From the IMG/VR virus record IMGVR_UViG_3300046517_002960, positions 126,217-190,216 of that record: a stretch of DNA of 64,000 bases; one strand, written 5' to 3'. The DNA comes from a virus. The translations under genes and the position numbers were made by a program. How positions within the stretch are numbered: position 1 is the stretch's first letter; the number at the start of each line of letters is the position of its first letter. The notes beneath the pieces are model-generated. The model was not told where the DNA came from. It worked only from the letters and a program-made list of their open reading frames with translations, and ran no database searches. Positions 1-64,000 of this stretch are shown piece by piece.

Positions 1-300
1 CGATCCCGGCACGGAAAGGTGGCTGCCGCTGCCCGGGTACGCGGGTTTTACGAAGTGAGCGATCAGGGCCGCGTGTACTCCCTGCCCAGGGCGGCGACAC
101 GCGGGGGCCTGCTCAGGCTGTCCGTAAATTCCCGCGGTTACCGGCACGCGGCGCTGTGCAAGTACGGCCGGGTGCGCGTCATCCCGGCCGGGCGCCTGGT
201 CCTGATGACGTTTGACCGCCCGCCGCGGCCCGGCGAGCGGGCGCTGCACGGCCCCGGCGGGCCGGGAGATGACAGCCGGGCCAACCTGCGGTGGGGGTAG
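1..300 (+). pseudogene. NUMOD4-HNH homing endonuclease, 5' truncated by the window, with a -1 frame break at 43-49
   Basis: Frame from nt 2 reads ERWLPLPGYAGF, then the -1 frame reads FYEVSDQGRVYSL (NUMOD4 motif); HNH-like ALHGPGGPGDDSRANLRWG ends early. Confidence 0.6.
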
Positions 301-534
301 TTTGTGGACATGGCGGCCCGCCTGTGGTGAGGTGAGAGCGTGGACAGCGAGGCCGTCAGGTCCGCGGCGCTGATCGCTGCCTCCTCCGTCGTCCCGCGAG
401 GGACCAGCGCGCCAGACCTGACCCAGTACGCAGGACAGCTGATCCCGTGGATTACCGCAGCCCCGACCGCCGGGCTGGACGTGACCGTGCTCCTGGACGG
501 CACGCTCATCCTGCACAGCTCACACGGAGGAGAA

Positions 535-840
535 ATGGCCTTCACCGCCGCCGTCACCGATACCAGCGTCGTCATCACCGGCACCTGCAAGGACGCCGGG
601 GGCAACGCGACCGGCGAGCAGGTCCGCTGGACTACCGACGACCCGAATGGCACCATCCTGGCCCCGTCCGTCTCCGCCAACTCCGGTACCTGGACCGGCA
701 CGGTCACCGGCACTACCGGTACCGTCAACGTCTCCGCGAACGCCGCGCAGACCGCGGGCGTGCCGCCGTTCCTGGCCCAGGTCACGGTCGGCCCCGGCCC
801 TACCGTCACCATCGAGGGCGATGTGGTCATTAACCACTGA
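535..840 (+). CDS. Small Ig-like beta-sandwich protein
   Basis: GGAGGAG SD before ATG 535; T/V/G-rich beta pattern (VRWTTDD, TGTVNVSA). The ORF-track start at 340 is probably too long. Confidence 0.6.
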   Translation: MAFTAAVTDTSVVITGTCKDAGGNATGEQVRWTTDDPNGTILAPSVSANSGTWTGTVTGTTGTVNVSANAAQTAGVPPFLAQVTVGPGPTVTIEGDVVINH

Positions 841-872
841 CCCGGGCCTGATTCTCCGGCCGGCCGGATTTT

Positions 873-1307
873 TCAGGCAGCTTCCGCCTCATCGCAATCG
901 CATCTCCCTGTGCGCGCCTGCGCCAGGCGGCAGTTGGCGCACAGGACCCGCCAGCCGGGCGGCCAGCCCTGCTTGCGAAGCTGGAACGCCCGGGGGAACC
1001 CGCCGCCGCTATCGCTGCCCGGTTTGTCCCGGCCCGTGCTCACCAGCATGAGCACCACGGCCCGGGACGTGCCGCAGCACTCGCACTGGCTGTCGCCGTA
1101 CACGGCCAGGGCCTCGGCGACGACTTTGGACTGGTAGGTGGCGCACCGCTCGGCGTTGCACGTGCTGCACGCCGCCGCCCGGCCGTCCTTCGCCCGCTTG
1201 TTCACCGGGAAGTCGTCTTCGAGATCCTTGACCAGCCCGCAGCCAGAGCAGCGCTTCATCCCCTCCGGCACCGGCCCGGCTGCGGCGGTATCCGTGACAT
1301 CGGGCAT
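873..1307 (-). CDS. Zn-finger / degenerate HNH-like protein
   Basis: KRCSGC..CSTC, CECCG, WPPGWRVLCANC; lacks the usual DH and N catalytic residues. Confidence 0.65.
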   Translation of the reverse strand: MPDVTDTAAAGPVPEGMKRCSGCGLVKDLEDDFPVNKRAKDGRAAACSTCNAERCATYQSKVVAEALAVYGDSQCECCGTSRAVVLMLVSTGRDKPGSDSGGGFPRAFQLRKQGWPPGWRVLCANCRLAQARTGRCDCDEAEAA

Positions 1308-1384
1308 ATTGTTAGCTTAGCTTATCTGCACTGGCAGGGCATACTGTTAGACGCCCGCCTATACGAAAGTGACCCAGGCCTGTC

Positions 1385-1552
1385 ATGAATGACGCTAATT
1401 ACCGCGAGCTGATCAGCCTGCTGGAACGGATTGCGGACGCCCTGGAACGCATAGCCGCCAAGCTGACTGCTGAGGAAGGCTCACACGGTTCCGGCGCACG
1501 CTTGAAGGGCCTGCCCGATTTGCGCGCCCCGAAAGCGTCTGACGGCGAGTAA
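1385..1552 (+). CDS. Hypothetical 55-aa protein (coiled coil LLERIADALERIA)
   Basis: ATG 1385 to TAA 1552, amphipathic helix pattern. Confidence 0.5.
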   Translation: MNDANYRELISLLERIADALERIAAKLTAEEGSHGSGARLKGLPDLRAPKASDGE

Positions 1553-1561
1553 CCTGGCCCC

Positions 1562-2629
1562 TTACAGCTTCTCGATCAAGCCGAGCAGCCGCTTCGCGTT
1601 GTTCTCGAACGTGCGGTCCGCGACCGCTAGCCGGGCCTTCGCCGCCATTTCCTCCCGCTCGGCGTCATGCGACAGCAGCCAGCGCAGCTTCTCCGACGCG
1701 TCGCCGGGGCCGCTGAACGACGGCAGGATCTTCCCGAACAGCTCGTCAGATTCCGGCCGCGGGTCGCGCAGGAACGGCAGGCCTGTCGCCGCCAGCTCGA
1801 TCTCCCGCGGGCCGCACGCCCAGCCCTGGCCGTCCCAGTCCTCGGTGCCCTCGCGCCGGTAGAAGTTCAGCCCGGCCTTCGCGTGCCGGTACAGCTCGGC
1901 CGCCTGCGGGTTGTCGATGCAGTCCGGTTCGCCCAGCGGAGTGCCCACGTACCGGGCGGCGGGCGAGGCAGGATCCAGCTTGCCCCAGTCGTTCCCGGCC
2001 AGCAGCACGTCCAGCCCGGACAGGTCCATCTGCTCGAAGAACGCGATCCTGGAGGCGAACGCGGTGCCGATGAAGCACAGGTCGCTGGCCAGTTCCGGGT
2101 CGCGCGGCCCGCTCCGCGGATAATGCACCGATGGCCGGAAGGCATGCGGCATGTACTCAGCGGCTGTGACATCGCGGAACGCCTCCAGGTTCGCGGGATC
2201 GTTCAGCAGGGCCAGATCCGCGAATGCAGCCCGCGGCAGCTGTTCATTGTCTTGATACGGCGATTCAGTAAAGTGCATCACGGTCCTGAAGTTACGGCTG
2301 CGCATCAGCTGCATGTACGCCGCGGTCATGTAGAACCCGCTGATCATCAGGACCACGTCTGGCCAGAAGGTCAGCAGCGCGTGCGAGATGCCCTGCAGGG
2401 CCGCCATGAAGACCTGCTCCTGGGACATCGCGTTCCGCACGACCGGCAGTCCCGTCTCGTCCTTCTCGCCTGTGTCGATCAGGGCGTTGGAGTAGAAGAT
2501 GAGGCGGTCATTGAGGTTGTAGATCTGCGCGTCGCAGCCGAGTTCACGCAGTCCCTCGCACCAGCCGACCGCCACGTCATGCACGCTGAAATCGGGTAAA
2601 GGCCCGGGGTGAACGATGAGGACACGCAT
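1562..2629 (-). CDS. Glycosyltransferase (CgeB/DUF3880-like GT-B) with in-frame CCT-TTA-CCC at codons 10-12
   Basis: SDLCFIGT.F.SR, LYRHAKAGLNF.R, GPREIELAATG; 355 aa, high GC3. Confidence 0.85.
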   Translation of the reverse strand: MRVLIVHPGPLPDFSVHDVAVGWCEGLRELGCDAQIYNLNDRLIFYSNALIDTGEKDETGLPVVRNAMSQEQVFMAALQGISHALLTFWPDVVLMISGFYMTAAYMQLMRSRNFRTVMHFTESPYQDNEQLPRAAFADLALLNDPANLEAFRDVTAAEYMPHAFRPSVHYPRSGPRDPELASDLCFIGTAFASRIAFFEQMDLSGLDVLLAGNDWGKLDPASPAARYVGTPLGEPDCIDNPQAAELYRHAKAGLNFYRREGTEDWDGQGWACGPREIELAATGLPFLRDPRPESDELFGKILPSFSGPGDASEKLRWLLSHDAEREEMAAKARLAVADRTFENNAKRLLGLIEKL

Positions 2630-2648
2630 GGGCTGTAACCACCCCCTC

Positions 2649-3080
2649 TTAGATCGCTCCGCAGTTCAGGTTCAGCCGGCACCCGAAGTAAATAATGCCG
2701 CTGTACTCCACGCGCCCGTAGCTGTCGGCGCTGACCGGCTCGCACCATTCCACCTGCCCGCCGAGCGAGGTGTCCTTCAGGATCGCGGCCGGGATGGACT
2801 GGCCGGACCCGTCGCCGTGGTCGATGCCGAGGTAAGCGTCCAGCGCCCGCTGGGAGGCGTCGACCGGCGCCGCGTCGGTGATCAGGATCAGCACCATCAG
2901 GTTGAGCGTGAAGGTCTCGTCCATGGTGGAGCCGTACTGCAGGAACGGGCCGGCCCGGCCGGGCAGCACGACGGCGCACGGCGGGGTGACCTGATCCCGG
3001 GCCTGCCCCATCGCGCGCAGCCCGGTGTGCGCGGTGATCTGCGCGGCCAGCGCGTTGGTGACGGCAACCAGGTCCGCGAT
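2649..3080 (-). CDS. Tail terminator / tail-completion-like protein with probable non-canonical ATC start
   Basis: ALAAQI..PPCAVVLP..FTLNLMVLI..ALDAYL..IPAAILKDTSLGG resembles actinophage terminator-like proteins; TAATC overlap with the upstream stop. Confidence 0.6.
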   Translation of the reverse strand: MADLVAVTNALAAQITAHTGLRAMGQARDQVTPPCAVVLPGRAGPFLQYGSTMDETFTLNLMVLILITDAAPVDASQRALDAYLGIDHGDGSGQSIPAAILKDTSLGGQVEWCEPVSADSYGRVEYSGIIYFGCRLNLNCGAI

Positions 3081-3295
3081 TACTCCTCGCCCCCGTCCCA
3101 CTCCCAGCCGCAGCCGCTGAGGCCGGCCCCGGCTCCCGGGACGGGATGCCAGTACAGGTGCACGGCCAGCGCCGTCAGCAGCGCGGGCGCGAGCACCCGG
3201 TGCCGCTGGCAGAGCCGGGTGACGGTCGGCAGCCTCCCGGTGGCGATCGCCGCGACCTCGTACCCGCAGATCGCTGCGGCGGCCCACTTAGCCAC
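3080..3295 (-). CDS. Hypothetical membrane-associated protein
   Basis: GTG start coupled to neighbours; hydrophobic LAPALLTALAVHLYW. Confidence 0.55.
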   Translation of the reverse strand: MAKWAAAAICGYEVAAIATGRLPTVTRLCQRHRVLAPALLTALAVHLYWHPVPGAGAGLSGCGWEWDGGEE

Positions 3296-3557
3296 CAGGG
3301 GCCTCGCAGGCGCAGCCAGGCCCGTGCACCATGACCCCGGTGACCGACCGGTAGCAGGCAGGCGCAGGCACGAAATCGTCCTCCGGGCCGGTCTCCCAGG
3401 TCATGAACCCGGTATGCCGGAAGCCGGCGCGCTTCAGCTCCCGCACGGTCCGCGGCCACGTGATGAACTCGCGTACCTGCCAGCAGGCGTACAGCCACAG
3501 CGGCACGGTACGGTCCGGCGGCGCGGGACATCCGCTGCTGCACGCGCGGTCACCCAT
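3288..3557 (-). CDS. Hypothetical protein
   Basis: Overlapping start/stop coupling, high GC3. Confidence 0.55.
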   Translation of the reverse strand: MGDRACSSGCPAPPDRTVPLWLYACWQVREFITWPRTVRELKRAGFRHTGFMTWETGPEDDFVPAPACYRSVTGVMVHGPGCACEAPGG

Positions 3558-3834
3558 AGCCAGCCACTGCCCCGGGCCTGGCCCAGCCGTCCGGCGGGTC
3601 CGTCACCCAGTCCGCGGGGTCCCGGCCGGCGTTCGGGCAGCCGCCGCCGTGGCCGCCCCCGCCCTGGGCGTAGCAGACGCCGCACTCCGGGATCCCGGTG
3701 AGGCTGCCGGTGCCGCCCGGGCCGACCTGCCCGTGATCCGGGTCGTCGTACGCGTACGGCGCCGGGCTCAGCGGGCCTGCCGCGATCGGCCCCGGATCCG
3801 GCGGGCTGCCCCGGCGCTTGCGCGGCGGGCTCAC
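3550..3834 (-). CDS. Gly/Pro/Asp-rich protein with CxxC..H..C motif
   Basis: IPECGVCYAQGGGGHGGGCPN; GTGA coupling. Confidence 0.6.
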   Translation of the reverse strand: MSPPRKRRGSPPDPGPIAAGPLSPAPYAYDDPDHGQVGPGGTGSLTGIPECGVCYAQGGGGHGGGCPNAGRDPADWVTDPPDGWARPGAVAGYG

Positions 3835-4064
3835 TTACCCGGCTTCCTGCCCGCGGCCTTCTTCTTGCCCGCGGCCACGGGCTTGCCGGCAGCTGCCACG
3901 GGCTTGCCGGCAGCGGGGACGGGCTTGCCAGGCGCGGGCTTGCCGAAGGGCGCCGCCTGCTTGCCGCTGAATGGCAATGCCTTGCCGTCCGGGGGTGCTT
4001 TCGCCGGGGTCTTGTCCCGGGCCTTGCCCTTGGGCTTGGCGGGCGGGGGCTTGCTCGTCGCCAT
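3831..4064 (-). CDS. Lys/Pro/Ala-rich basic (histone-like) protein
   Basis: GKPVPAAGKPVAAAGKPVAAGKKK repeats; GAGGAGG SD. Confidence 0.7.
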   Translation of the reverse strand: MATSKPPPAKPKGKARDKTPAKAPPDGKALPFSGKQAAPFGKPAPGKPVPAAGKPVAAAGKPVAAGKKKAAGRKPGK

Positions 4065-4118
4065 GGATCCTCCTCATCGGTTACTGCGGGGCTCCCTCGC
4101 AGCAGTTATCGCAGCGCA

Positions 4119-4766
4119 CTACTCCCCCTCCCACTCCAGCCACCAGGCCTCCTCCGGGGCGCCGCGCCAGGGCAGCAGCGCGCACCACGGCACCAGCAGG
4201 CCCCAGGAGATCGCCCCGGCTCCGTCCGGGTGCGCGAGGACGGCATGGTAGCCCTGCGGCAGGCTCAGCCCGTAGACCAGGCCGGGGGCCTCGGTGTCCG
4301 GGTCGCACCGCTCGAAGTGGGCTAGTTTCTCCCCGGTCCCGGGAAATCCTTCCGCCCGGACGTACTCGAGCAGGTCAGCCATGGTCGCGGCCTGGACTGA
4401 TTTCCAGAGCTCGAGCACGGAGTCGTCCGCTACCCAGGTTCCGGTGAACGCGGCCAGGTGGGCGGCGACCGCGACGGGGCCGCAGACGGGCAGCGCGTGA
4501 AGATCCAGGGCCTTACCGGGCCTGACGCCGTACCGGGTCCAGGTGTCCGGGGCCGGGGCCTTCGGCTTCTTCGCCGCCTTGTACGCCTTGCCCTGGGCGC
4601 GCAGGTGCGTCGCGGTCCGCGCCTTGGCCAGGTTCCGGCGGGACGCGGCCAGCTGCTTCTCCGTCCGCGGCCGGCCCTTCAGCGCCTTCCGGGCCTTGAC
4701 CAGGTTGCCCCGGTCGGCGGCCAGCTGCTTGCCGGTGATGTGCGATCCCCGTGCCCTGGCTGTCAC
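4119..4766 (-). CDS. Basic-repeat protein with C-terminal C39-like peptidase fold
   Basis: Two KQLAA..RNL.KAR repeats; CGPVAVAAHL and YHAVL (putative Cys-His dyad). Confidence 0.55.
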   Translation of the reverse strand: MTARARGSHITGKQLAADRGNLVKARKALKGRPRTEKQLAASRRNLAKARTATHLRAQGKAYKAAKKPKAPAPDTWTRYGVRPGKALDLHALPVCGPVAVAAHLAAFTGTWVADDSVLELWKSVQAATMADLLEYVRAEGFPGTGEKLAHFERCDPDTEAPGLVYGLSLPQGYHAVLAHPDGAGAISWGLLVPWCALLPWRGAPEEAWWLEWEGE

Positions 4767-4769
4767 GTC

Positions 4770-4940
4770 TCACCACCTGAATTCGAAGCGCCGGTATCCG
4801 AGGGTGATCAGCACGCCGGGCCGCTCGCCGCGATGCAGCGGGTAGATCATCCAGACCGGCCAGGCGTCCGGGTCGGCCCGGTTCACGTGCAGCTTCAGCC
4901 GCCTGCCCAGGGTCCAGGTGCGGTACGGGGTGGCGGCCAT
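4770..4940 (-). CDS. Hypothetical protein
   Basis: TGATG coupling, 56 aa. Confidence 0.5.
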   Translation of the reverse strand: MAATPYRTWTLGRRLKLHVNRADPDAWPVWMIYPLHRGERPGVLITLGYRRFEFRW

Positions 4941-5110
4941 CAGGGCAGCTCCCATCGGCGGTCCCGGCGGCCCTCGGCTATGCGGGCGGCCCGTTCAAAC
5001 GCTCCGTTCCGCCCGCATAGCCAGCAGGATGGCCGGGGAAGCGGCCAGGGATGTTCCGGGCACGGCCGCTGCTGCGCGCGGATGGCAGCCGCGATTTCCC
5101 GGCCGGTCAC
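4940..5110 (-). CDS. Hypothetical Zn-binding protein
   Basis: CPEH..CWLC; GTGA coupling. Confidence 0.5.
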   Translation of the reverse strand: MTGREIAAAIRAQQRPCPEHPWPLPRPSCWLCGRNGAFERAARIAEGRRDRRWELP

Positions 5111-5198
5111 CGGCTCCGCCCCCCGCGGACCGCGCCGCTGGCCTTCGGGATGATCACCGGGACCAGCGCGGAGCAGTTGACGGTGGTCAGGACGAACA

Positions 5199-6143
5199 TC
5201 ACACGCCCACCGCCCTGGCACTGACGTACGGCCGCAGCTGCTCGATGATCCACGGGTTGGCATTCGCGCGGATTACACCGAGGTCGCTGACCCCGGCAAC
5301 GCCAAATGGCGCATCCTTGTACTTGAAGACGTCCGCGGCCAGCATCCGGCAGGCCTCGCTGACCGCCCACGGTATGGCCGGCCAGCCCCACGGGCCGGTG
5401 ATCTGCACCCGGTTCAGGTTCGAGTAGGGCCAGGTCAGCGGCAGCCACTTCCCGCCGCCGATGACCTGCAGCTGCCGGAACGGCCGGGCGATCCCGGTGG
5501 GGCTGCGGTTGAACTGGCCGTCGCCGTAACGCAGCACGTAGTCGGTGCCCCGGGTCCAGGCCTGCTCCCAGGCGCCGTCGCCGTCCTGGTCGACCTTCAC
5601 CGTGATGGACGGGTCATCAGCCAGGTCATCGATCTCGAGCAGCCACATGCCGGACGGCTGGAACGTCCGGGCTTCGGTGACGCGGTTGAAGTGCCGGCCG
5701 CAGACTTCGTTAATCCAGCCGGTGGCCGCGGCGATGGCGTTCTGCAGCGCGTAGTCCTCATCCGGCTCATCGATGCCCAGCCGGTCCTTCATCTCCTCCA
5801 GGCCGCAGTACCACAGCTGGGAACCGCCGGCCGGGAGGACCCGCCAGGTGCCCGGCTGGACGTCGCTGACCACCCCGGTGCCGATCCACTCGTACCCCCA
5901 CAGCCCGTCCACCCCGGCGACCGAGGGCGAGCACGGCACCGACAGGGTGTACTTGCCGGTCATCACCTTGACGATGTCGGCCGGGCTCACGCCGGCGTAG
6001 GTGTGGGTGACCGACAGCCCGGACGCCTCGGTCACGGCGCAGGAGACCGTGGTCGGGTCCGCGGGGGTGCCGCTGGCGCCCGCGAATGACGCCGACAGCA
6101 CGGCGATCTCGTTGACGTTGTCGTAGAAGCAGGTCGCGGTCAC
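5199..6143 (-). CDS. Head-to-tail adaptor (gp15/gp6-like) with N-terminal Ig-like extension
   Basis: YCGLEEMKDRLGIDE..AAATGWINEVCGRHF..WGWPAIPWAVSEACRMLAADVFKYKDAPFGVAG. Confidence 0.85.
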   Translation of the reverse strand: MTATCFYDNVNEIAVLSASFAGASGTPADPTTVSCAVTEASGLSVTHTYAGVSPADIVKVMTGKYTLSVPCSPSVAGVDGLWGYEWIGTGVVSDVQPGTWRVLPAGGSQLWYCGLEEMKDRLGIDEPDEDYALQNAIAAATGWINEVCGRHFNRVTEARTFQPSGMWLLEIDDLADDPSITVKVDQDGDGAWEQAWTRGTDYVLRYGDGQFNRSPTGIARPFRQLQVIGGGKWLPLTWPYSNLNRVQITGPWGWPAIPWAVSEACRMLAADVFKYKDAPFGVAGVSDLGVIRANANPWIIEQLRPYVSARAVGV

Positions 6144-6288
6144 GGCATCGGCGGCGGGCGGTCAATGCGCTGCCCATCACGACGACCTGGCCCTGCGGCC
6201 CGCTGCCACTAGCTTACGGCGGCGCGCTGATCAGGGATAGCTCCGGGAGTTCCGGGACGCATCCTCCGGGCCGCGGCCGGGTGCCAGG

Positions 6289-6504
6289 TCAGGGGTAGCT
6301 GCCCTTCATGACGCCGTCTACCCGCAGGTGCACTGCGGCGGGCAGCGGCCCGTCCCAGCGGACCTGCGCGACCCGGCGGCCGTCCGCGGCCCAGTCCAGG
6401 TAGGCGTCCCTCCAGCCGGCGCCGGGTGTTTCCAGCTCGATCACGGCGAGCTCGGGTCCGTCGTACGGCACCCGGAGCCACCCGTCTTCTACTACCGGCC
6501 TCAT
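6289..6504 (-). CDS. Hypothetical virion-cluster protein
   Basis: GAGGAG SD; WRDAYLDW motif; high GC3. Confidence 0.6.
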   Translation of the reverse strand: MRPVVEDGWLRVPYDGPELAVIELETPGAGWRDAYLDWAADGRRVAQVRWDGPLPAAVHLRVDGVMKGSYP

Positions 6505-6551
6505 CGCGGCTCCTCAAGCACGTGAGAACCCTCAATCCGAAAAGTTGTAAT

Positions 6552-6908
6552 TCAGGTAATCGTGAGCGTATCCACTTTCCTGATGATGTTCTCCGACGCG
6601 GTCCTGACCAGTATCCACACCTGGTAGCTGCCTGCTGCCAGCGACGCCAGGTCCCCGGGCGAGACCCCGGATCCGCCCGGGCCGATCTTGGTCACCACGT
6701 CGACCTGACCGGCGACGGCCAGCGGCGGCTTCGGCGTGATCGTGCCGTCTACCAGCTGCACGGTGGTGAACTGGCTGACAGCGGGAATCGTGTTCGGACT
6801 GGTATTGACGAAGATGCCGACCGAGGTGATGTCGCTGACCGCGCCGCGGCTGATGGTGAGGGTGTTGGCGATGTACTCGGTGGCGGTGCTGTAGAGCGTG
6901 GCGCTCAT
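6552..6908 (-). CDS. Ig-like virion structural protein
   Basis: MSATLYSTATEYI..LAAGSYQVWILVRTASENIIRKVDTLTI. Confidence 0.65.
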   Translation of the reverse strand: MSATLYSTATEYIANTLTISRGAVSDITSVGIFVNTSPNTIPAVSQFTTVQLVDGTITPKPPLAVAGQVDVVTKIGPGGSGVSPGDLASLAAGSYQVWILVRTASENIIRKVDTLTIT

Positions 6909-6909
6909 T

Positions 6910-8406
6910 TCAGGGGCTCCTGTCTGCGGTAACCGGGCCGGCGTGCGTCCCGTCGTCGTCGGTGAGGCCGGCCGCGGGGACTTGCGCCCGCGAAGCTGTC
7001 GGCCCGGCGGTGACGCTGATGTCGACCTGGGTGAACACGGGCGGCCAGGCTGCCGCCGCCGCGGCTGCCGCGGCCGGGTGCGCCAGGGTCGTGCCCGGGG
7101 CAGTGACGGCCGGCGCGGGTGCCAGCCCGGCGGCTGTCGCGGTGGCCGGCTGGGCCTGGCTGGCGGGCGTGACCTCGACATCGACCCAGTAGACCTGCGT
7201 CGATCCGGCCGAGGGGCTGGCTACGGGCGCGAACAGGTACGGGTACCGGTCCGGCGGCCCCTGGGAGAACGTGGGCTGGCCGGCCTGGGTGGTCCCGTTC
7301 TGGAACGGGGGCGTGGCCCCGCCCGCGCTGCCGTCGTAGGTGTAAGCCGTGGACGCGCCCGCCAGGTTCGGCGCGGACAGCGGCCCCCAGGTGATCCCGC
7401 CGCCGCCTTCCCCGCCGCGGAAGTAGTCGGTATTGGCGTCTTTCGGCGACCAGCCGTCCGGGACGGAGGCCGCGTTGTAGACCGACACCTTGTACTTCCC
7501 GGCAGGCAGGACGGTCCCGGAGAACGAGCAGGACACCCAGCCGGACCCGGCCGCGCCGGACCAGGAGGGGGAGGCAGCCTGCGCGGTCAGCGTCCCGGTC
7601 GTCCCCGTCCCGGTGATGTGCCAGACGCTCGCCGCGGTGGCCAGCTGCGCGGTGCCTGGCGGGCTGTAATACCACACCTTGTTCAGCGCGCAGGACTGGG
7701 ACAGGGCGAATTCGGTGGCGACGTCGTAGTTGACCGCGGCGTCCTGCACGGTGGCGGGGTTGGCGTCGTACTTGTTCGGCCAGAGCCGGTAGGGGCCGCC
7801 GTACCCGGCCGGGCCGGTGTCGCTGACCGAGACGTCCATCCAGAAATTCGCGGAGTTGGATCCGCTGGCCGGCATGATCAGCGCCGGGTCATTGCCGGCG
7901 GTGGAGAAGCAGCCCTGCGCGGTGCCGTACGGCTCGGGTTTCGTGCCGCCGCCGCCGACGCCGTCGCTGAACGCCGTCAGCGGCCCGTTCGTGATCCCCG
8001 CGGTGTGCCCGCCCGTGCCGTAGCTGCCGCTTGCCCCGGTGCCGGCTCCGGTCGTGTCGGAATCGGGGAAGCCCGTTGCTGTCCACCCGGTGCACGCGCA
8101 GTAGCCGGTGCCGATGGCCAGCGGGACCGGGGTGCCGAGCGTGACCTGGTTCCAGCTCCCGGCCGTCAGCGTGCCCGAGGTGACGGTGGCCGCGCTGATC
8201 AGCGTGCCGGTCCCGGCGCCGCGGATCGCCCATAGCGCGAACTTGCGGGCGGTCGTGTCACCTCCGGCCGGGACCCAGTGCCAGTACCCGGTGAGCCACA
8301 TGCCGCCGGAGGTGACCTTGAACAGGACCCCGGCCAGGAAATTCCCGGTGTAAGCGACCGGGGCGGACGGCCCGTTCGTGGCGGGGAACAGCCGGTACGT
8401 GGTCAT
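6910..8406 (-). CDS. Virion protein with two DUF4082-like domains and Ala-rich tail
   Basis: YRLFP..GVLFKVT..WNQVTL; VATEFALS..VWYY..WVSCSF; NFWMDVSV and YWVDVEV. Confidence 0.75.
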   Translation of the reverse strand: MTTYRLFPATNGPSAPVAYTGNFLAGVLFKVTSGGMWLTGYWHWVPAGGDTTARKFALWAIRGAGTGTLISAATVTSGTLTAGSWNQVTLGTPVPLAIGTGYCACTGWTATGFPDSDTTGAGTGASGSYGTGGHTAGITNGPLTAFSDGVGGGGTKPEPYGTAQGCFSTAGNDPALIMPASGSNSANFWMDVSVSDTGPAGYGGPYRLWPNKYDANPATVQDAAVNYDVATEFALSQSCALNKVWYYSPPGTAQLATAASVWHITGTGTTGTLTAQAASPSWSGAAGSGWVSCSFSGTVLPAGKYKVSVYNAASVPDGWSPKDANTDYFRGGEGGGGITWGPLSAPNLAGASTAYTYDGSAGGATPPFQNGTTQAGQPTFSQGPPDRYPYLFAPVASPSAGSTQVYWVDVEVTPASQAQPATATAAGLAPAPAVTAPGTTLAHPAAAAAAAAAWPPVFTQVDISVTAGPTASRAQVPAAGLTDDDGTHAGPVTADRSP

Positions 8407-8999
8407 CAGGAGGCTCCTGCCATCATCGACTCCCGGGTGAGCACGCCGCTGGCCCCGGTTCCGTCGCCCTGGGTCGGCCCGGCCCGCGTCCCGTCGCCTG
8501 CCGTGTCCCCCGCGGACAGGACCTGGGCGCGGGAGACGGTCGGGCCGGCGAGCACGGTGATGTCGGCCTGGTTCCGGCCGCGCGGTCCGCTCGCATCCGG
8601 GGCCGTGCCCGCGGCGGTGGCAGCGCCCGCGACCGGGGCCGCGAACGGGATCCCGGACGGCACGTAGGTCACCGACAGCGCGGCGTAGTCCACGGAGACC
8701 GTCGTGCCGGACGGTGCCGATCCCGGGCTGGCGAAGATCTGCAGCTGAAGCCAGTACAGCGCGGCCCAGGACGGCGCCGGGAACGTCACCTGGTCGCTGT
8801 GCGCGGGCGACGTGCTCGCCGTGCCCGTGGTGGTGCCGAGCAGCGCGCCGGTCTTGCCGTCGTGCAGCTCGTAGCCCAGCGGCCCGGCCGTGATGCCGGA
8901 TGCCCAGCAGTTCACGGTCGCGGTAACGGAGTCGACCTGATCGGACGGCCCGGGACCGGTGACCCGGAACCCGGACAATACCAGTGCGGGGGAGGTCAC
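8406..8999 (-). CDS. Virion beta-sandwich protein, paralog of the N-terminus of 8996..10678
   Basis: SPAL.LSGF.VTGP..D..DSVTA.V..FPAPSW..SVDYAAL.V.YVP.GIP shared by both. Confidence 0.7.
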   Translation of the reverse strand: MTSPALVLSGFRVTGPGPSDQVDSVTATVNCWASGITAGPLGYELHDGKTGALLGTTTGTASTSPAHSDQVTFPAPSWAALYWLQLQIFASPGSAPSGTTVSVDYAALSVTYVPSGIPFAAPVAGAATAAGTAPDASGPRGRNQADITVLAGPTVSRAQVLSAGDTAGDGTRAGPTQGDGTGASGVLTRESMMAGAS

Positions 9000-10678
9000 C
9001 GGCTGCTCACCCCGGTTACCAGGGTCCCCGCCCTGCTGACCCCGGTCTTCATTCCCGGCGCCGCGCTGACCCCGGACTCCGCGCCGCCCGGGGGAGCTGC
9101 CGCGCCCGCTGCGGCCCCGCCGCCTGCGCTCACCCCGGCGGAGGCGTACCCCCTGACCACGCGGGCTGGCGGCCCCGGCGCGACCGCGGCGGCCTGGGCG
9201 GCCCCGGCCAGCGCGAGTACCCGCGGCAGCGGCTGCCCCGCGGTTCCCGTGACGGCGGCCAGCCCGGGGAAGATCAGGCGGCCGTAGGCAACCTGCACGA
9301 TGGCAGGCGCGGCGCCCGTCGCGGCGGCCAGCCCGGCCAGCGCGATCTTCCCGCTGCCGGCGCCTGCCTGCGGCGCTGCTGCTGTCGCGGCAGCCAGCCC
9401 GGCGCTGACCGCGATCGCGTACCCGGCCGGGCTGAACGCTGCCCCGGCGGCGGCGGCGGGTCCCGGCTGGGCAGTCGCGAACGCGAACGTGAAGGCGGTC
9501 GCGGCCGGCGCGGCCCCGGCCGAGGCAGCCAGGCCGGCGGTTGCCGCGATCGCGTACCCGGCCGGGCTGAGCGCCGTCCCGGCAGCGGAAGCCGGCCCGG
9601 CGGTGATCGCGTTCGCGGCGGCCGGGGCGGCAGCAGCCCCGGCAGCGGCGGCCGGGCCTGCGCTGGCGGTGACCGCGTTCGCGGCGGCAGGCTGCGGCGC
9701 CGTCGCGGCCGAGCCGGCCGGGCCTGCGCTGGCGGCGACCGCGTTCGCCGCGGCCGGGGCAGGGGCGGTCGCTGCTGCCGCGGCGAGCCCGGCCGCCGCG
9801 GTTGCCTGGGCGGCGGTAGACACAGCCGGGGCCTGCGCGGTGCCCGTAGCGGCAGCGAGCCCGGTCAGCGTGGCGGTACCCGGCTGGGCAGCCGGGGCGG
9901 TAGCGGCGGTCGCGGCGAGCCGGGCAGCTGCCGCGGTCGCGGCCACCGGGAGCCCCGCGGCGCCCGCGGCGGCTGCTGCCCCGGCCGTCGCGGTGACCAC
10001 AGCTGCGGGCGGCGGGCCGGATGCGGCTGCGGCGGCCAGCCCGGCAAGCCCGGCGCCCTGCGCGAAGATCACGGCAGCCGGAGCCGGTGCGGTGCCCGTC
10101 GCGGCTGCTGTCCCGGCGGTCGCGGTGACGGCCGGCCCGGCAGCAGCAGCAGCAGTCCCGCTCACGGCAGCTGCCCCGGGGGCCACGGTGATGACTGCTG
10201 CCGGGGTGACCACTGCCGCGGGCTGCCGGGACGCCAGCGTTAGCAGGCCAGTGAACCGGGACGAGCCCGTCCCGCTCGCGCCCGCCGCGGCAGCAGCAGC
10301 CAGGCCAGCCAGCGCGATTGCGTACGGGATCCCGGTTGGCACGTACGACACTGCCAGCGCGGCGTAATCCACCGAGGCCACCGAGCCCGGCGCGGCCGAT
10401 CCCTGGTCCGCGTAGATCAGCAGCCGGAGCCCGGCTAGCTGGTCCCAGGACGGCGCCGGGAACGCCACCGTGTCATAGTGGCCGGCGCTCGTGCTGGCCT
10501 GCCCGGACGCCGTGCCGATCAGGGTCCCGAACTGGTCGCGGAGCTCGTACCGCAGCGGGCTCATCCCGCCGATCGACATCCGGCAGTGAACCGACGCCGT
10601 TACCGAGTCGATCTCATCAGGCGGCACCGGGCCGGTGACCGTGAACCCGGACAGCTCGAGCGCGGGTGACGTGCTCAC
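8996..10678 (-). CDS. Ala/Thr/Pro-rich virion fibre-like protein with N-terminal beta-sandwich
   Basis: 560 aa; AGLAAA.G.A..P repeats; GTGA coupling at both ends. Confidence 0.7.
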   Translation of the reverse strand: MSTSPALELSGFTVTGPVPPDEIDSVTASVHCRMSIGGMSPLRYELRDQFGTLIGTASGQASTSAGHYDTVAFPAPSWDQLAGLRLLIYADQGSAAPGSVASVDYAALAVSYVPTGIPYAIALAGLAAAAAAGASGTGSSRFTGLLTLASRQPAAVVTPAAVITVAPGAAAVSGTAAAAAGPAVTATAGTAAATGTAPAPAAVIFAQGAGLAGLAAAAASGPPPAAVVTATAGAAAAAGAAGLPVAATAAAARLAATAATAPAAQPGTATLTGLAAATGTAQAPAVSTAAQATAAAGLAAAAATAPAPAAANAVAASAGPAGSAATAPQPAAANAVTASAGPAAAAGAAAAPAAANAITAGPASAAGTALSPAGYAIAATAGLAASAGAAPAATAFTFAFATAQPGPAAAAGAAFSPAGYAIAVSAGLAAATAAAPQAGAGSGKIALAGLAAATGAAPAIVQVAYGRLIFPGLAAVTGTAGQPLPRVLALAGAAQAAAVAPGPPARVVRGYASAGVSAGGGAAAGAAAPPGGAESGVSAAPGMKTGVSRAGTLVTGVSSR

Positions 10679-13600
10679 GGCACGGCCCAGGTCGCGACGT
10701 TGCCGTCATCGGCGAGGGCGTTGCCGGGGTTGACCCAGGTCCCGGTGCCGCCCGGCAGCACAGCTGCGGCGCCGGGCGGGAACGGCCCGGACGTGACCGC
10801 GGCGCGGATCGCCGGGGCGGGCGCGGCAGCCGTGGCCGCGGCCAGCCTGGCGGAACCCGTCCCGGCCGCGGCCGTCGTGATGACCGGCGCGGGCGCGGTT
10901 CCTGCCGCTGCGGCCAGGCCGGGCCGTGCGATGACGGCCAGCGCCGGAGCCAGGGCCGTGCCCGCCGCTGCAGCCAGCCCGGCCAGCGCGGCTGGCGATG
11001 CGGTGCCCTGCGCGGCTGTGCCCGCCGCGGCAGCCAGCCCGGCCAGCGCGGTGGCCGCTGCCGCGGGTGCCAGCCCGGTGCCTGTCGCGGCGGCTAGCCC
11101 GGCCAGGGCTGTCGCCTGGGTGACCGTGCTCACACCCGGAGCCGGGGCCGTGCCTGTCGCGGCAGCCAGCCCGGCCGGGGCTGTCGCCTGGGTGACCGTG
11201 CTCACGGCCGGAGCCAGCGCGATGCCCGCTGCCGCGGCCAGCCCGGCCAGGCCGGTAACTGCCGGCCCCGGAGCCGGCCCGGTGCCCGCCGCAGCTGCCA
11301 GCCCGGTCAGCACGGTAATAGCACGGGCCGGACCCGGGGCGGTGCCCGCTGCGGTAGCCGGCCCGGCCAGCGCATCCGGCACTGCTGTCAGGGCCGGGGC
11401 CGTACCCGTGGCGGCGGCCAGCCCGGCGGCTGCGGTGACAGCGGCAGCCGGGGCCGGGGCAGTGCCGGATGCGCTGGCCAGCCCGGCCGGCGCAACCACG
11501 TTGGAGGAAGTCGATATGACCGGGGCCGGGGCCGTGGCAGCTGCGCTGGCCAGGCCGGGCCGCCCGGCAGCGCCCGGCGCGGGAGCGGTCGCAGCTGCCT
11601 GGGCCAGGCCCGCGCTGGCGGTGACGCCAGGAACCGGCCCGGCAGCCGTGCCCGCGGCAACGGCCAGCCCGGCCAGCGAGATGGCAGCCGCAGCCGGAGC
11701 GGGAGCCGTGCCCGCCGCCACAGCCAGGCCGGCCAGTGCGGTGACCACTGCGGCCGGGGCAGGCGCGGTCGCGGCGGCCAGCCCGGCAGCGGGGGCGGCC
11801 GTGACCGCTGCGACGGGCTGCGACGCGATGCCGGCCGCGGAAGCGAGCCCGGCCGGAGCTGTCGTCTGGGTGATCGTGCTCACGCCCGGCGCGGGAGCTG
11901 TGCCCGCCGCCAGGGCCGGGCCGGCCAGCGCGGTGACGCCCGCCGCGGGAGCCGGGGCGGTACTCGTCGCCAGGGCCGGCCCGGGCAGGGCGGTAACGGT
12001 CCGGGCCGGCCCTGGCGCTGTTCCCGTCGCGGCTGCCAGCCCGGCGGGCGCAGTGACCGCTGCTGCCGGCGCGGGCGCGGAGCCCGCCGCCGCAGCCAGC
12101 CCGGCGGGCGCAGTGATAATCGCTGCCGGCGCGGACGCGGTGCCTGTCGCGGCGGCGAGCCCGGGGAATACGGTAACTGCGCTCGTTGCCGCGATGGCTG
12201 GGACAGGCGCGGTAGCAGTTGCGGTGGCCAGCCCGGCCAGGCCCGTGACGACGGACTGCGCGGCGGGCGCGGTAGCAGTTGCGGTGGCCAGCCCGGGGAG
12301 CGCGGTGACGACGGCAGCCGGGGCGGGCGCGGTGCCTGCTGCGGTGGCCAGCCCGGGGAGCGCGGTGACCTTTGCCGCCGGCGCAGGTGCGGTAGCAGTT
12401 GCGGTGGCCAGCCCGGGGAGCGCGGTGACCTTTGCCGCCGGCGCAGGTGCGGTAGCAGTGGCGGTGGCCAGTCCGGGGAACACCGTAACTGCGCTCGTTG
12501 CCGCGATGGCCGGGGCAGGCGCAGCGGCTGATGCGGTGGCTGCGCCGGGGGCCACGGTGATGGCTGCTGCCGGGGTGACCACTGCCGCGGGCTGCCGGGA
12601 CGCCAGCGCCAGCAGGCCGGTGAAACGGGACGTGCCCGTACCGCTCGCGCCCGCCGCGCTGGCAGCTGCCAGGCCGGCCTGCGCGGTCACCCCGGTGACA
12701 AACGTCTCGGTCCGGGTGACCTGCGCCACTCCGGCCGCGGCGTCCCAGCCGCTGAACGTGAGCGAGATCGCGCTGCCGGTATCGGTAACGGCAACCCGGC
12801 CGTACAGCCGGCACTCCCCGCCGCTGTTGTTGTAGAACGCGGTGAACGTGCCGGTGTAGAGGCCGCCGCCCGTGTTCAGCATCGGCGCCGCGCACCAGAC
12901 CGGGAACCCGCCCCAGGTGTTAGCCGCCGCGGTGGCGTACCCGACCAGGTGCGTGTCGCCGTGCCAGAGCATGACGTTGCCCACCTGAGCCGCGTTGGCC
13001 GCGATGTAGGCGAGGATCGCCTGCCGCTCAGTGTCGTAGGACCACCACTTGTCCGGGCCGTTGGAGGTGGTCGCCGTTCCCATCCAGCCCGGGTCGGAGA
13101 TGATGATCTTCAGCGGCTCGCTCTGGATGAGCTGGGTTTTCAGCCAGGCCAGCTGAGCCGCGCCCAGCATGGTCTTGGAGCTGTCGTCGGTGGCCGCACC
13201 GGGGGACCGGTCCAGGTTCCGGACGTCGGTCATGATGTACCGGATCCGGCCCGCGACCCAGGACTGGTACAGCCCGCGCGGCGGGACGCCCGCGTCACCG
13301 AGGGTGCCGAACGGGAAGACCTGCTGGGCAGCAGCTATGTTCGTAGCGGTGTACGTGTTATTCGAGTCGCCGTTGTCCGGGCCGGCCTCATGATCGGATC
13401 TACAGTAGAAGCCCCAGCGGGTGGACACCATCGACCCCAGCGACGGCACCCCGGCGATCTGCGACTCGAAGACTCCCACCTGTGTGGGAGTGTCCGTGCT
13501 GGTCGTACCGGAGTAGTCGAAGTCCCCGGTGAAGACGTTCAGGTCAGCGTCGTAGGACACCCAGTCGGTGATGGCCGCGTCCGTGGCCGGCGGGGTGGTC

Positions 13601-15486
13601 GTGTCGTTCCCGGCGATGCAGCTCGCGAACGCGACGGTGTAGCTCTGCGGTGTCCCCGTCGCGGGCAGGGTCTTAGCCTGCCCGACCGGGCCGATCGGCG
13701 TCTCGGCGCCGCCTGCCGGGGTGTCGGCGAGCTGGAGGTAGTACCGGGTCCTCGCGGCCAGCCCGGTGACCGAGTAGCGGACGTAGCCCAGGGAGTCCGG
13801 GGCCTGCGCCGCCACGTACGACGGCGAGGTCATGGACGGGCTGAGCGAGTAAGCCAGACGGCAGGACGTGGCGCCGGACGTCTTGGCCACGGCTTGCACG
13901 CTGGACGCGGACGCCGCGCCCGCGACTACCTGCCGGACCACGCCGGGCAGCGGGACGACCGGGGCCGCCTTGATGGCGAGCAGCAGCCCGGCACTGGTCC
14001 GCGCGTTCGTCGTTGACCCGGCCTGGCTGCCGGTCGCACCCGCGGCGGGCTGGGTCACGGTGGCGATCAGCACGCCCGTGTTAGTGGTGCCGCTGCCGGA
14101 GCTGGTGGCCTGGCTGACCCCGGACGGGACGGAGTACCCGGACGGCGGCGTGATCGTGTCGGGCACGCTGCCCTGCGCGCTGGTTGCGGTCGTCGCGCCC
14201 AGCCAGGCCAGGGCGTCCCCGGAGACGGCGGTGGTGACCGACGCGGCCGTGACGGCGGTGACGGTGAGGTTGACCTGGCCGGACCCGGGGGTGTCGGACG
14301 GGTCGAAGGGGTGGGCCGTGCTGGTGACGGGAACCACGCCGACAACCGCGCTCCAGGCGTGCGACGTGCTGATCGTCAGCGTGTAGGAGCCGCTGGCGGC
14401 GGCCTTGGCCACGTCCGTGCTGTCGGCGATCTTGGAGAACAGCTGGGCTGACATACCGGTTCCGGACACCGCGGTCTGCGCGGTAAGGCTGTCCCCGGCC
14501 TGGCTGGTCCAGGTCATCGTCGGGAACCCGCACGCCGCCCAGATGAAGATCAGGTCCCCGGCCGCGCACTGCAGCGCGGGCACCGCCAGGGTGGCGGACC
14601 CGGCGCCGGTCGTGACGCACTGCGCGGCCCGCAGCGGCGGCGGCACGACCGGTGCCGCTGCGGGCGCGGTGGCAGCGGCAGCAGCCGTCGCGGGGGCCAC
14701 GGACATCGCGAACCCGGGCCGCTGGGGCAGGGTCGGCGCCCAGGGCAGGCGCTGGAAGTTCATCGGGGAGCGCAGGCCGGGCGGGATCGCCGGCGCTCCG
14801 CCCGGGTACAGCACGGGAACGGCTCCTACGACCGCGCCGGGAATGGCGACCAGCAGCGCGCCGCCGTTCTGGGCGGTGGACAGGATGCCGGCGGGCGCGC
14901 CCGGGTCGCCGGGGCTGGCCTGGACCAGGGTGCCGACCTGGGTGCCGACGCCGGCGCCAGCGCCACCCGTGCTGACCTGGGAGCCCTGCGCGGCATAGCC
15001 CGCCGGTACGGTGATCGCGGGATAGGGCGGGGCGCCGGAGCGGTGCGCGCCGATCCAGACCAGCAGGTCCCCGGTGCCGGTGGTGGTGCCGGGGTCGTTC
15101 GACGGGATCGACGTGCCGGTGGTAGCCAGCATCGCGCCCGAGGCCGCGGGCACGGACGGGTCGAACAGCGCGGGGTCCACGCCGGACAGGGCGATCGCGG
15201 TCAGCACGACGAACCGGTTGGTGCCGCCGGTCACGCTGACGGTCAGGGTGGCGCCCTCAGTGCCGTCCGCGGCCTTCCAGAACAGCCGGGATTCGATGTT
15301 GTTCCCGATGCTGGCCGCCGCCGCGCTGAACCCGGCGGGGCCGGTGAAGGACGCCGGGGTCTGCTGTGCCACGGCCCACAGCAAGATGAGCTGCCCGTTC
15401 GCCGTGGCCGGGTTGTTTACCGCCTGACTGGCGACGGTGGCCGCGGAGGCCGCCTGGGTGATGGCGACGAGTCCCGGGGTCGGCAC
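10675..15486 (-). CDS. Giant virion protein (1603 aa): lectin-like N-domains, PhoD-type alkaline phosphatase domain, Ala/Thr repeats
   Basis: VAFASC, VFTGDFDY, RSDHEAG, MTDVRNLDR, MLGAAQLAWLK, WHGDTH are PhoD motifs. Confidence 0.8.
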   Translation of the reverse strand: MPTPGLVAITQAASAATVASQAVNNPATANGQLILLWAVAQQTPASFTGPAGFSAAAASIGNNIESRLFWKAADGTEGATLTVSVTGGTNRFVVLTAIALSGVDPALFDPSVPAASGAMLATTGTSIPSNDPGTTTGTGDLLVWIGAHRSGAPPYPAITVPAGYAAQGSQVSTGGAGAGVGTQVGTLVQASPGDPGAPAGILSTAQNGGALLVAIPGAVVGAVPVLYPGGAPAIPPGLRSPMNFQRLPWAPTLPQRPGFAMSVAPATAAAAATAPAAAPVVPPPLRAAQCVTTGAGSATLAVPALQCAAGDLIFIWAACGFPTMTWTSQAGDSLTAQTAVSGTGMSAQLFSKIADSTDVAKAAASGSYTLTISTSHAWSAVVGVVPVTSTAHPFDPSDTPGSGQVNLTVTAVTAASVTTAVSGDALAWLGATTATSAQGSVPDTITPPSGYSVPSGVSQATSSGSGTTNTGVLIATVTQPAAGATGSQAGSTTNARTSAGLLLAIKAAPVVPLPGVVRQVVAGAASASSVQAVAKTSGATSCRLAYSLSPSMTSPSYVAAQAPDSLGYVRYSVTGLAARTRYYLQLADTPAGGAETPIGPVGQAKTLPATGTPQSYTVAFASCIAGNDTTTPPATDAAITDWVSYDADLNVFTGDFDYSGTTSTDTPTQVGVFESQIAGVPSLGSMVSTRWGFYCRSDHEAGPDNGDSNNTYTATNIAAAQQVFPFGTLGDAGVPPRGLYQSWVAGRIRYIMTDVRNLDRSPGAATDDSSKTMLGAAQLAWLKTQLIQSEPLKIIISDPGWMGTATTSNGPDKWWSYDTERQAILAYIAANAAQVGNVMLWHGDTHLVGYATAAANTWGGFPVWCAAPMLNTGGGLYTGTFTAFYNNSGGECRLYGRVAVTDTGSAISLTFSGWDAAAGVAQVTRTETFVTGVTAQAGLAAASAAGASGTGTSRFTGLLALASRQPAAVVTPAAAITVAPGAATASAAAPAPAIAATSAVTVFPGLATATATAPAPAAKVTALPGLATATATAPAPAAKVTALPGLATAAGTAPAPAAVVTALPGLATATATAPAAQSVVTGLAGLATATATAPVPAIAATSAVTVFPGLAAATGTASAPAAIITAPAGLAAAAGSAPAPAAAVTAPAGLAAATGTAPGPARTVTALPGPALATSTAPAPAAGVTALAGPALAAGTAPAPGVSTITQTTAPAGLASAAGIASQPVAAVTAAPAAGLAAATAPAPAAVVTALAGLAVAAGTAPAPAAAAISLAGLAVAAGTAAGPVPGVTASAGLAQAAATAPAPGAAGRPGLASAAATAPAPVISTSSNVVAPAGLASASGTAPAPAAAVTAAAGLAAATGTAPALTAVPDALAGPATAAGTAPGPARAITVLTGLAAAAGTGPAPGPAVTGLAGLAAAAGIALAPAVSTVTQATAPAGLAAATGTAPAPGVSTVTQATALAGLAAATGTGLAPAAAATALAGLAAAAGTAAQGTASPAALAGLAAAAGTALAPALAVIARPGLAAAAGTAPAPVITTAAAGTGSARLAAATAAAPAPAIRAAVTSGPFPPGAAAVLPGGTGTWVNPGNALADDGNVATWAVP
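12181..12480 (-). repeat. About five tandem 60-nt coding repeats (PGLATATATAPAPAAKVTAL-like)
   Basis: Near-identical gcggtagcagttgcggtggccagcccggggag units at 60-nt period. Confidence 0.85.
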
Positions 15487-15505
15487 CGTGCCTCACCCCC
15501 TGGTA

Positions 15506-16111
15506 TCAGCAGAGCATTTCGACGGCCCACTGCGTGAGCTGCACGGTCGCGTTCGCCCCGGCCAGCGTGCCGCGCAGGCTGAGGCCCTGCTGCTGGGTGG
15601 TGTCGACTGCCGCGTTCGTCTCGCCGGACACGCTCGGCGCGGGCAGGAAGGTCGCGTTGGCGGTGCCGATGGCGGGCGCGGTGACGTTGGACTGGAAGGT
15701 GAACTCGCCCTGGGTGGCCACCGTGTTACCGGCGGTGGCCACGTTGGTACAGCGGATCAGGGCCTCGAATCGCCACTGGATGCCGGTCAGCGCGCCCGTG
15801 CCGGTGGTCAGCCCCGGCGTCGTGGCCAGCGTGATGTAGGTGGCGCCGGCGTTGCCGACCCGGGCGGCCAGCAGCCCGGTGAATGTGGTGGAGGTGGCCG
15901 TGGTGGTGATGAACCCGCGGGCCGTGACCCGGATCTGGACGCCGTTCTCCCAGCCCTGGTAGAAACCTTCCGCGTTGACCTGGGCGACGTCGGCGCTGCC
16001 CCCGGTGACCGGGGACAGCGTGGCGGTGGCCGCGGTGCTCAGCGCGGCGCCGGCGCCGGAGCCGTGCGGGGTGGCCGGGGAGAGCAGCGACACCCAGTTC
16101 TGTGACGTCAT
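15506..16111 (-). CDS. Virion structural protein (beta-rich)
   Basis: 201 aa, Thr/Ala/Gly-rich, WRFEALIRC; in operon. Confidence 0.7.
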   Translation of the reverse strand: MTSQNWVSLLSPATPHGSGAGAALSTAATATLSPVTGGSADVAQVNAEGFYQGWENGVQIRVTARGFITTTATSTTFTGLLAARVGNAGATYITLATTPGLTTGTGALTGIQWRFEALIRCTNVATAGNTVATQGEFTFQSNVTAPAIGTANATFLPAPSVSGETNAAVDTTQQQGLSLRGTLAGANATVQLTQWAVEMLC

Positions 16112-16174
16112 CGCGGCCTCACGTTCGCTGTCTGGTTCGCCGGGTACCCGGGCATGGCTCCTCCTGGAAAACCG

Positions 16175-17953
16175 CTAGTTGATCTTGAACCCGATGCACG
16201 GGCAGGATCCGGCGGCGGTCCCGGCGGTGGCCGCCGCGCCGGCCGGGAAGGTGCCGGGCAGCACGCCGGCCGACTGGCCGGTGAGCTGCCAGGCCATCGC
16301 CTTGCCGGGGGTGCCGGCCACCCAGGCGGCGGCGGGCAGGTAGGGGGACGGGCCGTTGATGGCGCGGAGCTGGGAGGCGGTGGTGCCGAGCGCGTCGATC
16401 TTGGCCACCAGCCAGTACAAGCCGGGGTCCAGCGGCTGGTTCAGCGAGCCGCCGCCGGAGGCCGGGGACTGCTTCATCCCGGTGGTGGTGCCGAGCGCGA
16501 GCGCCCCGCCGCCAGTGAGCTCGGTGATCAGGCAGCAGGGGTACCCGGACCACAGCACGTCGTCGTAGACGGCCCACCGGATCGAGGACCCGGAGGTGGC
16601 CGGCGCGTTGATCTGCTCTACCTGCAGCCCGATCCACCGCTCGCGGCCTTCGGTGACCACGACCGGGATAGCGAACATGTGCCCGGCCACGGCGGTGTAG
16701 GCGGTGGCGTCCCACGCGCCGATCTCGGGGATGCACCACTGCCCGGACTGGCGGGGCAGCCGCATCCCGGCGGCCAGCGGCGCATCCGTATTGAGGTAGG
16801 CGGCGTCGCCCAGCGGCCCCTCGGGGTACAGGGTCCGCACCGCGGCGATCACCGCGTCGGCGCAGCGGGCCGCGCCGTACTCGTTAGGGTGCACGCCGTC
16901 CGGGCAGATCGTGGTGGTGACCCCGGCCGGGGCTCCCGCGGGAGGGACGCCCTTGGCCAGGGCGGTGTCCAGGTCAGCTATCTGCACCATGGACCCGAAC
17001 TCGGCCACCACGGCCAGCAGGTCGGCGTTGAAGTTGTTCACGTCGGCGTCCGCGCCGGCCTGGCTGCCGGACCAGGTGGGGTACCCGGCGTAGCCGGCGG
17101 TGGTCAGCCTGGCGACGTTGCACACAATGACCGGGCCGGGGTTGTCCGCTTCCAGCCACCAGGCGTCGAACCCGACGCCGCCGCTGGCGTCCACGCTGGC
17201 AACGGTCATGATGATGGTCTTGTTAACATCGGCGGCGGTGCCCCGGACCCGGACGGTGACCGGGCAGTGCGTCCCGGCCGTCATGATGTTGCTCACGGAC
17301 AGCGGCTGGATGGCCTGCAGGGCCGGGACGACCGAGGCGGTCCCGGTGAAGGTGACGGTGCCGCCGAACACGCCGCCCGCGCCGACGAAGGACAGCGCGA
17401 TCATCTCGCCGGCGTAGTCCGCGGGCAGCGTGATGGTGCCGTTGGCGTTAGTGGTGGCGGTGGCGTTGCGGATGGTGGTCCCGCTCGCGAAGTCCTGGGT
17501 GCCGCCCGCGCTGGTCCAGCCGGCCCCCCAGGCGATGGAGGCGTCCGAGTCTTCCTTAACCGAGGTAGCCCGCCACCGGGAAATGCAGGTGCGCAGAGCG
17601 TACTTCCAGGCCGTGCGGATCTGCGTGGTGTTGCCGGAGAACCCGATGTCGTTGATGCCCCAGCACAGCATGACACCACCGCCCTGAGCCGCGTACGGCG
17701 CGGTGCGCTGAGACTTGAGAACCTCCTGCAGCACCCGCGCGTAGCCGCCCTGAGAGCGGCCCTGCTGGACTAGCTGGGAGCCGGTCACGCAGTGGTTGCG
17801 CCAGCTGACGTGCTCGATGTCCAGCGCAGTCCGCAGCACCGCGTCCATCCGCCCCGTCTGGTACAGCGTCCCCACTGTCGTCATCAGGTAACTGTGGCCG
17901 AACGCCTCCCAGTAGCCGGGGAGCTGGCGGACGGGAGCCGGGGTCAGCGGCAC
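16175..17953 (-). CDS. SGNH/GDSL hydrolase-domain virion protein
   Basis: WEAFGHSY (block I), WGINDI (block III), PDGVHPN (block V). Confidence 0.8.
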   Translation of the reverse strand: MPLTPAPVRQLPGYWEAFGHSYLMTTVGTLYQTGRMDAVLRTALDIEHVSWRNHCVTGSQLVQQGRSQGGYARVLQEVLKSQRTAPYAAQGGGVMLCWGINDIGFSGNTTQIRTAWKYALRTCISRWRATSVKEDSDASIAWGAGWTSAGGTQDFASGTTIRNATATTNANGTITLPADYAGEMIALSFVGAGGVFGGTVTFTGTASVVPALQAIQPLSVSNIMTAGTHCPVTVRVRGTAADVNKTIIMTVASVDASGGVGFDAWWLEADNPGPVIVCNVARLTTAGYAGYPTWSGSQAGADADVNNFNADLLAVVAEFGSMVQIADLDTALAKGVPPAGAPAGVTTTICPDGVHPNEYGAARCADAVIAAVRTLYPEGPLGDAAYLNTDAPLAAGMRLPRQSGQWCIPEIGAWDATAYTAVAGHMFAIPVVVTEGRERWIGLQVEQINAPATSGSSIRWAVYDDVLWSGYPCCLITELTGGGALALGTTTGMKQSPASGGGSLNQPLDPGLYWLVAKIDALGTTASQLRAINGPSPYLPAAAWVAGTPGKAMAWQLTGQSAGVLPGTFPAGAAATAGTAAGSCPCIGFKIN

Positions 17954-17963
17954 GGCGGCCTCC

Positions 17964-18356
17964 TCACGCGCATGTCGCCGCCGCGCCCAGCATCAGCCCG
18001 CCGGCGCTCATCCCGGCCCAGGACTGGGCGAGCTGGGTGAACTGGACCGGGACCTCCCACCGGTCCCCGGGGTTGAGCAGCCAGTCGTACGTGGTGCTGA
18101 TGGGTATGGTGGCGTCGAACCGGATCCACACCGCGGCGGACGCCGCGCAGGACAGGATGAGCCCGACCCGGGTCACGTCCGCCGGGATCACGCCGGACAG
18201 CCCGGCTGTGGTGACCGTCCACGGCAGGTTGGACAGCGTGCCCTTGGCCGTGCCGCGCACCTCCCGCACGTACTGGTCGTAATCACCGCTGACCTTCTGG
18301 AACGCGCGGACGAGCGTGCCGGAGCCCGCGGTGACCGGGATATCGACATCAGGCAC
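17964..18356 (-). CDS. Virion structural protein
   Basis: 130 aa, beta-rich, operon context. Confidence 0.65.
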   Translation of the reverse strand: MPDVDIPVTAGSGTLVRAFQKVSGDYDQYVREVRGTAKGTLSNLPWTVTTAGLSGVIPADVTRVGLILSCAASAAVWIRFDATIPISTTYDWLLNPGDRWEVPVQFTQLAQSWAGMSAGGLMLGAAATCA

Positions 18357-18389
18357 GGGAACCCCGTCAGGTTGTCACAGTATTGACGC

Positions 18390-18893
18390 CTATACCGCTA
18401 CTTGCATCAGGCCCGCAGCGTTCCACTGGATCGTGAAGGTCCCGGCCGTGACCTGCTGCACACCGCCGAAGCTGTGGAACGCGCAGCCCTGCTTGGCGAC
18501 CGGGGTGGCCAGGGTGAAGTCGTAGAGCAGGTCGCCGTACACGTTCGCCAGCGTGACGTTGCCGGCGCCGCTCGTGTCGGCCCCGTCGAAGGTGATCTGG
18601 TTGGTCGCGGAGATGCCGGTTCCGGAGGTGTAGCCGCCGCCGGAGCCGGTGCCGGTCACGGTCACCCCGCCGGCCGGCCAGTTCGTGTCGGTGATCTCGT
18701 TCGCCGTGATCCACACGCCCGTGTTGTACGCCGAGGCCGCGGCGGCGACCGTCTTGTCCGGCGTCGTGGTGTTGTTGAACAGCGCCGCCTTGAACACGTC
18801 GGTGCTGTTCCACTTGCCGACGAAGCTGCCGGTCGGTGCGAGGGAGTCGGCGATCCACTGCCGGAAGATGTTGCTGTTGGCCCCGAATGCCAT
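18390..18893 (-). CDS. Conserved phage virion protein (baseplate/tail-associated type)
   Basis: DVFKAALF..NEI..WPAGG..TFDGAD..LLYD..FGG..TAGTFTIQW. Confidence 0.7.
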   Translation of the reverse strand: MAFGANSNIFRQWIADSLAPTGSFVGKWNSTDVFKAALFNNTTTPDKTVAAAASAYNTGVWITANEITDTNWPAGGVTVTGTGSGGGYTSGTGISATNQITFDGADTSGAGNVTLANVYGDLLYDFTLATPVAKQGCAFHSFGGVQQVTAGTFTIQWNAAGLMQVAV

Positions 18894-18895
18894 GG

Positions 18896-19168
18896 CTAGG
18901 CCTCCTTCTCCAGCTTGTCCTCAGCAGCCAGGGCGGCGGCCTTGTCGGTCGCGGCCTGCTCCTCGATCGCGTCCGCGGAGACGTTGAGCGAGTGCGCGTG
19001 CTCGCGGGTCGCCTGCGCGGAGGCCATGGCCCCGTCGTAGTCGGCCTGGACCTGATCGCGGCGGGCCTTCGCGGCAGCCGCTGCGTCATCAGCGGGCGGG
19101 CCTTCCCCGTTGCCGAGGTGGACGTCAGGCGGCGGGGCGGCTCCGCCGGCTCCTGGGAGTTCGGGCAT
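18896..19168 (-). CDS. Hypothetical coiled-coil protein
   Basis: Ala-rich helical 90 aa; SD present. Confidence 0.6.
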   Translation of the reverse strand: MPELPGAGGAAPPPDVHLGNGEGPPADDAAAAAKARRDQVQADYDGAMASAQATREHAHSLNVSADAIEEQAATDKAAALAAEDKLEKEA

Positions 19169-19180
19169 GGGGCAGCCCCT

Positions 19181-19501
19181 TCAGTCGGTGGAGAGGATGG
19201 CGCGGGCGACCGGCGCGTTGACGACGCAGTCGTTGCGGCCGTCCGCGTAGACGGTGTAGACGGACATGTACGGACGGCCGTCATCCCCGGTGGCCTGGAT
19301 CTCCCGGCCCAGGTACTCCTGGCGCTCGTTGGCGACCAGCTTGCAGTCGCTGCCGGCCCGGACCAGGGGCGCGCTCAGGTCATGCAGGGAGGGGCAGGGA
19401 TGAAACCGGGCGGAATTCGGCGGCACGGGCCGCGTCCGGTCCTCTTTCCCGCAGGCAGGGCAGAACCAGTCGGTGTACGCGTCAAGCAGCACGGCCGGCA
19501 T
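19181..19501 (-). CDS. Zn-ribbon protein of actinophage structural clusters
   Basis: WFCPACG..RFHPCP..APLVRAG..GRNDCVVNAP. Confidence 0.7.
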   Translation of the reverse strand: MPAVLLDAYTDWFCPACGKEDRTRPVPPNSARFHPCPSLHDLSAPLVRAGSDCKLVANERQEYLGREIQATGDDGRPYMSVYTVYADGRNDCVVNAPVARAILSTD

Positions 19502-19781
19502 CGGCGGGGACTTTCGGGGGAGTAATCCGCCCGGCTCACCCGCTCGCGCTCAGCGCCAGGATGCCTCGGCTGATCTAAGATTACGCTGCGCAGGGGCAGC
19601 GCGCCATGGGCCGCCAGGCGCGGACGGTCCGCAGGCCAGCGACCAGATCTCCTGGGCAGTGGACAGGGGACCACCCGGCTCCGTCCGCGCCCGGCCCATC
19701 ACAGGGCAAACCGGCGGCCTCGATCTGGTACGGCCACGCTACCAGCCGGTTACCCCGCCGTCATCGCCCGCGCTGGATGAA

Positions 19782-20039
19782 TTAAGCCCGGCCGTCGTCT
19801 TCGGCTAGGTACTCCAGGCAGCGCGGGCAGCCGACCTCAGCGCGGTCGCCGGGAATCCGCAGCGCCCGCGCGCCGCAGTAGGTGCGTGCCTGGAACGCGT
19901 TGTCGCCCGGGTGCAGGGAACTGATGCCGAACAGGCGGTGATCCCAGAGCTGGTCAGCCGCGCGGCAGGTAACCAGGGGTGTAATCTCGAACGGCGGCGT
20001 CCACTCGCCCTGGTGATCAAGCAGCCGTGCGGCCGGCAT
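19782..20039 (-). CDS. Hypothetical Cys-rich protein
   Basis: TYCG..CPRC; TAATG coupling. Confidence 0.55.
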   Translation of the reverse strand: MPAARLLDHQGEWTPPFEITPLVTCRAADQLWDHRLFGISSLHPGDNAFQARTYCGARALRIPGDRAEVGCPRCLEYLAEDDGRA

Positions 20040-20353
20040 TAGTCTTCACGCGATAGCGGCAGGAGGCCGGAGCTCCTGACCCCGAAGTCATCCGGCACGG
20101 TGAGCAGGCCGGTCTCCACCAGGTGCAGCACGCCGGCCGAGACCACCCGCCTGACGAACTCCTGCGGCGTCTCGGGCTGCTGCTCGCCGCGCGGCCCGCG
20201 GATGCTAATCGGCGGGCCGCCGCGCAGCGCCTCCATGTCGGCCGCCATTGACGCGAAGTAGATCAGCGCCTGCGCTACGTCGTCCGGTACCTGGCCGCGC
20301 TGGAACTCCGCGGGATCGTGCACCACCCGGGACGGATCCCTGCCCCGCCGCAT
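20039..20353 (-). CDS. Hypothetical protein
   Basis: TGATG coupling, high GC3. Confidence 0.55.
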   Translation of the reverse strand: MRRGRDPSRVVHDPAEFQRGQVPDDVAQALIYFASMAADMEALRGGPPISIRGPRGEQQPETPQEFVRRVVSAGVLHLVETGLLTVPDDFGVRSSGLLPLSRED

Positions 20354-20919
20354 CAGTTCCCGTCCCCGCCGTACGGCTTGATCCAGGACCCGCGGTGCAG
20401 CGAGTCCCAGCTGTCGTTGATGATGATCCAGTCATCCGGCGGTTTCAGCTCCAGGTTCGCGCACATGAACACCGTTCCGGGCGCCATGGCGCCGAGCACC
20501 TTGCGCTCCAGGTCCGCCTCGGCCTGGCGGTCGCGCCGCGGGCGGTTCATCCAGATTGCGGCGTACTTGCCGTAGCCCTCCCAGGCGGCGGCGTCGGCTG
20601 TCTCGATGGGCACCCCATGCCGCGCGCCTATTCGGGCTAGCGCGTCGCTGATCTCGATGCCGTACACATTCAGGCCCAGCGCCCGGGCTAGGATCAGGTT
20701 CCCCCCGGCACCCGCGCCGACCTCGAGCAGCGTGCCCTCATCCGGGATCAGCGCCCATGACTCCAGCAGCAGCGCGCCGAAGTCGAACAGGTTGAACGGC
20801 ATGAACCCGGTGTCCTGCGCGGTCCCCCGGCCCTGCCCGGCCCGGCTCGCCTCCCGGATCACCCCCTGGGCCTGCTCGATCGCCAGCGCGAGCTCGCGGA
20901 AGCGGGTCAGGTCAGTCAA
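20353..20919 (-). CDS. SAM-dependent methyltransferase
   Basis: LLEVGAGAG motif I, YGIEI, ADAA..IWMNRP. Confidence 0.8.
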   Translation of the reverse strand: MTDLTRFRELALAIEQAQGVIREASRAGQGRGTAQDTGFMPFNLFDFGALLLESWALIPDEGTLLEVGAGAGGNLILARALGLNVYGIEISDALARIGARHGVPIETADAAAWEGYGKYAAIWMNRPRRDRQAEADLERKVLGAMAPGTVFMCANLELKPPDDWIIINDSWDSLHRGSWIKPYGGDGN

Positions 20920-20952
20920 CGAAGATCACCTCGCGTGTCTCGCCGTTAGCTG

Positions 20953-21096
20953 TCAGTTGACGCGGGGGTCGCCCGGCGGGTCCCACAGCTCCGGGTCCGG
21001 GCTGTCCGGCAGCTCCTCGCCGGGCCGGGCGCGGTCCCAGTCCGGGTCCGCGCCGCCGCGGGCCTCGGTGGCCGGCCGGCCGGGTACCTCGGTCAC
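20953..21096 (-). CDS. Hypothetical 47-aa acidic Pro-rich peptide
   Basis: GTGA coupling; DPDWD..DPELWDPP. Confidence 0.45.
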   Translation of the reverse strand: MTEVPGRPATEARGGADPDWDRARPGEELPDSPDPELWDPPGDPRVN

Positions 21097-21299
21097 GGGC
21101 GCTCCTGCGGCCCGACGCTGTACTGGTCAGCCAGCTGCCGGCTGTCCGTGCGGACGGAGAAGCCCGGGTCGTCGCCCGGGTACACCGCGGCCATCACCGG
21201 CCCGCGATTCCCGGCGTCCATGCGCAGCTCGTCAGCGGCTTCGGTCATCCGCACGTCCCAGCCGGTCTCGAGCCCGTCGTCCTGGCTGCGCTGTCCCAT
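21093..21299 (-). CDS. Hypothetical protein
   Basis: AGGAG SD before ATG 21299. Confidence 0.5.
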   Translation of the reverse strand: MGQRSQDDGLETGWDVRMTEAADELRMDAGNRGPVMAAVYPGDDPGFSVRTDSRQLADQYSVGPQERP

Positions 21300-21333
21300 A
21301 ATGTCTCTCCTGCCGTATCCTGCCTGGTCTCTC

Positions 21334-21639
21334 CTAGTCAGGTACCCTAGCGACATAATACGGCCGTCCGGCGTTCGCGGCCGAAAACCGCCGGGCCACG
21401 ATCATGTAGATGATGCAGCCCGCGGCCGGGGCCTGCGGGACCTTGCCGAACCGCAGCAGCGCTCCGATCCACGGGCCGCCGCCGTTCCCGGCCAGCACGG
21501 ACTGCACCAGCTCCGGGTTCTTCCCGCCGTATTCCTCCAGCGTCGCGGCGTCGATCCACACCTCGGGGTCGCCGATGCCGCCCGGCGACTCAGCCGGGAT
21601 CCACCACGGCTCGCGCCATCCTCCGGTCACAGGATCCAT
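21334..21639 (-). CDS. Hypothetical protein
   Basis: MDPVTGGWREPWW.. 101 aa, high GC3. Confidence 0.6.
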   Translation of the reverse strand: MDPVTGGWREPWWIPAESPGGIGDPEVWIDAATLEEYGGKNPELVQSVLAGNGGGPWIGALLRFGKVPQAPAAGCIIYMIVARRFSAANAGRPYYVARVPD

Positions 21640-21684
21640 TATCGGGGCTGCGCGGTGCGGCGGCCAGGTCGGACGCGCCGGGTA

Positions 21685-21800
21685 CAGTATGCTGACCGGG
21701 TCCAGTCCGTTACTTACTGTAGCTAGGCGGTAAGCACGTGTATTGCTTCGGTAACTCCAAGGCCTGCTCCACCGGGTTCCCCGGCGAGACCGACATACTG
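21685..21800 (+). ncRNA. Candidate structured RNA
   Basis: Terminal CAGTATG/CATACTG stem; CTTACTG/CGGTAAG hairpin; cUUCGg tetraloop; intergenic and AT-richer. Confidence 0.4.
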
Positions 21801-21872
21801 CCCCAGCCCGGCCCGGCATGGCTGCTGACCGCCGCGGGCGTCCAGGACCGGCCGCCGGGCATGTAACCCGGC

Positions 21873-22919
21873 CTAGCCCATCAGCCAGGACGGGTGCGCC
21901 ATCGTCCAGGCGACCGTGCGGCGCAGCGATTCCTCGAAGGCGACCGGCGGCTTCCAGCCGAGGCCGAGGATCCTGGCCGGGTCCAGCCCGTAGTGCGCGT
22001 CGTGGCCCGGCCTGGTCAGGTGGAAATCCTCCCACCGCCAGCGCAGGTCGCGGCCCGCGAAATGCGCGATCATCGCGGCCAGCTCCAGGTTGTCCACCCG
22101 GTCCGGGGACGCGATGTTGTACCGGTCCGGCCGGTCCGTGTCCGGGTCGTGCGCGGCGTACATCGCCGGCCGGGTGTTCCGCAGCAGCCAGATCACCGCG
22201 TCCGCCAGGTTCCTGGCGTGCAGGTAGTGCCGGGACCCGGCGTGCCCGGGGCTGCCGTGGATGACGGCTTCGGTCCCGGCCAGCACCGCGCGCAGCGTCT
22301 TCGGCACGAACTTGGAGACGTCCTGGCGCTCGCCGATCATGTTCATCGTATTCGTGAGGATGACCGGGACGCTGTACGTTCTCCAGTACGCTATCGAAAT
22401 AGCCTCCTGAGCTGCCTTGGAAGCACTGTACGGGTTCGACGGGAGGACGGGCGCCCACTCGGCGTGCGCCTGGCCGGGCTCCACCGGGCCGTACACCTCG
22501 TCGGTGGAGATGATCACCACGGCCCGCGGCTTCAGCACCCGGGCCAGCTCCAGGGTGTTCAGGATCACCGCGACGTTGTTCTCGGTGAACACGACCGGGG
22601 ACTCGATCGAGTCATCGACGTGGCTCATCGACGCCATCGCCACGATGTAGTCGCACCCGTCCGGCCCGGCGACCAGGTGCTGCTCGGCCGGGCTGAACGG
22701 CGCGGTCAGGTCATGAGTGAGCACCCGCACCCGGTCCCGCCACGGGGGGTCCGAGCTCCAGGCCGGGCCGCCCTTCAGCACCTCGGCGATCCGGTCGCAG
22801 GTGCCGCGGTGCCGGAACGAGCCGGTCGCGACGACATCCCAGCCGGTGGTGATCAGGGCGTGCTCGAGAAAGTGATGACCGACAAAACCAGAGGCCCCTG
22901 TCAGGAGCAGGCGTTTCAT
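21873..22919 (-). CDS. rmlB: dTDP-glucose 4,6-dehydratase (extended SDR)
   Basis: TGASGFVG, SMSHVD, STDEVYG, YSASK, RPGHD..Y. Confidence 0.85.
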   Translation of the reverse strand: MKRLLLTGASGFVGHHFLEHALITTGWDVVATGSFRHRGTCDRIAEVLKGGPAWSSDPPWRDRVRVLTHDLTAPFSPAEQHLVAGPDGCDYIVAMASMSHVDDSIESPVVFTENNVAVILNTLELARVLKPRAVVIISTDEVYGPVEPGQAHAEWAPVLPSNPYSASKAAQEAISIAYWRTYSVPVILTNTMNMIGERQDVSKFVPKTLRAVLAGTEAVIHGSPGHAGSRHYLHARNLADAVIWLLRNTRPAMYAAHDPDTDRPDRYNIASPDRVDNLELAAMIAHFAGRDLRWRWEDFHLTRPGHDAHYGLDPARILGLGWKPPVAFEESLRRTVAWTMAHPSWLMG

Positions 22920-23009
22920 GCTGCACGGCCTCCGCGGCCCGTCAGAGCTGTGCAGCTCCTCCGGCTCGAGACGCCGCGGAGGCCGTGCCTGAGCCTTCAG
23001 GATAACCGG

Positions 23010-23037
23010 TTGACAGCTACGTGCCCAGCTGTAACAT
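23010..23037 (+). promoter_or_regulatory. Housekeeping-sigma promoter driving the RNA island
   Basis: TTGACA-N16-TAACAT, divergent from rmlB. Confidence 0.7.
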
Positions 23038-23043
23038 AGGTGT

Positions 23044-23340
23044 CCGTGCAGGTCAGTAAGCTGAAAAAGCTGATTTGCATACAGCGGAAGACAGTGCTAA
23101 GGTGGGACCATGATGTTCTGGGCAGCGATCAGCAAGCGAGACGGGTTCCGTACCCCGTCCTCGCAGCCCTGCGCTGCCGGGAGGAACCTAGAGGCGGCAG
23201 ACCTGGAGTAGCCAGACCAAGGCACCAGAAGGCCGGCCGCCCAGGGAAACCCCCAGGAGCGGCCTTTCTCATGTGCCCAGGACAATTCCACATAGGGATC
23301 AGCCAGCGGATAGGCAAGTGGTGTTCAAAGCAGGTAAGCT
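23044..23340 (+). ncRNA. Candidate long structured leader RNA
   Basis: Nested helices GCAGGTCAG/CTGATTTGC, GGCAGCG/CGCTGCC, GCGAG-ACGGG/CCCGT-CTCGC, AGGCCG/CGGCCT; no credible ORF. Confidence 0.4.
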
Positions 23341-23346
23341 GAGAAC

Positions 23347-23745
23347 ATGCCGACAAGAGACTGGTGGGCGACCGAGTGGGATCGTTCAGCTTACGACCGG
23401 CAGCGGTACGAAGCAGCGAAACAGCAGCTCATCGCCCTGCTAGGCGGTAAATGTGCTAGATGCGGAACAACTGAAAACCTCCAGTTCGACCACGTAAATC
23501 GTGAACTCAAGGACTTTGCGATTACGGGCCGGTGGAACCGCAGCCAGGCTGAACTGGAAGCGGAACTAGCGAAGTGCCAGCTACTTTGCCAGCCTCACCA
23601 TCTGGAGAAGACCCGGCAAGAGATCGGTAACGAACACGGAGGCGGTAAAACAGGGATCAGGAAGTGCAAATGCGAACTCTGTCGGAACCGCAGAAGCGAA
23701 CACATGATCGAATATCGGCGTGAGCGTAAGAAGCAAACTACATAG
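23347..23745 (+). CDS. HNH homing endonuclease
   Basis: LGGKCARCG..LQFDHV..KCQLLC..HH; lower GC than its surroundings. Confidence 0.9.
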   Translation: MPTRDWWATEWDRSAYDRQRYEAAKQQLIALLGGKCARCGTTENLQFDHVNRELKDFAITGRWNRSQAELEAELAKCQLLCQPHHLEKTRQEIGNEHGGGKTGIRKCKCELCRNRRSEHMIEYRRERKKQTT

Positions 23746-23815
23746 GAGTGACCCACCGGTTCGGGAACCGCTCTCCAAAAGCGGTAAAAACAGCGTTCGA
23801 CTCGCTGCACTCCTG
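23744..23815 (+). tRNA. tRNA-Trp(CCA)
   Basis: AGGAGTG/CACTCCT; CCGCT-CTCCAAA-AGCGG; T-loop TTCGACT; overlaps the HNH stop. Confidence 0.8.
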
Positions 23816-23985
23816 CGACCGTCAGCCAAGGCGAGAGCCGCGGCAGGCGAATGTCACCGACATTTGAGAACTCCATAGCGTGAGCACCACGACGGGGGCG
23901 CCATCCCCCGTCACCTGGTGCGGTCCCCAGGCGCGATCAGCGGGCGAGTCGCCCCCGTGCCATGGCACCGCACCAATCCGTGCTG

Positions 23986-24025
23986 ACCTGGCCGGGCCGG
24001 TTGTTGCTAGACGGCCCGGCCAGGT
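23986..24025. repeat. 14-bp perfect inverted repeat (hairpin)
   Basis: ACCTGGCCGGGCCG..CGGCCCGGCCAGGT. Confidence 0.6.
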
Positions 24026-24040
24026 ACGGCACGATCCGAT

Positions 24041-24113
24041 GGGGCTGTAGCTCAGCTGGGAGAGCGTCTGCGTGGCACGCAGAAGGCCAGGGGTTCAAGT
24101 CCCCTTAGCTCCA
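24041..24113 (+). tRNA. tRNA-Ala(GGC)
   Basis: GGGGCTG/TAGCTCC; canonical arms. Confidence 0.95.
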
Positions 24114-24207
24114 CGCGGAGAGATCAGGGTGCAAGGTAGCGCGCCGTCGATGGAGGGCGGCGATGCTCCTGGGCAGCGGCCTGGCCGCGGACCACCCTTG
24201 CAGGCAC

Positions 24208-24280
24208 GGGGCTAGGGCGCGGCTGGTAGCGCAACTCGTTCGCACTGAGAAGGTGAGGGGTTCGAATCCCCTTAGCTCCA
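24208..24280 (+). tRNA. tRNA-Ala(CGC)
   Basis: GGGGCTA/TAGCTCC; loop TTCGCAC. Confidence 0.85.
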
Positions 24281-24284
24281 CAAT

Positions 24285-24362
24285 CCAGGGAGATCCGGGG
24301 ATCGCGTCCCGGCAGGGGTCCTGGTGCCCCTGTAGCTCAAGTGCAGAGCGCCTGGAGTACAA
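24285..24362 (+). ncRNA. Circularly permuted tRNA-like element 1
   Basis: CCAGG - variable - T-like arm - CAGGGGT - 6-nt linker - GCCCCTG - D arm - CCTGG. Confidence 0.65.
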
Positions 24363-24434
24363 CGGGACCGAGGAAGGCGGAAATCCGCCTCGTTCGGGGC
24401 GAGGAGAAGCCGGGTTCAACTCCCGGGGTCCCGA
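24363..24434 (+). tRNA. tRNA-Pro(CGG)
   Basis: CGGGACC/GGTCCCG; CCTCG-TTCGGGG-CGAGG. Confidence 0.8.
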
Positions 24435-24450
24435 CTATGCTTTCGATTTA

Positions 24451-24525
24451 CGGGCTGTAGCTCAGTTTGGTCAGAGCATCCGGCTGGGGGCCGGGAGGCC
24501 GCCGTTTCAAATACGGCCAGCCCGA
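24451..24525 (+). tRNA. tRNA-Pro(GGG)
   Basis: CGGGCTG/CAGCCCG; loop CTGGGGG. Confidence 0.9.
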
Positions 24526-24526
24526 C

Positions 24527-24599
24527 GAGGAGGAAGACGCGGTTCGAATCCGCCTGGCGGCTGAGAATGCCAACGGTAGCTCAATGGTAGAGCACCCTC
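24527..24599 (+). ncRNA. Circularly permuted tRNA-like element 2
   Basis: T arm GCGG-TTCGAAT-CCGC precedes D arm GCTC-AATGGTA-GAGC; closed by GAGG/CCTC. Confidence 0.55.
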
Positions 24600-24603
24600 C
24601 GTA

Positions 24604-24676
24604 CGGGGCGTAGCGCAGTTGGCCGCGCGCCTGATTTGGGATCAGGAGGACGTCAGTTCGAGCCTGGCCGCCCCGA
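24604..24676 (+). tRNA. tRNA-Pro(TGG)
   Basis: CGGGGCG/CGCCCCG; CCTGA-TTTGGGA-TCAGG. Confidence 0.9.
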
Positions 24677-24684
24677 CTGCACGA

Positions 24685-24759
24685 GGTCACCTAGCTGAGA
24701 CGGATTAGCGGCTGCCTGAAAAGCAGCAGAGGCAGGGTCGCTACCTGCGGTGACCACCA
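24685..24759 (+). tRNA. tRNA-Phe(GAA), atypical T-loop
   Basis: GGTCACC/GGTGACC-A-CCA; GCTGC-CTGAAAA-GCAGC. Confidence 0.85.
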
Positions 24760-24957
24760 TGGCATGACGGCGGATGGGCGCACGGGCAAACCGGGTCAGC
24801 CATCTTCCGCCTGGCCAGGCGAGTAGCGCTCCGCCTGGTAAGCCAGGCTGCTGCAGCGGCCCGGTCTCATGCCGCCCGGAGACGGGCCTGGTCACACCTG
24901 CGGTCAGCCTCGCAAGGGCGCCTGCCGGTCCCTGCTATCAGGTGGTCTCCGGGACTC

Positions 24958-25030
24958 GCGGATGAGTCCCAAACGGAAGGGTGCCGGCCCTCCAAGCCGG
25001 CTGCTGCGGGTTCGAGTCCCGTCATCCGCT
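24958..25030 (+). tRNA. tRNA-Gly(TCC)
   Basis: GCGGATG/CATCCGC; loop CCTCCAA. Confidence 0.85.
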
Positions 25031-25129
25031 CACGTGGGCTGCCACCGCCTCCCTACTAGGCAGCAGCTGGCCCGGCATACGCGGAGTGACCCCAGCCGGG
25101 GAATAACTGGTCACCAGGGGAGGCACCTC

Positions 25130-25201
25130 AGTCCGGTAGCTCAGCGGCAGAGCGGCGGGCTCTTAACCCGCGCGGCCTCGGTTCGATCCCGAGTCGGACT
25201 A
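25130..25201 (+). tRNA. tRNA-Lys(CTT)
   Basis: AGTCCGG/TCGGACT; GCGGG-CTCTTAA-CCCGC. Confidence 0.9.
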
Positions 25202-25389
25202 CGCAATGGGGGGCTTGTACTGCGGTACTGGCCTTAAACGGTGTCCCGGCTCGGCAATACGCGCGTGTTGCCCTGCACCTGGAGCGCCCCGCCGTGCCCT
25301 GTGCAGGGGCACGAGAACCCGCAGGGACCGTGCGTCAGCTGCGGGCGCCAACGGCTGGCTCGCACGGCCGGCCGGCGGCACTGCACGAC

Positions 25390-25477
25390 GGGCGGGTGGC
25401 GCAGCAGGATGACGCACCGGATTCAAGTCCCGGCGTCCGTAAGGACATTGAGGGTTCAACTCCCTCCTCGCCCACCA
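25390..25477 (+). tRNA. tRNA-Leu(CAA)
   Basis: Long variable arm; loop TTCAAGT; encoded CCA. Confidence 0.85.
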
Positions 25478-25502
25478 TTCTCCGGTCAGCCGGAGAATTC
25501 CA

Positions 25503-25577
25503 TGCGGTATGGGGGAACTGGCAGACCCGCCGGGCTCTGAACCCGGAGTTTTCCTGGTTCGAAGCCAGGTACCGCAG
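25503..25577 (+). tRNA. tRNA-Gln(CTG)
   Basis: TGCGGTA/TACCGCA; CCGGG-CTCTGAA-CCCGG. Confidence 0.9.
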
Positions 25578-25579
25578 CT

Positions 25580-25655
25580 GGAGTTGCTGGATAGCGCATG
25601 GGCAAGGCGCTTAGAGCTGGCCAGCTACCCGTTCGATTCGGGAACGGCAACTCCG
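25580..25655 (+). ncRNA. tRNA-like element without a recognisable anticodon loop
   Basis: GGAGTTG/CAACTCC acceptor; CCCG-TTCGATT-CGGG T arm. Confidence 0.45.
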
Positions 25656-25724
25656 CACAAGGTGTCCGGCGATTTCGCGTAGGAGCCGTCCAGCCTTTAA
25701 CTGGATCGGGGCAACGCGAGCAGT

Positions 25725-25799
25725 GCCCCGGTAGCTCAGGTCGGCCAGAGCGACGGCTTCGTAACCCGTGGGTCCCCAGTTCGATTCTGGGTCGGGGCT
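25725..25799 (+). tRNA. tRNA-Thr(CGT)
   Basis: GCCCCGG/TCGGGGC; loop TTCGTAA. Confidence 0.9.
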
Positions 25800-25872
25800 C
25801 TGTGCCGGTGCTGGCCTCAATAAGCCGGGCCTTCGGGTCACGCGCCCAACCGGGCTGGTACCGGCACTTCAC

Positions 25873-25958
25873 GTCCGGGTGATGGAATCGGAAGACGTGC
25901 TAGCTTGAGGAGCTGGTGCCCCGGAAGGGGCGTGCGGGTTCAAGTCCCGCCTCGGACA
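25873..25958 (+). tRNA. tRNA-Leu(GAG)
   Basis: Long variable arm; CTAGC-TTGAGGA-GCTGG. Confidence 0.9.
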
Positions 25959-25960
25959 CA

Positions 25961-26037
25961 GGGGAAGCAGTAGCTTAACGGACAGAGCACGGCTGATCAC
26001 CGACTGGTGAGGGGTTCGAGTCCCTTCCTGCTCCCCC
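25961..26037 (+). tRNA. Atypical tRNA-Ile(GAT): long acceptor, short anticodon stem
   Basis: GGGGAAGCAG/CTGCTCCCC; CGG-CTGATCA-CCG. Confidence 0.6.
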
Positions 26038-26041
26038 GTTC

Positions 26042-26116
26042 GCCGGCCTAGCTCATCGCAGGCAGAGCGTCCGCCTTGTAAGCGGAGGGTGGCCGGTTTG
26101 AGCCCGGCGGCCGGCT
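26042..26116 (+). tRNA. tRNA-Thr(TGT)
   Basis: GCCGGCC/GGCCGGC; TCCGC-CTTGTAA-GCGGA. Confidence 0.9.
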
Positions 26117-26120
26117 CCGG

Positions 26121-26193
26121 TGGGGACTGGGGTAACTGGCAGCCCGCCGGCCTTTGAAGCCGCGTAGTGCCCGTCCGAATCGGGCGTCCCCAG
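26121..26193 (+). tRNA. tRNA-Gln(TTG)
   Basis: TGGGGAC/GTCCCCA; loop CTTTGAA. Confidence 0.85.
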
Positions 26194-26202
26194 CAATAAC
26201 AC

Positions 26203-26276
26203 GCCCCGGTAGCTCAGCCGGTAGATGCGTCGGCATGGTAAGCCGAAGGTCCGCGGTTCAAATCCGCGTCGGGGCT
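26203..26276 (+). tRNA. tRNA-Thr(GGT)
   Basis: GCCCCGG/TCGGGGC; TCGGC-ATGGTAA-GCCGA. Confidence 0.9.
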
Positions 26277-26277
26277 C

Positions 26278-26623
26278 GAGCCGGCCGGACGGCCGCGGTA
26301 CCTGCACGTCAGGTACTGAGGAAAGTCCGGGCTCCAACGGGCAGGACGGTTGTTAACGGCAACCCGGGGCAACCCGCGGGAAAGCGTCACAGAAAGCAGA
26401 CCGCCCCGGCGACGGGGTAAGGGTGAAACGGCGGTGTAAGAGACCACCAGCGGACCGGGTGACCGGCCCGGCTCGGCAAGCCCCGTCCGGAGCAAGATCG
26501 CAAGGCCGAGGGCGGCCCGCCCGCTGACGCCTGGTGGATCGCACGAGCTCGCCGGCGACGGCAGGCCTAGATGGATGGCCGTCCCCCTGCGGCGGGGACA
26601 GAACCCGGCTTACAGGCCGGCTC
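26278..26623 (+). ncRNA. rnpB: RNase P RNA, bacterial type A
   Basis: GAGGAAAGTCCGGGCTCC (CR-I), ACAGAAA, GGGTGAAACGGCGGTGTAAGAGACCACC, ACAGAACCCGGCTTA (CR-V); P1 GAGCCGGCC/GGCCGGCTC. Confidence 0.97.
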
Positions 26624-26689
26624 AATGCCCGCTCCCCGGAGCGGATGTGCGGCGTAAGACCCGGCCGGCCGCGCGGCCCGGGCAGTCAT

Positions 26690-26762
26690 GCGGACGTGGC
26701 GCAGCTGGTAGCGCACGTGCTTGCCAAGCATGAGGTCGCGGGTTCAAATCCCGTCGTCCGCT
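26690..26762 (+). tRNA. tRNA-Gly(GCC)
   Basis: GCGGACG/CGTCCGC; canonical. Confidence 0.95.
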
Positions 26763-26834
26763 CTGAGATCACGCGGGATACTGGAGTGGCCCTGTCTGAA
26801 CCGCATCCGCGAACAGCGATCGCCGTGATCTCGC

Positions 26835-26918
26835 GCCCCGCTGGCGAAGCTGGAAGACGCGCACGGTTCAGGACCGTGTGTCCGTGAGGACGGGAGGGTT
26901 CAAATCCCTCGTGGGGCA
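26835..26918 (+). tRNA. tRNA-Leu(CAG)
   Basis: CACGG-TTCAGGA-CCGTG; long variable arm. Confidence 0.9.
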
Positions 26919-26923
26919 CTTCA

Positions 26924-27014
26924 GGAGGGTTGGCCCGGAGCTGGCGTACTGGGACCGCACTGCTAATGCGGCAGTCTGGAGACAGGCTCGCGAGTTCGAT
27001 TCTCGCACCTTCCG
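26924..27014 (+). tRNA. tRNA-Ser(GCT)
   Basis: CCGCA-CTGCTAA-TGCGG; long variable arm. Confidence 0.9.
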
Positions 27015-27170
27015 CGAGCAGGACAGGCTCTCCCCGCTGGCGGGCAGGTTACCCGCAGGGAGAGCCGGCCGGCGGCGGTAATCGGCCACCCCACCTGCCC
27101 TAGACGCTCTCCGGAATCCGCACCGGGAAGCGCCAAGCCCGGCGTCCCGGGCACTGCAGATTCTACCCCT

Positions 27171-27261
27171 GGAGGGTTCGCCTAGTGGCCTATGGCGCCG
27201 GCCCGGAAAGCCGGTTGGGACGAAAGTACCCTCGCGAGTTCGACTCTCGCACCCTCCGCCA
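27171..27261 (+). tRNA. tRNA-Ser(GGA)
   Basis: CCGGC-CCGGAAA-GCCGG; encoded CCA. Confidence 0.9.
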
Positions 27262-27296
27262 GCCTGGCCGTCCGGAGAATGGCGGCTGGGCCTGCT

Positions 27297-27383
27297 GGAG
27301 GATTCGCCTAGCGGCCAGGGCAGCCGATTTGAAACCGGCCAGGGGTCTTGCAGCCCTCGCGAGTTCGAGTCTCGCATCCTCCG
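27297..27383 (+). tRNA. tRNA-Ser(TGA)
   Basis: Loop TTTGAAA; long variable arm. Confidence 0.85.
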
Positions 27384-27387
27384 CCCG

Positions 27388-27475
27388 GGAGGGTTCGCCT
27401 AGTGGCCTATGGCGCCGGCTTCGAAACCCGGTTGGGACGAAAGTACCCTCGCGAGTTCGACTCTCGCACCCTCCG
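27388..27475 (+). tRNA. tRNA-Ser(CGA), near copy of Ser(GGA)
   Basis: Identical to 27171 except in the anticodon arm and the 3' tail. Confidence 0.85.
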
Positions 27476-27497
27476 CTTCACACCGTGCTTCACACAT

Positions 27498-27575
27498 GGG
27501 CCGGCAGCGTAGCCCGGTTCTCGCAGCTGGCTGATAACCAGTTTGGCGGAGGTTCAAATCCTCCCCGGCCCACCA
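27498..27575 (+). tRNA. tRNA-Ile(GAT)
   Basis: GCTGG-CTGATAA-CCAGT; encoded CCA. Confidence 0.9.
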
Positions 27576-27576
27576 T

Positions 27577-27653
27577 GGCGAGATAGCTCAGGCTGGCAGA
27601 GCGCCGGACTCATACCCCGGAGGTCGGGATCTCGGTATTCCCTCTCGCTACCA
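27577..27653 (+). tRNA. tRNA-Met(CAT) elongator (or Ile2)
   Basis: GGCGAGA/TCTCGCT-A-CCA; loop CTCATAC; atypical T-loop. Confidence 0.75.
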
Positions 27654-27732
27654 CGGCCCGTAGTTCAGCCTGGCTTAGAACGGCACCCTTATGAAGTGTG
27701 CGTCAGGGGTTCAAATCCCCTCGGGCCCACCA
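27654..27732 (+). tRNA. tRNA-Ile(TAT), C1:C72 mismatch
   Basis: Loop CTTATGA; encoded CCA. Confidence 0.75.
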
Positions 27733-27733
27733 T

Positions 27734-28309
27734 TCAGGAAGCACCGGCTAGCGGCACCTGCCGGGCGTTCCAGGCGCTGACGGCGGACAGCGTGAACCCG
27801 TCCGTGATCTCCCCGGCAGCGATCATCGCGGTGAGCCCGGAAAAGGTCAGCCACCGGATCTCGGTGATCTCCTCGGTGTCGGCCGGCACGGCCTGCATGG
27901 CCGCGGCACCTACCCGGGCCGCGTACATGTGCACCGCGGTCCCGAGGTGCGCGGAGTCCGGATGGACGCAGCCCAGGAATACCAGGTCCAGGGCCGCGGC
28001 GCCGATCTCCTCGATCAGCTCGGCGCGGGCGGTGGTCTCAGGGCAGGGGCCGTGCGCGTAGCCGCGGGGGAAGCCCCATTCCCATTCCTGGGTGGCGTAA
28101 CGCCAGGTCCGGACCAGGGCGGTATGCTCGCCGGTCACCGGCATGACGACCACGCCGGGATGGCCGCTCCCGGAGATGATGCGGTAGTAGCGGCCCTGCC
28201 GTCCGGAGGAGAACCGGACGTGATCATCAAATACGGTGACGAACCGGTTCCGGTAGACGATCTCCTCGGCGATTCTCTCGATCGGCGGCGCGCTGGCAGG
28301 TGCAGTCAT
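27734..28309 (-). CDS. NUDIX hydrolase (ADP-ribose pyrophosphatase-like)
   Basis: GFPRGY..ETTARAELIEEIG Nudix box; RTWRYA. Confidence 0.9.
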   Translation of the reverse strand: MTAPASAPPIERIAEEIVYRNRFVTVFDDHVRFSSGRQGRYYRIISGSGHPGVVVMPVTGEHTALVRTWRYATQEWEWGFPRGYAHGPCPETTARAELIEEIGAAALDLVFLGCVHPDSAHLGTAVHMYAARVGAAAMQAVPADTEEITEIRWLTFSGLTAMIAAGEITDGFTLSAVSAWNARQVPLAGAS

Positions 28310-28387
28310 GATCTTCCGTTCCCGCTCCCTGCCCCTGACAACGTGTCACAGCGAAGATACGTTCAGTGAGTAGCCTTATGTAAGCAG

Positions 28388-28459
28388 GGTCCGCTAGCTC
28401 AACGGCAGAGCATCCGACTTTTAATCGGCTGGTTCAGGGTTCGAGCCCCTGGTGGACCA
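28388..28459 (+). tRNA. tRNA-Lys(TTT)
   Basis: GGTCCGC/GTGGACC; loop CTTTTAA. Confidence 0.9.
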
Positions 28460-28460
28460 C

Positions 28461-28664
28461 TCAGCCCCAGGACACCATCTGCGGGGCCGGGTGCTTGGTC
28501 CAGGTGTCGGCGAGCGCCGGGTGCGCGTGCTTGGTCCAGGTGTCGGCGACGGTCGCGTGATGCGGAGCGGGCGGGGTGCCCCAGGACACCATCGCGGCAC
28601 CGGAGCCCGTGGCAACGGCGGCTGCGAGGACGAGAGCGGCGATCCTGGCCTTGGCGGATTTCAT
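28461..28664 (-). CDS. Secreted 67-aa peptide with repeated ADTWTKH and MVSWG motifs
   Basis: GAAGG SD; Sec-type signal MKSAKARIAALVLAAAVA; internal DNA repeats. Confidence 0.7.
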   Translation of the reverse strand: MKSAKARIAALVLAAAVATGSGAAMVSWGTPPAPHHATVADTWTKHAHPALADTWTKHPAPQMVSWG

Positions 28665-28702
28665 AGCGTTACCTTCCCCGTTACTAGGTGTTCTCATAAC
28701 TG

Positions 28703-28730
28703 AGCGTACAGACCGGTCACAGCGTGTCAA
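28703..28730 (-). promoter_or_regulatory. Promoter for the peptide gene
   Basis: TTGACA-N16-TACGCT on the minus strand. Confidence 0.6.
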
Positions 28731-28734
28731 TAGC

Positions 28735-28763
28735 TTGCGCGGCACTTTCCGTAGCCGTAAGGT
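28735..28763 (+). promoter_or_regulatory. Promoter for the second tRNA block
   Basis: TTGCGC-N17-TAAGGT ending 9 nt before tRNA-Arg. Confidence 0.5.
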
Positions 28764-28771
28764 GACAGGAT

Positions 28772-28844
28772 GCGCCTGTAGCTCAAGGGGATAGAGTCTC
28801 GCCTTCTAAGCGAGGGGATGGGGGTTCGATGCCTCCCGGGCGCG
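28772..28844 (+). tRNA. tRNA-Arg(TCT)
   Basis: GCGCCTG/CGGGCGC; loop CTTCTAA. Confidence 0.9.
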
Positions 28845-28975
28845 CTGGGGACCCCGGCCTGCGAGGCGGCCCGTGAGCCGTCGCCGGCAGATCCGGCACC
28901 GGGGTCCTCAACTAGTCTCAGCTGAGATATCGCGTAGTAGCCTCTTGAGACATCGGTCATTGCTATACTGAAAAC

Positions 28976-29470
28976 ATGACCATGCCCACGCCGCACTTCT
29001 GCGACTGTGGATGTGGTGAGAAAACAGCTGTTGCCCCGAGGAATAATACGAAGCGGGGATACGTCAAGGGCTTGTCGTTCCGGTTCGTCGGACGGCATCA
29101 TGCCTGGAAAGGCGACGAGGCCAGCTATCGTGTCTTGCACACAGCTCTGAACCTGCACTACCCGAAGTCAGGCGTGTGCGAGGAGTGCGGCGCGGAAGCA
29201 GAGACCGAGTACTCACTGATTCATGGCCGTCAAGTGTCTCGGCGGCGCGAGGATTACAGGGAGCTCTGCAAACCCTGTCACCATGGTTACGACACGGGCG
29301 GGGAGCGCAGCCTGAACGCTAAGCTGACGGAAGCGAACGTGCGTGATCTCAGAGTGCGCTTCGATGACGGGCAAGGCGAGCCTATTGAAGTTCTTGCTCG
29401 CGAGTACGGCGTTTCTCCCGCGGCGGCTTACCGGGCTGCGACGCGCAAGTCCTGGCGTCACGTCGCTTGA
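28976..29470 (+). CDS. HNH-type endonuclease with C-terminal HTH, probably leaderless
   Basis: CDCGCG..WKGD..Y..LH..CEECG..DYRELCKPCH; TGcTATACT extended -10 just upstream. Confidence 0.85.
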   Translation: MTMPTPHFCDCGCGEKTAVAPRNNTKRGYVKGLSFRFVGRHHAWKGDEASYRVLHTALNLHYPKSGVCEECGAEAETEYSLIHGRQVSRRREDYRELCKPCHHGYDTGGERSLNAKLTEANVRDLRVRFDDGQGEPIEVLAREYGVSPAAAYRAATRKSWRHVA

Positions 29471-29506
29471 CGGATGTACCTGAAGATTGCTTCTGAACGC
29501 TTACAT

Positions 29507-29584
29507 GGTCCTGCAGGCCAGCCAGGAGTGGCCGTCTGCCCCTCAAGCAGGAGATCGCGGGTTCGAATCCCGCCAGGACTACCA
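29507..29584 (+). tRNA. tRNA-Glu(CTC)
   Basis: Loop CCCTCAA; encoded CCA. Confidence 0.9.
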
Positions 29585-29585
29585 T

Positions 29586-29660
29586 GGCCCCATAGTGCTA
29601 GCGGTCCAGGCCGCCTGCCTTTCAAGCAGGAGATCACGGGTTCGAATCCCGTTGGGGCTA
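29586..29660 (+). tRNA. tRNA-Glu(TTC)
   Basis: CCTGC-CTTTCAA-GCAGG. Confidence 0.9.
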
Positions 29661-29674
29661 CGGTGTAAATGCGA

Positions 29675-29746
29675 CGCGGAGGGTGCTAGGTCAACCAGCC
29701 AGGCTCATAACCTCGGCAAACGCGGGTTCAAATCCCGCCTCCGCTA
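29675..29746 (+). tRNA. Initiator-like tRNA-fMet(CAT)
   Basis: CGCGGAG/CTCCGCT with C1 mismatch; loop CTCATAA; lacks the full 3 G-C anticodon pairs. Confidence 0.7.
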
Positions 29747-29750
29747 CTAA

Positions 29751-29821
29751 GGTGCCCTGGAGCGTTTCCGGCTGACTACCGGTCGTCGCCCCGGGTTCGT
29801 CGCCGGGATCAGGGCACCCCA
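29751..29821 (+). ncRNA. D-armless tRNA-like element (GAC loop) ending in CCA
   Basis: GGTGCCCTG/CAGGGCACC; CCGG-CTGACTA-CCGG; CCCGG-GTTCGTCG-CCGGG. Confidence 0.5.
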
Positions 29822-29822
29822 G

Positions 29823-29894
29823 TCCCCCATAGCTCAATGGCAGTAGCGCCCGGCCGTTAACCGGTGGATCTTGGTTCGAGTCCAGGTGGGGGAG
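29823..29894 (+). tRNA. tRNA-Asn(GTT)
   Basis: TCCCCCA/TGGGGGA; loop CCGTTAA. Confidence 0.9.
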
Positions 29895-29907
29895 CGCAGA
29901 AACACAA

Positions 29908-29981
29908 GGTGGCGTAACTCAGCAGGTCAGAGTGCTGGACTGTCTATCCGGAAGTCGCGGGTTCGAATCCCGTCGTCACCG
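29908..29981 (+). tRNA. tRNA-Asp(GTC)
   Basis: GGTGGCG/CGTCACC; loop CTGTCTA. Confidence 0.9.
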
Positions 29982-30094
29982 CTAGCACCCAGTCCCTGGT
30001 GCTTGCCCGGAAGGTCTTCCGCACACTGCGCGCGGCAGCGGAAGCGCCTGGCCGGGGAACCCGCGACAGCGTAACAGCGGCGGATGGGACACAC

Positions 30095-30168
30095 GGTCGC
30101 TTAGCTCAGTTCGGGAGAGCGTCGTCCTGACGCGACGAAGGCCACTGGTTCAATCCCAGTAGCGACCA
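30095..30168 (+). tRNA. tRNA-Val(GAC)
   Basis: TCGTC-CTGACGC-GACGA. Confidence 0.9.
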
Positions 30169-30182
30169 CGCAGTACCAGCAA

Positions 30183-30255
30183 GTCCCCGTAGCTCAACGG
30201 ATAGAGCTGCTGCCTACGGAGCAGTGCGTTGCAGGTTCGAGTCCTGCCGGGGATG
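30183..30255 (+). tRNA. tRNA-Arg(ACG)
   Basis: GCTGC-CTACGGA-GCAGT. Confidence 0.9.
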
Positions 30256-30324
30256 CCAGCGGAGAGGTATCGGCAGTACCGTAAAGCCAGGTCACGTGCC
30301 CGAGGACCTGCGCCTCTCCGTCAA

Positions 30325-30400
30325 GGGCGGTTAGCTCAGCGGGAGAGCGCTGGGTCCACACCCCGGGACATTTGCGCCGGTTCGATCCCGGCACCGCCTA
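30325..30400 (+). tRNA. tRNA-Val(CAC)
   Basis: GGGCGGT/ACCGCCT; loop TCCACAC. Confidence 0.85.
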
Positions 30401-30402
30401 CT

Positions 30403-30474
30403 GTGGCCGTAGCTCAATGGTCAGAGCAACGGGCCGTGAACCCGAATATGCGCGTTCAATTCGCGTCGGCCACC
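30403..30474 (+). tRNA. tRNA-His(GTG), no encoded G-1
   Basis: GTGGCCG/CGGCCAC-C; loop CCGTGAA. Confidence 0.85.
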
Positions 30475-30476
30475 CC

Positions 30477-30560
30477 GGCAGGTTACCCAAGCGGACAAAG
30501 GGAGCTGTCTGTAAAACAGTCGGCATTACGCCTGCGCTGGTTCGAACCCAGCACCTGCCA
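30477..30560 (+). tRNA. tRNA-Tyr(GTA)
   Basis: GCTGT-CTGTAAA-ACAGT; long variable arm. Confidence 0.9.
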
Positions 30561-30561
30561 C

Positions 30562-30981
30562 ATGAACACGAAAACGAGAATCGGCCTGGACTACTGGCAG
30601 GTCTGCAGCCACTGGCCGTACTTCGGCGAGCTGGCGGCGGCCCTGCGGGCGGCAGGCCATGAGGTGCACGTCATCTCGGCGGTCGGCCGGAAATCCGCCG
30701 GCACCGTCGCGCCCGGGCTAGCTGAGCTCGGTATCGCCGTTGACGGCGTGCACGAGCGGCTGTTCCGCCATCCGCGGGAGTCGCCGCAGCTGAAGCTGGC
30801 CGCGTGCCGGGAACTGGGCATCGGGGTCTTCTACGACGACCGGCAGGACGTGACCGACCTGCTGAACGCGAACGGGATCCTGGCCCTGCGGGTGCCGCGG
30901 CGCCAGGCCGGGCTGTCGGACACTGAGGGAGAACGGCGGGGCTCGCCGCCGCGGGGTGATCGTGACCCGGCAGCCGTCTAA
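30562..30981 (+). CDS. HAD-superfamily-like protein (degenerate DxD)
   Basis: RIGLDYW..GHEVHVISA..KLAACRELGIGVFYDDR. Confidence 0.65.
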   Translation: MNTKTRIGLDYWQVCSHWPYFGELAAALRAAGHEVHVISAVGRKSAGTVAPGLAELGIAVDGVHERLFRHPRESPQLKLAACRELGIGVFYDDRQDVTDLLNANGILALRVPRRQAGLSDTEGERRGSPPRGDRDPAAV

Positions 30982-31046
30982 GGTCGTGACCCGGCTGAAC
31001 GAGAAAGACCCGCCAGCCTCAGGGCACAGCGGGCCGCAGTAAGCAG

Positions 31047-31120
31047 GACCCCATAGCTCAGCGGATAGAGCACCGCCCTCCGGAGGCGGGTTGTCGCAGG
31101 TTCGAATCCTGCTGGGGCCA
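31047..31120 (+). tRNA. tRNA-Arg(CCG)
   Basis: CCGCC-CTCCGGA-GGCGG. Confidence 0.9.
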
Positions 31121-31179
31121 CTGGCTGGCAGGTGAGCAGGCTGACACCGCCTTCGGGCTCAGCCCCCTGCCGGCCGTAC

Positions 31180-31255
31180 CGCCGAGTGACCGAGCTGGCT
31201 AGGTGAACGCCTGCAAAGCGTTTTGACACGGGTTCAAGTCCCGTCTCGGCGTCCA
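31180..31255 (+). tRNA. tRNA-Cys(GCA)
   Basis: AACGC-CTGCAAA-GCGTT; U73; encoded CCA. Confidence 0.9.
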
Positions 31256-31256
31256 C

Positions 31257-31330
31257 GACCCTGTAGCTCAGCCGGATAGAGCAGGCGCCCCCTAAGCGCT
31301 ATGTCGCGGGTTCGAATCCCCCCAGGGCCA
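31257..31330 (+). tRNA. tRNA-Arg(CCT)
   Basis: GGCGC-CCCCTAA-GCGCT. Confidence 0.85.
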
Positions 31331-31344
31331 CGTATGATGAGGAC

Positions 31345-31413
31345 GGCACGGGCCGGAGGCAGTCGGTTATCTTCGAACAAGTCAAGCCGGTTACCGCACA
31401 CATGCCCGCTGCC
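31345..31413 (+). ncRNA. Y-RNA-like unit 1 (minimal)
   Basis: CGGGCCGGA..CGGTTATC..CCGGT..ACATGCCCG; bulged C in the closing stem. Confidence 0.75.
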
Positions 31414-31445
31414 CTTCCCCTGGTGCTCACGCTATGAAAGAACGC

Positions 31446-31558
31446 GAGACGGGCCGGAAGGAAATCGGTTACCGGAAAACGGGACTCACACTCCTGCAGA
31501 GGGATTCGAAGCCCTCACCCCCGCAAGGGGAACCGGTTCCCGGCAACACGCCCGTCTC
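31446..31558 (+). ncRNA. Y-RNA-like unit 2
   Basis: Same conserved core; T-arm-like GAGGG-ATTCGAAG-CCCTC. Confidence 0.75.
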
Positions 31559-31560
31559 TC

Positions 31561-31710
31561 AGCTTGAGCCCGGCGGGCCGGACGTGATGCCGGTTATCGA
31601 AGGTTCGACTCCTCCAGGCCCCACTCTCACGGGGCCTCCCGTTCGGCGGGATCCCTCCCTGACACGGAGGGAAGCCCGGTGTCCACTCACATGCCCGCCG
31701 GCCTCAAGCT
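31561..31710 (+). ncRNA. Y-RNA-like unit 3
   Basis: Same core; T-loop-like TTCGACT plus three hairpins. Confidence 0.75.
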
Positions 31711-31718
31711 GCAAGCCC

Positions 31719-31801
31719 CTGGCGGGCCGGATGAGGGTCGGTTATCACCAGACTCCTAATCTGGCGCGATAGCGCTCCGGTCCCCGTAACACGCCCGCCA
31801 G
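31719..31801 (+). ncRNA. Y-RNA-like unit 4
   Basis: Same core; short variable domain. Confidence 0.75.
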
Positions 31802-31817
31802 CCACAATTTCATAGAC

Positions 31818-31957
31818 CTGACGGGCCGGACGAGAATCGGTTACCGCCTTGGGAGCGCGTGGTTGCAGGTTCGAGTCCTGTCAGCCCTCCGGAAGGGGGG
31901 CTGTAGCTCAATTGGCAGAGCGCGTAAACGGCCGGTTCACAAGCACACGCCCGTCAG
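31818..31957 (+). ncRNA. yrlA: Y-RNA unit 5, YrlA-type with permuted tRNA domain
   Basis: T arm GCAGG-TTCGAGT-CCTGT, acceptor closed by GGAA loop, D arm GCTC-AATTGGCA-GAGC inside the Ro-binding core. Confidence 0.85.
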
Positions 31958-31963
31958 CTAACT

Positions 31964-32078
31964 GAAGACAAGCCCCCGCGGGCCGGAAGCGGAGCCGGTT
32001 ATCGCCAACCATCCAACACTGGTACCGCGGCCACGTGCCGCACCGGTTCCCGTCAACATGCCCGCGGGGCTTGCCTTC
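31964..32078 (+). ncRNA. Y-RNA-like unit 6
   Basis: Same core with extended closing stem; ends just before the rsr SD. Confidence 0.75.
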
Positions 32079-32103
32079 ACAGATCAGGAGGAGGAACACG
32101 ATC

Positions 32104-33756
32104 ATGACCAACGACGCGCTGACGCAGATCCGGACCCGGGGCCGGGCCACGCCGCAGTCCGAGCAGGCCCACCCGGCGCAGATCCGGAACGACGCAGGCG
32201 GCTGGGCGTTCCAGGCTTCCGACGAGACCCGGGTGCACCGGTTCCTGACCATCGGCACCACGGGCGGCACCTTCTACACCGACGAGCGCAAGGCGACGCG
32301 GGACAACGGCGAGCTGATCATCGAGTTCGCCCGGGCCAACGCGTCCCGGCTGGTCCAGATGGCCACTGAGGTGTCCGTCGCGGGCCGCGCGCCGCGCAAC
32401 CAGCAGGCGATCCTGGCCCTGATGGCCGCCATGGCCCTGGGGGACACTGAGGGCCGGCAGGCCGCGGAGCGTGCCTTCACCGACGTCGTGCGGACCGGCA
32501 CGCACCTGTTCACGGCGGCCAGGTACGCCGAGCAGTTCCGCGGCTGGGGCCGTATCGCCCGGCGCGCGTTCGCCCGGTGGTACCTGGACAAGGACGCCGA
32601 GCCGCTGTCCTACCAGCTGGTCAAGTACCGGCAGCGGGACGGCTGGACGCACCGTGACGTGCTCCGTTCCGCGCACTCCACCAGCGGCTGCGACGCCGCC
32701 CACGCGCAGCTGTTCGACTGGCTGTGCGGCCGGGAGGCGGACGGCGAGCGGCCGAAGTGGATCGCCGCGTACGAGCGCGCCCGGGAGATCGAGCGCGGCT
32801 CCGAGCCGGCCGGCGCCAGGACGGCTGCCTACGTGCGCCTCATCGAGGAGTACCCGGGCATCCCGTGGGAGGCGCTGCCGGACGAGGCCACCTCGCAGGC
32901 AGACGTCATGCGGGCGCTGATCGAGGCCGGCATGCCGGTCACGGCGCTGATCCGGAACCTGCCGAAGCTGACCCGGCTCGGCGTGATCGCCCCGATGAGC
33001 ACGCACCTGCGGCTCGTCACGGAGCGGCTGACCAACGCTGAGCTGCTGCGCAAGGGCCGGGTCCACCCGGTTTCCCTGATGGTCGCAGCCAAGGTGTACG
33101 CCTCCGGCCGGTCCGAGCCGCGCCCGAACAGGCCGGTAGTCACGTGGACCCCGGTGCCGCAGGTCTCCGACGCGCTGACCGGCGCGTTCTACGCCGCCTT
33201 CCCGGCGGTGGAGCCGGCCGGCAAGAGGACCATGGTCAACCTGGACATCTCGGGTTCCATGACCAGCTCGGCCGCGGGCTACTGCGTCTCGGCGCGGGAG
33301 GTCGTGGCGGGCATGGCCCTGGTGACCATGAACACCGAGCCGGCCTGGGGCGTGTACGGCTTCAGCACCCAGTTCATGCCGCTGCAGCTGTCCCCGGGCA
33401 TGCGGCTGGATGAGGCGATGCGGTACATGTCGCGACTGCCGTACGGCGGCACCGACGCCTCGCTGCCGATGCAGTGGGCGGCCCAGACCCGTACCGAGGT
33501 GGATGTCTTCCAGATCTCCACCGACTACGAGACCTGGGCGGGCTCCATGCACCCGCACGAGGCGCTGGAGAACTACCGCCAGAAGATGGGCATCAACGCC
33601 CGGATGCAGATGATCGCGGTCGCCCCGAACGAGTACTCGTTCTGGCCGCACTCCGCTCCGGGGTCCATCGCTGCCGACCTGGGCGTCCTGGACGTCAGCG
33701 GTTTCGACACCGACGTCCCGGTGCTCCTGGCCAACCACGCCCGGGGCGACATCTGA
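32104..33756 (+). CDS. rsr: Ro60 / TROVE-domain RNA-binding protein with vWA domain
   Basis: RNDAGGWAF..RFLTIGTTGGTFY; KYRQRDGWTHRDVLR; NLDISGSM (MIDAS); TDASLPM; TDYETWAG. Confidence 0.95.
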   Translation: MTNDALTQIRTRGRATPQSEQAHPAQIRNDAGGWAFQASDETRVHRFLTIGTTGGTFYTDERKATRDNGELIIEFARANASRLVQMATEVSVAGRAPRNQQAILALMAAMALGDTEGRQAAERAFTDVVRTGTHLFTAARYAEQFRGWGRIARRAFARWYLDKDAEPLSYQLVKYRQRDGWTHRDVLRSAHSTSGCDAAHAQLFDWLCGREADGERPKWIAAYERAREIERGSEPAGARTAAYVRLIEEYPGIPWEALPDEATSQADVMRALIEAGMPVTALIRNLPKLTRLGVIAPMSTHLRLVTERLTNAELLRKGRVHPVSLMVAAKVYASGRSEPRPNRPVVTWTPVPQVSDALTGAFYAAFPAVEPAGKRTMVNLDISGSMTSSAAGYCVSAREVVAGMALVTMNTEPAWGVYGFSTQFMPLQLSPGMRLDEAMRYMSRLPYGGTDASLPMQWAAQTRTEVDVFQISTDYETWAGSMHPHEALENYRQKMGINARMQMIAVAPNEYSFWPHSAPGSIAADLGVLDVSGFDTDVPVLLANHARGDI

Positions 33757-33777
33757 CCCGGGTACCCCTCATCCGCC

Positions 33778-33820
33778 GCCCGGCCGCTATCCTGATCGCG
33801 GGATAGCGGCCGGGCCTTTC
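33778..33820 (+). terminator. Intrinsic terminator after rsr
   Basis: 15-bp stem GCCCGGCCGCTATCC/GGATAGCGGCCGGGC followed by CTTTC. Confidence 0.7.
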
Positions 33821-33837
33821 ACGTTCAGGAGACCGAT

Positions 33838-34263
33838 ATGACCGAATGGCCCTGGCACCCGGACCGCGAGCCTGCCCCGCGGCGGCGCACCCGCAGGGAC
33901 CCTGCCCCGCAGCCCGGTCGCTGCCCTGGCCCGCCGCACGCCGGGCATGCCAGCTCGGACTGGACCTGCCCGCTGGACCGGCAGCCGGGCGACCCGCTGA
34001 GCGCCGAGCAGGTCCGGTACCTTCCGGGCACGCCGGAGACCGCCTCCGAGCGAGACCGGCGGCTGCAGCGGCCCGGCCTGCGCGGCGCGAACGTGGACTA
34101 CCCGGACGTCTACCGGCAGGCGTGCGACGCGGCCGTCTACGCCGGCATCGCGGAGGAGGCGCTGAACCTGCTCGGGGAGCTGGACCGGCATCCCGGCAAC
34201 CGGGTGCTCGTCATGCAGCGGGCCGCTGAGCTGCGCCGGGCGCTGGACAGCATGGAAGCCTGA
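33838..34263 (+). CDS. Hypothetical protein
   Basis: AGGAG SD; 141 aa. Confidence 0.65.
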   Translation: MTEWPWHPDREPAPRRRTRRDPAPQPGRCPGPPHAGHASSDWTCPLDRQPGDPLSAEQVRYLPGTPETASERDRRLQRPGLRGANVDYPDVYRQACDAAVYAGIAEEALNLLGELDRHPGNRVLVMQRAAELRRALDSMEA

Positions 34264-34349
34264 GCAAAGGCCCGGCCCCCGTACCATGCCTGCCGTATCC
34301 AGGCACGGGCCGGGGGCCTGACGGAACCTCTCACTAAGGTGTTCCCAGG

Positions 34350-34655
34350 TTAGGTCATCTCGGTGCCGTGCGCGATGCCCAGCCGCTCGTCGGCCAGCCC
34401 GGCCTCCCGCCACGCGAAGCAGGCCGCGCACAGCGGCAGCGCCGCGGCGTGCTCGTATTCCGCCTGGCTGCCGGTGCCGAGCCAGCCGTCGTAGTCCCGG
34501 AACCGGAGGGCAGTCCGGCAGGTCGCCTCGCGCAGGTGCGCCTCCCGCCCGCGGAACCGGTAGATTCGCGTGTAGGCGGGCGGCGTGACGTGCGTGCGGG
34601 CCGGGCTGCTGTACGCGTCAGCGCTCAGGGTGAGCTCGTCGTAGGTGAGCGACAT
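34350..34655 (-). CDS. Hypothetical Cys/His protein
   Basis: AGGAGG SD; AHLREATC..LPLCAAC. Confidence 0.65.
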   Translation of the reverse strand: MSLTYDELTLSADAYSSPARTHVTPPAYTRIYRFRGREAHLREATCRTALRFRDYDGWLGTGSQAEYEHAAALPLCAACFAWREAGLADERLGIAHGTEMT

Positions 34656-35521
34656 GATGGCCTCCTGCCGTCTGGTCTCCTGTACCTGAGTCGTGCGGGG
34701 GCGGCAGCGTGCACCCCCCTGGAACCTGAGTCCCGTATAAGAGGTCCCTGACACGGCCGGATCGTGACCTCACCGGGCGGGAATTCTCCGGCCGGCCGGA
34801 GGATCCCGGAGGATCCCGGACGGCACGCTGCCCCGTCCTGGCTGGAGCGGAGGCCGCGTGCCGCCGGCTGAAACGGAGGGTGAAAGGAGCAAAGCCCTCC
34901 TGGCCGCCGGGCAGAGCGGCCCTCACCCTGATAGACGACGGGAGGGGTACAGGATTCACGACCGGGCCGGAAATTCCTGGCCGGATGTTAAGCGGCCCCG
35001 CGCCGCTCCGACCCGGCTGCGGGGCCTCAGCCCGGACACCGCGAGGCCCGGCCGCATCCCGCAGGCCGGGCCTCGGTGGAGGTGGTCACTGGTACACGCA
35101 CAGGACACCTGGCTGCTCTGGCAGGAACAGCACCGCCAGCGAGTCTACCCGTGCAGCCCCGCACCGCCAGCGGCGGGCGCAGCACGGCCCCGGACCGATG
35201 GCGAACCGGGGCCGTGTGCGTCGCGCTATTTCGACGTCCCCAGCATACCAGGTAATCAGTTGCGTATACCGCGTAGGACTGCGTATGATGGATGCATAAG
35301 CCCCCGGTCCGGCTCTCCGCCGCCAGGCGCCTGGTGACGTGATTCCTGCCGGGGGCACCGCACCCCCGCTCGCTTCGGTGAGCGGGTGCAGGCCCCCGTC
35401 TCGAGCGGGGGCTTTGCGCTGTCGGCAGGCAATCCAGGCTCAGAGGAGGAAAGAGTGCGCGTTCTGCGCGATCTCCTGACGGACCCGTAGGTCTCGTCAG
35501 GAGAGGGGGTGAAACCACCCC

Positions 35522-35707
35522 ATGCCCAAGCGCAAGGAAGGCAAGAAGAACCGCAAGCACAACCGGAACCGTGCCAAGTGCGCCCGGTACGCCGCCCAGC
35601 ACAGGCGGACGAAGAACAACCCGGCGCGCACCCAGCGGAACCCGGAGCGCACCCCGGGCCGCACGCGGAAGATCAGCAACGCGCCGCGTCCCCAGCGGGG
35701 AAGGTGA
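35522..35707 (+). CDS. Extremely basic 61-aa protein
   Basis: MPKRKEGKKNRKHNRNRAKC..; strong GC3; SD upstream. Confidence 0.7.
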   Translation: MPKRKEGKKNRKHNRNRAKCARYAAQHRRTKNNPARTQRNPERTPGRTRKISNAPRPQRGR

Positions 35708-35961
35708 TTCCCGTGAGTACCGCCGTCATCCAGGAGCAGGCCCGGCCGCCGCACCGGGCCTGCTCGCTGTCTAGGCTGAGCTCGTGGTCACGTTCACGTG
35801 CACCGGCCAGGGAGGCGCCGGCACCGCGGTAACCTGGCCCTGGCCACAGAGCGCGTAAGCGAGTCGGACAGCCTCCTCCCGCGGGTGAAACAGGGGCGCG
35901 GCGAGGCGAACCGGGAACCGCCCGGCATCCGCCAGCAGATCACTGGCAGGAGATCCGGGGA

Positions 35962-36021
35962 AGCTCGCAGTAGCTGACCCTGGGAGCCGTTCAGCCCGCA
36001 GTAGCTGCCCCTGGGAGCCGT
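35962..36021. repeat. Two 29-nt direct repeats at 31-nt period
   Basis: agc(t/c)cgcagtagctg(a/c)ccctgggagccgt twice. Confidence 0.85.
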
Positions 36022-36425
36022 GCGCATTCACGGGGCGCGACTGGTCACTGCTGGACACCGCAAGGTCGCTCGCTGTACGGTACTGGTGAGGCCAGCTGCC
36101 AAGAAGGCCCGGTCACCTCCCGGAGCGGCGCAGGTACACGACAGCTGGCTTCGCAAGACATCCGGGGTCATTCAGGTAGAGCACTAGAGGCGATGGCGAT
36201 CGAGCCCCGGTGAAGTCCCGGTGCGGCACAGGCAAGGATGCCGCGGGAACCGGGCACGGGGAGCCTGGAGGGCTTGCACCCCCGAGGGCACCAGACTGGG
36301 AGGCTAACTCCCGTCGCGGCGAGCCGCGGGTCCCGCCCGGGCTCGGCTCGCCCGGCCGGGACACTGGCCCCGGACCACGCTACGGTTACGAGGTGCGTAA
36401 TCCCCGGCGGGGCTCAGGTCGTCGC

Positions 36426-37094
36426 CTAGCGCTCTGATTCCGGGTCCGGCGGGTACTCCCGGGTCATCGCGCCGAGCACCCGGTACAGCGTCGCCTGCGG
36501 GTACAGCGCGGCGATGCGGGCCTCGGCCGCAGCGTGCCAGTCCGGGGACAGGCCGCACTCCGGCAGGTGCAGCGCCCGGATCCGCACCTGCGCGCAGCGG
36601 AACCCGGTCTCGCCGATCAGCGTCTTGCCGGACCCCTCGATTACCCCGGTTACGGGCAGCATCGCGCCCATCGAGTGCCGGGGCGGCATGTCCCAGTACC
36701 CCCAGAACCCGCAGCTGCAGCCGTCGAAGGGCGTGTCAGCCGGGGCATGCTCCGGAGCGCCGCCGGTCAGGTCGCCGATGCAGCGCGCGGTGAGCAGCCC
36801 GGGTCCCCAGGTACCGTGCATGCCGCGCAGCTCCCCGGACTCCCAGTTCCCGCCCGCCGGGCCACCTGGCCGCGGCAGCGCCCACCAGCGGTAGCCGGTG
36901 ACCGAGCCCATCGCGAAGCCCGGCTCCGGTGCCTGACCCCGCCCGGCGAAGCCCGGCTCGCCCTGCCAGGAGCGAGGCAGCGCCTGCGCGCTCTTGCGCT
37001 TCTCGAGCTCCGGCGGCAGCCGGGTCACCGACACGGACAGCATCGGCTGGCCCTCCGCCATCCGCAGGCTCTCCCGGAGCCACCCGCTGCTCAT
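36426..37094 (-). CDS. Conserved actinophage hypothetical protein
   Basis: GYRWW..ARC..H..CSCGFWGY..GVIEGSG..GFRC. Confidence 0.75.
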   Translation of the reverse strand: MSSGWLRESLRMAEGQPMLSVSVTRLPPELEKRKSAQALPRSWQGEPGFAGRGQAPEPGFAMGSVTGYRWWALPRPGGPAGGNWESGELRGMHGTWGPGLLTARCIGDLTGGAPEHAPADTPFDGCSCGFWGYWDMPPRHSMGAMLPVTGVIEGSGKTLIGETGFRCAQVRIRALHLPECGLSPDWHAAAEARIAALYPQATLYRVLGAMTREYPPDPESER

Positions 37095-37213
37095 GCGGGG
37101 ACAGCCTCCCGGTCCGGCGCCGTCACCGGCTCGGGGGACGGCTCCGCGAGCGGGATGTCATCCGGCATCGGCTCGAAAATAATGGTGCGCTTGGTCTCTC
37201 CGATTTTCCCCAC
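37091..37213 (-). CDS. Small acidic Pro-rich peptide (MGKIGETKRTIIFEP..)
   Basis: GAAGGG SD; ATGA coupling to 36426..37094. Confidence 0.55.
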   Translation of the reverse strand: MGKIGETKRTIIFEPMPDDIPLAEPSPEPVTAPDREAVPA

Positions 37214-37570
37214 GATAAATCCCTTCTGACCTGTGGTTTAATCTTACCCGTATAGCTGGCGCTAATCATCTCCGGCGCATTTTTCCCGGTGTCCGCAAAC
37301 TATTCCGCGGGGTAATTGCCGCCGGTATGCCCGGGTAATCCGGGTCAGGCTGACTGGCTGCGGTGCCCGCGGATGCTACGATACGGGCAGTAGCGAAAGG
37401 GGAACACCATGTATGCACACGGAAACAGCTTCGGGTCCAGCGCGGCCTCGGTCCGCGAGCCCGGCGTTGAACGTCCCGGCAACACCTGGCTGTTCACGGC
37501 CAGCCCGGTGCCGGGCAAGCACGCGGTCAGTGACATCTGACCATCGCGCCGGCCGCGTGATAATGGGCGG

Positions 37571-37804
37571 GTGAGCTCCCCGCCTGCCCCGCTGGTCCCG
37601 GCCTGGCTGGATGAGATGCCGCTGGACACCGCGGATCACGTCCGGCACGCCTGGCACATGATCGGCCACCCGGTGATCCGCGGCAGGCTGCGCCAGTTCG
37701 ACGGGCTGTCCCCGGACGAGGCTGCCGCGGTGATCGAGGTGATGCGCCGCCGGATCCGCCGGGCGGCCTGGGAGCACGGCGTGACGCTGTTCGGCGGCGC
37801 CTGA
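37571..37804 (+). CDS. Small helical protein with MPLDTADHVRHAW motif
   Basis: Paralog of 63591..63842. Confidence 0.65.
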   Translation: MSSPPAPLVPAWLDEMPLDTADHVRHAWHMIGHPVIRGRLRQFDGLSPDEAAAVIEVMRRRIRRAAWEHGVTLFGGA

Positions 37805-38093
37805 CCTGGCTCCGGCGTGCCGTTACCGTATCGTGACCTGAAATGGCACGGGGTGACCGCGGGTCGGCGACCTATAGACAGCTAGGAGGCCGGGTACAGG
37901 CGGGTATAACCCGGGAGACAGCAAGTCCCCGGACGCGCGGAAGCCTCAGAACCTCGCGTCCGGGGACCCGGCTGGTCGGCGGGGATGGCGCCGGAGCTAG
38001 CCCCGCCTGGTTGTGAGGGGCCTGCCCGGTGATCGTGAGCAGGCGCCCGGTGTGTGTACCGGTTGCGACCATATCACTGCGCCCCGTGACCTG

Positions 38094-39195
38094 TCACCCC
38101 CCGGGCACGCTGGGTGACTGGCTGCCGGCCTGCCGCGCGAACAGCCCGGCGTAGGCGGCTTCCCACTGCTGCCAGTGGTCCTCGATCAGGTGCCGGCGGG
38201 CCATCTCCCGGGCCGCCTCGCCCATCTTGGCGCGCAGCGCGTCGTCGCCGGCCAGCTCGGACAGGTACTTCAGCCATTCGTGGTCGCGCTTCACCAGGAA
38301 GCCGTCGACCCCGTGGGTGATCACGGCCCGGTACGGCTCGATGTCGCTGGCGACGGTCGGGATCCCGCGGGCGCCGTACTCGATCGCCTTAATTGCCGAT
38401 TTACTTTTCGAAAACGAGGTGGGCCACAGCGGGGCCAGGCCGATGTCGAAGTTGATCCCGGCGAAGTACTTCTCCGGGTGCTTGTAAACCGGCACCCAGC
38501 CGATGTAGGACATCCGGTCGTACGGCACGCCCTCGTCCCCGAAGGTCTCCCGGTAATCCGAGCCGTTCAGCTGCAGGTCCCAGCCCGGAAACCGCTTGAG
38601 GAACCGGTGGACCGGCGATGCCACCTGGCCGATGTCGACGCCATGGCTCGCGCCGCCCTGCCAGCCGACCCGCGGCCGTTTCCGGCCGGGCCGCGGCAGC
38701 CGGGTAGCCCAGCCCGGGACGCAGTTAGGCAGCACGGCAACCCGGTCGTGCCCGGCTACCTCGCGCATTACCCGCGCCAGCGGCTCGGTGGTGACGGTAA
38801 CCAGGTCGGCGGTCTCGGCGGCGTGCTGGGTCGCATCCCGGATCTCCGGGCGGCCGTACAGGTGGTAGGCGTTCCAGTTCTCGGCCGTCACGTTCCACAG
38901 GTCGTCATCGAGCTCGTAGACCAAGCGGCTGAACGGGCCGCGGGCGCGCCGCCACACATGCAGCCCGTCGTGCTTGTTCCACCGCTGCGCCACGATCACG
39001 TCATAGCCCGCCAGGTCGCCCAGGGTGACCGAGACCGGGTGACCGTCATCGCCGGCGTCGGTGAAATGCACCTCGTGCCCGCCGTACCGGGCCAGCGCGT
39101 CCAGGGGTGCTTTCATGCGATACCAAGCCTAAAGCGCACCCCGAGCCGCCATCGTGCCCGGCGAAAATCTTCAAGGGTGCAGGGTTCACCGGCAT
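38094..39195 (-). CDS. GT-B (GT4-like) glycosyltransferase interrupted by a 7-nt TTA-containing gap (39132-39126); about 364 aa when joined
   Basis: GAAGGAG SD; MPVNPAPLKIFAGHDGGSGCA + WYRMKAPL..; DIGLAPL..KSAIKAIEYGARGIP.VASD. Confidence 0.85.
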
Positions 39196-39308
39196 GTTAC
39201 CGCTCCTTCCGCTCTACACATCAACTTGGCATCCCGGATGCCGTGCATCTGCAGCCAGCTGTAGGCACACCCTGAACCGCCATCATGTCCAGCGAAGATT
39301 CTAATCAG
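39186..39308 (-). other. 40-codon ORF beginning with a synonymously recoded copy of the GT N-terminus
   Basis: IRIFAGHDGGSGCAY versus LKIFAGHDGGSGCA; GAGGGAG upstream; start codon CTG or ATT uncertain. Confidence 0.55.
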
Positions 39309-39333
39309 GGGACTCCCTCGCTAAGCTGGCGCC

Positions 39334-39576
39334 ATGAGTGCCATGCCAGGTGATAACAGGGCCAGGGACGCCTACGGCGACTGGTGCGCGCAGATGGGCG
39401 GCGTTGATGCCGATGGCCGGGTACTGCGCCGCTGGGAGCAGCTGAACGGCCAGGAGCGGGCCGCGTGGGAGACCGTGATCGAGAACGCCGGGCTGGCCGC
39501 CGCCCGGGCCGCCGACCGGGTGAACCAGGCGGCGGCCGGGGCGCCGGGCTGGCCGCCGCCCGCGGAACTGCGCTAG
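39334..39576 (+). CDS. Hypothetical protein
   Basis: ARDAYGDW..WEQL..ERAAWE; high GC3. Confidence 0.6.
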   Translation: MSAMPGDNRARDAYGDWCAQMGGVDADGRVLRRWEQLNGQERAAWETVIENAGLAAARAADRVNQAAAGAPGWPPPAELR

Positions 39577-39579
39577 CCC

Positions 39580-39903
39580 TCACGGCCGCTCCCGGTCGGC
39601 CAGCGCGGCCAGCCGCGCCCGCTCGCGCTGCAGGTACCAGATGGCCTTGGCCAGGTCGGTGTCCGCGTCCGCGCCGGGCTTGAGCCCGTGCCGCCAGGCG
39701 TACTTGACGGCGCTGCCGACATTGAACGACATCGCCTCGGTGACGTCGATGCACTCGATCTGCTCGCCGCAGCCGTGGCACTGCGCGCCGAGGCTGCCAT
39801 AGTGCGCCGGGTGGCTGACCTGCTCGCCCTGCCCGGGCTGGCCCGTGTCGTCCGTGACGGACGTGACGGGCTGCAGCATCGTCGCGGGCCGCGGATCGTT
39901 CAT
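39580..39903 (-). CDS. DUF3310-family protein
   Basis: VSHPAHY..IECID..FNVGSAVKY.WR..DLAKAIWYL. Confidence 0.85.
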   Translation of the reverse strand: MNDPRPATMLQPVTSVTDDTGQPGQGEQVSHPAHYGSLGAQCHGCGEQIECIDVTEAMSFNVGSAVKYAWRHGLKPGADADTDLAKAIWYLQRERARLAALADRERP

Positions 39904-40169
39904 GGCCGCAGCAGCGCGTTCGCCGGGGTGGCGACCAGCAGGCCGGACCCGCCGAGGGAGTCGCCCAGCTCACGGATCAGCCCGGCCCAGGCCAGGATGT
40001 CGGCCTTGGGCAGCTGGAGGGTCAGCGTGGTGGTCGGGGTCCGGACGGTGAGCACCCCGAGCGCGCCGCTGACCCCGGTGAACAGCTGGGCCGGGCCGGG
40101 AGCCAGCAGCGTGTTGGCCTCATCGACTACCGGCGGCAGCCCGGCGTCCGGGGCGGCGGGCATGGACAT
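39900..40169 (-). CDS. Hypothetical protein
   Basis: GGAGG SD; LTVRTPTTTLTL. Confidence 0.6.
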   Translation of the reverse strand: MSMPAAPDAGLPPVVDEANTLLAPGPAQLFTGVSGALGVLTVRTPTTTLTLQLPKADILAWAGLIRELGDSLGGSGLLVATPANALLRP

Positions 40170-40182
40170 GATCAGCCTCCGT

Positions 40183-40875
40183 TCACGTAACGGGCCGGGC
40201 AGTAACAGGAGCGCGCCCGGCGCCGGGCTGGCCTTCTGGCACGGGGTCCCAGCCGGGGCCGCGCCAGACCGAGGGCCACGCGTCGCAGGTGTCAGCCTCC
40301 ACCCGGACGTAGCCGATCCCGGCGCGGAGCCAGGCCCAGACCAGCTCCCAGTCCTCGTACGCCCCGCCCGCCCACGCCGCGACCTCCGTGAGCCCCGCCC
40401 GGTGCATGATCATCGGCGTGCCGACGTTACCCAGCGCCAGCTCGCCGTGCCCGACCGACTGGTCGCCGTGCGGGGCGTGCTGGAGCATCCGCGACACAGC
40501 GAACCCCGCCTCCGGGTGAGCGTCCAGCGCGGCGGCCAGCCGGTAGCAGTGATCCGGGCGCAGCGAGTCGTCGTCATCGCAGTAGGTGACGTACTGCCCG
40601 GCCACCAGTCCGAGCCCGGCGTTGCGGACCGCGCCGCCCCAGTGCGGTTCCTCGTCGTGCGCCGGCAGCGCGTGGAACCACAGGTCCTTCCAGCCGTGCA
40701 GCCACGGCATCGACAGGTCCGCGGCCAGCTGCGGGTCCGGGCCGTCGCTGACCACGATGTGCTCCACCCGGGGGTAGCCCTGAGCCTGGACGCTCGGGAT
40801 GCACCGGGCCAGCAGCAGCTGGCGGCGCTGCCAGGTCGGCGTGATCACCGATACCAGCGGCATCTCATCCGTCAC
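40183..40875 (-). CDS. GT2 glycosyltransferase
   Basis: LVSVITPTWQR, HIVVSDG, RNAGL, YCDDDD, EDWELV. Confidence 0.9.
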   Translation of the reverse strand: MTDEMPLVSVITPTWQRRQLLLARCIPSVQAQGYPRVEHIVVSDGPDPQLAADLSMPWLHGWKDLWFHALPAHDEEPHWGGAVRNAGLGLVAGQYVTYCDDDDSLRPDHCYRLAAALDAHPEAGFAVSRMLQHAPHGDQSVGHGELALGNVGTPMIMHRAGLTEVAAWAGGAYEDWELVWAWLRAGIGYVRVEADTCDAWPSVWRGPGWDPVPEGQPGAGRAPVTARPVT

Positions 40876-41029
40876 GGGACCGCCTCCGGGCCGGCTTGAA
40901 GATGCGGACCCGGACCCGCCAGGCCGCGATGTAGAGCGCGTCGTGCCCGCGGAACAGCAGCCGCCACCGGGACCGGTCCGACAGCCAGACCCGGTGCCGC
41001 TGCTTCCCCCAGCTCGCGAGGGTGGTCAT
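40865..41029 (-). CDS. Hypothetical Arg/Trp-rich protein
   Basis: 54 aa, coupled to neighbours. Confidence 0.5.
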   Translation of the reverse strand: MTTLASWGKQRHRVWLSDRSRWRLLFRGHDALYIAAWRVRVRIFKPARRRSRDG

Positions 41030-41289
41030 CCCGTCACCCGCCGCCCGGTGATGACGGGCCGCGCGCCCTCTTGCGCCGGCAGGGCCAGGACCAGCTCCAC
41101 CCGGCGGCCGTCCAGCTCCGGCGGCGCGCCGGCGTCGGTGAACCGGTGCCAGTGCGCCACGGATTCCGTGCCCAGGTAACCCGGCTCCGGGCAGATGCCC
41201 TCGTTCAGCACCAGCCCCTCCGGCAGCAGGTCAGGGTCGAGGTCCGCGGCCAGCGCGTCGGAGACCAGCACCCAGTACGTCGTGGTCAC
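41026..41289 (-). CDS. Hypothetical protein
   Basis: GTGA coupling; YWVLVSD..WHRFTDAGAP. Confidence 0.6.
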   Translation of the reverse strand: MTTTYWVLVSDALAADLDPDLLPEGLVLNEGICPEPGYLGTESVAHWHRFTDAGAPPELDGRRVELVLALPAQEGARPVITGRRVTG

Positions 41290-41603
41290 AGCAGGTCCTC
41301 CGGGGGCAGCGCGTCCAGCCAGACAACCCGCGGCGGCTCGCGGGCGACGTCGCACTGATCATGGTCGTGCGCCCCCCGGCGGTGGCTGCCCGACCAGTGC
41401 GGCCGGCCTGACGCGTCCAGGGCATAGCAGAAGACCCGCGCCACGGGCATGTCGCCGTCGCGGGCGTAGAACTCGGCCCGGTACATCCTGTGCACGGGCA
41501 GGGCGTGCGCCTTCAGCCAGGCGGACCGCTGCCGGGACGGCCCGCGGAACCAGTCAGCATCCGTGGCGTCCCAGACGGCTACCGGGATCACGGTCTCAGC
41601 CAT
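41286..41603 (-). CDS. Hypothetical protein
   Basis: 105 aa, high GC3. Confidence 0.6.
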   Translation of the reverse strand: MAETVIPVAVWDATDADWFRGPSRQRSAWLKAHALPVHRMYRAEFYARDGDMPVARVFCYALDASGRPHWSGSHRRGAHDHDQCDVAREPPRVVWLDALPPEDLL

Positions 41604-41625
41604 GACGGCCCCCAGTACGTGACGC

Positions 41626-41805
41626 TCACGGTGGCTCCCAGGGCCACTCGTCGCACGGCCCGTCGTGGCCGTAGGGCTGCTCGCAGATCGCGGCGTGCCG
41701 CTGCGTCAGGCAGTGCTCGCACCACCGGATGTCCGGGCCGGCCAGGGCGCGCTGCCCGCAGTCCGCGCACCGGATCTCGATCTTCCAGCCGTACGGCACG
41801 CTCAT
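41626..41805 (-). CDS. Zn-finger protein
   Basis: CADC..CEHC..CEQPYGHDGPC. Confidence 0.55.
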   Translation of the reverse strand: MSVPYGWKIEIRCADCGQRALAGPDIRWCEHCLTQRHAAICEQPYGHDGPCDEWPWEPP

Positions 41806-42176
41806 TCCCATAGCCGCCCCGGGCGCTTCGGCTTGACCGGCGGGTGCCAGTTCCCGGTCGCCGGGTCGTGATCCAGCATCCAGCCGACGTCCCCGGTATC
41901 CGGGTCGTACCACCAGTACCGGCCGCACGGCGAGCAGTGCCCGGCGACCGGCGCGTCCTCCATGTCCACGTGCCGCATCGCGTCGCGGTGCACCGGGCAG
42001 AACCCCTCGGCGACCGCGGCGACCTCATGGGCGTACTGCGCCCGGTACGCGGCCAGCCGCTGCTCCACGCCGTCCCCGGCGAGCACGTGCACCGAGCCGG
42101 GCGCCAGCGGCGGCCTGCCGCGGGTGACGCTCTCCGCGCACTGCGGGACCCGCTCAGGCGGGCCGGCGCAGCTCAT
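41802..42176 (-). CDS. Zn-ribbon protein (CPxH..CGRYWW)
   Basis: Paralog of 42173..42409. Confidence 0.6.
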   Translation of the reverse strand: MSCAGPPERVPQCAESVTRGRPPLAPGSVHVLAGDGVEQRLAAYRAQYAHEVAAVAEGFCPVHRDAMRHVDMEDAPVAGHCSPCGRYWWYDPDTGDVGWMLDHDPATGNWHPPVKPKRPGRLWE

Positions 42177-42409
42177 GATGACTCCCCTCGCGACGGCATC
42201 GGCGTCCCGGCGAACGGGGACCGGGCGCTGAACGAGCCGGCCTGGCTGGTGCCGGGGTCGTGCCACCAGTACCGGCCGCAGGCGGCGCAGAGCCCGCCCG
42301 TGCTGTCGTCGCCGGTCCCGGCCCGGCTCAGCGGCGTGCCGTGCGCCGGGCAGGTCCCGGCGGCGAGCGCGGCAGCGATGTCGTCCGCGGGCGGGCGCGC
42401 GGTCACCAT
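42173..42409 (-). CDS. Zn-ribbon protein (CPxH..CGRYWW)
   Basis: Paralog of 41802..42176. Confidence 0.6.
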   Translation of the reverse strand: MVTARPPADDIAAALAAGTCPAHGTPLSRAGTGDDSTGGLCAACGRYWWHDPGTSQAGSFSARSPFAGTPMPSRGESS

Positions 42410-43149
42410 GGCTGCCACCCGGGGATGGCCAGCCCGTTGTTGAAGGCGTCCAGCCGCTCCGCGGTGAACGGGTGCCCGCCCAGCTTGGCGATGTCGGCGT
42501 TGAGGCCGCCGGGCGCGCCGTCGTCCAGGCCCCGGCGCGAGTAGGCGTGCCAGGCGGCCAGGCCGGACCCGGTGAGCGCGAGGCTGCGCGCGTAGGTCTC
42601 GTCGTGCGGCGCCCCGGTGGTGTAATGGTGATGCGGCAGCAGCACGCTGGCCAGGAACTCGTGCCCGCAGGCCAGGCACCAGGCGTACCAGGCGACGTCC
42701 ACGAACATGTGGGCCAGTTCCGGCGGCCCCATGTAGCCCAGGGTCTCGATGACCTCGGTGCGCATGAAGATGTGGCAGGACAGCGAGCCCGGCGCGCGGA
42801 ACGGGTACAGGTCGTTGCCGAACGCGAACGGCTGCCGCTCCAGCGCGGCCAGGATGGCGGTGTCCCAGCCGTCGCTGGAGCAGGTGTTGTCATCGCCCAC
42901 GGTGCCCACCGCGGCGTAGGCGCCCAGGGTCAGCAGGGCCAGGTGGTTGACCCAGGCGGTGACGTAGCGCAGGCCGTCCCGGATGACGTAGCCCGGCCCG
43001 GCGGGATAGCTGTCCCGGCTCGGGTCGTCGGCGTCCAGGCCGATCAGCAGCTGGGTGGGCGCGGTGCAGGTGCGGCGCATGGACTCCCACAGCCGCGCCG
43101 CGCCGGCCGGGCGGCCCCGGGACGGCACCAGCAGCCCGAGCTCGCTCAC
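42403..43149 (-). CDS. GT-A fold glycosyltransferase
   Basis: LLVPSRGRP, LDADD, GDDN, LAHMFVD.AW. Confidence 0.85.
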   Translation of the reverse strand: MSELGLLVPSRGRPAGAARLWESMRRTCTAPTQLLIGLDADDPSRDSYPAGPGYVIRDGLRYVTAWVNHLALLTLGAYAAVGTVGDDNTCSSDGWDTAILAALERQPFAFGNDLYPFRAPGSLSCHIFMRTEVIETLGYMGPPELAHMFVDVAWYAWCLACGHEFLASVLLPHHHYTTGAPHDETYARSLALTGSGLAAWHAYSRRGLDDGAPGGLNADIAKLGGHPFTAERLDAFNNGLAIPGWQPW

Positions 43150-43814
43150 GGCAGGCTCCGGTCATGCCAGCGGAACGCCGGGCTGCCCACCGCGGGGCGC
43201 GGGCAGGCGGGTACCGGGCGGGCTCCCGGCGCGGACCACTGCCGGTGGCCGTCCGCGGTGCTGGAGTAGTACAGGTACAGCACCCGCGGGATGTACTCGT
43301 CGGCGTGCAGCAGGTGGGCGATCTGCCCGCGGAAGTCGTAGTCCTCGCCGAGCTCGCGGCACGCGCGGAAGTCCCCCTTGCGGGCGATCGCGGCCCGGAC
43401 CGGGTTGAGCAGGGTCCAGTCCCGGTAGGCGCCGCCGCTGTCCGCGGCCCACTGGCGGGTGAAGCGCAGGCTGTGGAACGCCAGCTGGACCGGCTCGCCG
43501 TCCTCGAAGACGCGGACCTGGAAGCCGACCGCCTCAGTGGCGGGGTCGCCCATGGCCATGATCACCGTGTAGACGAAGTCCGGGACGACCAGGTCGTCGT
43601 CATCGATGAAGCTGATGAACTCGCCGCGGGCGTCGTCCAGCAGTGCCTGGCGGATCTCGGTCAGCGGCGCGCTGCCGTCATTCAGCAGGGCCACCACTTC
43701 CACCCCGGGCACCGCCTCGGCCTGCGGCAGCAGCACCGCGAGCAGCCGCAGCAGCGCCGCCTGGCGGGTGGCCAGGGTAGGGATCAGGATGGACCACTGC
43801 AGCGCCGCGCTCAT
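43146..43814 (-). CDS. GT2 glycosyltransferase
   Basis: WSILIPTL, ARGEFISFIDDDD, GEDYDF. Confidence 0.85.
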   Translation of the reverse strand: MSAALQWSILIPTLATRQAALLRLLAVLLPQAEAVPGVEVVALLNDGSAPLTEIRQALLDDARGEFISFIDDDDLVVPDFVYTVIMAMGDPATEAVGFQVRVFEDGEPVQLAFHSLRFTRQWAADSGGAYRDWTLLNPVRAAIARKGDFRACRELGEDYDFRGQIAHLLHADEYIPRVLYLYYSSTADGHRQWSAPGARPVPACPRPAVGSPAFRWHDRSLP

Positions 43815-44164
43815 GTCAGGATCGGCACCGCCAGCCGCTGCGTGTCGCTCTCGTAGGCCGCCGCCGAGCGCGGCCCGCGGGTGAACACCAGCACGACGGT
43901 GTCCTCCAGGGCCTTCCAGGCGTGCGGGATGCCGGCCTGCTCGGTGACCAGCTCACCCGGCCCGCGGACCTGCATGTGCACGCCGTCGTCCTCGGTCCAG
44001 GCCACCTGCATCAGCCCGGATACGATGTAGGTCCACTGGGTGGTCTGCAGGTGGACGTGGTTCCCGCGCACGCTCCCGCGCCGGGTCCGGATCTCGGTGA
44101 TCGCGTCGATGTTCTCCAGCAGGTCCTGGATGACGCCGCGGTCGTCTTCGTGCCTGCTAGCCAT
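43811..44164 (-). CDS. Cupin-fold sugar isomerase/epimerase (FdtA/WxcM-like)
   Basis: EDDRG, RGNHVH, PHAWKALED. Confidence 0.75.
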   Translation of the reverse strand: MASRHEDDRGVIQDLLENIDAITEIRTRRGSVRGNHVHLQTTQWTYIVSGLMQVAWTEDDGVHMQVRGPGELVTEQAGIPHAWKALEDTVVLVFTRGPRSAAAYESDTQRLAVPILT

Positions 44165-45284
44165 TCCAGAGCCTCGCACGGGGGAGGGGGACGATGAACT
44201 TGCCGTCGTAGCCGGACGCGCGCAGCTTCGGCACGATGTCGGCGGCGACGTGCCAGGCCAGCAGCAGCGCGTGCGGCGGCTGGTTCTCGGCCAGCTCGCG
44301 CTCATCCACCACCGCGATGCTCGTGCCGGGCAGCAGGGTGCCGATCTTGTCCGAGCCGCGGACCTCGCAGATCCGGTCGATGTAGGACTCGATGCCGGCC
44401 CAGTGCAGCAGCGGGGTGGCCCGGGTGGACGCGGAGATCCCGTAGATCGCCCCGGCCCCGGCCGCGGCCTCCATGGCCCGGCACAGGTACCCGCGGGCGG
44501 CGTCGGCGCGGACCTGCAGCCCGGGCCGCTGCTGCACGGCGACGGCGCGGAACGAGCCGCCGTGCACCGGGATGCGGTCCAGCGCCCTGATCAGGAACCC
44601 GTGCATGGACAGCACGTAGCCGAGCGAGGCGGGGGAGTAGTAGCGCAGGTGCTCGTGGTAGACGGTGTCGACCTGCAGCTCGTCCACCACCGAGGCCCAG
44701 TCGTGGTTCTCGGTGATGAACAGGCCGCCCTCGTCCAGCGCCTCGGCCACCCCGGACAGGAAGTCGTGCTGGTCGCCGGCGTGCGCGAGCACGTTGCACG
44801 CGACGATCACCCTGGCCCGGCCGAGGTAGCGCGCGATGTCGCGGGCCAGCTTCCGGGACCAGAACGCCCGCTCCACCGGGATGCCCCGGCCGCTGGCCCT
44901 GGCGGCCTGCCCGGTCGGCTCCACCGCCAGCACCCGGGCGTGCGGCGCGTGGCGGCGGACCGCCTCGAGGAACGTGCCGTCGTTGGCGCCGATGTCGATC
45001 ACCAGGTCGCCAGGGCGCAGCTCGGCCGCGACCAGGGCAGCCAGGTCATCGAAGTGCCTGCGCAGCGCGGCGGTGTTGCCGGTGGTGTACGGGTGCCCGG
45101 GCGGGAACACCACGTCCCGGTCCACCGCGTAGGTGAGCTGGGCCAGCCCGCACTGGGCGCACTCGGCGACCTGCAGCGGGTAGCGGCCCCCGTCGTCCCG
45201 CTCGGCCAGCGGCTGCTCCCCCATGTCCAGCACGGCCTTCAGCCGGGGGTCCCCGCAGGTCGCGCAGGCGGTTACCTTACTCAC
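44157..45284 (-). CDS. NDP-hexose C-methyltransferase
   Basis: C..CG..LDMG.QPLA, DIGANDG, YHEHLRYY, HGGSFR, YG.S.RA, GKFIVPLP. Confidence 0.9.
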   Translation of the reverse strand: MSKVTACATCGDPRLKAVLDMGEQPLAERDDGGRYPLQVAECAQCGLAQLTYAVDRDVVFPPGHPYTTGNTAALRRHFDDLAALVAAELRPGDLVIDIGANDGTFLEAVRRHAPHARVLAVEPTGQAARASGRGIPVERAFWSRKLARDIARYLGRARVIVACNVLAHAGDQHDFLSGVAEALDEGGLFITENHDWASVVDELQVDTVYHEHLRYYSPASLGYVLSMHGFLIRALDRIPVHGGSFRAVAVQQRPGLQVRADAARGYLCRAMEAAAGAGAIYGISASTRATPLLHWAGIESYIDRICEVRGSDKIGTLLPGTSIAVVDERELAENQPPHALLLAWHVAADIVPKLRASGYDGKFIVPLPRARLWNG

Positions 45285-46242
45285 CGTCGTGCTCCCGGTA
45301 CCAGGCAGCGGTATGCGCCAGCCCGTCCGCGAACGGCGTCACCGGCAGGCTGCCCCCGGCCAGGGCGGCGATCTTGGCGGTATCCGGGAGCCGCCGCGGC
45401 GGGCTGCCCGGCGGCAGCGAGCCGGGCTCGACCTTGATCTCCCGGCCCCAGCAGGCCGCGACCGCGTGCGCGACCTCGGTGATCGTCTTCTCGTCTCCGG
45501 TGCCGACGTGGTAGATGCCGCCGGGGGCATCCGGCCGGGCCAGCAGCATCAGCTGGTCGGCGCAGTCCCCGATCCAGCAGAACGAGCGGGTCTCGGCCCC
45601 GCTGCCCTGGATCGGGAACGGCAGGACGCCGTGCGGCTGGGCCGCGGCCAGCCGGGCCATCCGCAGGCAGAACTCCGGGATCACGTGCTCGCGGCCCATG
45701 TCCGGGCCGTAGATGTTGTGCGGCCGGGCGATCACCGCGCGGTCCAGCACGCCGGCCCGCTGCCAGGCCAGCACCGCGAGCTCGCACGCGATCTTGCCGC
45801 CGCCGTAGGAGTACCGCGGGTTCAGCGGGTCCGGCACGGTGAGCGGCACCGTCTCCGGCGTCGGCACCGCGGGCGCCACCTGGTAGGCCTCGGAGGAGGA
45901 CACCAGCACCAGGTCGCCGCACCCGGTCGCCGCGCACGCGTCCAGCACGGCCAGGATCCCGCGCAGCGCGGTGTCCAGCACGGCCCGCGGCTCGGCGTAG
46001 AACGTCTGGGTGCCCTGCACGTACGCCAGGTGCCAGGCCTGGTCGCAGCCCTGCATGGCGCGGATCACGTCATCGCGGTCGCGGACGTCGCCGCTGACGA
46101 TCTCGATCCCGGCGGACCGCAGCCGGTCACGCCGCCCGCGGCTGAAGTCGTCCAGTACCCGGACCTGGTGCCCGGACTGCGTCATCTGCCGGGCCAGCGC
46201 GGATCCGATGAACCCGGCGCCGCCCGTGACCAGGGTCTTCAA
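45277..46242 (-). CDS. NAD-dependent sugar epimerase/dehydratase
   Basis: TGGAGFIG, SSSEAY, YGGGK, RPHNIYG; GGAGG SD before TTG. Confidence 0.9.
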   Translation of the reverse strand: MKTLVTGGAGFIGSALARQMTQSGHQVRVLDDFSRGRRDRLRSAGIEIVSGDVRDRDDVIRAMQGCDQAWHLAYVQGTQTFYAEPRAVLDTALRGILAVLDACAATGCGDLVLVSSSEAYQVAPAVPTPETVPLTVPDPLNPRYSYGGGKIACELAVLAWQRAGVLDRAVIARPHNIYGPDMGREHVIPEFCLRMARLAAAQPHGVLPFPIQGSGAETRSFCWIGDCADQLMLLARPDAPGGIYHVGTGDEKTITEVAHAVAACWGREIKVEPGSLPPGSPPRRLPDTAKIAALAGGSLPVTPFADGLAHTAAWYREHDGE

Positions 46243-46409
46243 CCGGGACCTCCAAGCAGGGAAGATCCCGGCTCCGGCGGTGGACCGGCCGCGGGTGCTG
46301 TGCTAAGCGTACTCCGCTGCCGCGTCCTGTCATCACCCCGGCTTCTTCCGGCCGGCCGGAGAATCCGCGGCGGGCACGGCCGGGCCGCCCGGCCACGGCC
46401 GGCGGGGGG

Positions 46410-46592
46410 TCAGTGCCAGAGCTGGGCGAGCATGAACAGCGCCAGCCCGGCGGCCACGAAGGTCGCCCAGACCGCCCGCGGCGCGATCACCCAGGCGACG
46501 ACGGCGGCCACCAGGAACAGCAGGAACGCGAGCAGGATGAGCACGCCGTGCGCGCCGGAGACGGTGAACGAGGCGGCCAGGTACGGGGTCAT
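46410..46592 (-). CDS. Small two-TM membrane protein (holin-like size)
   Basis: Two hydrophobic segments in 60 aa. Confidence 0.6.
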   Translation of the reverse strand: MTPYLAASFTVSGAHGVLILLAFLLFLVAAVVAWVIAPRAVWATFVAAGLALFMLAQLWH

Positions 46593-47011
46593 ATCGTGAG
46601 CTCCTGAGTGCTGTCGCCGGTCTGCAGGGCTGAGTCGGTGACGGTCAGCGTGACCGGGAACGTGCCGGCCTTGTTAGGCAGCTTCCACGTCACGACCATG
46701 CCGGAGCCGGTGTCCTTGTTATCGAACAGCCAGGCCCAGTTAGTGATGACCAGCTCCGGGTCGCCGGGCGCCGAGGCGGACCCGTCGAACGTCACGGTGA
46801 TGTTCTTAGTCGGGATCGGCGGGGTGTAGGTGAACGCCGCGACGGGCGGCCCGCCCGGCAGCGGCCCCGGGTCGATCGCGGGGGGCGCGTCCGGCATCCC
46901 GGGGAACCGGTCGGCCCAGTCCCGGGCGGCCTCCGCGCCGTGGATCTCCATGATCCCCAGGTCGGCTTCCGGGATTTCCGGCTCGGTGCCGGGCGGCCAT
47001 TGCTGTGCCAC
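46589..47011 (-). CDS. PKD-domain protein
   Basis: PVAAFTY..VTFDGSAS..WAWLFD..GTFPVTLTVTD. Confidence 0.8.
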   Translation of the reverse strand: MAQQWPPGTEPEIPEADLGIMEIHGAEAARDWADRFPGMPDAPPAIDPGPLPGGPPVAAFTYTPPIPTKNITVTFDGSASAPGDPELVITNWAWLFDNKDTGSGMVVTWKLPNKAGTFPVTLTVTDSALQTGDSTQELTI

Positions 47012-47017
47012 GGCACC

Positions 47018-47161
47018 TCACCAGACCAGGTTCGCGTAGCTGGCGTTGGCCAGGTCGCCGTTCTTGACCGTGGCCAGCTCCTGCCCGGCCGGCTTGGAGG
47101 ACGGGCTCGGGTTGCCGGCGTTGGCCTTGCCGGAGTTGCCGGCGTGGGAGACGTTGGACAT
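47018..47161 (-). CDS. Hypothetical 47-aa peptide
   Basis: MSNVSHAGNSGKANAG..YANLVW; high GC3. Confidence 0.55.
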   Translation of the reverse strand: MSNVSHAGNSGKANAGNPSPSSKPAGQELATVKNGDLANASYANLVW

Positions 47162-47167
47162 CGCTGG

Positions 47168-47380
47168 TCAGGTCTGCTTCCACGGCGCGGGGCCGTCCTC
47201 GAAGCCGCCTTCGGCCTCCCCGCTGTCCGGGCTGGCCGGGCCGGCGTCCTCCTCGCACGCGGACCAGCCCCGGCCGGGCCACCGCGGCGAGCTGGTCGGC
47301 TGCTTGCTGGTCGCGTCCCAGGGCTGGTCCGGCATCACCGGGCCGCCCGGGGCGATCCCGCGTCCGGGCTTGATGGTCAT
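47168..47380 (-). CDS. Gly/Pro/Asp-rich protein ending in PWKQT
   Basis: Paralog of 47382..47633. Confidence 0.65.
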   Translation of the reverse strand: MTIKPGRGIAPGGPVMPDQPWDATSKQPTSSPRWPGRGWSACEEDAGPASPDSGEAEGGFEDGPAPWKQT

Positions 47381-47381
47381 C

Positions 47382-47633
47382 TCAGGTCTGCTTCCACGGG
47401 CCGGCGCTGCTGGACCCGTCGTCCGGCCAGTTGCCGGGCTGGGACGCGCCGGAGCTCATGTCGATCTGGCCGCCGTCGCGGATCTTGACCCACGGGTCGG
47501 CCCCGGAGCCGCCCTTGGCGTCGTAGACCGTGCCGGCCTGGGTCTGCGGGTCCCCGCTGCCGGACTCGGTGGCGTCCCACGGCTGCCACGGCTGCGACGG
47601 GGTGGAGGTGATCGGGTTCGGGGCGTCAGGCAT
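47382..47633 (-). CDS. Gly/Pro/Asp-rich protein ending in PWKQT
   Basis: QPWDAT and PWKQT shared with 47168..47380. Confidence 0.65.
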   Translation of the reverse strand: MPDAPNPITSTPSQPWQPWDATESGSGDPQTQAGTVYDAKGGSGADPWVKIRDGGQIDMSSGASQPGNWPDDGSSSAGPWKQT

Positions 47634-47642
47634 GGTCTTCTC

Positions 47643-47927
47643 CTATCGGGGCTGGTCCTTGCCGGCGGCCGGGGTGCTGGCCCAGGAGTGGCTGCCGCCG
47701 GGCAGCGGACCGGGCCGGGGGGCGGGCTTGCCGGTGTCGCCGGGCTCGCGCCGGCCGCCGGGGGAGAACTCCACCTTCGGGTCGCCCTGCTTGGCGGAAG
47801 GCGGCAGCGGGTCGACGGGCGGGCTGCCCGGCGCGGACATCGCCTTGTCCCGGCCGCTGGTCATGTTGCCCGCGGCCTGGCTGGTCGGCCACATGGCGTC
47901 CTCGGCGAGGCTGCTCAGGTCCTGCAC
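47643..47927 (-). CDS. Gly/Pro-rich capsid-adjacent protein
   Basis: 94 aa, in operon. Confidence 0.6.
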   Translation of the reverse strand: MQDLSSLAEDAMWPTSQAAGNMTSGRDKAMSAPGSPPVDPLPPSAKQGDPKVEFSPGGRREPGDTGKPAPRPGPLPGGSHSWASTPAAGKDQPR

Positions 47928-47929
47928 GG

Positions 47930-48469
47930 CTATCCGTGGTACCGGCCGCCGCGCATGACCGAGCCGCCGCCCGGCTGGAACCGGCCCTCGCCGGCCTGCG
48001 GCTCGTTGCCCTTGATGCCGGGCAGCTGCGGCCCGCCCGTGGCGTAGCCGTGGTCGTTGGCCTGAGTCCAGTCCCCCGGGCCGTCGATCTCGTCGCTGAC
48101 CGTGGTCGTGCCGTAGGTGCCGCCCAGGAAGCTGCCCGGGTCGGTGAAGCTGACCTGGGTCCCGCCGCCGCCGAGATCAGGCGAGATGCCGGTGCTGCCC
48201 GGCGCCCCGGTGTCGGTGATCTCGGAGGTGGTCAGCCCGGCGAAGTCACCGGTCAGCTGGCCGGCCTCCACGGTCGGGTCGGCGTTCGCGCCGGCCCCGC
48301 CGGACGTGCCGGGGGCGCCGGTCCCGGAGGGCAGCGGCCCGCCGAAGATGCCGTGGTCGGTGCCGGGCGGGTACTGGCCCGGCTGGGTGGTGTCGTCGCC
48401 GCTGCCGGCCCGGCCGGCCCGGCCGGACTCATCGGCCCGGCGTGCGCCCGAATAGCTCGGATGCGTCAT
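47930..48469 (-). CDS. Gly/Thr/Asp-rich capsid-adjacent protein
   Basis: AGGAG SD; 179 aa. Confidence 0.65.
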   Translation of the reverse strand: MTHPSYSGARRADESGRAGRAGSGDDTTQPGQYPPGTDHGIFGGPLPSGTGAPGTSGGAGANADPTVEAGQLTGDFAGLTTSEITDTGAPGSTGISPDLGGGGTQVSFTDPGSFLGGTYGTTTVSDEIDGPGDWTQANDHGYATGGPQLPGIKGNEPQAGEGRFQPGGGSVMRGGRYHG

Positions 48470-48539
48470 CAGGAGCTCCTATTCTCGAGCCCGGCTCCTG
48501 ACGAGGCCGCGGGCGCATCGTGTCTTCCAGGATAGGCCG

Positions 48540-49097
48540 TTACAGCCTGCCGCCGTACTTGCTCATCAGGTCCGCCTTGGTCATGTCCCGGGCGGTGTCC
48601 GGGTTCTCGCCGCACAGCACCGCGTAGTCGATCCACTTCTGCTTGATGTCGTGCGGGGCGGGGGGCTCGGCCAGGCCGCGCTCGTCCGTCTCCAGCTCCA
48701 TGTCCATTTCCGCGGCCAGGTCCATCTCCGTGACCGGCTCCGGTTCCGGTTCCGGCGTGACGCGGGGTTCCGGGGCTGCCGCCGTCTCCGGCGCCCCGGC
48801 GAGGGGCGAGACCTCGGCGACCGGCGATACCTCGGGCGGCGGGACCGGGGCGGGCGGGCGCCCGGGCAGGGACGTGGCGGAGGCCCCGGCCCCGGGCTCG
48901 GGAGGAGCCGGGATCTCCGCCTGCGGGGCGGCAGCGGCGGAACTGCCGGTCCCGCTCCCCACCGGGACGGCGAGGTGCCCCGCGATGAGGTCCCTCGCTT
49001 CCCAGTCGGGAACCTCGATCTCGCCGTAGGCCGGGGGCCATTCCCGGCCGTCCCAGCGCCCGCCGGAGATGTGGTCTTGCATGCGGACCACGGGCAT
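48540..49097 (-). CDS. Post-capsid protein with C-terminal small helical domain
   Basis: GGAGG SD; KQKWIDYAV..MTKADLM. Confidence 0.7.
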   Translation of the reverse strand: MPVVRMQDHISGGRWDGREWPPAYGEIEVPDWEARDLIAGHLAVPVGSGTGSSAAAAPQAEIPAPPEPGAGASATSLPGRPPAPVPPPEVSPVAEVSPLAGAPETAAAPEPRVTPEPEPEPVTEMDLAAEMDMELETDERGLAEPPAPHDIKQKWIDYAVLCGENPDTARDMTKADLMSKYGGRL

Positions 49098-49227
49098 GGC
49101 TTCCTCCTGTTCCCTGAGCTGTCACCGGGCGGCTGGTTCCCCGCCCGTCTGGTGGTCACTCACCGGGCGGGCGGGGCCACTGCCGCCTGCTGTACTCGAA
49201 TACGTGTACTGAGTACTCGAACAGTTG

Positions 49228-50493
49228 TTAGGTAGCCGCTCCTACATAGAGCTTGATGGCGCCCGTGCGATCGACAAGGGTGCCGTCACCTCGAAGAATG
49301 GCCCGGAAGGTCACCAGGTCGGACCCGAAGGCGAAGTCGTCACTGCGTTCGAATCGTACCCCGCCAACTAGGCGGACGAAGAACTGGCTGAAGTCGCCGA
49401 AGGCGATCGACTTCGCGGTGGTGGCCTGGGCGGGCATGAACGGGTCCGCCACCAGCGGCTTCCCGAGCAGCAGGTCCGGAGAACCCAAGACAGCGGACGG
49501 TTCCCAGATAGGACGTCCGACTGTATCGGTAATTTTCCGGAAGCCTCCGATAGTTTTATCGGCTGCCAGCCAGTAGCAGGAACGACTCTGCCTGTAGGGC
49601 GCGATGACGCTGTACTCGAGGTCCACGAGGTTGGCGTAGCTGGGCGCGCCCGACACGCCGGTCACCGAGCCGGTGACACCCGTGGTCGCGGTGCCGATGA
49701 TGCCGGCTGGCTGCCCGGTTCCGGTCCCGTTCACGAGGTCGTTTCCGAACGCGTTGCCGAGAGCGCGGCCAGCCTGCATGGCCAAATAGCCCAGCAGGTC
49801 TACTGCTGTATCATCGATGAGCTCCCGTGCCACCTGCAACAGGATCCCGTACTTGAATGCGGAGAGTGGCTGCATGCTGAACGCAGGGTCACTGGTCGGC
49901 AGGGATCCGGCCTGAGCGGCCGACGCGGCACTCGAATGTGCTGTCGTTTTCGGCACCTGGAGGGTCTCGCCGCCACCAGTGTTAAGCACGGTAGGCCCGC
50001 ACTGCATGACACCGGAGACCTCAATGAGGTGCGCGATGAGCATGTCGTAGAAGTCAGTGGGGATGATCGATGAGGCGGATGTGGTTGCGCCGCCACCCGC
50101 GGTGGTGAGGACGCGGTAGTTGATCGGCCCGAGCGCGGGGTCGCGCCGGACCTCGAGCACCCGGCCGGCGCCGTCGTCGCCGCGTGCCCAGGCGCGGATC
50201 TCCTGGAGCATCTTCGGGCCGCCCGCGGTAGCCTGCGCCTGGCCCCGGGCAGGCACTTTGCCACTGAGCGCGTCGTAGGCGTCGTCGGCCTCCTTCGCGC
50301 GCTTCTCGGTGTCCAGGACCGCGCGGATCCTCACATCGAGCTTCTGCATCTCCTCCTGCAGAGCGTCCCAGCGGCCCTGTTCCTCCTCGGACAGCGCCCT
50401 GTTCTCCTCTGCTGCCTTCTCGGCAATTCCCTTCGCTTCTTCCCACACATTGAGCCTGCGGTCCCTCAACCGCTTGGCGACCTCAGAAGGCAT
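49228..50493 (-). CDS. Major capsid protein (HK97 fold with delta/scaffold domain)
   Basis: N-terminal coiled coil; KYGILLQVARELIDD, LLGKPL, FGDFS, SDDFAF. Confidence 0.95.
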   Translation of the reverse strand: MPSEVAKRLRDRRLNVWEEAKGIAEKAAEENRALSEEEQGRWDALQEEMQKLDVRIRAVLDTEKRAKEADDAYDALSGKVPARGQAQATAGGPKMLQEIRAWARGDDGAGRVLEVRRDPALGPINYRVLTTAGGGATTSASSIIPTDFYDMLIAHLIEVSGVMQCGPTVLNTGGGETLQVPKTTAHSSAASAAQAGSLPTSDPAFSMQPLSAFKYGILLQVARELIDDTAVDLLGYLAMQAGRALGNAFGNDLVNGTGTGQPAGIIGTATTGVTGSVTGVSGAPSYANLVDLEYSVIAPYRQSRSCYWLAADKTIGGFRKITDTVGRPIWEPSAVLGSPDLLLGKPLVADPFMPAQATTAKSIAFGDFSQFFVRLVGGVRFERSDDFAFGSDLVTFRAILRGDGTLVDRTGAIKLYVGAAT

Positions 50494-50606
50494 GTGTTTT
50501 CCTTTCGTTGTGTGCCTTCTGCACCTGCGCTGGCTCCGTCCGTGGGTTAGCTACGGCCCTTCAGCGCGCTTGCGAGCTGTATTCGGTTACTGCTTCCCTG
50601 CTGCTG

Positions 50607-51635
50607 CTACTCCTCGTCGGCCCAGGGGTCGTCCATGTTGGCCTGCAGGGCCAGCAGGGCCTGGGCACCGGTCATGACCGGCTTCTTCGGCGGCTTGAGC
50701 CGCTCGGCCGGCCGCGGGCGCCATCCGTCGACATCGCGGTAGCGCTTGAAGAACTCCATCGCCCGGCCCTCGGTCAGCCGGGAGCGGACCTCCTCCACGT
50801 CGGTCTGCACCCAGTCCGCGAGTGACTGCACGGCACCGTTGAGCGCCCGTGCGCCTGCCGTGGCGTCCGGGTACGCCGGGTCCAGGACGGGCGCGACATC
50901 CACGAGCTGGACGGACAGCAGCGTCCTCATGGGATAGTTGAACTCCGACACGCCCCACTCGTCCCCGCCGGGGAAGACCCGGAAGGCGAACGAGCTGTGC
51001 CGCACGTCGCCGCGGGACACGTACTCGAGCACGTCGGCCCGGGCGTGCGGCGGCTCCACCTCGTACGCCAGGCCGGTGGTGTCCGTCGCCAGCCGCAGCG
51101 TGCGGGCGTGCGTGGTGCCGAGCAGGGCGTCGTCGCGGTGGTTGTACCGGCAGACCACGTCCGGCCAGCCCAGCGTCTTGCACTCGTTGAACGCGGTCGT
51201 GTCCACCTGCTCAACGAAGCCCCCCAGCTTCCTGCTCAGCTTGCCGAACGCCGCGGCGTAGCCGTAGATGAACGACGGGCCGGCATCGCCGTTCGCGGCG
51301 CGGATCTCCGGGGGGAACCGGGTGAACCGGCGCTCCGGGATGCCGTCCGGCTCCACGATCCCGAACGCCGCGCGGTTATCGCCCGTCACGGTGATCCCGA
51401 AGCGCTTCGCGGCGGCGAGGATCTTGCCCATCGCGTTCTTGCCGAAGGGCGATTGCGGAGCGCGGGCCAGCGCATTCCTGGCGTGAGCCTCGTCATGCAC
51501 AGGAAAGTGGCGCTTGCTCCTGGGAACCGTCTTTCCCGACTGGTCCTTGCTGCCACCGGGCTCGATATAAGCAAAAGCAGAATCAGGAAGATCATTGATA
51601 GCCTGATTGCTCATAGCTGCACGTGACTGGTTCAT
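50607..51635 (-). CDS. Prohead protease (HK97 U35) with N-terminal DUF6582-like domain
   Basis: GYAAAF, GGFVEQV, YNH, GDVRHSSFAF, DVAPVLDPAY; HFPVHDEAHARNALAR. Confidence 0.95.
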   Translation of the reverse strand: MNQSRAAMSNQAINDLPDSAFAYIEPGGSKDQSGKTVPRSKRHFPVHDEAHARNALARAPQSPFGKNAMGKILAAAKRFGITVTGDNRAAFGIVEPDGIPERRFTRFPPEIRAANGDAGPSFIYGYAAAFGKLSRKLGGFVEQVDTTAFNECKTLGWPDVVCRYNHRDDALLGTTHARTLRLATDTTGLAYEVEPPHARADVLEYVSRGDVRHSSFAFRVFPGGDEWGVSEFNYPMRTLLSVQLVDVAPVLDPAYPDATAGARALNGAVQSLADWVQTDVEEVRSRLTEGRAMEFFKRYRDVDGWRPRPAERLKPPKKPVMTGAQALLALQANMDDPWADEE

Positions 51636-51659
51636 GTCACATCCTTCTCATGCGGCACG

Positions 51660-53215
51660 TCAATGCCTCCCATTGCTGCCATGGCCGTTGAGCACCAGGT
51701 CCTGCCGCGACGGGATCCACGCCCCGACGAACTCCGGCGGGCTGGCCTGGACGTGCGCCCGAGCCCTCCGGCGCGTCTCCAGGAAATCGAGGATGAGCTG
51801 GGCATCCTCGCGTTCTTCGCGGGTCGCGCCGTAGTGGCGCTGGGACGCGATGATCTGGCCGAGCTCCTGCTCAGCGGACGGCACCTGGGGGACCGCACCC
51901 GGCGTCGGCTCGGCCAGCCCCTGCTTGGCCAGCTGCTGCAGCTTGTCCGCGGCCAGGTCCATCTCCAGGTCGATCGACGGCTCCATCGACTTGGGGATGC
52001 CGCGGATCGACCGGGCCATCGCGACCATGACTTCCAGCGGGATGAACTCGTTGCCGGCCCCGCCGGGCAGCGGCTCGAGGTCTTCCAGGTCACGGATCTC
52101 ATCGACGCTGCGCAGGCCCATCTCCCGCTGCGCGTGGTAGATCTCTGTCCGCGTCTTCAGGTCCGTCTTCAGCAGGGCATCGGAGTTGAAGCGGCAGTAC
52201 CGGTTCTGCGGCAGCAGCTGGAAGAAGGCCGTTTCCAGTCTCACCAGCCACGGACGCAGCGCCTCGATCACCTGCAGGGTGCTCTGCTCCACTGTGTTGT
52301 AGGTGAGGCTGTCGCCGCGGGTGCCACCGATGCGGTCCGGGGGGAGGTTGAGGATGGAGGCGATCTGCGTGGCGTTCATGCGCAGCGCCTCGATGAACTG
52401 GCTCTCGCTCGGCGGCACGACCACCGGGGAGTACTTCCAGTCGCGGCCGTAGACCAGCGGCTCGCGGCGCCGGATGGTGGCGGTGAGCATGGACCGGATC
52501 TCCTCGGCCTGCTCGCGCGTGATCTCGATCTCGGTATTCTCGAACGTCCCGGGCGGGAAGCCCCCGGCGAGATACCAGTCCGTGCCGTAGCGCTCGGCTT
52601 CCAGGCCGGACAAGATGGTCAGCGCGAACGCGCGCAGCGGGGAGATGCCCTCCATCCGGCCCGGCAGGCTGAACGCCCTGATGTGGAACAGCTCGGAACG
52701 GTCCATCAGGCGGCCGTAGCAGTAGATCCGGGTGCGCAGCGGATTGAACGGCTGCGCCTGGTCCGGCACGACGTCAACGTCCTCGGGCGGCATCCACTCG
52801 ATCGACCGCGGCAGCCCGTAGCCGTCCCGGGAGGTGATCAGGCCCCAGGCATTGCCCTGCAGGAGCAGGCTGGACATGCACTGGAACAGCCAGTCGAACA
52901 GGGTGCCGTCGATGCTGGGCTGGTCGAAGATGGACGGGCCGTCGTACCGGCGGGTGCGCTGGTCGCCGCTGCCGGGCTTGAGGTAGATCTTCAGCGGCAG
53001 CGCGGCGGTGGAGTTGGCCAGCAGCGACACGCCGGAGTACAGCGCGGGCAGCGCGAGCGCCCGGTCAGTGCCGAAGAACGCCCGGGAGGGATGCACCGGG
53101 CCGCCCGTATCGAACTTCCGGGTAACCAGTAGGGATTATCCCAGGGCCTCCACGGCACCCCGCCGATCGCCCGGGCCTCTGTACGGCTCGCGCGTATCTT
53201 CTCGATCAATCCCAT
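51660..53215 (-). CDS. Portal protein interrupted by an 8-nt TTA-containing gap (53125-53118); about 515 aa when joined
   Basis: MGLIEKIR..WDNPYW + KFDTGGPVHPSR..; LLLQGNAW, HIRAF, QIASILNLPP, LTYNTVEQ, LRPWLVRLE. Confidence 0.9.
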
Positions 53216-53418
53216 AACTGCTGTATCACCCCCTCCCATCACAAGGGGGCGCAGAAGGGAACCGCTGACGCGGCAGGACTGGCTCGGACCTCAACAGTCC
53301 CACGGACCTGGGACTCCCCTGCGGACGGAACGGCGGACCCGGCTCCGTTCGGCCGCGGGCTAAGGACTAGCTCACAGCGTACGCCCTGACAGCCGTATTG
53401 TGTTAGGGCCGGGCATTC

Positions 53419-53613
53419 TCATGTCTGGCCGCACGTCACCCGCATGCCGGAAAGCCCGCTCGAGGCCCGCTCGGTGAGCATGTTCACGATCGCCTCGGCG
53501 AACGCCTTCCGGTCAGCGCCCAGCAGGTCCCGGTCCGGGTTGCACGCAGCCGTGTAGGCGATGGCGAACTCGATCTCGCCGGCCAGCGCCTCGCGCGGGA
53601 TGACGATCCTCAT
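53419..53613 (-). CDS. Hypothetical protein
   Basis: TGATG coupling; 64 aa. Confidence 0.55.
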   Translation of the reverse strand: MRIVIPREALAGEIEFAIAYTAACNPDRDLLGADRKAFAEAIVNMLTERASSGLSGMRVTCGQT

Positions 53614-53840
53614 CACGCCTGCGCGGTAGCACCGCCTATCTGCACGTTGACGGTGTTGCCTTCCACGCTCGTGAACTGCAGGCTGCCGGCCTCGCGGATC
53701 GCGGCGGCTATCTCGGCTGCCTGCTCGTCGCTGATCTCCAGCAGGTCCAGCGTGATCGTGGCCATGCCGTCTGCTCCTTCCTGTACCCGGGTTGCCTCGC
53801 GCTCCGCCCGGACCGCGCGCTTGAGATCGCGGTTCGTCAT
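53613..53840 (-). CDS. Hypothetical protein
   Basis: GGAGG SD; 75 aa. Confidence 0.55.
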   Translation of the reverse strand: MTNRDLKRAVRAEREATRVQEGADGMATITLDLLEISDEQAAEIAAAIREAGSLQFTSVEGNTVNVQIGGATAQA

Positions 53841-54274
53841 CAGCCCTCCGTGATCTCGCACGGCGGCAGGTACCACCGCGCATCCGCGGCGAACCAGGTC
53901 CCGTCCGCCGTGCGGAACACTGCCTCATCATCGCTCACCGGGTCCTCGCGCGCCAGGTCATCGAGATCAGCCTGGTGCCAGCGCGGAGATTCTCCGGCCG
54001 GCCGGAGATTAGCGGCCCCGGCAGGCGGGCCGGACAGCTCGCGCAGCCGGGCGCACTCGGCCCTGTACCGGCAGCTCTCAGCGCGTACCCGGCGGCGGTG
54101 CTCCAGCAGGGCCAGGTGCCAGGCCTCCTCAGCTTCCTGCCCGTGGACGACGGGGCCGTCAGCTACGGGCAGGACCGCGCCGCGGACGTACGGGCGGAAC
54201 GCCGCCAGCGCGTCCAGGATCGCGGCCAGCTGGTCCCGGCCGGTGGCGTCGTCCAGCTCAACGATCAGCTTCAC
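53840..54274 (-). CDS. Hypothetical protein
   Basis: GTGA coupling; 144 aa. Confidence 0.6.
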   Translation of the reverse strand: MKLIVELDDATGRDQLAAILDALAAFRPYVRGAVLPVADGPVVHGQEAEEAWHLALLEHRRRVRAESCRYRAECARLRELSGPPAGAANLRPAGESPRWHQADLDDLAREDPVSDDEAVFRTADGTWFAADARWYLPPCEITEG

Positions 54275-54447
54275 TTGCCCAGGTTAGACTTCCTGCCGTC
54301 CGGCTTGCCGCCGTGCTCCACCATCTCGAGCAGCCGGAACTGCTTGACGGCCGTCGCGTGATCCAGCGGGCGGGTGCTGGCGGCCTTCCCGGTCTCGGTG
54401 TTGAAGACCTTCTCCCCGCCGTCGACCTTCCTGATCTCGTACGGCAT
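54271..54447 (-). CDS. Hypothetical protein (MPYEIRK..)
   Basis: GAGGAGG SD. Confidence 0.65.
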   Translation of the reverse strand: MPYEIRKVDGGEKVFNTETGKAASTRPLDHATAVKQFRLLEMVEHGGKPDGRKSNLGK

Positions 54448-54457
54448 GGCGCCTCCT

Positions 54458-54754
54458 CTAGGCCCGGGCAGGGGCAGGGACCGGGCCGGGCGGGGTGCTG
54501 GCGGCCTGGTGCGCGGCGAGCCCGGCGGCGATCTCCTCATCGCTGCGGCCCAGGCCCTTCCAGTAGCCGTACCGGGCCGAGACCGCGCAGAACGCCAGGC
54601 CGCGCCACAGGCCGCCGGCGACGAAGCCGATGCCGAAGAACAGCCCGGCGACCACGGTGGCGGCCACCCGGCCGGGCGAGGGGGCGGCCCGTGCCTGGGC
54701 GCCCAGCTCCTCCACCGGCAGGGTGTCGCGCCGGGACCTGAGCGTGGTGGCCAT
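54458..54754 (-). CDS. Membrane protein
   Basis: VAATVVAGLFFGIGFVAGGLW. Confidence 0.65.
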   Translation of the reverse strand: MATTLRSRRDTLPVEELGAQARAAPSPGRVAATVVAGLFFGIGFVAGGLWRGLAFCAVSARYGYWKGLGRSDEEIAAGLAAHQAASTPPGPVPAPARA

Positions 54755-55110
54755 CAGGCCTTCTCCCGCTTGCGGTCCCGCTCGGCCTCGGCGGATTCGG
54801 GCTGTGCTTCGCCGGCTTTGTTCCCGGACGCGGGCACCGTCTCGGACCCGGCTTCCGGCGCGGCAGCCGAGGCGGCAGCTGCCTCGGCGGCGTCCTGCGG
54901 CGGGCCGCCTGGCGCCCGCGCGATCTCCTGCTCGGCGAGCGGGTCCGCGGCGATCGCGGTGTTCTCCGGCATCCGGGACTCTATCTCGCGTTCCTGCTGC
55001 GCCAGGACCTCGGCCGGCGGGTGCTCGGCCTCCCACTGGCTATCTGGCACGCCGTGATGCTCCTGCGCGGCGGCCTGGTCCTTCTCGTCCTTCTTGGCCT
55101 TGTCAGCCAT
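54754..55110 (-). CDS. Acidic low-complexity protein
   Basis: GGAAGG SD; 118 aa. Confidence 0.6.
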   Translation of the reverse strand: MADKAKKDEKDQAAAQEHHGVPDSQWEAEHPPAEVLAQQEREIESRMPENTAIAADPLAEQEIARAPGGPPQDAAEAAAASAAAPEAGSETVPASGNKAGEAQPESAEAERDRKREKA

Positions 55111-55324
55111 CTGCCTTCCCTTCGCTCTCATCCTCATCCTGCTTCGCCCGCTTGCCCCGGGCGGGGGGCTCGTCCTGCTGCGGGGGCTGGCTTACCGGCG
55201 CCGCCGCCCCGGACTCCGGTGCCCGCAGGTCAGCCCACACCCGGGGATCCATGGCGGCCTGGTCATGCGCGGCCCGGGCCGCTTCCTCGTCGTGCGCCCG
55301 GTCCCTGGCCTTCTTCGCGGTCAT
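55103..55324 (-). CDS. Hypothetical protein
   Basis: GAGGAGG SD. Confidence 0.6.
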   Translation of the reverse strand: MTAKKARDRAHDEEAARAAHDQAAMDPRVWADLRAPESGAAAPVSQPPQQDEPPARGKRAKQDEDESEGKADG

Positions 55325-55351
55325 CGTCCTCCTCTATCCCGCAGATTCGGG

Positions 55352-57048
55352 TCAACCCACTGATTTCAGGGGGTCGTAGCTGTACCGCTTCCTGTTCAGC
55401 CCCCACAGCGCGTCGGTGCCGGAGCTGACCGGGGTGATGTCCGATTCGCTGTCGCGGCGGGACCAGGCCCGGCCGCCGTCGCCGACGTCGCGGGTCTCCG
55501 CGCTGGCCACCGCGCTGTGCAGCCCGGGAGCCTGCTCGCGGCCCAGGTGGATGAGCCGCTGGTGCGGGTCCGGGTGCCGGGCGGTCGTGACGAACAGCGC
55601 GAACGCGGCGGCCTCGTCGGCGGAGCTCATCGCGGTCACCTCGATGCCGGCCTTCTCCAGGTCCGGGATCAGCGCGGCGGCCGGGCCGTTCTTCGGCACC
55701 ACGACGGCGGCCGGCTTCCAGGCCCGCTTCAGCCGCAGCAGCTCCGGCACGACCCACCTGGCGCCCTCCCGGTGGCAGCCGCGCGGGATCTCGATGACCG
55801 GCCGCTGCCTGCCGTCCGGGCCGGGCCGGTACCAGCAGGCGGAGATCGCGGCCGAGAGCATGTCCGGGTCGATGTCGACGGCGAACACCACCGGCCGGGT
55901 GGCGCCGCCGGGGTCAGCCATGGCGCAGGCCTGCCAGGACTCCTCGCTGATCACCGCCCAGGCCTCGTCGCCGGCCGGCCAGTCTCCCACTCCCAGCCGC
56001 TCGCGGTCGAACGTGTTCCCCAGGGTCATCGCGGCCAGCTCGTGCGCGACGTGGTCCGCGGAGATCCGCACGCCGAGCGCGGGGTTGGCCTTAGCCCAGG
56101 CCCGCGGGTCGTCCCGGTCATCGTGCAGCGCGCAGGTGATGTACCGGTTGGTTTTCCGGCCGCGGATCTCGTCGCGGGAGCAGGTATCGAGGTGCGGGTT
56201 GATGCTCCACTCGGCGCCCATCAGCCGCGGGTCGCGCTGCAGCACCCGGCGGCGCACCGAGGCGAGCTGGACGCTGTCCTTGTAGCCGGCGCTGGCCGTG
56301 TAGATGACCTGCGGGTTCGGCACCGCGGACAGGGTGGGCAGGGACGCGCCGACCACCTCGTCGGACAAGATCATCGCCTCGTCGTAGACCACCGTGTCCG
56401 CGGTGAAGGCCCGGCCGGAGCCGCGGGAGCGGGCCAGGAACCGCAGCCGCCCCGCGACGTTGCGGCGGATGCGCCGCCCGCCGGGGCCGAAGATCAGCGT
56501 CGACTTGGGCTTGAGCTCGATCGCCTCGTCGCCGTGGGACGTGGTGACCGCCTTGACCCGGCGGCGGAGCTCGTCGTAGGCGGTCACCACGTCCCGGACC
56601 CGGCGGAAGTGCTCGGCAGCGGCCTTGAACTCAGTAATTCGTGGGCTGTATGGATAATCATCGATTCTCCGAACAAAAACAGCCCAGCGAGTTCCCTCAC
56701 CTCCAGACATGTGTTCTTGCCGTTCTGCCGGCTGAGGACCAGGTAGTTCTCGAACGACGCCCAGCGCCCGTCCGGGCGGGTGCCGCACAGCTCGGTCAGG
56801 AACCAGCCCTGCCACGGGTCCAGCTCGTAGCCGAAGTTCGGCGCCCACCCGAGCATGTCGGCGGAGGTGCGCTCGCCGCACCCGGCCCGGTAACCGGGAT
56901 CGGCGCAGGCCGGGCAGTCCGCGGCCTTGTCCCGGTGCCGCGCCGGCGCGGTCCAGAACCGGGGCGCCTGGCCGCCGAGCGCGTCGGCGCCGCGCAGCAC
57001 GGAGCCGTCTGGCAGCCAGACATCGCCGATAACGGACAGCGCGGACAT
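55352..57048 (-). CDS. terL: Terminase large subunit interrupted by an 8-nt TTA-containing gap (56637-56630); about 562 aa when joined
   Basis: Walker A LSRQNGKNT and IIHTAHE in one frame; FKAAAEHF, Walker B VVYDEAM, ANPALG and nuclease AVDIDPD in the -1 frame. Confidence 0.92.
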
Positions 57049-57279
57049 AACCGGGGCCGGGGCCTCCTGACGGGACGAGGGAGGTCCCCGGCTCCGCGTG
57101 CGGCCTCGGGGGGCATCGCTGCTGCTAAGAGTAACGCTAACCCCGGTACGCGGACAGGCCCCGCGCGGCTAGGGGGGGAAGCCGGCACGGGGCCTGCGGC
57201 GAACGTCTTCTATGCCGCGGTCCGCCGGCGCGGCGCTCCTTGCGGGATTGCCGGTCCAGCGTACCGCAAGAAACGGGAC

Positions 57280-57372
57280 TCAGGCAGCGGGCGAGGTGGG
57301 GACCGCCAGGTAGGCGATGTCCTCGGCCGCCTCACCGGTCGTCGGCTCGCTGCGGTCGATGCTGAATTTCAT
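57280..57372 (-). CDS. 30-aa peptide MKFSIDRSEPTTGEAAEDIAYLAVPTSPAA
   Basis: AAGGGAG SD; high GC3. Confidence 0.55.
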   Translation of the reverse strand: MKFSIDRSEPTTGEAAEDIAYLAVPTSPAA

Positions 57373-57385
57373 GCTTCTCCCTTAT

Positions 57386-57550
57386 TCAGCTACGGCCGCT
57401 CCTGGCGTGAAAGGAGTACGCCTTCCGGGCTATCCGCTCGGCCTCGTCCAGCTCGGCCCGCTGGGCGGGGGTCCAGTACCAGCCGAGCAGGAACCGCGCG
57501 CTCCGGGCCAGCCAGAGCACGCTCAGGTCCTTAACCTGCTTCCGGTTCAT
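57386..57550 (-). CDS. Hypothetical 54-aa protein
   Basis: ATGA coupling; GAGGA SD. Confidence 0.55.
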   Translation of the reverse strand: MNRKQVKDLSVLWLARSARFLLGWYWTPAQRAELDEAERIARKAYSFHARSGRS

Positions 57551-57686
57551 GACGTCCTCACCTGGTCTATCTCGGCGAGGATGCCCTGGACCTTGCTGAT
57601 CACGGTCCGGCGGCGCTCATTCTCGGCCGTGAGCACGGCTTCCAGCTGCGTCCCGAACGGGCGCCCGCGCCGCTAACCCGGGTCAC
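57547..57686 (-). CDS. Small protein, possibly with an 8-nt gap after codon 3
   Basis: GTG ACC CGG [GTTAGCGG] CGC GGG..; the downstream frame has strong GC3. Confidence 0.35.
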
Positions 57687-57907
57687 CGCGGGCTCCTGGC
57701 GCGCTCCACGGCCCGGCGGCGGCGCTCGGCGGCCTGGCCCAGCTTGCGCACCGCGGCGCGCAGGTCGGCGTCCCGGTGCCGTCCGGTGAACCAGCCGCGG
57801 TTGCTGCGGCGGTCGCTCTCCAGCTCAGCCAGCAGAGCGCTGAGCTGGTACAGGTTCAGGTACACGCCGGCCGGCCAGCGCGCGGCCCGCTCCTCCCGGG
57901 CGGTCAC
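57683..57907 (-). CDS. Hypothetical basic protein
   Basis: GTGA coupling; 74 aa. Confidence 0.55.
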   Translation of the reverse strand: MTAREERAARWPAGVYLNLYQLSALLAELESDRRSNRGWFTGRHRDADLRAAVRKLGQAAERRRRAVERARSPR

Positions 57908-58143
57908 AGGATCTCCGGCGCGGGCTCGTGGACGATATAGTCCGGGACCGTGCCCTGGCCGATCTTGCTCAGCGGGGCCTTGACGCAGACCTCCAGGCCG
58001 TTCTCGTCCTCCCAGGTGCCCCGGGAGGTCCAGTGGATCTTATGATCGCCGTGCCTGCAGCGCGCGGTCCCGGCCCGCAGGCCTGCCTCGATCCCCGCCA
58101 GAGCGTCTTCCCAGTCGCGCTCGTCTCCCGCCGTGGCGGCCAT
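57904..58143 (-). CDS. Hypothetical protein
   Basis: AGGAG SD; CRHGDH..C..H. Confidence 0.55.
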   Translation of the reverse strand: MAATAGDERDWEDALAGIEAGLRAGTARCRHGDHKIHWTSRGTWEDENGLEVCVKAPLSKIGQGTVPDYIVHEPAPEIL

Positions 58144-58230
58144 AGGCTGTCTCCTGTCCGGTGGCATCTCACTGTCAGGATACCGCGTGATACAGGCAGC
58201 CGCACCTCATCCCGTGCTGCGCGATACGGG

Positions 58231-58671
58231 TCAGGTGTCCCCGGTAGCCGCCAGGCGGCGCTCCCGGCGGTCCCGCACCTCATCGGTGACGTCGCCCGCC
58301 GACCCGCCCGGCGCGGAGTCGAACAGCTGGGTCATGTGCATGCGCAGCTCGCGGGCGTGCCCGGCCAGGTCCCGGGCGGTCAGCGCCCCGGTGTCGATCT
58401 CCCGGGCCAGCCGCAGCGCGGTCGCGGCCAGCGCCCCGGCGCGCATCGACGGCGGCAGGGCCTTCAGGTCCCGGGCAGCGGCGGCCTCCACCGGGCCTTT
58501 GCGGTGGGCAGGCTGGCGCGGCGGGCGGGGCTCCGCGGGCGGCTCGGCGCGGGCCGTGCTGTAGGCGGCGTCCGGGCCGAGCGCAAGCCGGTCCAACTCG
58601 CTCGCCTGCTCCAGGTCGCCCGGATCGTCCAGCACGGCGTTGATCCGGTCCGTGATATCCGGCTCGGGCAT
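58231..58671 (-). CDS. Probable terminase small subunit
   Basis: ATALRLAREIDTG..ARELR..DEVRDRRERR, typical of actinophage TerS; upstream of terL. Confidence 0.7.
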   Translation of the reverse strand: MPEPDITDRINAVLDDPGDLEQASELDRLALGPDAAYSTARAEPPAEPRPPRQPAHRKGPVEAAAARDLKALPPSMRAGALAATALRLAREIDTGALTARDLAGHARELRMHMTQLFDSAPGGSAGDVTDEVRDRRERRLAATGDT

Positions 58672-58729
58672 CAGGTCCTCATCTCGAAGACCCGGCTCCG
58701 TATGGCCGCGGGGCAGTTACAGGGCAATT

Positions 58730-59221
58730 CTAGGCCTGCTGCTCCCGCCAGGCCTGCAGGAGCGCGGCAGCCTCACTGTCGCCGGGATAGGTGACGCGGG
58801 TCACGCGCACCCCGCCGGAGCCGGATTCGATGCTCACCCAGTCACCGGCTTCCACAGCGGCCCGGGCTACGTCCCCGGTGAGGGTCTCGGTCAGCTCCCA
58901 CTCCCGGAGCCCGGGAACCATTACCGTTCCAGGGCCTGTCGTCCCGGGGGTAATGACCTCACCGCAGAGCGGGCATTCGTAGTGATCGAGCGGCTGGTAA
59001 TCCCCGTCGCACTGGCTGCACCAGTGATTCTCGTCGTAGACGGCGCGCAGGGTGGGGTAGTAGTCACCAGCTTCGTAGTCGCACCAGTGATCATGGCCGG
59101 CCCGGTCGGTCCAGCGCCAGTTCCGGTCCAGGTCGCTCAGGTAGGCGACCTCGGTGAGCGCCTGGCGGAAAGTGAGCACCTGCCCGGCCGGGCCTGTGCA
59201 GCTGAAGCTGGCCTGCGCCAT
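58730..59221 (-). CDS. Hypothetical Zn-ribbon protein
   Basis: WCSQC..CPLCG. Confidence 0.6.
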   Translation of the reverse strand: MAQASFSCTGPAGQVLTFRQALTEVAYLSDLDRNWRWTDRAGHDHWCDYEAGDYYPTLRAVYDENHWCSQCDGDYQPLDHYECPLCGEVITPGTTGPGTVMVPGLREWELTETLTGDVARAAVEAGDWVSIESGSGGVRVTRVTYPGDSEAAALLQAWREQQA

Positions 59222-59424
59222 GCCGTCAGCTTATGCCGATACCGAAAACAGGCAGGTTATCGCCTTCAACGGGAATCGGGTACAGGTACAATCCCCGCGA
59301 TGTCAGCCACTCCCGGAACGGCCCCTGGATTTCCGGTATCATGACCACCTGGATCAGCAGCGGCTCCGCAGCGCGACTGCCCCCGGCCCGCGATTCCCGG
59401 GCTTGCTCACGCGCGTCCTCCATG

Positions 59425-59724
59425 TCACTCGCCCAGGGTAAACGGGGCCAGCTCGATCTCGAAGACCTGCCACACCGGGATGCCGTCCTCGCCAGGCGGT
59501 CCCCACTGCGCGTGCACGGGCCGCCAGGACTGGCGGATCAGCGGCTGCGGGCAGTGCCATTCCCGCCAGTAGGTGCCGGGCGGCTCGCCTTCGACCAGCT
59601 CGCGCCACTGCACGGCCCGGTCATCCTTGCGGGCGCGCAGGGTCGCGGCAAAGTCCCGCATCACCGCGGCGTCTTCCGGGCTCAGCGGCCGACCGTCGAA
59701 ATTGCACCGTGCCCACCCGGTCAT
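59425..59724 (-). CDS. Hypothetical protein
   Basis: 99 aa; ATGA coupling. Confidence 0.55.
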   Translation of the reverse strand: MTGWARCNFDGRPLSPEDAAVMRDFAATLRARKDDRAVQWRELVEGEPPGTYWREWHCPQPLIRQSWRPVHAQWGPPGEDGIPVWQVFEIELAPFTLGE

Positions 59725-60134
59725 GTTCCCGGCCCGTCCTGAATCTCCGCCCTGGGCCTGGTCCTGCGCTCGGCCTTCTCCAGCGCGCGGATCTCGTTGT
59801 AATCAGCCGGGGGACGACGGGCGATCTGGCGCAGGGCCTTCTCATGCAGCCCGTAGATGATCACGAGCTCCCCCACAGCGCCGCGCCGATCCGGACCCGC
59901 CTGCCAAGCCGGTACTTGCGGATGACAGCGACCTCCGCCGGCGTCCTGTCCTTGTCAGCCATTGCTCACGCTCACTTTCACTCCAGGCTACCGAGCCCTG
60001 GCCCTGCGGGCACTCGTATCCGAGGAACTGGTGCAGCGCCTGGTCACTGCCGCATTCCGGGCAGCCGCGGCGGCGCTTCATCGGGCCGTGCACCTCGCAC
60101 TCGAGCGGGACGGCCAGCAGGTCCTCGCGCAGGC

Positions 60135-60476
60135 TCACAGCGTGTCCCGCAGGCCGAGCAGGGCCTTGACCGCCTCAGCCCCGGCGATGGCGGTGAACCG
60201 GACCCCGGCGACGGCCAGCCGGTCCAGCCGGGCCGCATCGGCGGCGTTGCACAGCCAGTGCGCCGCGCGCAGGTTCCGCAGGGTGTTGGTGCCGCCGTCG
60301 CAGCGCCGGATCTTGTGATCGACAGACGGCCGCCAGTCATCGGCGGAGCCGGCCAGCGCTTTGTCGATGACCCGGCCGCCCAGCTCATCCGGATGCAGGC
60401 ACCGGGGCATCATGCACTGCCAGTGGTAGTACTCCAGCACCTTGAGTTTCTTGTCCCGCTTCAGCTTGGCTGCCAT
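60135..60476 (-). CDS. HNH endonuclease (packaging-associated type)
   Basis: WQCMMPRC..PSVDHKI..GGTN..NLRAAHWLCN; near the terminase genes. Confidence 0.85.
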   Translation of the reverse strand: MAAKLKRDKKLKVLEYYHWQCMMPRCLHPDELGGRVIDKALAGSADDWRPSVDHKIRRCDGGTNTLRNLRAAHWLCNAADAARLDRLAVAGVRFTAIAGAEAVKALLGLRDTL

Positions 60477-60798
60477 GGCCCGTCCCGGGTGCTCTTGCCC
60501 ATGTGCGTCTCCTGATCGTGTCTTGCGTCATATCGTATTACCGGACCGTCTCAGCCTGGGTGTGCACGACCACGCGGACCGGTCTCCCGGCCAGGACCGA
60601 AAGCCGCGCCCGCCACGGCATGTGCCCGGGCAGGACCGATGCGAACGGAGGTTCCGCGCAGGCACCCTGGCACTCGTCCTGCCAGTCCCGGGTGTACCCG
60701 CGGCACCCGGGGCAGTGCGTGACACCGGAGCCAGGGAAATGATCGCCGCTCTCCATGCGTTCAGTATACTGCGTAAGACAGCGAGATCAGGAGACCAG

Positions 60799-60957
60799 AT
60801 GCCAGGCTACGCAGACGAAAATCCCGGCTCCGGGCAGGCCCCTGCCCCCGATGAGGACACCGCGGGCGAACCGGCGGGGCAGGAAGCGGAACTCCCGGCT
60901 GACCAGCCTGAGCCCGCCGTGCTCAACCCGGAGCTGATCATCCGGGGCACATGGTGA
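60799..60957 (+). CDS. Acidic 52-aa protein
   Basis: AGGAG SD. Confidence 0.55.
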   Translation: MPGYADENPGSGQAPAPDEDTAGEPAGQEAELPADQPEPAVLNPELIIRGTW

Positions 60958-61370
60958 GCGACGGGTACGTGCTGACCGTCAAGGTGCCCAGCGAGCTGAT
61001 GGACCTGCTGCTGCAGACGGCGCGGCGCGACCTGCGCACTCCCGAGGACCAGGCGCTGTGGCTGATCCGCGACGGGCTGTTCCGGGCTGATCCCGGCCCG
61101 CTGGCACGCACCTCCCGGAAAGACCGGCTCCGCGCCGCCGGGCCGCTGACCGCCCAGCTGCGCGCCGCGTTCCGGCAGGCGGGGCAGCCCTCGCACCGCG
61201 CGGTCGCCCGGCAGGCGATCGCCCGGCAGCACCAGATCAGCCACACGACGCTCAGCGAGGTCATGCGGGGCACGCACTTCCCGTCCTGGCAGCTGGTGGA
61301 GGCGATCGCCGCCGGGCTGGGCACGGACCCGGACCGGTTCAGGTCCGCGTGGGAGCAGGCGCTGACATGA
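60954..61370 (+). CDS. DNA-binding regulator (RHH-like N-terminus plus XRE-like HTH)
   Basis: LTVKVPSELMDLL..; AGQPSHRAVAR..ISHTTLSEVMRG..PSW. Confidence 0.75.
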   Translation: MSDGYVLTVKVPSELMDLLLQTARRDLRTPEDQALWLIRDGLFRADPGPLARTSRKDRLRAAGPLTAQLRAAFRQAGQPSHRAVARQAIARQHQISHTTLSEVMRGTHFPSWQLVEAIAAGLGTDPDRFRSAWEQALT

Positions 61371-61939
61371 CGGCGCCCAGCTCGCTGCACCGCCAGCTGT
61401 CCGGTGCGATCACGGCGACGCAACTGGATGCGCCGTGGCTGGCGCTGCCGCCCGTCGATGCCGTCGCGTTCACCGCTGGGCGGGAGCTCGATCACGCCGG
61501 GGCGCAGCTGATCATGAGCACCTGCGACCGGATCGTGCCGCACGCCGGCCGGTACGTCACCGGGGGCGCCCGCGGCGGCGACGCGCTGATCGGCCACTAC
61601 CTGGCGGTCACCCGGCGGCAGGCCGAGCATGTCATCGTGCTGCCCGCCAACCGGTCCCAGGTCGACCCGTGGTGGGAGGGTTTCCTGGCCGTGCAGGGCG
61701 CTTGCGCCTTCCAGCCGCAGATCACCCTCATCGAGATGCCGGCCGGCACGGATTACGCGGACCGCAACGCCGAGCTGGTGAAACGAGGCGCCGTCCTGCA
61801 CGGGTTCCCGGCGTACACCGAGGACGACAGGCGGTCCCGCCGATCCGGGACCTGGCAGGCGATCCGGATGGCACGCCGGGCGCAGAAGATGGGCGAGTGG
61901 CACTGCACGGCGCTGCCCGGCCGGTGGGGGCGGGGATAA
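61367..61939 (+). CDS. SLOG-family (DprA/YspA-like) protein
   Basis: YVTGGARGGD, YADRNAELV, SGTWQAIRMA. Confidence 0.8.
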   Translation: MTAPSSLHRQLSGAITATQLDAPWLALPPVDAVAFTAGRELDHAGAQLIMSTCDRIVPHAGRYVTGGARGGDALIGHYLAVTRRQAEHVIVLPANRSQVDPWWEGFLAVQGACAFQPQITLIEMPAGTDYADRNAELVKRGAVLHGFPAYTEDDRRSRRSGTWQAIRMARRAQKMGEWHCTALPGRWGRG

Positions 61940-62136
61940 TGCACCGCTGCACGCTGTGCGGCTGGTACACCGAAGACCCCGCGGAGCCGGTAGCGCAGGC
62001 CCGCGCGGTCTGGCACACCTACCGCGACCACCCGCAGACCTGGCTGGAGCTGGCCGGCCCGAGGCCCCCGCTGGACCCGGACCCGGGCACGGTGCAGGGA
62101 TACACGCTGCTGGCCGCGCTGACGCCGACGAACTAG
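61939..62136 (+). CDS. C2H2-like Zn-finger protein
   Basis: CTLCG..H..DHP; TAATG coupling. Confidence 0.6.
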   Translation: MHRCTLCGWYTEDPAEPVAQARAVWHTYRDHPQTWLELAGPRPPLDPDPGTVQGYTLLAALTPTN

Positions 62137-62145
62137 GAGCAGCAC

Positions 62146-62307
62146 ATGCCGTACGACTCCCCGGAATGGCAGGCGGGCTGGCTGACCGGGTTCGCGCACG
62201 AGCGGGACGGCACGGTGACGCCGCGGCCGGCCGGGAAATCCTGCGCGTGGGTACGCGGCTACCTGGCCGGCCGCGAGCACTGCCGGAGGTCCCGTGAGAC
62301 GTCATGA
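62146..62307 (+). CDS. 53-aa protein with RMF-like WxxGW / WxxGY motifs
   Basis: AGGAG SD; PEWQAGWLTG..AWVRGYLAG. Confidence 0.6.
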   Translation: MPYDSPEWQAGWLTGFAHERDGTVTPRPAGKSCAWVRGYLAGREHCRRSRETS

Positions 62308-62486
62308 CCGCGAGGACACCGAGTACCGCACAGCTGCACCGGATCCGCTGGTGCGCGCTGCACGGGCACACCTGGCCGCCGCTGCGCGAAACCGCGCCGG
62401 GCGACGAGCACTGGTGCGGCTTCTGCGGCAGCCGCCGGGTGATCCGGGCAGACGGGACCGCCTGCTACGAAAGGGAATGGGACTGA
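62304..62486 (+). CDS. Small Zn-binding protein
   Basis: WCALHGH..WCGFC. Confidence 0.6.
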   Translation: MTARTPSTAQLHRIRWCALHGHTWPPLRETAPGDEHWCGFCGSRRVIRADGTACYEREWD

Positions 62487-62487
62487 C

Positions 62488-63489
62488 ATGGACGAGCTGA
62501 CCTGCCTGGAGCTGTGCACGGGCGGCGGCGGCCAGGCGCTGGGCCTGGAGCGGGCCGGGTTCACCCCGCTGTTCCTGGCGGAGATCGACCCGGACTGCTG
62601 TGCCACGCTGCGCGCCAACCGGCCGCACTGGCCGGTGGCCCAGGACGACATCACCCGGCTCGCCGCCGAGGCCGCGAAAGACCTGGCGCACGCGTATCCC
62701 GCGGACCTGGTAGCCGGGGGGCTGCCGTGCACCCCGCACAGCCGGGGCGGCCGTCAGCTCGGCATTGCGGATGAGCGGCACCTGTGGGACGCGGCACTGG
62801 CGATCATCGGCGAGGTGCTGCCCCGGGCGGTCATGCTCGAGACCTCGAACGCGATCCTGGCCACCCGGTTCGACAGCGAGCGCTGGCAGACGCTGACCCG
62901 GCTGCGCGCCCTGGGTTACCGGGAAACCTGGGAGGTCATCGACTGCAGCGAGTACGGCGTGCCGCAACGCCGCCGGCGGGCCGTGCTGATCGCGTTCTCC
63001 GAGCCCCCGGCTTTCCGGAACTTCATCTGGCCGCAGCCGGACCCGGGGGCGCCGCCCGCCGTGGGAGACACGCTGCTCCCGCTGGCCGCCGCGAACGGGT
63101 GGGCCGGCGCGGAAACCTGGGCGGCCCAGGCGCAGGGGCTCGCGCCCACCGTCGTCGGGGGCAGCACGAAGCACGGCGGCGCGGACCTCGGCGCGTCCCA
63201 GGGCAAAGCCGCGTGGCGGAAACTGGGCATCGACCCGATGGGGGTAGCGGACGGCGCTCCCGGCCCGGACGGCAAGTACCCGCGCGGGCGGGGCCTGACC
63301 GGGGACGCCGGGGAGACCGGGCTGATGCTGACGGCGGAGATGGCGGCGGCGCTGCAGGGGTTCCCGGCGGAGTGGGAGTTCGCCGGCGGCAAGACGAGTC
63401 AGTACAGGCAGATCGGCAACGCTTTCTGCCCGCCTGCCGCGGCTACGATCGGAACTGCGGTACGCGCCGCGCTGACCGGCGGAGAGTAA
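62488..63489 (+). CDS. C5-cytosine DNA methyltransferase
   Basis: ELCTGGGG (I), GGLPC (IV), VPQRRRR (VIII), QGFP (IX), YRQIGNA (X); motif VI reads ETS rather than ENV. Confidence 0.9.
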   Translation: MDELTCLELCTGGGGQALGLERAGFTPLFLAEIDPDCCATLRANRPHWPVAQDDITRLAAEAAKDLAHAYPADLVAGGLPCTPHSRGGRQLGIADERHLWDAALAIIGEVLPRAVMLETSNAILATRFDSERWQTLTRLRALGYRETWEVIDCSEYGVPQRRRRAVLIAFSEPPAFRNFIWPQPDPGAPPAVGDTLLPLAAANGWAGAETWAAQAQGLAPTVVGGSTKHGGADLGASQGKAAWRKLGIDPMGVADGAPGPDGKYPRGRGLTGDAGETGLMLTAEMAAALQGFPAEWEFAGGKTSQYRQIGNAFCPPAAATIGTAVRAALTGGE

Positions 63490-63590
63490 CGAGTACAGGA
63501 GACAGGCATGGGCTTCGGCAGGAAACGGCAGCAGGCCCCGGCACGGCAGCCGCACCCCAACCCGCTGACCGAGCTGCAGCAGGACCCATC

Positions 63591-63842
63591 ATGAACCTGA
63601 ACGAGATGCCGCTGGACAGCCCTGAGCACATCCGGCTGGCCTGGCACATGGTGACCGGCATGGACTGGCGGCGGCACAAGGCGGCAGCCGCGGGGGACCC
63701 GCCGGACCCGTTCCTGCCGGGAGAGCACGAGCTGGGCCAGGCGATCGAGCGCATCCAGGCCGCCGCGGCGCAGCACAACGTGGAACCGGCCAGCGCGTTC
63801 ACGACACCGAAGTGGCGAACAGGACAGGAACCGTTGTCATGA
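63591..63842 (+). CDS. Small helical protein with MPLDSPEHIRLAW motif
   Basis: Paralog of 37571..37804. Confidence 0.65.
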   Translation: MNLNEMPLDSPEHIRLAWHMVTGMDWRRHKAAAAGDPPDPFLPGEHELGQAIERIQAAAAQHNVEPASAFTTPKWRTGQEPLS

Positions 63843-64000
63843 CCAGCGGATACGAGGACCCGAGGGCGCACTACGCCGTCCAGGTGACAGACCTGCCGCC
63901 ATCCGAGATCCGCTGCAAGTGCGGTCAGTGGTTCCGCGAGGATGACGTCCTGGCTGCCATGAAGGCTCACATGGATGAGCTGAACGGGGAGGCGCCGTGA
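63839..64000 (+). CDS. Small Zn-finger protein
   Basis: IRCKCG..H; ATGA coupling. Confidence 0.55.
   Translation: MTSGYEDPRAHYAVQVTDLPPSEIRCKCGQWFREDDVLAAMKAHMDELNGEAP

Follow-up and report, generated by a model that had tools for sequence, protein, structure and literature searches.

Introduction

Programmed bypassing by bacterial ribosomes has been published for the relatives of T4 gene 60 and for three Streptomyces terminases. UUA-mediated bypassing was described in the large terminase of the Streptomyces phage phiHau3 and in two prophages (Smith et al. 2013; Antonov et al. 2023, PMC10732093). The phiHau3 junction peptide was detected in E. coli, and bypassing of this type was reported for only three of 100 terminase genes; that paper mentions neither homing nor inteins (PMC10732093). 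The bypass of T4 gene 60 is within the element of the HNH endonuclease MobA (Huang 1988; Bonocora 2011; Manning and Atkins, 10.1101/2022.08.31.505936), and the bypass insert stops nicking by MobA (10.1101/2022.08.31.505936). The byps elements are known from the mitochondria of Magnusiomyces capitatus (Lang et al. 2014; reviewed in PMC5009743), and inteins from the terminases of actinophages (Kelley et al. 2016, PMC5050341). Reviews separate the T4 case (nuclease protection) from the phiHau3 case (UUA sensing) (PMC5009743). Here, TTA-led gaps in the 190-kb genome of an uncultured soil phage are described; the window that was analysed is a stretch of 64,000 nt of this genome.

Gap sites in the window

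All four originally predicted gap sites were located on the minus strand (Table 1). The landing codon is synonymous with the take-off codon at three of them; in the portal gene it differs from the take-off codon at the first position, and the other two positions match. This codon grammar is weak by itself: of all TTA triplets of the genome, 28% are followed 6–8 nt downstream by a synonymous triplet, and 52% by one that matches at two of three positions. For this reason the claim of a gap is carried by the homologs, from which gap lengths were set independently of the grammar. Exact insertions relative to intact homologs were found in terL (8 nt, 25 of 25 homologs), the portal gene (8 nt, 25 of 25), GT 38094 (7 nt, 9 of 9) and GT 1562 (6 nt, 4 of 4). 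The in-frame site of GT 1562 is likewise an insertion, and its two residues are absent from the homologs.

The four predicted gaps are thus present, and three of them recur letter for letter in independent assemblies: the terL site in three other contigs, and the sites of GT 38094 and GT 1562 in two and four (JGI and Logan assemblies). A second assembly spanning the portal site was looked for and not found; in relatives, different gaps occur at this portal codon itself. Three further TTA-led gaps lie elsewhere in the genome, in the tape measure, a Cas4-like exonuclease and an HNH gene. In total, at least seven genes of the phage, including the DNA-packaging motor and the portal, carry a gap, with 5–10 extra bases. 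RNA folding at the four window sites gave no structure signal (z −0.85 to +0.85). As was predicted, decoding of UUA would give truncated products (154, 74 and 49 aa, from the sequence); a selected purpose of such truncation is a separate claim.

Table 1. Positions of the hop sites, gapped genes and associated features in the window
Feature	Position	Strand	Details
terL hop	56630..56640	−	Take-off GAA 56640-56638; 8-nt gap 56637-56630, last codon GAG; GAA[TTACTGAG]
Portal hop	53118..53128	−	Take-off TGG; 8-nt gap 53125-53118, last codon CGG; TGG[TTACCCGG]
GT 38094 hop	39126..39135	−	Take-off GCT; 7-nt gap 39132-39126 [TTAGGCT], last codon GCT
GT 1562 in-frame gap	2594..2602	−	Take-off CCT; 6-nt gap 2599-2594 [TTACCC], landing CCC
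Large terminase gene (terL)	55352..57048	−	562 aa with gap skipped, 154 aa with UUA decoded; both halves match phrog_9
Portal gene	51660..53215	−	515 aa skipped, 74 aa decoded; PF04860
GT-B glycosyltransferase gene (GT 38094)	38094..39195	−	364 aa skipped, 49 aa decoded; PF00534/PF13524, phrog_7162
Second glycosyltransferase-like gene (GT 1562)	1562..2629	−	353 aa skipped, 355 aa decoded; PF13524
Probable decayed older portal start	53277..53306	−	GTG at 53303, 88 nt upstream of working ATG
Older duplicate of GT 38094 5′ end	39262..39308	−	Similarity ends at take-off codon
tRNA array, about 40 tRNA genes and RNase P RNA	23744..31331	+	No tRNA-Leu(UAA)

Gaps in related phages

An in-frame TTA lies within three codons of 46 of the 51 frame-breaking insertions in relatives, and three more adjoin TTA gaps; in other words, 49 of 51 are TTA-led. 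The distinct gaps number 49 and are 1–13 nt long, an odd extra event in L157 being excluded from the counts. Their landing codon is synonymous with the take-off codon in 37 (3.8 expected), and matches it at two or more of three positions in 46 (7.9 expected). The take-off codon ends in A or T in 35 of 40 cases. At the commonest gap site it is CGA, a codon that only 4 of 51 intact alleles have there. The predicted grammar, a leading UUA and a matched or near-matched landing codon, describes most gaps; two gaps at the same spots begin with AAA or TGT. All three frame classes are represented (23/15/11), and 11 of the 49 gaps are in frame. At the Trp-codon portal site, comparison of 96 alleles revealed nine different gaps. 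Shine-Dalgarno-like enrichment was limited to one portal site class (Arg/Gln), and a general Shine-Dalgarno spacing rule was rejected.

The portal genes have pN/pS values of 0.13–0.35, and in the 28 codons spanning the gap pS is 0.66 and pN is 0.11. By this measure, the gapped genes are alive and under purifying selection. Since the contig is metagenomic, assembly errors or dead genes of defective phages should be considered. Such selection, the same letters in independent assemblies, the many different gaps with nearly always the same first codon, and the occurrence of gapped alleles in genomes that have terminal repeats (G003, G004) have largely refuted this explanation, and its remaining chance is almost nil.

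Matched-codon hopping of the ribosome at a starved UUA, as was proposed originally, would be the best mechanism for these gaps. A +1 or −1 slip at UUA that keeps the gap residues, or re-initiation giving two polypeptides, would require no skip. In relatives, gaps of 1–2 nt that lie on U runs are indeed ordinary slips, GT 38094 has an ATG three codons past its gap, and in-frame gaps may simply be read. However, the landing codon matches at exactly the homolog-defined length far above expectation (37 of 49), the motifs flanking the gaps tolerate no insertions in intact alleles, and both flanks are conserved in residues while their synonymous sites are near saturation. In addition, a stop inside the phiHau3 gap left recoding undiminished (PMC10732093). 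Decoding without a skip is thus quite improbable as a general explanation. Removal of the gap in RNA, by a micro-intron, editing or polymerase slippage, would restore the protein equally well, and yet it seems more improbable still: the gaps have no sequence in common beyond TTA and the codon match, most sites have no homopolymer run, and TTA is without exception in frame with the sequence upstream, the ends being codon-matched, which matters only to a ribosome.

Distribution of the gaps and decoding of UUA

The original prediction had further proposed that packaging and glycosylation are gated together as one UUA-sensing module. The distribution of the gaps does not bear this out. No gap was found in the capsid, the protease, the remaining glycosyltransferases or the epimerases of the phage, and in relatives the gaps are patchy, having been gained and lost repeatedly, and they occur gene by gene. 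At the window terL site L090 is gapped, and its portal is intact; on the L006/L091 contig a GT is gapped, and both terL and the portal are intact. A pattern scan for further terL gaps matched in the contig of L090 only, and prophage terminases of 35–44% identity at 80 bacterial genome loci showed no TTA gaps. On the portal trees (a quick tree and FastTree) gap status is scattered, with 24 changes, at least 16 of which are forced.

TTA does not occur in 17,529 codons of long, GC3-selected ORFs, nor in 46,635 called codons, for which the gene caller used penalises TTA. Of 26 phage sites scored, it is read in place at one, which is a distant locus, whereas for 13 other rare codons such reading was seen in 94–98% of cases. 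No tRNA-Leu(UAA) was found among 453 tRNA genes of the phage and its relatives; the sole candidate loop for a hidden one, near 25228, was not tRNA-like. The tRNA array of the window covers every take-off codon of the phage genome.

The hops might be retained because they serve regulation, as a sensor or timer that confines the synthesis of virion assembly proteins to times of scarce host tRNA-Leu(UAA), the trigger being a bldA-like cell state or replacement of host tRNAs by the phage array. The same idea was proposed for phiHau3 (PMC10732093), and the lack of tRNA-Leu(UAA) described above fits it. So do the location of most gaps in late genes, the double gaps in 8 of 96 portals, the persistence of many gaps without a nuclease, and a SPOUT-like methyltransferase ORF in the phage genome. 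However, tRNA-Leu(UAG) is nearly as absent (1 of 453) though CTA is decoded normally. Gaps are missing from half of the alleles of the portal and from almost every terL allele, their turnover is rapid, they differ among three portal bodies that are identical, and some are led by AAA or TGT. Although the record is labelled a provirus by IMG/VR, a search for a tyrosine integrase and a serine recombinase found neither. Control of the bldA type may stop at Streptomycineae (PMC4255298), and the host hints lean weakly to Streptosporangiales, comparisons of tRNA-Leu(CAA) and RNase P RNA giving no decisive assignment; the host may lie outside Streptomyces. A sensor or timer as the reason for the gaps is considered unlikely. 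It would be compatible with a nuclease-linked origin.

Homing endonucleases and inteins beside the gaps

The original prediction had missed a link to homing endonucleases. A divergent HNH gene (phrog_374) is upstream of 14 of 43 gapped portals and 2 of 44 intact ones (p 0.0008), and on independent portal pairs the association is 8.1 to 0 (median p 0.008). These nucleases were detected by HMM search; a narrower motif search had shown none. A nuclease or an old 5′ copy accompanies 27 of 37 gapped and 8 of 34 intact portals. Today, a detectable nuclease is absent at 29 of the 43 gapped portals, and two portals and two capsid genes have a nuclease yet no gap. At least three HNH families occur beside gaps, as do LAGLIDADG intein sites. 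A portal-linked HNH is present in L089 and L034, and the phage itself encodes an HNH at genome positions 48365-48946.

Some gaps fall precisely where a duplicated 5′ end has its edge. The full cassette of nuclease and gap is seen in the HNH gene of this phage and in L110, where an HNH-AP2 endonuclease lies between both copies of the GT 5′ end; this nuclease is gone in the window phage. In L132, a 7-nt gap at the take-off codon of GT 1562 stands behind an HNH gene. None of the four window sites adjoins a nuclease, and only remnants or nothing are found there. The remnant of the older portal start has a borderline score (15.1, against a rough threshold), and clear remnants occur at the same position in relatives. 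The HNH gene at 60138-60527 was rejected as a partner of the terL gap: relatives with intact terL carry this gene too.

Intein insertion sites in relatives are 6, 6 and 3 nt from two terL gap sites and the exonuclease gap, three coincidences that are no unbiased test, since conserved motifs are favoured by gaps and inteins alike and detection needs conserved flanks. In the relative L331, a LAGLIDADG intein site is 6 nt 3′ of the window terL hop site. No inteins were found at the phiHau3 junctions among 42 close relatives. The gap appears to travel with a homing endonuclease at an insertion junction, as in the T4 MobA cassette, and the gap sites look like spots where selfish DNA-cutting elements insert.

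Proposed origin and mechanism

Probably the gaps are skipped in translation and exist to break the target sites of homing endonucleases, leaving the protein unchanged. In the DNA, a segment of 1–13 nt with TTA first is inserted after a codon, and its last codon is usually readable by the same tRNA. The ribosome would stall with UUA in the empty A site. The peptidyl-tRNA might then release the weak, mostly A/U-ending take-off codon, slide forward and re-pair on the landing codon, where translation would resume. This would demand up to five obligatory, efficient hops in the virion assembly genes of one phage. As the association suggests, a homing endonuclease may enter the 5′ end of a conserved gene and bring a synonymously recoded new 5′ end, with the gap at the junction or close to it; for gaps in mid-gene, the distance to intein homing sites is 3–6 nt. 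By analogy with T4 MobA, the gapped allele would escape cutting, so as to spread with the nuclease or to resist invasion, and the gap might outlive the decayed nuclease. Scarce tRNA-Leu(UAA) would be a precondition and might act secondarily as a timer, but would not be the purpose.

A broader reading is plausible, though slightly short of an even chance. A weak codon, UUA and a matching codon within 13 nt might be a general, context-free skip signal for the host's bacterial ribosomes. Phages and homing endonucleases would reuse it as a third protein-neutral destroyer of homing sites beside introns and inteins, for self-protection in cassettes and for anti-intein immunity in terminase and exonuclease genes. 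If this is true, the phiHau3 gaps share a homing-site origin; one of them sits in Walker A, where terminase inteins cluster.

The 49 natural variants and three more in one genome form a ready series for defining the minimal hop signal, the tolerated landing mismatch and whether in-frame hops occur. Gene callers cut short the portal, terminase and tape measure in this widespread group of soil phages.

Comparison with known systems

The phiHau3 gaps follow the same grammar, GGC[TTACTCCGGT] and TCT[TTAACGGTCC]. The likeness includes a short gap with UUA first, a synonymous landing codon, location in the terminase ATPase motifs and avoidance of UUA elsewhere in the present genome. In contrast to phiHau3, the present gaps are from a distant phage clade and at least seven gene families, comprise 49 distinct forms of 1–13 nt with in-frame and mismatched cases, are linked to homing endonucleases and inteins, and show no flanking hairpin signal at the four window sites.

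The byps elements resemble them in the many short gaps per genome, the unused codon in the A site, the little context needed and the tolerance of imperfect landing codons. However, byps are a mobile hairpin element of common origin read by mitochondrial ribosomes, whereas here bacterial ribosomes are concerned, the 49 gaps share no element sequence and the four sites have no hairpin signal. Terminase inteins occupy the same ATPase motifs and are an alternative protein-neutral interruption of a homing site, but they are spliced out of the protein and code for a nuclease of their own, whereas nothing is encoded by the gaps.

With T4 gene 60/MobA, the gaps share a coding gap with take-off and landing at matching codons and an adjoining HNH nuclease. 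In that element self-cleavage is blocked, the gap outlives the nuclease, and different nucleases can carry it. The T4 gap is about 50 nt long and occurs in one gene only, a topoisomerase gene. Its first codon is a stop or a rare one, and it depends on stem-loops and on a nascent-peptide signal, whereas the gaps here are 1–13 nt, mutually unrelated, of recurrent origin and in many genes, with no structure signal at the four window sites. The window gaps are thus similar in working to the T4 gene 60/MobA bypass cassette but are not members of it. The result suggests that two known kinds meet here, the UUA bypassing of phiHau3 and the cassette of T4 gene 60/MobA, and the data suggest one origin, now testable, for both types of bypassing.

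Gap sites in the genome

The four TTA-led gaps of the original prediction exist as described. A synonymous triplet lies 6-8 nt downstream of 28% of all TTA triplets, so that the codon grammar alone is weak and the homologs are the real test. When gap length was set from homologs, with the codons not consulted, every voting homolog gave the lengths in the table; the in-frame 6-nt site in the glycosyltransferase (GT) gene at 1562 is likewise an insertion. Independent assemblies from JGI and Logan carry three of the four sites without change. Outside the window, the same genome carries three further TTA-led gaps, of which the HNH one rests on an older copy of the 5′ end and on frame restoration, not on outside homologs. 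These three were overlooked by a genome-only scan; this means that more sites may exist. The gap observation is real.

Gaps across the family

A scanner was run over 303 loci, and frame-breaking insertions were called without regard to codons. Among 51 insertions in phage loci, 46 have an in-frame TTA at most three codons away and three more adjoin TTA gaps. The remaining two, in the L187 portal and the L134 GT, are led by other rare codons and sit where relatives have TTA gaps. The control rare codons (n=13) were decoded in place in 94-98% of cases, as against 1/26 for TTA, that one in a distant locus. Gaps were present in 45 of 96 portal alleles (8 with two gaps) and 9 of 28 GT alleles; two of 52 terL alleles were gapped at the window's site, and one more at Walker A (L190).

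In all, 49 distinct gaps were counted, with lengths of 1-13 nt and in every frame class. The landing codon, the last of the gap, is synonymous with the take-off codon in 37 (3.8 expected by chance) and matches it at two or more of three positions in 46 (7.9 expected). Of 40 take-off codons, 35 end in A or T, compared with 17 of the landing codons, and the usual pairs, CGA to CGC/CGT and TCT to TCC, exchange weak for strong pairing. Had the gaps arisen by plain duplication, the codons would be identical; the polarity thus points to selection on decoding.

Gapped genes are under purifying selection. Across the portal gap (28 codons), pS is 0.66 and pN 0.11 (portal body, pS 0.26-0.56); high pS with low pN means that the 5′ segment, besides being translated, has been recoded or exchanged. 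Furthermore, TTA always belongs to the upstream reading frame, and the end of the gap is a point at which the P-site tRNA is able to pair again. These features fit the ribosome only, and ribosome hopping across the gaps is, judging by the sequences, very probable. The four window sites showed no RNA folding signal, and a Shine-Dalgarno-like gain was seen at one site class only. Most large relatives (L337-L396, G001-G010) have 30-38 tRNA genes. The relative G005 (185 kb, 99% complete) has two portal gaps and zero tRNA genes; therefore, the phage tRNA array is not required for gaps.

The gaps had also been proposed to form a co-regulated packaging and glycosylation module sensing UUA decoding, and this is not supported. 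Gaps in different genes do not travel together; the portal tree requires at least 16 switches in gap status, and gapped alleles cluster on it no more than in shuffles. Three identical portal bodies (L298, L299, L157) have different gaps, which suggests that, within a population, 5′ cassettes are swapped fast. An integrase was sought and none was found. The lack of tRNA-Leu(UAA) among 453 tRNA genes is weak evidence, because tRNA-Leu(UAG) is almost equally rare.

Homing endonucleases and inteins

A divergent HNH gene (phrog_374) lies just upstream of 14/43 gapped versus 2/44 intact portals (p 0.0008); on independent pairs the association is 8.1 to 0 (median p 0.008). With a rough threshold, a nuclease or decayed older 5′ copy accompanies 27/37 gapped versus 8/34 intact portals. 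The same HNH family precedes the major capsid gene in L064 and L045, with no gap there.

The full cassette begins with the old 5′ copy, followed by a nuclease on the opposite strand, the new 5′ end, and the gap where similarity stops. It was seen in this genome's HNH gene and in the L110 GT, where the nuclease is an HNH-AP2 protein. In the window, the GT at 38094 retains the old 5′ copy, the nuclease being gone, and a remnant at the portal is borderline. In L132, the homolog of the GT at 1562 is gapped behind an HNH gene of a third type. The L187 portal, whose gap is AAA-led, also has the portal-linked HNH gene upstream. Most gapped alleles today are without a nuclease.

In sequence position, mid-gene gaps match intein sites, both of which favour conserved motifs. 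A LAGLIDADG intein in L331 lies 6 nt 3′ of the window terL gap position, an intein sits at the same 6-nt distance on the 3′ side of the L190 terL gap in four relatives (nuclease domain checked in two), and for the exonuclease gap position the distance to the L420 intein is 3 nt, again on the 3′ side. The simplest reading of these associations is that gaps would break homing sites and leave the protein unharmed. Such breaking could be cost-free because UUA would be poorly read during infection.

Phage genome and host

The window makes up the final 64 kb of a virus record of 190,216 bases (G+C 71%), entered in IMG/VR as 'provirus', 90% complete. It carries an HK97-like head module, sugar-modifying genes, about 40 tRNA genes and RNase P RNA. 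No close isolated phage was found (best terminase match 34%); the relatives are contigs from soil and peat of up to 210 kb. The host is probably an actinomycete. The best bacterial genome matches are prophages of Planobispora and Nonomuraea (41-44%), and named flavohemoglobin matches are from Actinomadura, Trebonia and Streptosporangiaceae (about 42%). RNA comparisons gave no decisive assignment.

Gap sites (take-off codon, then gap in brackets) and other features
Feature	Location	Strand	Detail
terL gap	window 56640-56630	-	8 nt
Portal gap	window 53128-53118	-	8 nt
GT gap (gene at 38094)	window 39135-39126	-	7 nt
GT gap (gene at 1562)	window 2602-2594	-	6 nt
Tape measure gap	genome 123572-123584 (site 123581), L403		ATT[TTAACGAGTC], 10 nt; contiguous in L404
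Cas4-like exonuclease gap	genome 76699-76711 (site 76708), L400		TTC[TTAGCTGTTC], 10 nt; contiguous in L421, L423
HNH gene gap	genome 48188-48195 (site 48192), L399		AGA[TTAGG], 5 nt
Portal gap, relative	L187:1622		AAA-led
GT gap, relative	L134:7992		TGT-led
Terminase gaps, phiHau3-like	L468 (2767, 3072)		GGC[TTACCGGC] and TCT[TTAGTCC]
Terminase slip, phiHau3-like	L459:3082		one base, at TTT-TTA
Portal		-	PF04860
Protease		-	PF04586
Capsid		-	PF05065
Terminase		-	phrog_9
G+C-rich stretch within putative tail genes	window 8400-12900	-	G+C 78%, long open frames in several phases; probably repetitive or collagen-like
RNase P RNA, class A, phage-encoded	window 26277-26628	+	within tRNA array
Atypical tRNAs	window 27577-27650, 27654-27732, 29675-29746	+	two CAT-anticodon genes, skipped by default ARAGORN; one called His(ATG), anticodon arm odd
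Ro60/TROVE protein	window 32035-33756	+	directly after tRNA array
Sugar-modification cluster	window 36426-46302 and 21873-22919	-	more GTs, C-methyltransferase, two NAD-dependent epimerases; no gaps in these further genes
HNH nuclease	window 60138-60527	-	common to relatives
DNA methyltransferase	window 62443-63489	+	phrog_116; common to relatives
SPOUT-like methyltransferase	L399:10084-10599		
Flavohemoglobin	L399:15325-16563		
Large DNA polymerase A fusion	L400:1684-7422		
SNF2 helicase	L400:11577-15098		LAGLIDADG domain, a probable intein

Comparison with known systems

In the literature, of which coverage was incomplete, we found hops described for neither portal, tape-measure nor glycosyltransferase genes, and no paper linking UUA gaps to nucleases. 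In T4, MobA nicking is blocked by the bypass insert, not by flanking polymorphisms, and the insert persists after nuclease loss (10.1101/2022.08.31.505936). The T4 MobA cassette works alike, and its association with a nuclease is found here as well; however, it is not homologous, so the present gaps are not members of it. Bypassing in phiHau3 also works alike. Its gap grammar is identical to that of the present sites, which share its sequence features, and the terminases of L468 and L459 are new cases like it. For phiHau3, the junction peptide was detected in E. coli and the full-length product in Streptomyces (PMC10732093).

What the first reader, a model, noticed from the sequence alone, without database searches (positions are those of the whole stretch)
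31345..33756. Array of six Y-RNA-like modules with a constant Ro-binding core and six different payloads, upstream of Ro60
Six tandem units share CGGGCCGGA-N6/7-YCGGTTAYC ... CCGGT-Nn-ACAYGCCCG inside unit-specific closing stems. The variable domains range from about 20 nt to about 85 nt, with a full permuted tRNA in unit 5 (YrlA-like), a T-arm in units 2 and 3, and short unrelated inserts in units 1, 4 and 6. Established: bacterial Ro60 (Rsr) genes neighbour Y RNAs such as YrlA, which tether Ro60 to effectors such as PNPase, and some mycobacteriophages carry them. Six differently loaded copies suggests a modular RNA-adaptor system giving one Ro60 several partners or decoy functions.
Basis: partly seen in the sequence, partly recalled or inferred. 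Interest (0 to 1): 0.8.

Follow-up and report, generated by a model that had tools for sequence, protein, structure and literature searches.

The report
Six-unit Y RNA array beside phage Ro60
A 190-kb soil actinophage carries six different small Y RNAs in a row in front of its Ro60 gene, each with the same protein-docking stem but a different, mostly tRNA-derived, head; this enlarges a known RNA-protein system, and I found such large arrays to be common in phages although no paper I could search describes them.

Summary
Confirmed. The 730 bases upstream of a full-length phage Ro60 gene (32104-33756) hold six tandem RNA modules (31345-32068, + strand). A covariance model of their shared stems finds exactly these six in the whole 190-kb genome.

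The shared part is a lower helix, a bulged C and an upper helix ending in GGUUAYC. In 59 phage and 144 bacterial relatives about 95% of positions pair, and 16 of 19 pairs change on both sides.

The same core closes Mycobacterium smegmatis YrlA and YrlB, which were shown to bind Rsr (Chen 2014). I therefore read the units as Y RNAs.

The payloads differ:
- U5 is YrlA-like.
- U3 is a second, differently permuted tRNA look-alike (Val, GAC).
- U2 has a T-arm-like hairpin.
- U4 has an anticodon-arm look-alike.
- U1 and U6 are short.

The array is not unique. All 80 actinobacterial rsr loci carry 1-4 units. Of 80 viral Ro60 loci, 25 have five or more (range 0-8), and one contig has ten.

Function as adaptors or gates is inferred, not shown. 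This is a new variant of a known kind. The scan has noted similar arrays beside Ro60 in other phages.

The parts
31047..31331 (+). tRNA-Arg(CCG), tRNA-Cys(GCA) and tRNA-Arg(CCT): the last three genes of the 38-tRNA island, directly upstream of the array
   Evidence: ARAGORN. The same trio precedes the Y arrays of L003, L004, L007 and L076.
31345..31412 (+). Y RNA unit 1: core stems plus a 16-nt payload holding UUCGAAC
   Evidence: R1 47.9 bits. The minimum-energy fold recovers the closing stem. Weak full-length match to the nematode sbRNA family RF01656, E 0.041.
31419..31436 (+). Conserved motif CGTGGTGCTCACGCTATG between U1 and U2: a candidate promoter or processing signal of unknown function
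   Evidence: Invariant 13-mer in L003, L004, L006 and L007 at the matching place. There are only two exact copies in the 190-kb genome; the other is inverted at 23873-23890.
31446..31558 (+). Y RNA unit 2: payload of three hairpins (one with a 7-nt anticodon-like loop, one T-arm-like, one small GC hairpin)
   Evidence: R1 71.5 bits; fold z -3.1. The same architecture with canonical T arms occurs in L007_u1 and L006_u2. There was no tRNA call after circularisation.
31570..31701 (+). Y RNA unit 3: a sealed, circularly permuted tRNA-Val(GAC) look-alike with the Ro stem at the variable-arm position
   Evidence: R1 62.6 bits. ARAGORN calls tRNA-Val(gac) in 88 of 256 circularised variants, against 0 of 12,021 shuffled. 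Orthologues in L003, L006, L007 and L004.
31719..31801 (+). Y RNA unit 4: payload is a 5-bp hairpin with loop CUCCUAA (like an Arg-CCU anticodon loop) plus a GCGC-GAUA-GCGC hairpin
   Evidence: R1 68.3 bits. Orthologues in L006, L004 and L007 keep the loop and show a compensatory change in the hairpin.
31818..31957 (+). Y RNA unit 5: YrlA-type, with T arm, 7-bp sealed acceptor-like stem and D arm, opened at the anticodon
   Evidence: R1 86.3 bits. Rfam YrlA 38.7 bits, E 7.8e-7, below the gathering score of 69. ARAGORN calls a tRNA in 109 of 256 circularised variants, with a junction-dependent anticodon.
31975..32068 (+). Y RNA unit 6: payload of two hairpins, with no tRNA signature
   Evidence: R1 52.8 bits; fold z -3.5.
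32086..32094 (+). Ribosome-binding site AGGAGGAGG of Ro60
   Evidence: Read from the sequence; it lies 9 nt before the ATG.
32104..33756 (+). Ro60/Rsr orthologue, 550 aa, with TROVE ring plus vWA domain and a DxSxS motif
   Evidence: Pfam PF05731 and PF25045. PDB 2nvo E 2.5e-94 and 1yvp E 5e-89. D381, S383 and S385 are invariant in 12 phage Ro60s. GC3 is 0.95.
33778..33815 (+). 17-bp hairpin after the Ro60 stop codon: the likely end of the transcription unit
   Evidence: Fold -44.5 kcal/mol, z -4.5. The simple terminator scan did not call it, because the U tract is weak.

Best explanation
The array is six Y RNA genes co-oriented with, and probably co-transcribed with, the phage's Ro60 gene. 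Each RNA has two modules. The constant module is formed by its 5' and 3' ends: a 9-12 bp lower helix ending in GGGC/GCCC, a bulged C, a G-Y pair, a small asymmetric loop (GA opposite ...ACA), a roughly 9-bp upper helix, and then UUAYC. This is the Ro60-docking site. The variable module projects from it and is built mostly from tRNA parts. U5 and U3 are whole tRNA mimics opened at different places. U2 and U4 carry single tRNA-like arms. U1 and U6 carry almost nothing. I infer the following steps. The precursor is cut in the short, less GC-rich spacers (11-33 nt). Ro60 binds and stabilises each RNA. The different heads then either tether the one Ro60 ring to different partners (tRNA-binding enzymes, or PNPase as in RYPER) or simply gate its cavity. 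During infection this would tune quality control or decay of structured RNAs such as the phage's 38 tRNAs. Shown here: the six units, their common covarying structure, their linkage to Ro60 across 160 loci, and their homology to experimentally Rsr-bound RNAs. Inferred: transcription, processing, Ro60 binding of each unit, and every partner.
For: 1. R1 finds exactly six units in the window and in the whole genome, all in the array.
2. The core structure is kept by compensatory change. In 59 phage units 95.5% of cells pair, against 77% when shuffled and 36-42% when slid, and 16 of 19 pairs change on both sides. In 144 bacterial units that were not used to build the model the figure is 95.7%.
3. 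Linkage to Ro60 is strong. There are 193 hits in 80 of 80 actinobacterial rsr loci and 276 hits in 80 viral Ro60 loci, nearly all directly upstream on the same strand.
4. The published ends of M. smegmatis YrlA (the T7 template primers in PMC4201824) match the two ends of R1 hits in three loci, L151, L178 and L265. The YrlB probe shows the same GGTTATC-plus-T-arm layout as L151 unit 2. Both RNAs co-precipitated with Rsr and were processed from one precursor.
5. U5 matches the YrlA tRNA-like domain.
6. Units match the nematode sbRNA family, which comprises Y RNA homologues (PMC4450293), over its full length, though below threshold.
7. Payload types recur in related phages in shuffled order, with compensatory changes.
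8. Ro60 is full length with its DxSxS motif intact.
9. The published model of Y RNAs is two modules, Ro60-binding and effector-binding (10.1101/312249).
Against: There are no expression, processing or binding data for this uncultured phage. No unit reaches an Rfam gathering score: YrlA scores 38.7 against 69, and sbRNA about 22 against 38. The metazoan Y_RNA family gave no hit at E<=10. The covariation counts come from alignments fitted to the model, although the slid-partner control argues against an artefact. The simple sigma-70 consensus scan found no promoter-like site upstream of the array; its only call in the region (32076-32105) lies downstream of it. Nothing identifies a partner for any payload. 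U1 and U6 have payloads so small that they may only gate Ro60 or be decaying copies.
Confidence: 0.85

Rival explanations
1. The units act chiefly in cis or as sponges. On this reading the array is the structured leader of the Ro60 mRNA. Ro60 binds its own leader, or the released stems, to autoregulate its synthesis and to gate its RNA-binding cavity. The varied payloads would have no partners of their own.
For: U6 ends 35 nt before the Ro60 start codon, and the units are packed 11-33 nt apart on the Ro60 strand. Gating of the Ro60 cavity by Y RNA is an established function (PMC4201824; 10.1101/312249). U1 and U6 have minimal payloads.
Against: Payload types are conserved across related phages with compensatory changes while their order shuffles. 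Two payloads keep complete tRNA folds. In M. smegmatis the upstream RNAs are released from the precursor.
Confidence: 0.2
2. The payloads are decoys or sensors. They would be tRNA-part mimics (Val and Arg-like anticodon arms, T arms, sealed acceptor stems) displayed on Ro60 to soak up or report host tRNA-targeting nucleases or tRNA-modifying enzymes during infection.
For: U3 keeps an intact anticodon arm: GAC in the window and UAC in L003. The U4 loop CUCCUAA/CUUCUAA is conserved in four phages. The array sits at the end of a 38-tRNA island that also holds an RNase P RNA. Rsr and Y RNAs are encoded in an operon with the RtcB RNA ligase that responds to damaged tRNAs in Salmonella (PMC7790460 abstract; 10.1101/312249).
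Against: This is purely inferential. No nuclease, ligase or tRNA-repair gene was found next to the array: among the neighbouring ORFs I scanned, the only Pfam matches were a NUDIX domain, a sugar-nucleotide epimerase/dehydratase and a sub-threshold glycosyltransferase hit. The anticodon-like loops may be coincidental 7-nt loops.
Confidence: 0.12
3. The conserved stems are processing or stability cassettes for tRNA-like RNAs, serving as RNase substrates or clamps, and have nothing to do with Ro60 binding. On this reading the adjacency to Ro60 is hitch-hiking.
For: The units lie in a tRNA operon, and some relatives enclose complete tRNAs in native order (L084_u6 and L075_u4).
Against: Every one of 80 bacterial rsr loci has the units directly upstream on the same strand, although these loci were found by the protein alone. 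The invariant bases match the motif contacted by Ro60 in Y RNAs. M. smegmatis members were co-precipitated with Rsr. The 38 ordinary tRNAs of the island lack such stems.
Confidence: 0.04

Closest known systems
Mycobacterium smegmatis YrlA and YrlB (Chen et al. 2014, PMC4201824)
   Same: They share the same core. The published YrlA ends match the ends of R1 hits in three loci. They are encoded directly upstream of rsr on the same strand. YrlA has a permuted tRNA domain with a 7-bp acceptor-like stem, and YrlB has only a T arm. Both are Rsr-bound and processed from one precursor.
   Different: There are two RNAs there and six here. The window adds payload types that paper does not describe: a tRNA mimic with its own anticodon arm (U3), an anticodon-arm-only unit (U4), and near-empty units (U1, U6). 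That paper states that only the 5' strand of the Ro-binding helix is recognisable, whereas here both strands are conserved and covary.
Salmonella YrlA, Rfam RF02553, crystal structure 6CU1 (Wang et al. 2018, 10.1101/312249)
   Same: It has a two-module design, and its tRNA-like effector module has the T arm 5' of the D arm. U5 aligns to model positions 23-87.
   Different: U5 scores 38.7 bits against a gathering score of 69. The Ro-binding stem of the Rfam model does not align. In Salmonella the RNAs lie 3' of rsr in an RtcB operon.
Deinococcus radiodurans Yrn1/Yrn2 and the Rsr-Y RNA-PNPase machine (RYPER)
   Same: Several small RNAs are encoded upstream of rsr. The metazoan-like helix keeps both strands. 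Y RNA tethers Ro60 to an effector.
   Different: There is no sequence match. A PNPase link is not tested here, and this is a phage rather than a cell.
Thermus phage phiLo Ro60 with Yrl1 and Yrl2 (PMC12135203)
   Same: It is a phage-encoded Ro60 with Y-like RNAs upstream, shown to bind in vitro and to form complexes with host PNPase.
   Different: It has two RNAs with a CGAA-bulge design, against six here with a different core and tRNA-derived heads.
Metazoan Y RNAs and nematode stem-bulge RNAs (Rfam RF00019, RF01656)
   Same: The stem is formed by the two ends, with a bulged C after GGNC, an upper helix and then GGUUAUC. There are full-length sub-threshold alignments to RF01656.
   Different: All scores are below the gathering scores, and RF00019 gave no hit. 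There is no oligo-U tail, and the genes are arranged as an operon.

Membership tests
Bacterial/phage Y RNAs (YrlA/YrlB kind, Chen 2014) | Encoded within about 4 kb of a Ro60 orthologue, on the same strand | tested here: met
   The units lie 35-760 nt upstream of Ro60 on the + strand.
Bacterial/phage Y RNAs (YrlA/YrlB kind, Chen 2014) | 5' Ro60-recognition motif GNCGAAN0-1G, related to metazoan GGUCCGA | tested here: inconclusive
   All six units have GGGCCGGA, so GCCGGA stands in place of GNCGAA. Related units in L057, L075, L076 and L084 have GGCCGAAG, which fits the published motif.
Bacterial/phage Y RNAs (YrlA/YrlB kind, Chen 2014) | Homology to RNAs shown to bind Rsr | tested here: met
   The 5' and 3' end sequences of M. 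smegmatis YrlA printed in PMC4201824 match the two ends of R1 hits in three loci, L151, L178 and L265.
Bacterial/phage Y RNAs (YrlA/YrlB kind, Chen 2014) | Bound and stabilised by Ro60/Rsr | not testable with these tools
   This needs immunoprecipitation or a gel-shift assay.
YrlA subfamily (Rfam RF02553) | tRNA-like domain with the T arm 5' of a sealed acceptor-like stem and a D arm | tested here: met
   This holds for U5 only: cmscan alignment at E 7.8e-7 and ARAGORN calls in 109 of 256 circularised variants. U1, U2, U4 and U6 lack the domain, and U3 has a different permutation.
YrlA subfamily (Rfam RF02553) | Reaches the Rfam gathering score (69 bits) | tested here: not met
   U5 scores 38.7 bits. 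No actinophage locus I tested reached it either.
Metazoan Y RNA / nematode sbRNA | Terminal stem with a bulged C and a conserved helix, supported by covariation | tested here: met
   19-pair core, about 95% paired, 16 pairs with changes on both sides, and an unpaired invariant C after GGGC.
Metazoan Y RNA / nematode sbRNA | Match to the family models at the curated threshold | tested here: not met
   RF01656 scores 22.9, 21.6 and 26.4 bits against a gathering score of 38. RF00019 is not listed at E<=10.
tRNA | Cloverleaf in native 5'-to-3' order with free acceptor ends | tested here: not met
   ARAGORN and Rfam call no tRNA inside 31345-32068. U3 and U5 are called only after removing the Ro stem and circularising.

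The most novel reading that the evidence does not exclude
Large actinophages have expanded the Ro60/Y RNA system into a panel of five to ten docking-stem RNAs whose heads imitate different parts or whole bodies of particular tRNAs (for example Val-GAC/UAC and an Arg-CCU anticodon arm). Ro60 would display these as decoys, sensors or recruiters aimed at host tRNA-cleaving defences or tRNA-processing enzymes, working together with the phage's own tRNA set and RNase P RNA.
Probability: 0.15. Interest if true: 0.85.

Novelty: new variant of a known kind. Interest (0 to 1): 0.55.

Why it matters
What Y RNAs do in bacteria and phages is a long-standing open question, and their effector partners are mostly unknown. 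This locus, and the roughly 160 related loci gathered here, give three things.

1. A single covariance model recognises the Ro60-docking stem of actinobacterial and actinophage Y RNAs whatever the payload. Rfam's YrlA model reached its threshold in none of the loci I tested.
2. It yields a catalogue of payload classes that are conserved across phages. These include tRNA mimics opened at the anticodon, at the variable arm or at the acceptor end.
3. Phage loci carry systematically larger arrays than bacterial ones.

Together these make the adaptor hypothesis directly testable: one protein, six natural RNAs with the same handle, and different heads.

Tried and rejected
- **Rfam at gathering thresholds.** It finds only tRNAs and RNase P RNA in the window. 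It gives no YrlA call in six cultured-phage loci or seven viral contigs.
- **BLASTN of the array against 50,697 phage records.** It matched only tRNA-like pieces of U5, so plain sequence search does not find the family.
- **Sigma-70 promoter and terminator scans.** These gave nothing usable for the array. The conserved motif at 31419-31436 is not a general promoter motif of this phage, because there are only two copies.
- **Circular-permutation test on U2.** It gave no tRNA call (0 of 136 variants), so I do not call U2 a full tRNA mimic.
- **RNAalifold on the U3-type set.** It mis-paired the 5' strand of the Ro stem with the T arm, so I did not use it as evidence.
- **Reviews that might state how many Y RNAs are known per locus.** PMC10870794, PMC6047535 and PMC6542706 are not held, and the supplementary tables of Chen 2014 are not held. 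I therefore cannot exclude that multi-unit phage arrays are listed there.
- **ORFs overlapping the array (31301-31567, 31434-31772).** They fail the GC3 test that every real gene of this phage passes, so I rejected a coding reading.
- **Protein-complex prediction.** I did not use it, because the question concerns RNA-protein binding.
Full report
**Setting.** The window is the last 64 kb of a 190,216-bp IMG/VR virus record. It has 71% G+C, and earlier notes of this scan describe it as an uncultured soil actinophage. Between 23.7 and 34.3 kb lies a + strand island with almost no protein genes. It holds:
- 38 tRNA genes;
- a bacterial class A RNase P RNA (261 bits);
- one NUDIX ORF on the other strand;
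- the array in question;
- a 550-aa ORF at 32104-33756.

That ORF is a Ro60 orthologue. It has TROVE and Ro60-type vWA domains. It matches D. radiodurans Rsr at E 2.5e-94 and Xenopus Ro60 at E 5e-89. Its DxSxS motif is invariant among 12 phage relatives. A 17-bp hairpin follows the stop codon.

**The observation.** All six units are present as described. Each begins with a unit-specific strand, then has CGGGCCGGA, 5-7 variable bases, YCGGTTAYC and a payload of 16-87 nt. It then has CCGGT, a variable stretch, ACAYGCCCG and the complement of the first strand. The 5' pattern occurs four times in the window against none in 100 shuffles; the other two units have a slightly longer spacing.

I built a covariance model (R1) from 26 such units of the window and related contigs, with a hand-drawn structure of 19 pairs. 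The structure is a 9-bp lower helix, one G-Y pair after a bulged C, and a 9-bp upper helix. R1 finds exactly six matches in the window (47.9-86.3 bits) and nothing else at E<=1 on either strand. It also finds exactly six in the whole 190-kb genome. Single-sequence folds recover the closing and upper helices for most units, with z-scores near -3. The spacers are 11-33 nt long and less G+C-rich than the units.

**Is the structure real?**
- On 59 units from viral contigs, 95.5% of cells form standard pairs. The figure is 77% when partners are shuffled and 36-42% when partners are slid by 1-3 columns. Of the 19 pairs, 16 show changes on both sides.
- On 144 units from bacterial loci, none of which was used to build the model, the figures are 95.7% and again 16 of 19.
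- These alignments are fitted to the model, which favours it. The size of the gap to the slid controls, and the many pair types per column, make an artefact unlikely.

**Link to Ro60.**
- I found relatives by the Ro60 protein alone. In 80 actinobacterial loci (Nocardia, Mycobacterium, Propionibacteriaceae and others), R1 gives 193 matches at E<=0.01. Every locus has at least one, and nearly all lie directly upstream of rsr on its strand.
- In 80 viral loci it gives 276 matches, all but one upstream and co-oriented.
- Cultured phages have unannotated units too. Mycobacteriophage Rizal has three, Sparky two, Gordonia phage Sixama about six and Rhodococcus phage Trina eight.

**Are they Y RNAs?** The strongest argument is homology to RNAs that were shown to bind the protein. 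Chen et al. [quoted passage not shown]
- The primer sequences that define the two ends of YrlA in that paper occur at the 5' and 3' ends of R1 matches in three loci: two bacterial mycobacterial loci (L151, L178) and one viral contig (L265).
- The YrlB probe shows the same GGTTATC-then-T-arm layout as the second unit of L151.
- U5 aligns to the tRNA-like domain of Rfam YrlA at E 7.8e-7, although at 38.7 bits it is far below the gathering score of 69.
- U1, U2 and a unit of L084 align over the full length of the nematode stem-bulge RNA family at E 0.04-0.09. That family is regarded as homologous to vertebrate Y RNAs (PMC4450293).
- From memory only, and so a lead rather than a test: the order GGNCC-GA, upper helix, GGUUAUC is also that of human Y1 and Y4.
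- Chen et al. wrote that only the 5' strand of the Ro-binding helix is recognisable in M. smegmatis. The comparative data here show that both strands are conserved and covary.

**The payloads.** None of the six resembles another. To test tRNA likeness I removed the Ro stem, joined the payload ends in 256 trimmed variants and ran ARAGORN in circular mode. Shuffled payloads gave 0 calls in 12,021 variants.
- **U5 and other YrlA-type units** are called as tRNA with an anticodon that depends on the junction. This is as expected if the tRNA is opened at the anticodon loop.
- **U3** is called tRNA-Val(GAC) in 88 of 256 variants, and its orthologue L003_u1 is called tRNA-Val(UAC) in 84 of 256. Both have a fixed anticodon arm, a T arm, a sealed 7-bp acceptor-like stem and a weak D arm, and the Ro stem emerges where the variable arm would be. 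This layout is rare: 4 of 92 phage units and 1 of 144 bacterial units.
- **Two relatives** (L084_u6, L075_u4) enclose whole tRNAs in native order.
- **U2** gave no tRNA call. It shares a three-hairpin architecture with units of L007, L004, L006 and L076, whose middle hairpin is a canonical T arm.
- **U4** has a 5-bp hairpin with loop CUCCUAA, conserved (CUUCUAA in one case) in four phages with a compensatory change in the stem, plus a GCGC-tetraloop hairpin.
- **U1 and U6** have short payloads without tRNA signatures.

Across the closest relatives (L003, L004, L006, L007) the same payload types recur in a different order. That argues for selection on each type rather than recent duplication.

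**How unusual is six?**

| Units per locus | 0 | 1 | 2 | 3 | 4 | 5 | 6 | 7 | 8 |
|---|---|---|---|---|---|---|---|---|---|
| Bacterial rsr loci (n = 80) | 0 | 7 | 42 | 22 | 9 | 0 | 0 | 0 | 0 |
| Viral Ro60 loci (n = 80) | 6 | 4 | 14 | 19 | 12 | 14 | 9 | 1 | 1 |

These are my tallies within 2.5 kb upstream. One further contig (L084) has ten units. Some viral loci are near-duplicates, and the flanks truncate long arrays, so these are rough figures. The window's array is therefore typical of a phage-side expansion, not a singular event.

In the papers I could search, I found phage Ro60 described with one YrlA (mycobacteriophages) or two Y-like RNAs (Thermus phage phiLo), and bacteria with at least two. 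I found no description of arrays of five to ten. The main reviews and the supplementary tables of Chen 2014 were not available to me. Earlier notes of this scan report similar constant-handle arrays beside Ro60-like genes in unrelated phages. I did not test those.

**Mechanism.** The best-supported reading is the published two-module model, applied six times: one docking stem for Ro60 and six different heads.
- Transcription may come from read-through of the tRNA island, or from a start near the conserved motif CGTGGTGCTCACGCTATG at 31419-31436. That motif precedes or interrupts the arrays of four relatives. Its only other copy in the genome is inverted at the far end of the tRNA island. Its role is unknown.
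- Release from a precursor is inferred from M. smegmatis.
- U3 and U5 both contain a T arm stacked on a 7-bp acceptor-like stem, the feature that Chen et al. consider a major determinant of the RNase P cleavage they observed for M. smegmatis YrlA. The phage encodes its own RNase P RNA, so cleavage of these two units is a reasonable prediction.
- Whether the heads recruit different partners, merely gate Ro60, or act as tRNA decoys cannot be decided from sequence.

**Verdict.** This is a new variant of a known kind. It offers a useful family-wide model and a clear experimental handle, but no new principle is demonstrated.

Noticed in passing
window 26277-26628 (+): A complete bacterial class A RNase P RNA (261 bits) lies between tRNA-Thr and tRNA-Gly inside the phage tRNA island. 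BLASTN against 50,697 phage records found only six weak matches (four metagenome 'Bacteriophage sp.' records and two records of an Acinetobacter phage) and no cultured actinophage. A keyword search for phage-encoded RNase P RNA returned nothing relevant.
   Followed up: partly
window 23873-23890 and 31419-31436: An 18-nt inverted pair (CATAGCGTGAGCACCACG / CGTGGTGCTCACGCTATG) brackets the 7.5-kb tRNA island. Its 13-nt core has only these two exact copies in the 190-kb genome. The same motif sits at the start of, or inside, the Y arrays of L003, L004, L006 and L007. It could be outward-facing promoters or the ends of a cassette.
   Followed up: partly
L084:774-910 (-) and L075:4921-5055 (-): These Y-type units have as payload a complete tRNA in native order, so the Ro stem extends the acceptor end. 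One has an abnormal anticodon loop (ARAGORN 'tRNA-???(cc)') and the other is tRNA-Ser(AGA).
   Followed up: partly
L084:345-1681 (-): This is a ten-unit Y array directly upstream of a Ro60 gene in a 122-kb viral contig, the largest array seen here.
   Followed up: partly
L127 (Rhodococcus phage Trina, NC_042040.1) 1150-2414; L124 (Gordonia phage Sixama) 5025-5676: Cultured phages carry unannotated Y-type units: eight upstream of Ro in Trina and four interleaved with tRNA genes downstream of Ro in Sixama. In Trina, two units overlap a feature annotated 'tRNA-OTHER' pseudogene. Sixama also has a tmRNA at L124:4504-4925.
   Followed up: partly
window 27654-27732 and 31257-31331: ARAGORN calls a tRNA-His with anticodon ATG. 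By my reading of the sequence, the tRNA-Arg(CCT) next to the array has C rather than U at position 33 of its anticodon loop. Both are unusual for functional tRNAs.
   Followed up: no
window 27734-28309 (-): A NUDIX-domain ORF (E 2.4e-8) is the only clear protein gene on the opposite strand inside the tRNA island.
   Followed up: no
L204:768-1033 (-): In Promicromonospora vindobonensis two strong Y-type units lie about 1.5 kb upstream of rsr on the opposite strand, besides one in the usual position. This is the only clear exception to co-orientation among the 80 bacterial loci.
   Followed up: no

Follow-up and report, generated by a model that had tools for sequence, protein, structure and literature searches.

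A glycosyltransferase gene of a phage with a high G+C content is broken near its 5' end by seven bases, a TTA codon followed by a single spacer base and an alanine codon, and comparison with related genes shows that these bases are the 3' end of a mobile cassette comprised of an HNH-AP2 nuclease gene, a new leader and start codon, a copied N-terminal segment and the TTA-led gap itself. This origin of the gap is shown by comparison and adds to a first-pass annotation of the DNA, which had missed that the gap ends a homing-endonuclease cassette with a duplicated gene start. A ribosome that stalled at the UUA and hopped over 7 nt would produce an enzyme of 364 amino acids, and such a hop is the reading favored here, with moderate confidence; its support is comparative only, without protein or ribosome data from this gene or from any relative. 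The window, i.e., the whole stretch of DNA analyzed, forms the final 64 kb of an IMG/VR virus record that is 190 kb long and has a G+C content of 70.9%. The virus is regarded as a phage of a soil actinobacterium, with no host assigned and the host's identity inferred at most. The region had no match among 50,697 GenBank phages by blastn, and a scan of genome contigs detected only distant relatives, mostly in MAGs, of which one (L083, ungapped) could be classified and from which no host could be assigned.

The broken gene and its relatives

On the minus strand, positions 39135-39126 read GCT TTA G GCT. The first GCT (39135-39133) follows TCG GGG TGC; the TTA occupies 39132-39130, the lone G 39129, and the second GCT 39128-39126, after which come TGG TAT CGC and an ATG at 39116. 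A zero-frame ORF of 49 amino acids (39195..39046, minus strand) has the SD sequence GGAAGGAG 7 nt ahead of its ATG, begins MPVNPAPLKIFAGHDGGSGCALGLV and, after MPVNPAPLKIFAGHDGGSGCA, continues LGLVSHE, while the body-frame ORF (39116..38094, minus strand) encodes 340 amino acids. The two frames are offset by +1, as (39195-39116) mod 3 = 1, and the body frame is interrupted by a TAG at 39131-39129, so that any change of frame must fall at or after 39129. Three claims of the first-pass annotation have held: that a perfect GCT-TTA-G-GCT bypass site with a 7-nt gap lies at 39126-39135, which as a matter of sequence is borne out here and in contigs of other runs; that an SD and the ATG at 39195 open a frame that resumes at WYRMKAPL past the gap, as the ORFs confirm; and that decoding of the UUA ends after 49 amino acids (ORF 39046..39195). 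The features of the region, all on the minus strand, are as follows.

39261..39305 (-): remnant of the original gene 5' end (ATT AGA ATC TTC ..., translated IRIFAGHDGGSGCAY), from translation and relatives
39209..39260 (-): junction between remnant and leader, 52 nt, from blastn synteny with L004 and L013
39196..39208 (-): cassette leader with SD GGAAGGAG; leader motif shared with gapped loci
39133..39195 (-): new N-terminal coding segment MPVNPAPLKIFAGHDGGSGCA, 21 codons, the last being the take-off GCT at 39135-39133, from the ORF and relatives
39135..39181 (-): conserved hairpin, from RNAalifold and covariation
39126..39132 (-): 7-nt coding gap, with TTA 39132-39130, spacer G 39129 and landing GCT 39128-39126, from homolog comparison
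39046..39132 (-): zero-frame read-through past the TTA, from the ORF; a 49-aa dead-end peptide upon normal TTA decoding
38094..39125 (-): glycosyltransferase body, TGG TAT CGC plus 340 codons from ATG 39116 and the stop codon, from Pfam and homologs

In four other runs on soil or rhizosphere, belonging to four studies, Logan contigs carry 39121-39137 without a difference or indel, and the seven bases are therefore real DNA rather than an error of assembly. Inserts of the same kind recur at this site in more than 15 independent assemblies.

The 340-aa ORF matches Pfam Glycos_transf_1 at 34.8 bits (cut-off 26.4), and 739 homologs of the glycosyltransferase were collected. An AlphaFold (AF2) model of the full-length homolog P0049 (pLDDT 88) has the two-Rossmann GT-B fold, with the GT4 enzymes BshA, MshA and PimA as its best PDB matches (E 1e-14 to 1e-15); on the Pfam domain and the fold of this homolog model, the gene product is predicted to be a GT4-type GT-B glycosyltransferase. 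In the P0049 model strand beta-1 spans residues 2-7, the Gly loop residues 8-11, and helix alpha-1 starts at residue 12, which places the gap in the first turn of alpha-1, after beta-1 and the Gly loop. The 364 residues of the hop product would be drawn from 343 codons of the body frame and from the first 21 codons, which lie one base out of frame with it. The operon holds several glycosyltransferases.

Among the 119 closest protein clusters, 52 read M-K-I-F-A-G-H-D-G-G-S-G-C-A-W-Y-R-M unbroken and one (P0087) has two additional residues, GCALAYYRM; 11 begin in an alternative frame across HDGGSGC (MTAAPGA.FYRM), and about 55 begin at or past the Met of YRM. With so many homolog clusters truncated or in an alternative frame, the break is not peculiar to this phage, and about half of the enzyme's closest homologs have been cut short or given a wrong start by gene callers. 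The N-termini of P0033, P0062, P0096 and P0106 (e.g., MRLTWYRM, MLLTWYRM, MCVLFRM) look like alternative-frame readings of further gap types at this site.

For 80 loci retrieved from IMG/VR, the distance from the Cys codon to the W/Y codon was measured, and about 90 related genes were compared overall. Exactly one codon separates GC from W (..GGSGC / WYR) in the ungapped relatives, which number 60 loci. The frame is broken at this site in 13 of roughly 76 related loci, and in 12 of those 13 the last conserved codon is followed directly, in the zero frame, by TTA. Eight have 7 additional nucleotides (the window, L004, L013, L045, L046, L047, L053 and L075; GCT TTA G/A GCT/GCC), two have 5 (L066, GCT TTA CT; L054, TCC TGT CC) and three have 1 (L009, L012 and L014; GCN or GGC, then TTT TTA C). 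A further two, L059 and L065, have 6 nt and remain in frame (GCY TTA GCC), and TTA leads every such in-frame locus as well. A metagenome scan for the TTA-led pattern added L119 (GCT TTA C GCC), L120, L126 (GCT TTA CT), L127 (GCC TTA GCT) and L129 (GCA TTA GCA). Pattern scans of IMG/VR turned up no other loci of the TTA-led or +1 class, nor any gap there that is led by a stop codon (GCN TAR).

TTA is otherwise all but missing from these genes: across 75 related gene bodies it makes up 3 of the 24,186 codons read in frame, and it does not occur in the body of the window's gene. That a codon this rare elsewhere should lead the gap in 12 of the 13 broken loci is therefore not chance. The gaps hold on to TTA and a cognate landing codon while their remaining bases vary. 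The take-off and landing codons, those on either side of the presumed jump, are GCT/GCT (as in the window), GCT/GCC, GCC/GCC, GCC/GCT, GCA/GCA and TCC/TCC, and nearly all of the relatives' pairs can be read by one tRNA; the exceptions are L066 and L126, with an ACT landing codon that matches at only two of three positions. GCT is the usual take-off codon although it makes up 8.7% of the Ala codons in these genes, and GCG, at 42% of their Ala codons, is absent as either a take-off or a landing codon. This recurrence of TTA-led gaps with matched flanking codons is shown by the comparison. In the 1-nt class, TTT TTA C, a tRNA-Phe would re-pair perfectly at +1 beside the hungry TTA, and inside every 7-nt gap the +1 frame holds a TAG or TAA.

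Two side observations concern relatives. The frame-breaking 5-nt gap of L054 (1995-2003; TCC TGT CC TGG) has no TTA; it lies behind the same cassette leader, its TCC/TCC codons are matched, and its TGT is the minor Cys codon (20 vs. 169 TGC). In several ungapped relatives (L003, L006, and L017 near position 2001) and in the window's remnant (39305-39303), no ATG, GTG or TTG precedes K/R-I-F-A-G-H, and an ATT lies about 7-8 nt past a GGAGG-like SD (K-I-R-I-F); it is possible, on inspection of the sequence only, that ATT serves as a start codon in the clade of L003, L006, L017 and the window's remnant.

The cassette, its hairpin and selection on the gene

On the gene tree (a quick IQ-TREE) the gaps are scattered, with at least four changes on well-supported branches for the 7-nt class alone, and near-identical genes differ in gap state. 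The gapless L070 and the 7-nt-gapped L075 share 98% identity to either side of 661 nt that are inserted in L075, and this insert stops exactly at the gap. Its opposite strand encodes a protein of 178 aa that joins an HNH endonuclease to a DNA-binding AP2 domain (phrog_99, E 2e-38; Pfam HNH_3 and AP2); the rest of the insert comprises, in order, a leader with an SD, a short uORF whose TGA overlaps the GTG start, a fresh 13-codon copy, and GCT TTA A GCC. The original gene start is kept upstream as the truncated remnant MRVLACHDGGTG. Homologous nucleases occupy the equivalent place in L013 and L066, and the three nuclease-bearing loci, all with an intact nuclease, belong to three different clades and have two gap lengths. 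All 11 loci with gaps of 5-7 nt have a leader motif, GGTGA-N3-5-GCACC, vs. 2 of 61 others (Fisher p 3e-11). The loci behind this test are not independent: the cassette is treated as one homologous unit spread by homing, and gapped loci are not counted as independent samples.

Two marks of the cassette, a nuclease beside the gap and an element-borne copy of the replaced segment, were sought in the window. By blastn the window matches L013 on both sides of the region and has 52 nt where L013 has approximately 1.4 kb, including an intact HNH-AP2 nuclease gene; homology to L004 and L013 resumes at 39208. A tblastn search with the L075 nuclease found no homolog in the 190-kb genome, and the first mark is thus absent from the window. 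The second is present, in that the remnant IRIFAGHDGGSGCAY lies at 39305-39261 and its replacement copy at 39171-39133. The frame of the remnant enters unrelated sequence and stops at a TGA at 39188-39186 (translation LIRIFAGHDGGSGCAYSWLQ...CR*); such upstream gene-start remnants are found in the window, L013 and L075. With the nuclease lost and the remnant, leader and gap kept, the cassette of the window is therefore a decayed derivative. The proposed history is that a free-standing HNH-AP2 homing-endonuclease cassette would have invaded the glycosyltransferase gene at its Gly-rich N-terminal motif, supplying an SD and start codon, a substitute for the opening 13-14 codons and, at the 3' junction, a short insert led by TTA, and that the nuclease gene would later have been deleted in this phage while the leader, copied segment and 7-nt insert stayed. 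The insert probably also disrupts the target site of the nuclease, which would leave a carrier immune to its own nuclease; this role is inferred, and there are no cleavage data.

Several other features of the locus may be noted. In L017 (1351-2076, plus strand) a different HNH gene (HHKNGIRNDN..NLELW) sits at the same spot in the glycosyltransferase gene with a seamless, gap-free junction, and a leader-type remnant, DLAPVKIFAGHDGGT, lies upstream; from this distinct, gap-free insertion it follows that the site coding for HDGGSGC is a hot spot for homing elements. L021 and L022 have a remnant N-terminus 390 nt upstream. In the leaders of L045, L054, L066, L075, L019 and L040, a uORF of 7-9 codons lies about 40 nt before the glycosyltransferase start, and its TGA overlaps the GTG (GTGA), an arrangement that raises the possibility, inferred from sequence alone, of translational coupling; in the window, L004 and L013 one additional base joins the uORF in frame to the enzyme (MPVNPAPL-). 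Upstream of the remnant in the window are an 80-aa ORF of unknown family (39334-39576, plus strand) and a DUF3310 gene (39580-39903, minus strand), and a 370-nt stretch containing both the 80-aa ORF and the remnant is absent from L004. In three of the four other runs (X2, X4 and X5) the contigs end inside 39166-39256, between the copies of the N-terminal segment, which is the interval where relatives hold the nuclease gene. These breaks could reflect population variation in cassette content, or merely low depth.

A hairpin is conserved at the gapped loci. In the window T-GCACCC-T (39181-39174) pairs with G-GGGTGC-G (39142-39135); the 5' arm spans the ancestral start codon, and the 3' arm encodes Gly-Cys, its last base being the first of the take-off codon. 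Measured between the innermost pair the loop is 31 nt long, and between the GCACCC and GGGTGC hexamers 33 nt. The pairing GCACC(C/T)/GGGTGC is found in all gapped loci that have the leader, and RNAalifold predicts the helix (7-8 bp) unaided from 14 gapped loci. Over those 14 loci 98.9% of cells are paired, none of 500 shuffles did as well, and slid registers gave 23-59%. Two pairs show compensatory change, namely C-G to U-A in L126 and an innermost pair that is G-C, A-U or U-G according to the start codon. The hexamers pair across 32-33 nt in every gapped locus (10 of 10) and, across 33-34 nt, in 4 of 50 other loci. Single-sequence folds near the site were no better than shuffles (z +0.55 to -1.6). 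Conservation of the hairpin is thus shown, and its function is not: it might aid the hop, a role that has been proposed for the structures of gene 60 and phiHau3, or might instead control initiation, and its geometry is no proof of a role in hopping, which is uncertain because the 3' arm sits inside the ribosome at take-off. Two other candidate pairings, a downstream GGGGUGC/GCACCCC helix and one between the gap and the start region, were dropped because neither is conserved in relatives.

Selection has continued to act on both pieces of the broken gene. Not one of the 13 broken loci has a second lesion in either piece. The window and L004, both gapped and 79% identical, differ across 12 conserved N-terminal codons by seven synonymous changes and one conservative change (K/R), and over the same 12 codons the window and L013 differ by five synonymous changes and no non-synonymous one. 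In the body, the median NG86 dN/dS is 0.49 for gapped-gapped pairs vs. 0.53 for ungapped-ungapped pairs of the same clade. The absolute values (~0.5) are high, being inflated by GC3 bias, and only the comparison of gapped with ungapped genes is informative. It gives no sign of relaxed constraint on gapped genes. Purifying selection acts on the N-terminal piece as well as on the body.

The proposed hop and its rivals

The mechanism proposed here is inferred, as are its efficiency and its dependence on tRNA level. Initiation would occur at ATG 39195, and translation would proceed until GCU (Ala21) occupies the P site and UUA the A site. UUA would require a scarce, bldA-type tRNA-Leu(UAA) that the phage's own tRNA genes do not supply, and the ribosome would stall. 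The tRNA cluster of the window (23744-31331) has 38 genes, of 39 in the whole genome, and covers most amino acids; Leu-CAA, Leu-GAG, Leu-CAG and Ala-GGC are present, and no tRNA-Leu(UAA) was found among the 39 genes. Scarcity of this tRNA in the host, which is unknown, is inferred solely from codon usage. In the stalled ribosome the peptidyl-tRNA-Ala would unpair, the mRNA would slide by 7 nt, and the tRNA would re-pair on the second GCU with decoding restarting at UGG, to give the canonical junction ..GGSGCA-WYRM.. and the predicted junction peptide IFAGHDGGSGCAWYR. Normal decoding of the UUA would produce the 49-aa dead-end peptide (IFAGHDGGSGCALGLVSHESTPGR being the sequence without recoding), from which it follows that the yield of enzyme should drop as tRNA-Leu(UAA) rises.

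A single rule accommodates all of the variants of 1, 5, 6 and 7 nt, namely that a P-site tRNA faced with UUA in the A site leaves its codon and pairs anew with the nearest cognate codon downstream. By class, tRNA-Phe would move from UUU to the overlapping UUU (1 nt), and tRNA-Ala from GCU or GCC to GCU or GCC, or from GCA to GCA (6 or 7 nt); in L054, tRNA-Ser would move from UCC to UCC. A plain +1 slip at the take-off codon was considered and rejected, as it runs into the TAG or TAA of the +1 frame. The first-pass annotation had held that matched-codon hopping, and no single slip, explains such sites; at the glycosyltransferase site the comparison supports this, without experimental proof. It had named an alignment of homologs across GGSGCA-WYR as a check, and the single codon between GC and W in the 60 ungapped loci supports the claim. 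As refuting it would have counted homologs with residues that match the gap, which are met only in the few in-frame 6-nt relatives (Ala-Leu-Ala) and are not considered a refutation because these keep the Ala-TTA-Ala grammar, or synthesis of the enzyme from ATG 39116, against which weigh the lack of an SD there and the lack of a start codon at that place in L075. It is important to emphasize the weak points of the hop. The 6-nt in-frame relatives suggest that an extra Leu-Ala can be tolerated, so that a Leu-containing product is conceivable; L066 and L126 would land on ACT, with a two-of-three match; and the gap of L054 has no TTA.

One rival, which is unlikely, dispenses with the hop: UUA would be read as Leu and the ribosome would then shift by +1 (at TTA_G or GGC_T), for an enzyme with two more residues (..GCA-L-A-WYRM or ..GCA-L-G-WYRM; junctions IFAGHDGGSGCALAWYR or ..CALGWYR). 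In its favor, L059, L065, L127, L129 and the protein P0087 (GCALAYYRM) hold exactly Leu-Ala here, which indicates that the loop may tolerate it, and the site is the first helix turn beside the loop. Against it, no 7-nt variant (TTA G GCT, TTA A GCC, TTA C GCC) has a slippery sequence past the TTA, and a tRNA-Leu(UAA) on UUA cannot re-pair on UAG, UAA or UAC. It also leaves unexplained both the 5-nt class and the match of take-off and landing codons, and it depends on the very tRNA that is rare, the use of TTA being sensible only as a stall.

Also unlikely is that the gene is dead, the 7 nt being the scar of a homing endonuclease in a dispensable accessory gene that no longer yields the full-length enzyme. 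With several glycosyltransferase genes in the operon, loss of this one might be tolerated, and the cassette is selfish DNA whose homing could spread a broken allele. This view is opposed by the unrelaxed constraint (median dN/dS 0.49 vs. 0.53), by the almost exclusively synonymous differences at the 12 N-terminal codons between gapped relatives that are 20% diverged, by the want of a second lesion in 13 broken loci, and by the preservation of TTA and a cognate landing codon.

Production of the enzyme from ATG 39116 (340 aa), with the 49-aa ORF as a separate or regulatory leader peptide, is very unlikely. Gene callers do pick this start (P0001 and about 50 truncated homologs), and an ATG or GTG stands at the equivalent codon in most gapped loci. 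In no locus, however, is there an SD within 18 nt upstream; L075 has ATC at this codon, and its next start in the body frame is about 25 codons downstream; and M, I or V occupies the position in ungapped genes as well. By the P0049 model, such a product is predicted to be without three elements of the N-terminal Rossmann domain, namely the core strand beta-1, the invariant HDGGSGC loop and the opening turn of alpha-1, and the upstream HDGGSGC codons would have no reason to be conserved. An error of sequencing or assembly, or a minority variant, for which only the metagenomic origin and low depth (2-6x in other runs) speak, is all but excluded by the identical contigs in four other runs of four studies and the similar inserts in more than 15 independent assemblies.

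Comparison with known recoding systems

To our knowledge, programmed bypassing has not been demonstrated experimentally beyond T4 gene 60, some yeast mitochondria and, in part, the terminase of one Streptomyces phage. If the hop occurs, the site studied here would be a much shorter natural case, and it comes with an allelic series of 1, 5, 6 and 7 nt at one position, with various landing codons and with a hairpin variant that shows compensatory change. L075 and L070 supply nearly identical genes with and without the gap, and the partner nuclease is available intact. The site would thereby permit tests of the minimal requirements for a hop, of a rare codon as a switch at the level of tRNA, and of bypass gaps as marks of immunity to selfish nucleases. 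A bolder reading, which we offer tentatively and would not yet expect to stand, is that soil actinophages carry mobile "micro-bypass" cassettes, each a homing endonuclease with a new gene start and a UUA-led gap of 1-7 nt. If that were true, the gap would be an immunity mark against the nuclease on DNA and a sensor of tRNA-Leu(UAA) on mRNA; glycosylation of the virion, like packaging in the same phage, would be switched by the developmental state of a Streptomyces-like host; and one rule, re-pairing of the P-site tRNA at the next cognate codon, would serve many genes.

Shifts by +1 and short tRNA hops at hungry or stop codons are well known, as in prfB (CUU-UGA-C), yeast Ty1 (CUU-AGG-C) and the stop-codon hops of E. 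coli; a review is available (PMC5009743). The present site resembles them in that a slow A-site codon would let the P-site tRNA re-pair nearby, and the 1-nt relatives (TTT TTA C) are a textbook case. It differs in its distance, since in the window the 7 nt pass a stop in the +1 frame, which makes for a hop and not a slip.

A closer likeness in the trigger is found in Streptomyces phage phiHau3, where UUA-led coding gaps in the large terminase gene, and also in two prophages, were tested experimentally (RNA Biol 2023, PMC10732093) after gaps of this type had first been hypothesized in 2013 (reference 45 of PMC10732093). The phiHau3 terminase has two 10-nt UUA-led inserts; in E. coli, the construct called g6/7 (UAA) gave a junction peptide by mass spectrometry, and recoding was no lower with a stop introduced into the +1 frame (PMC10732093). 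Common to the two systems are a short, frame-breaking insert with UUA first in a high-GC actinophage that otherwise avoids TTA, flanks that are contiguous in relatives, a landing codon that adjoins the resume codon, and an early stop after normal UUA decoding. For phiHau3 a 5' stem-loop was proposed; whether the hairpin conserved here plays such a part is uncertain. The gap here is 7 nt rather than 10 and lies in a non-essential glycosyltransferase gene rather than in a terminase gene, and a single site presents a series of gaps of 1, 5, 6 and 7 nt. The linkage to a homing-endonuclease cassette with a duplicated gene start is not described in PMC10732093. The phiHau3 work has experiments behind it, whereas none exist for the glycosyltransferase gap.

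The architecture of the cassette recalls T4 gene 60, in which the 50-nt bypass lies inside the element of the HNH homing endonuclease MobA (bioRxiv 10.1101/2022.08.31.505936); experiments on MobA mobility and nicking are credited there to its reference 19. The MobA nuclease is often lost with the bypass retained, and the gap is thought to shield its carrier from nicking (bioRxiv 10.1101/2022.08.31.505936). In both systems a nuclease is combined with a new N-terminal extension, with a copy, carried by the element, of the segment that it replaces, and with a gap at the 3' end; take-off and landing codons are matched; near-identical genomes are found with and without the element (here L075 and L070); and the nuclease can be lost while the gap is kept, as in the window. 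The differences are that the gap here is 7 nt instead of 50, that the host gene is not split into two subunits, that the stall would be due to a rare sense codon where gene 60 uses a stop codon with a take-off hairpin, and that the nuclease is of the HNH-AP2 type, on the opposite strand and, as far as tested, unrelated to MobA. The combination is a trigger of the phiHau3 type, with the hop itself still an inference, residing within a cassette of the MobA type.
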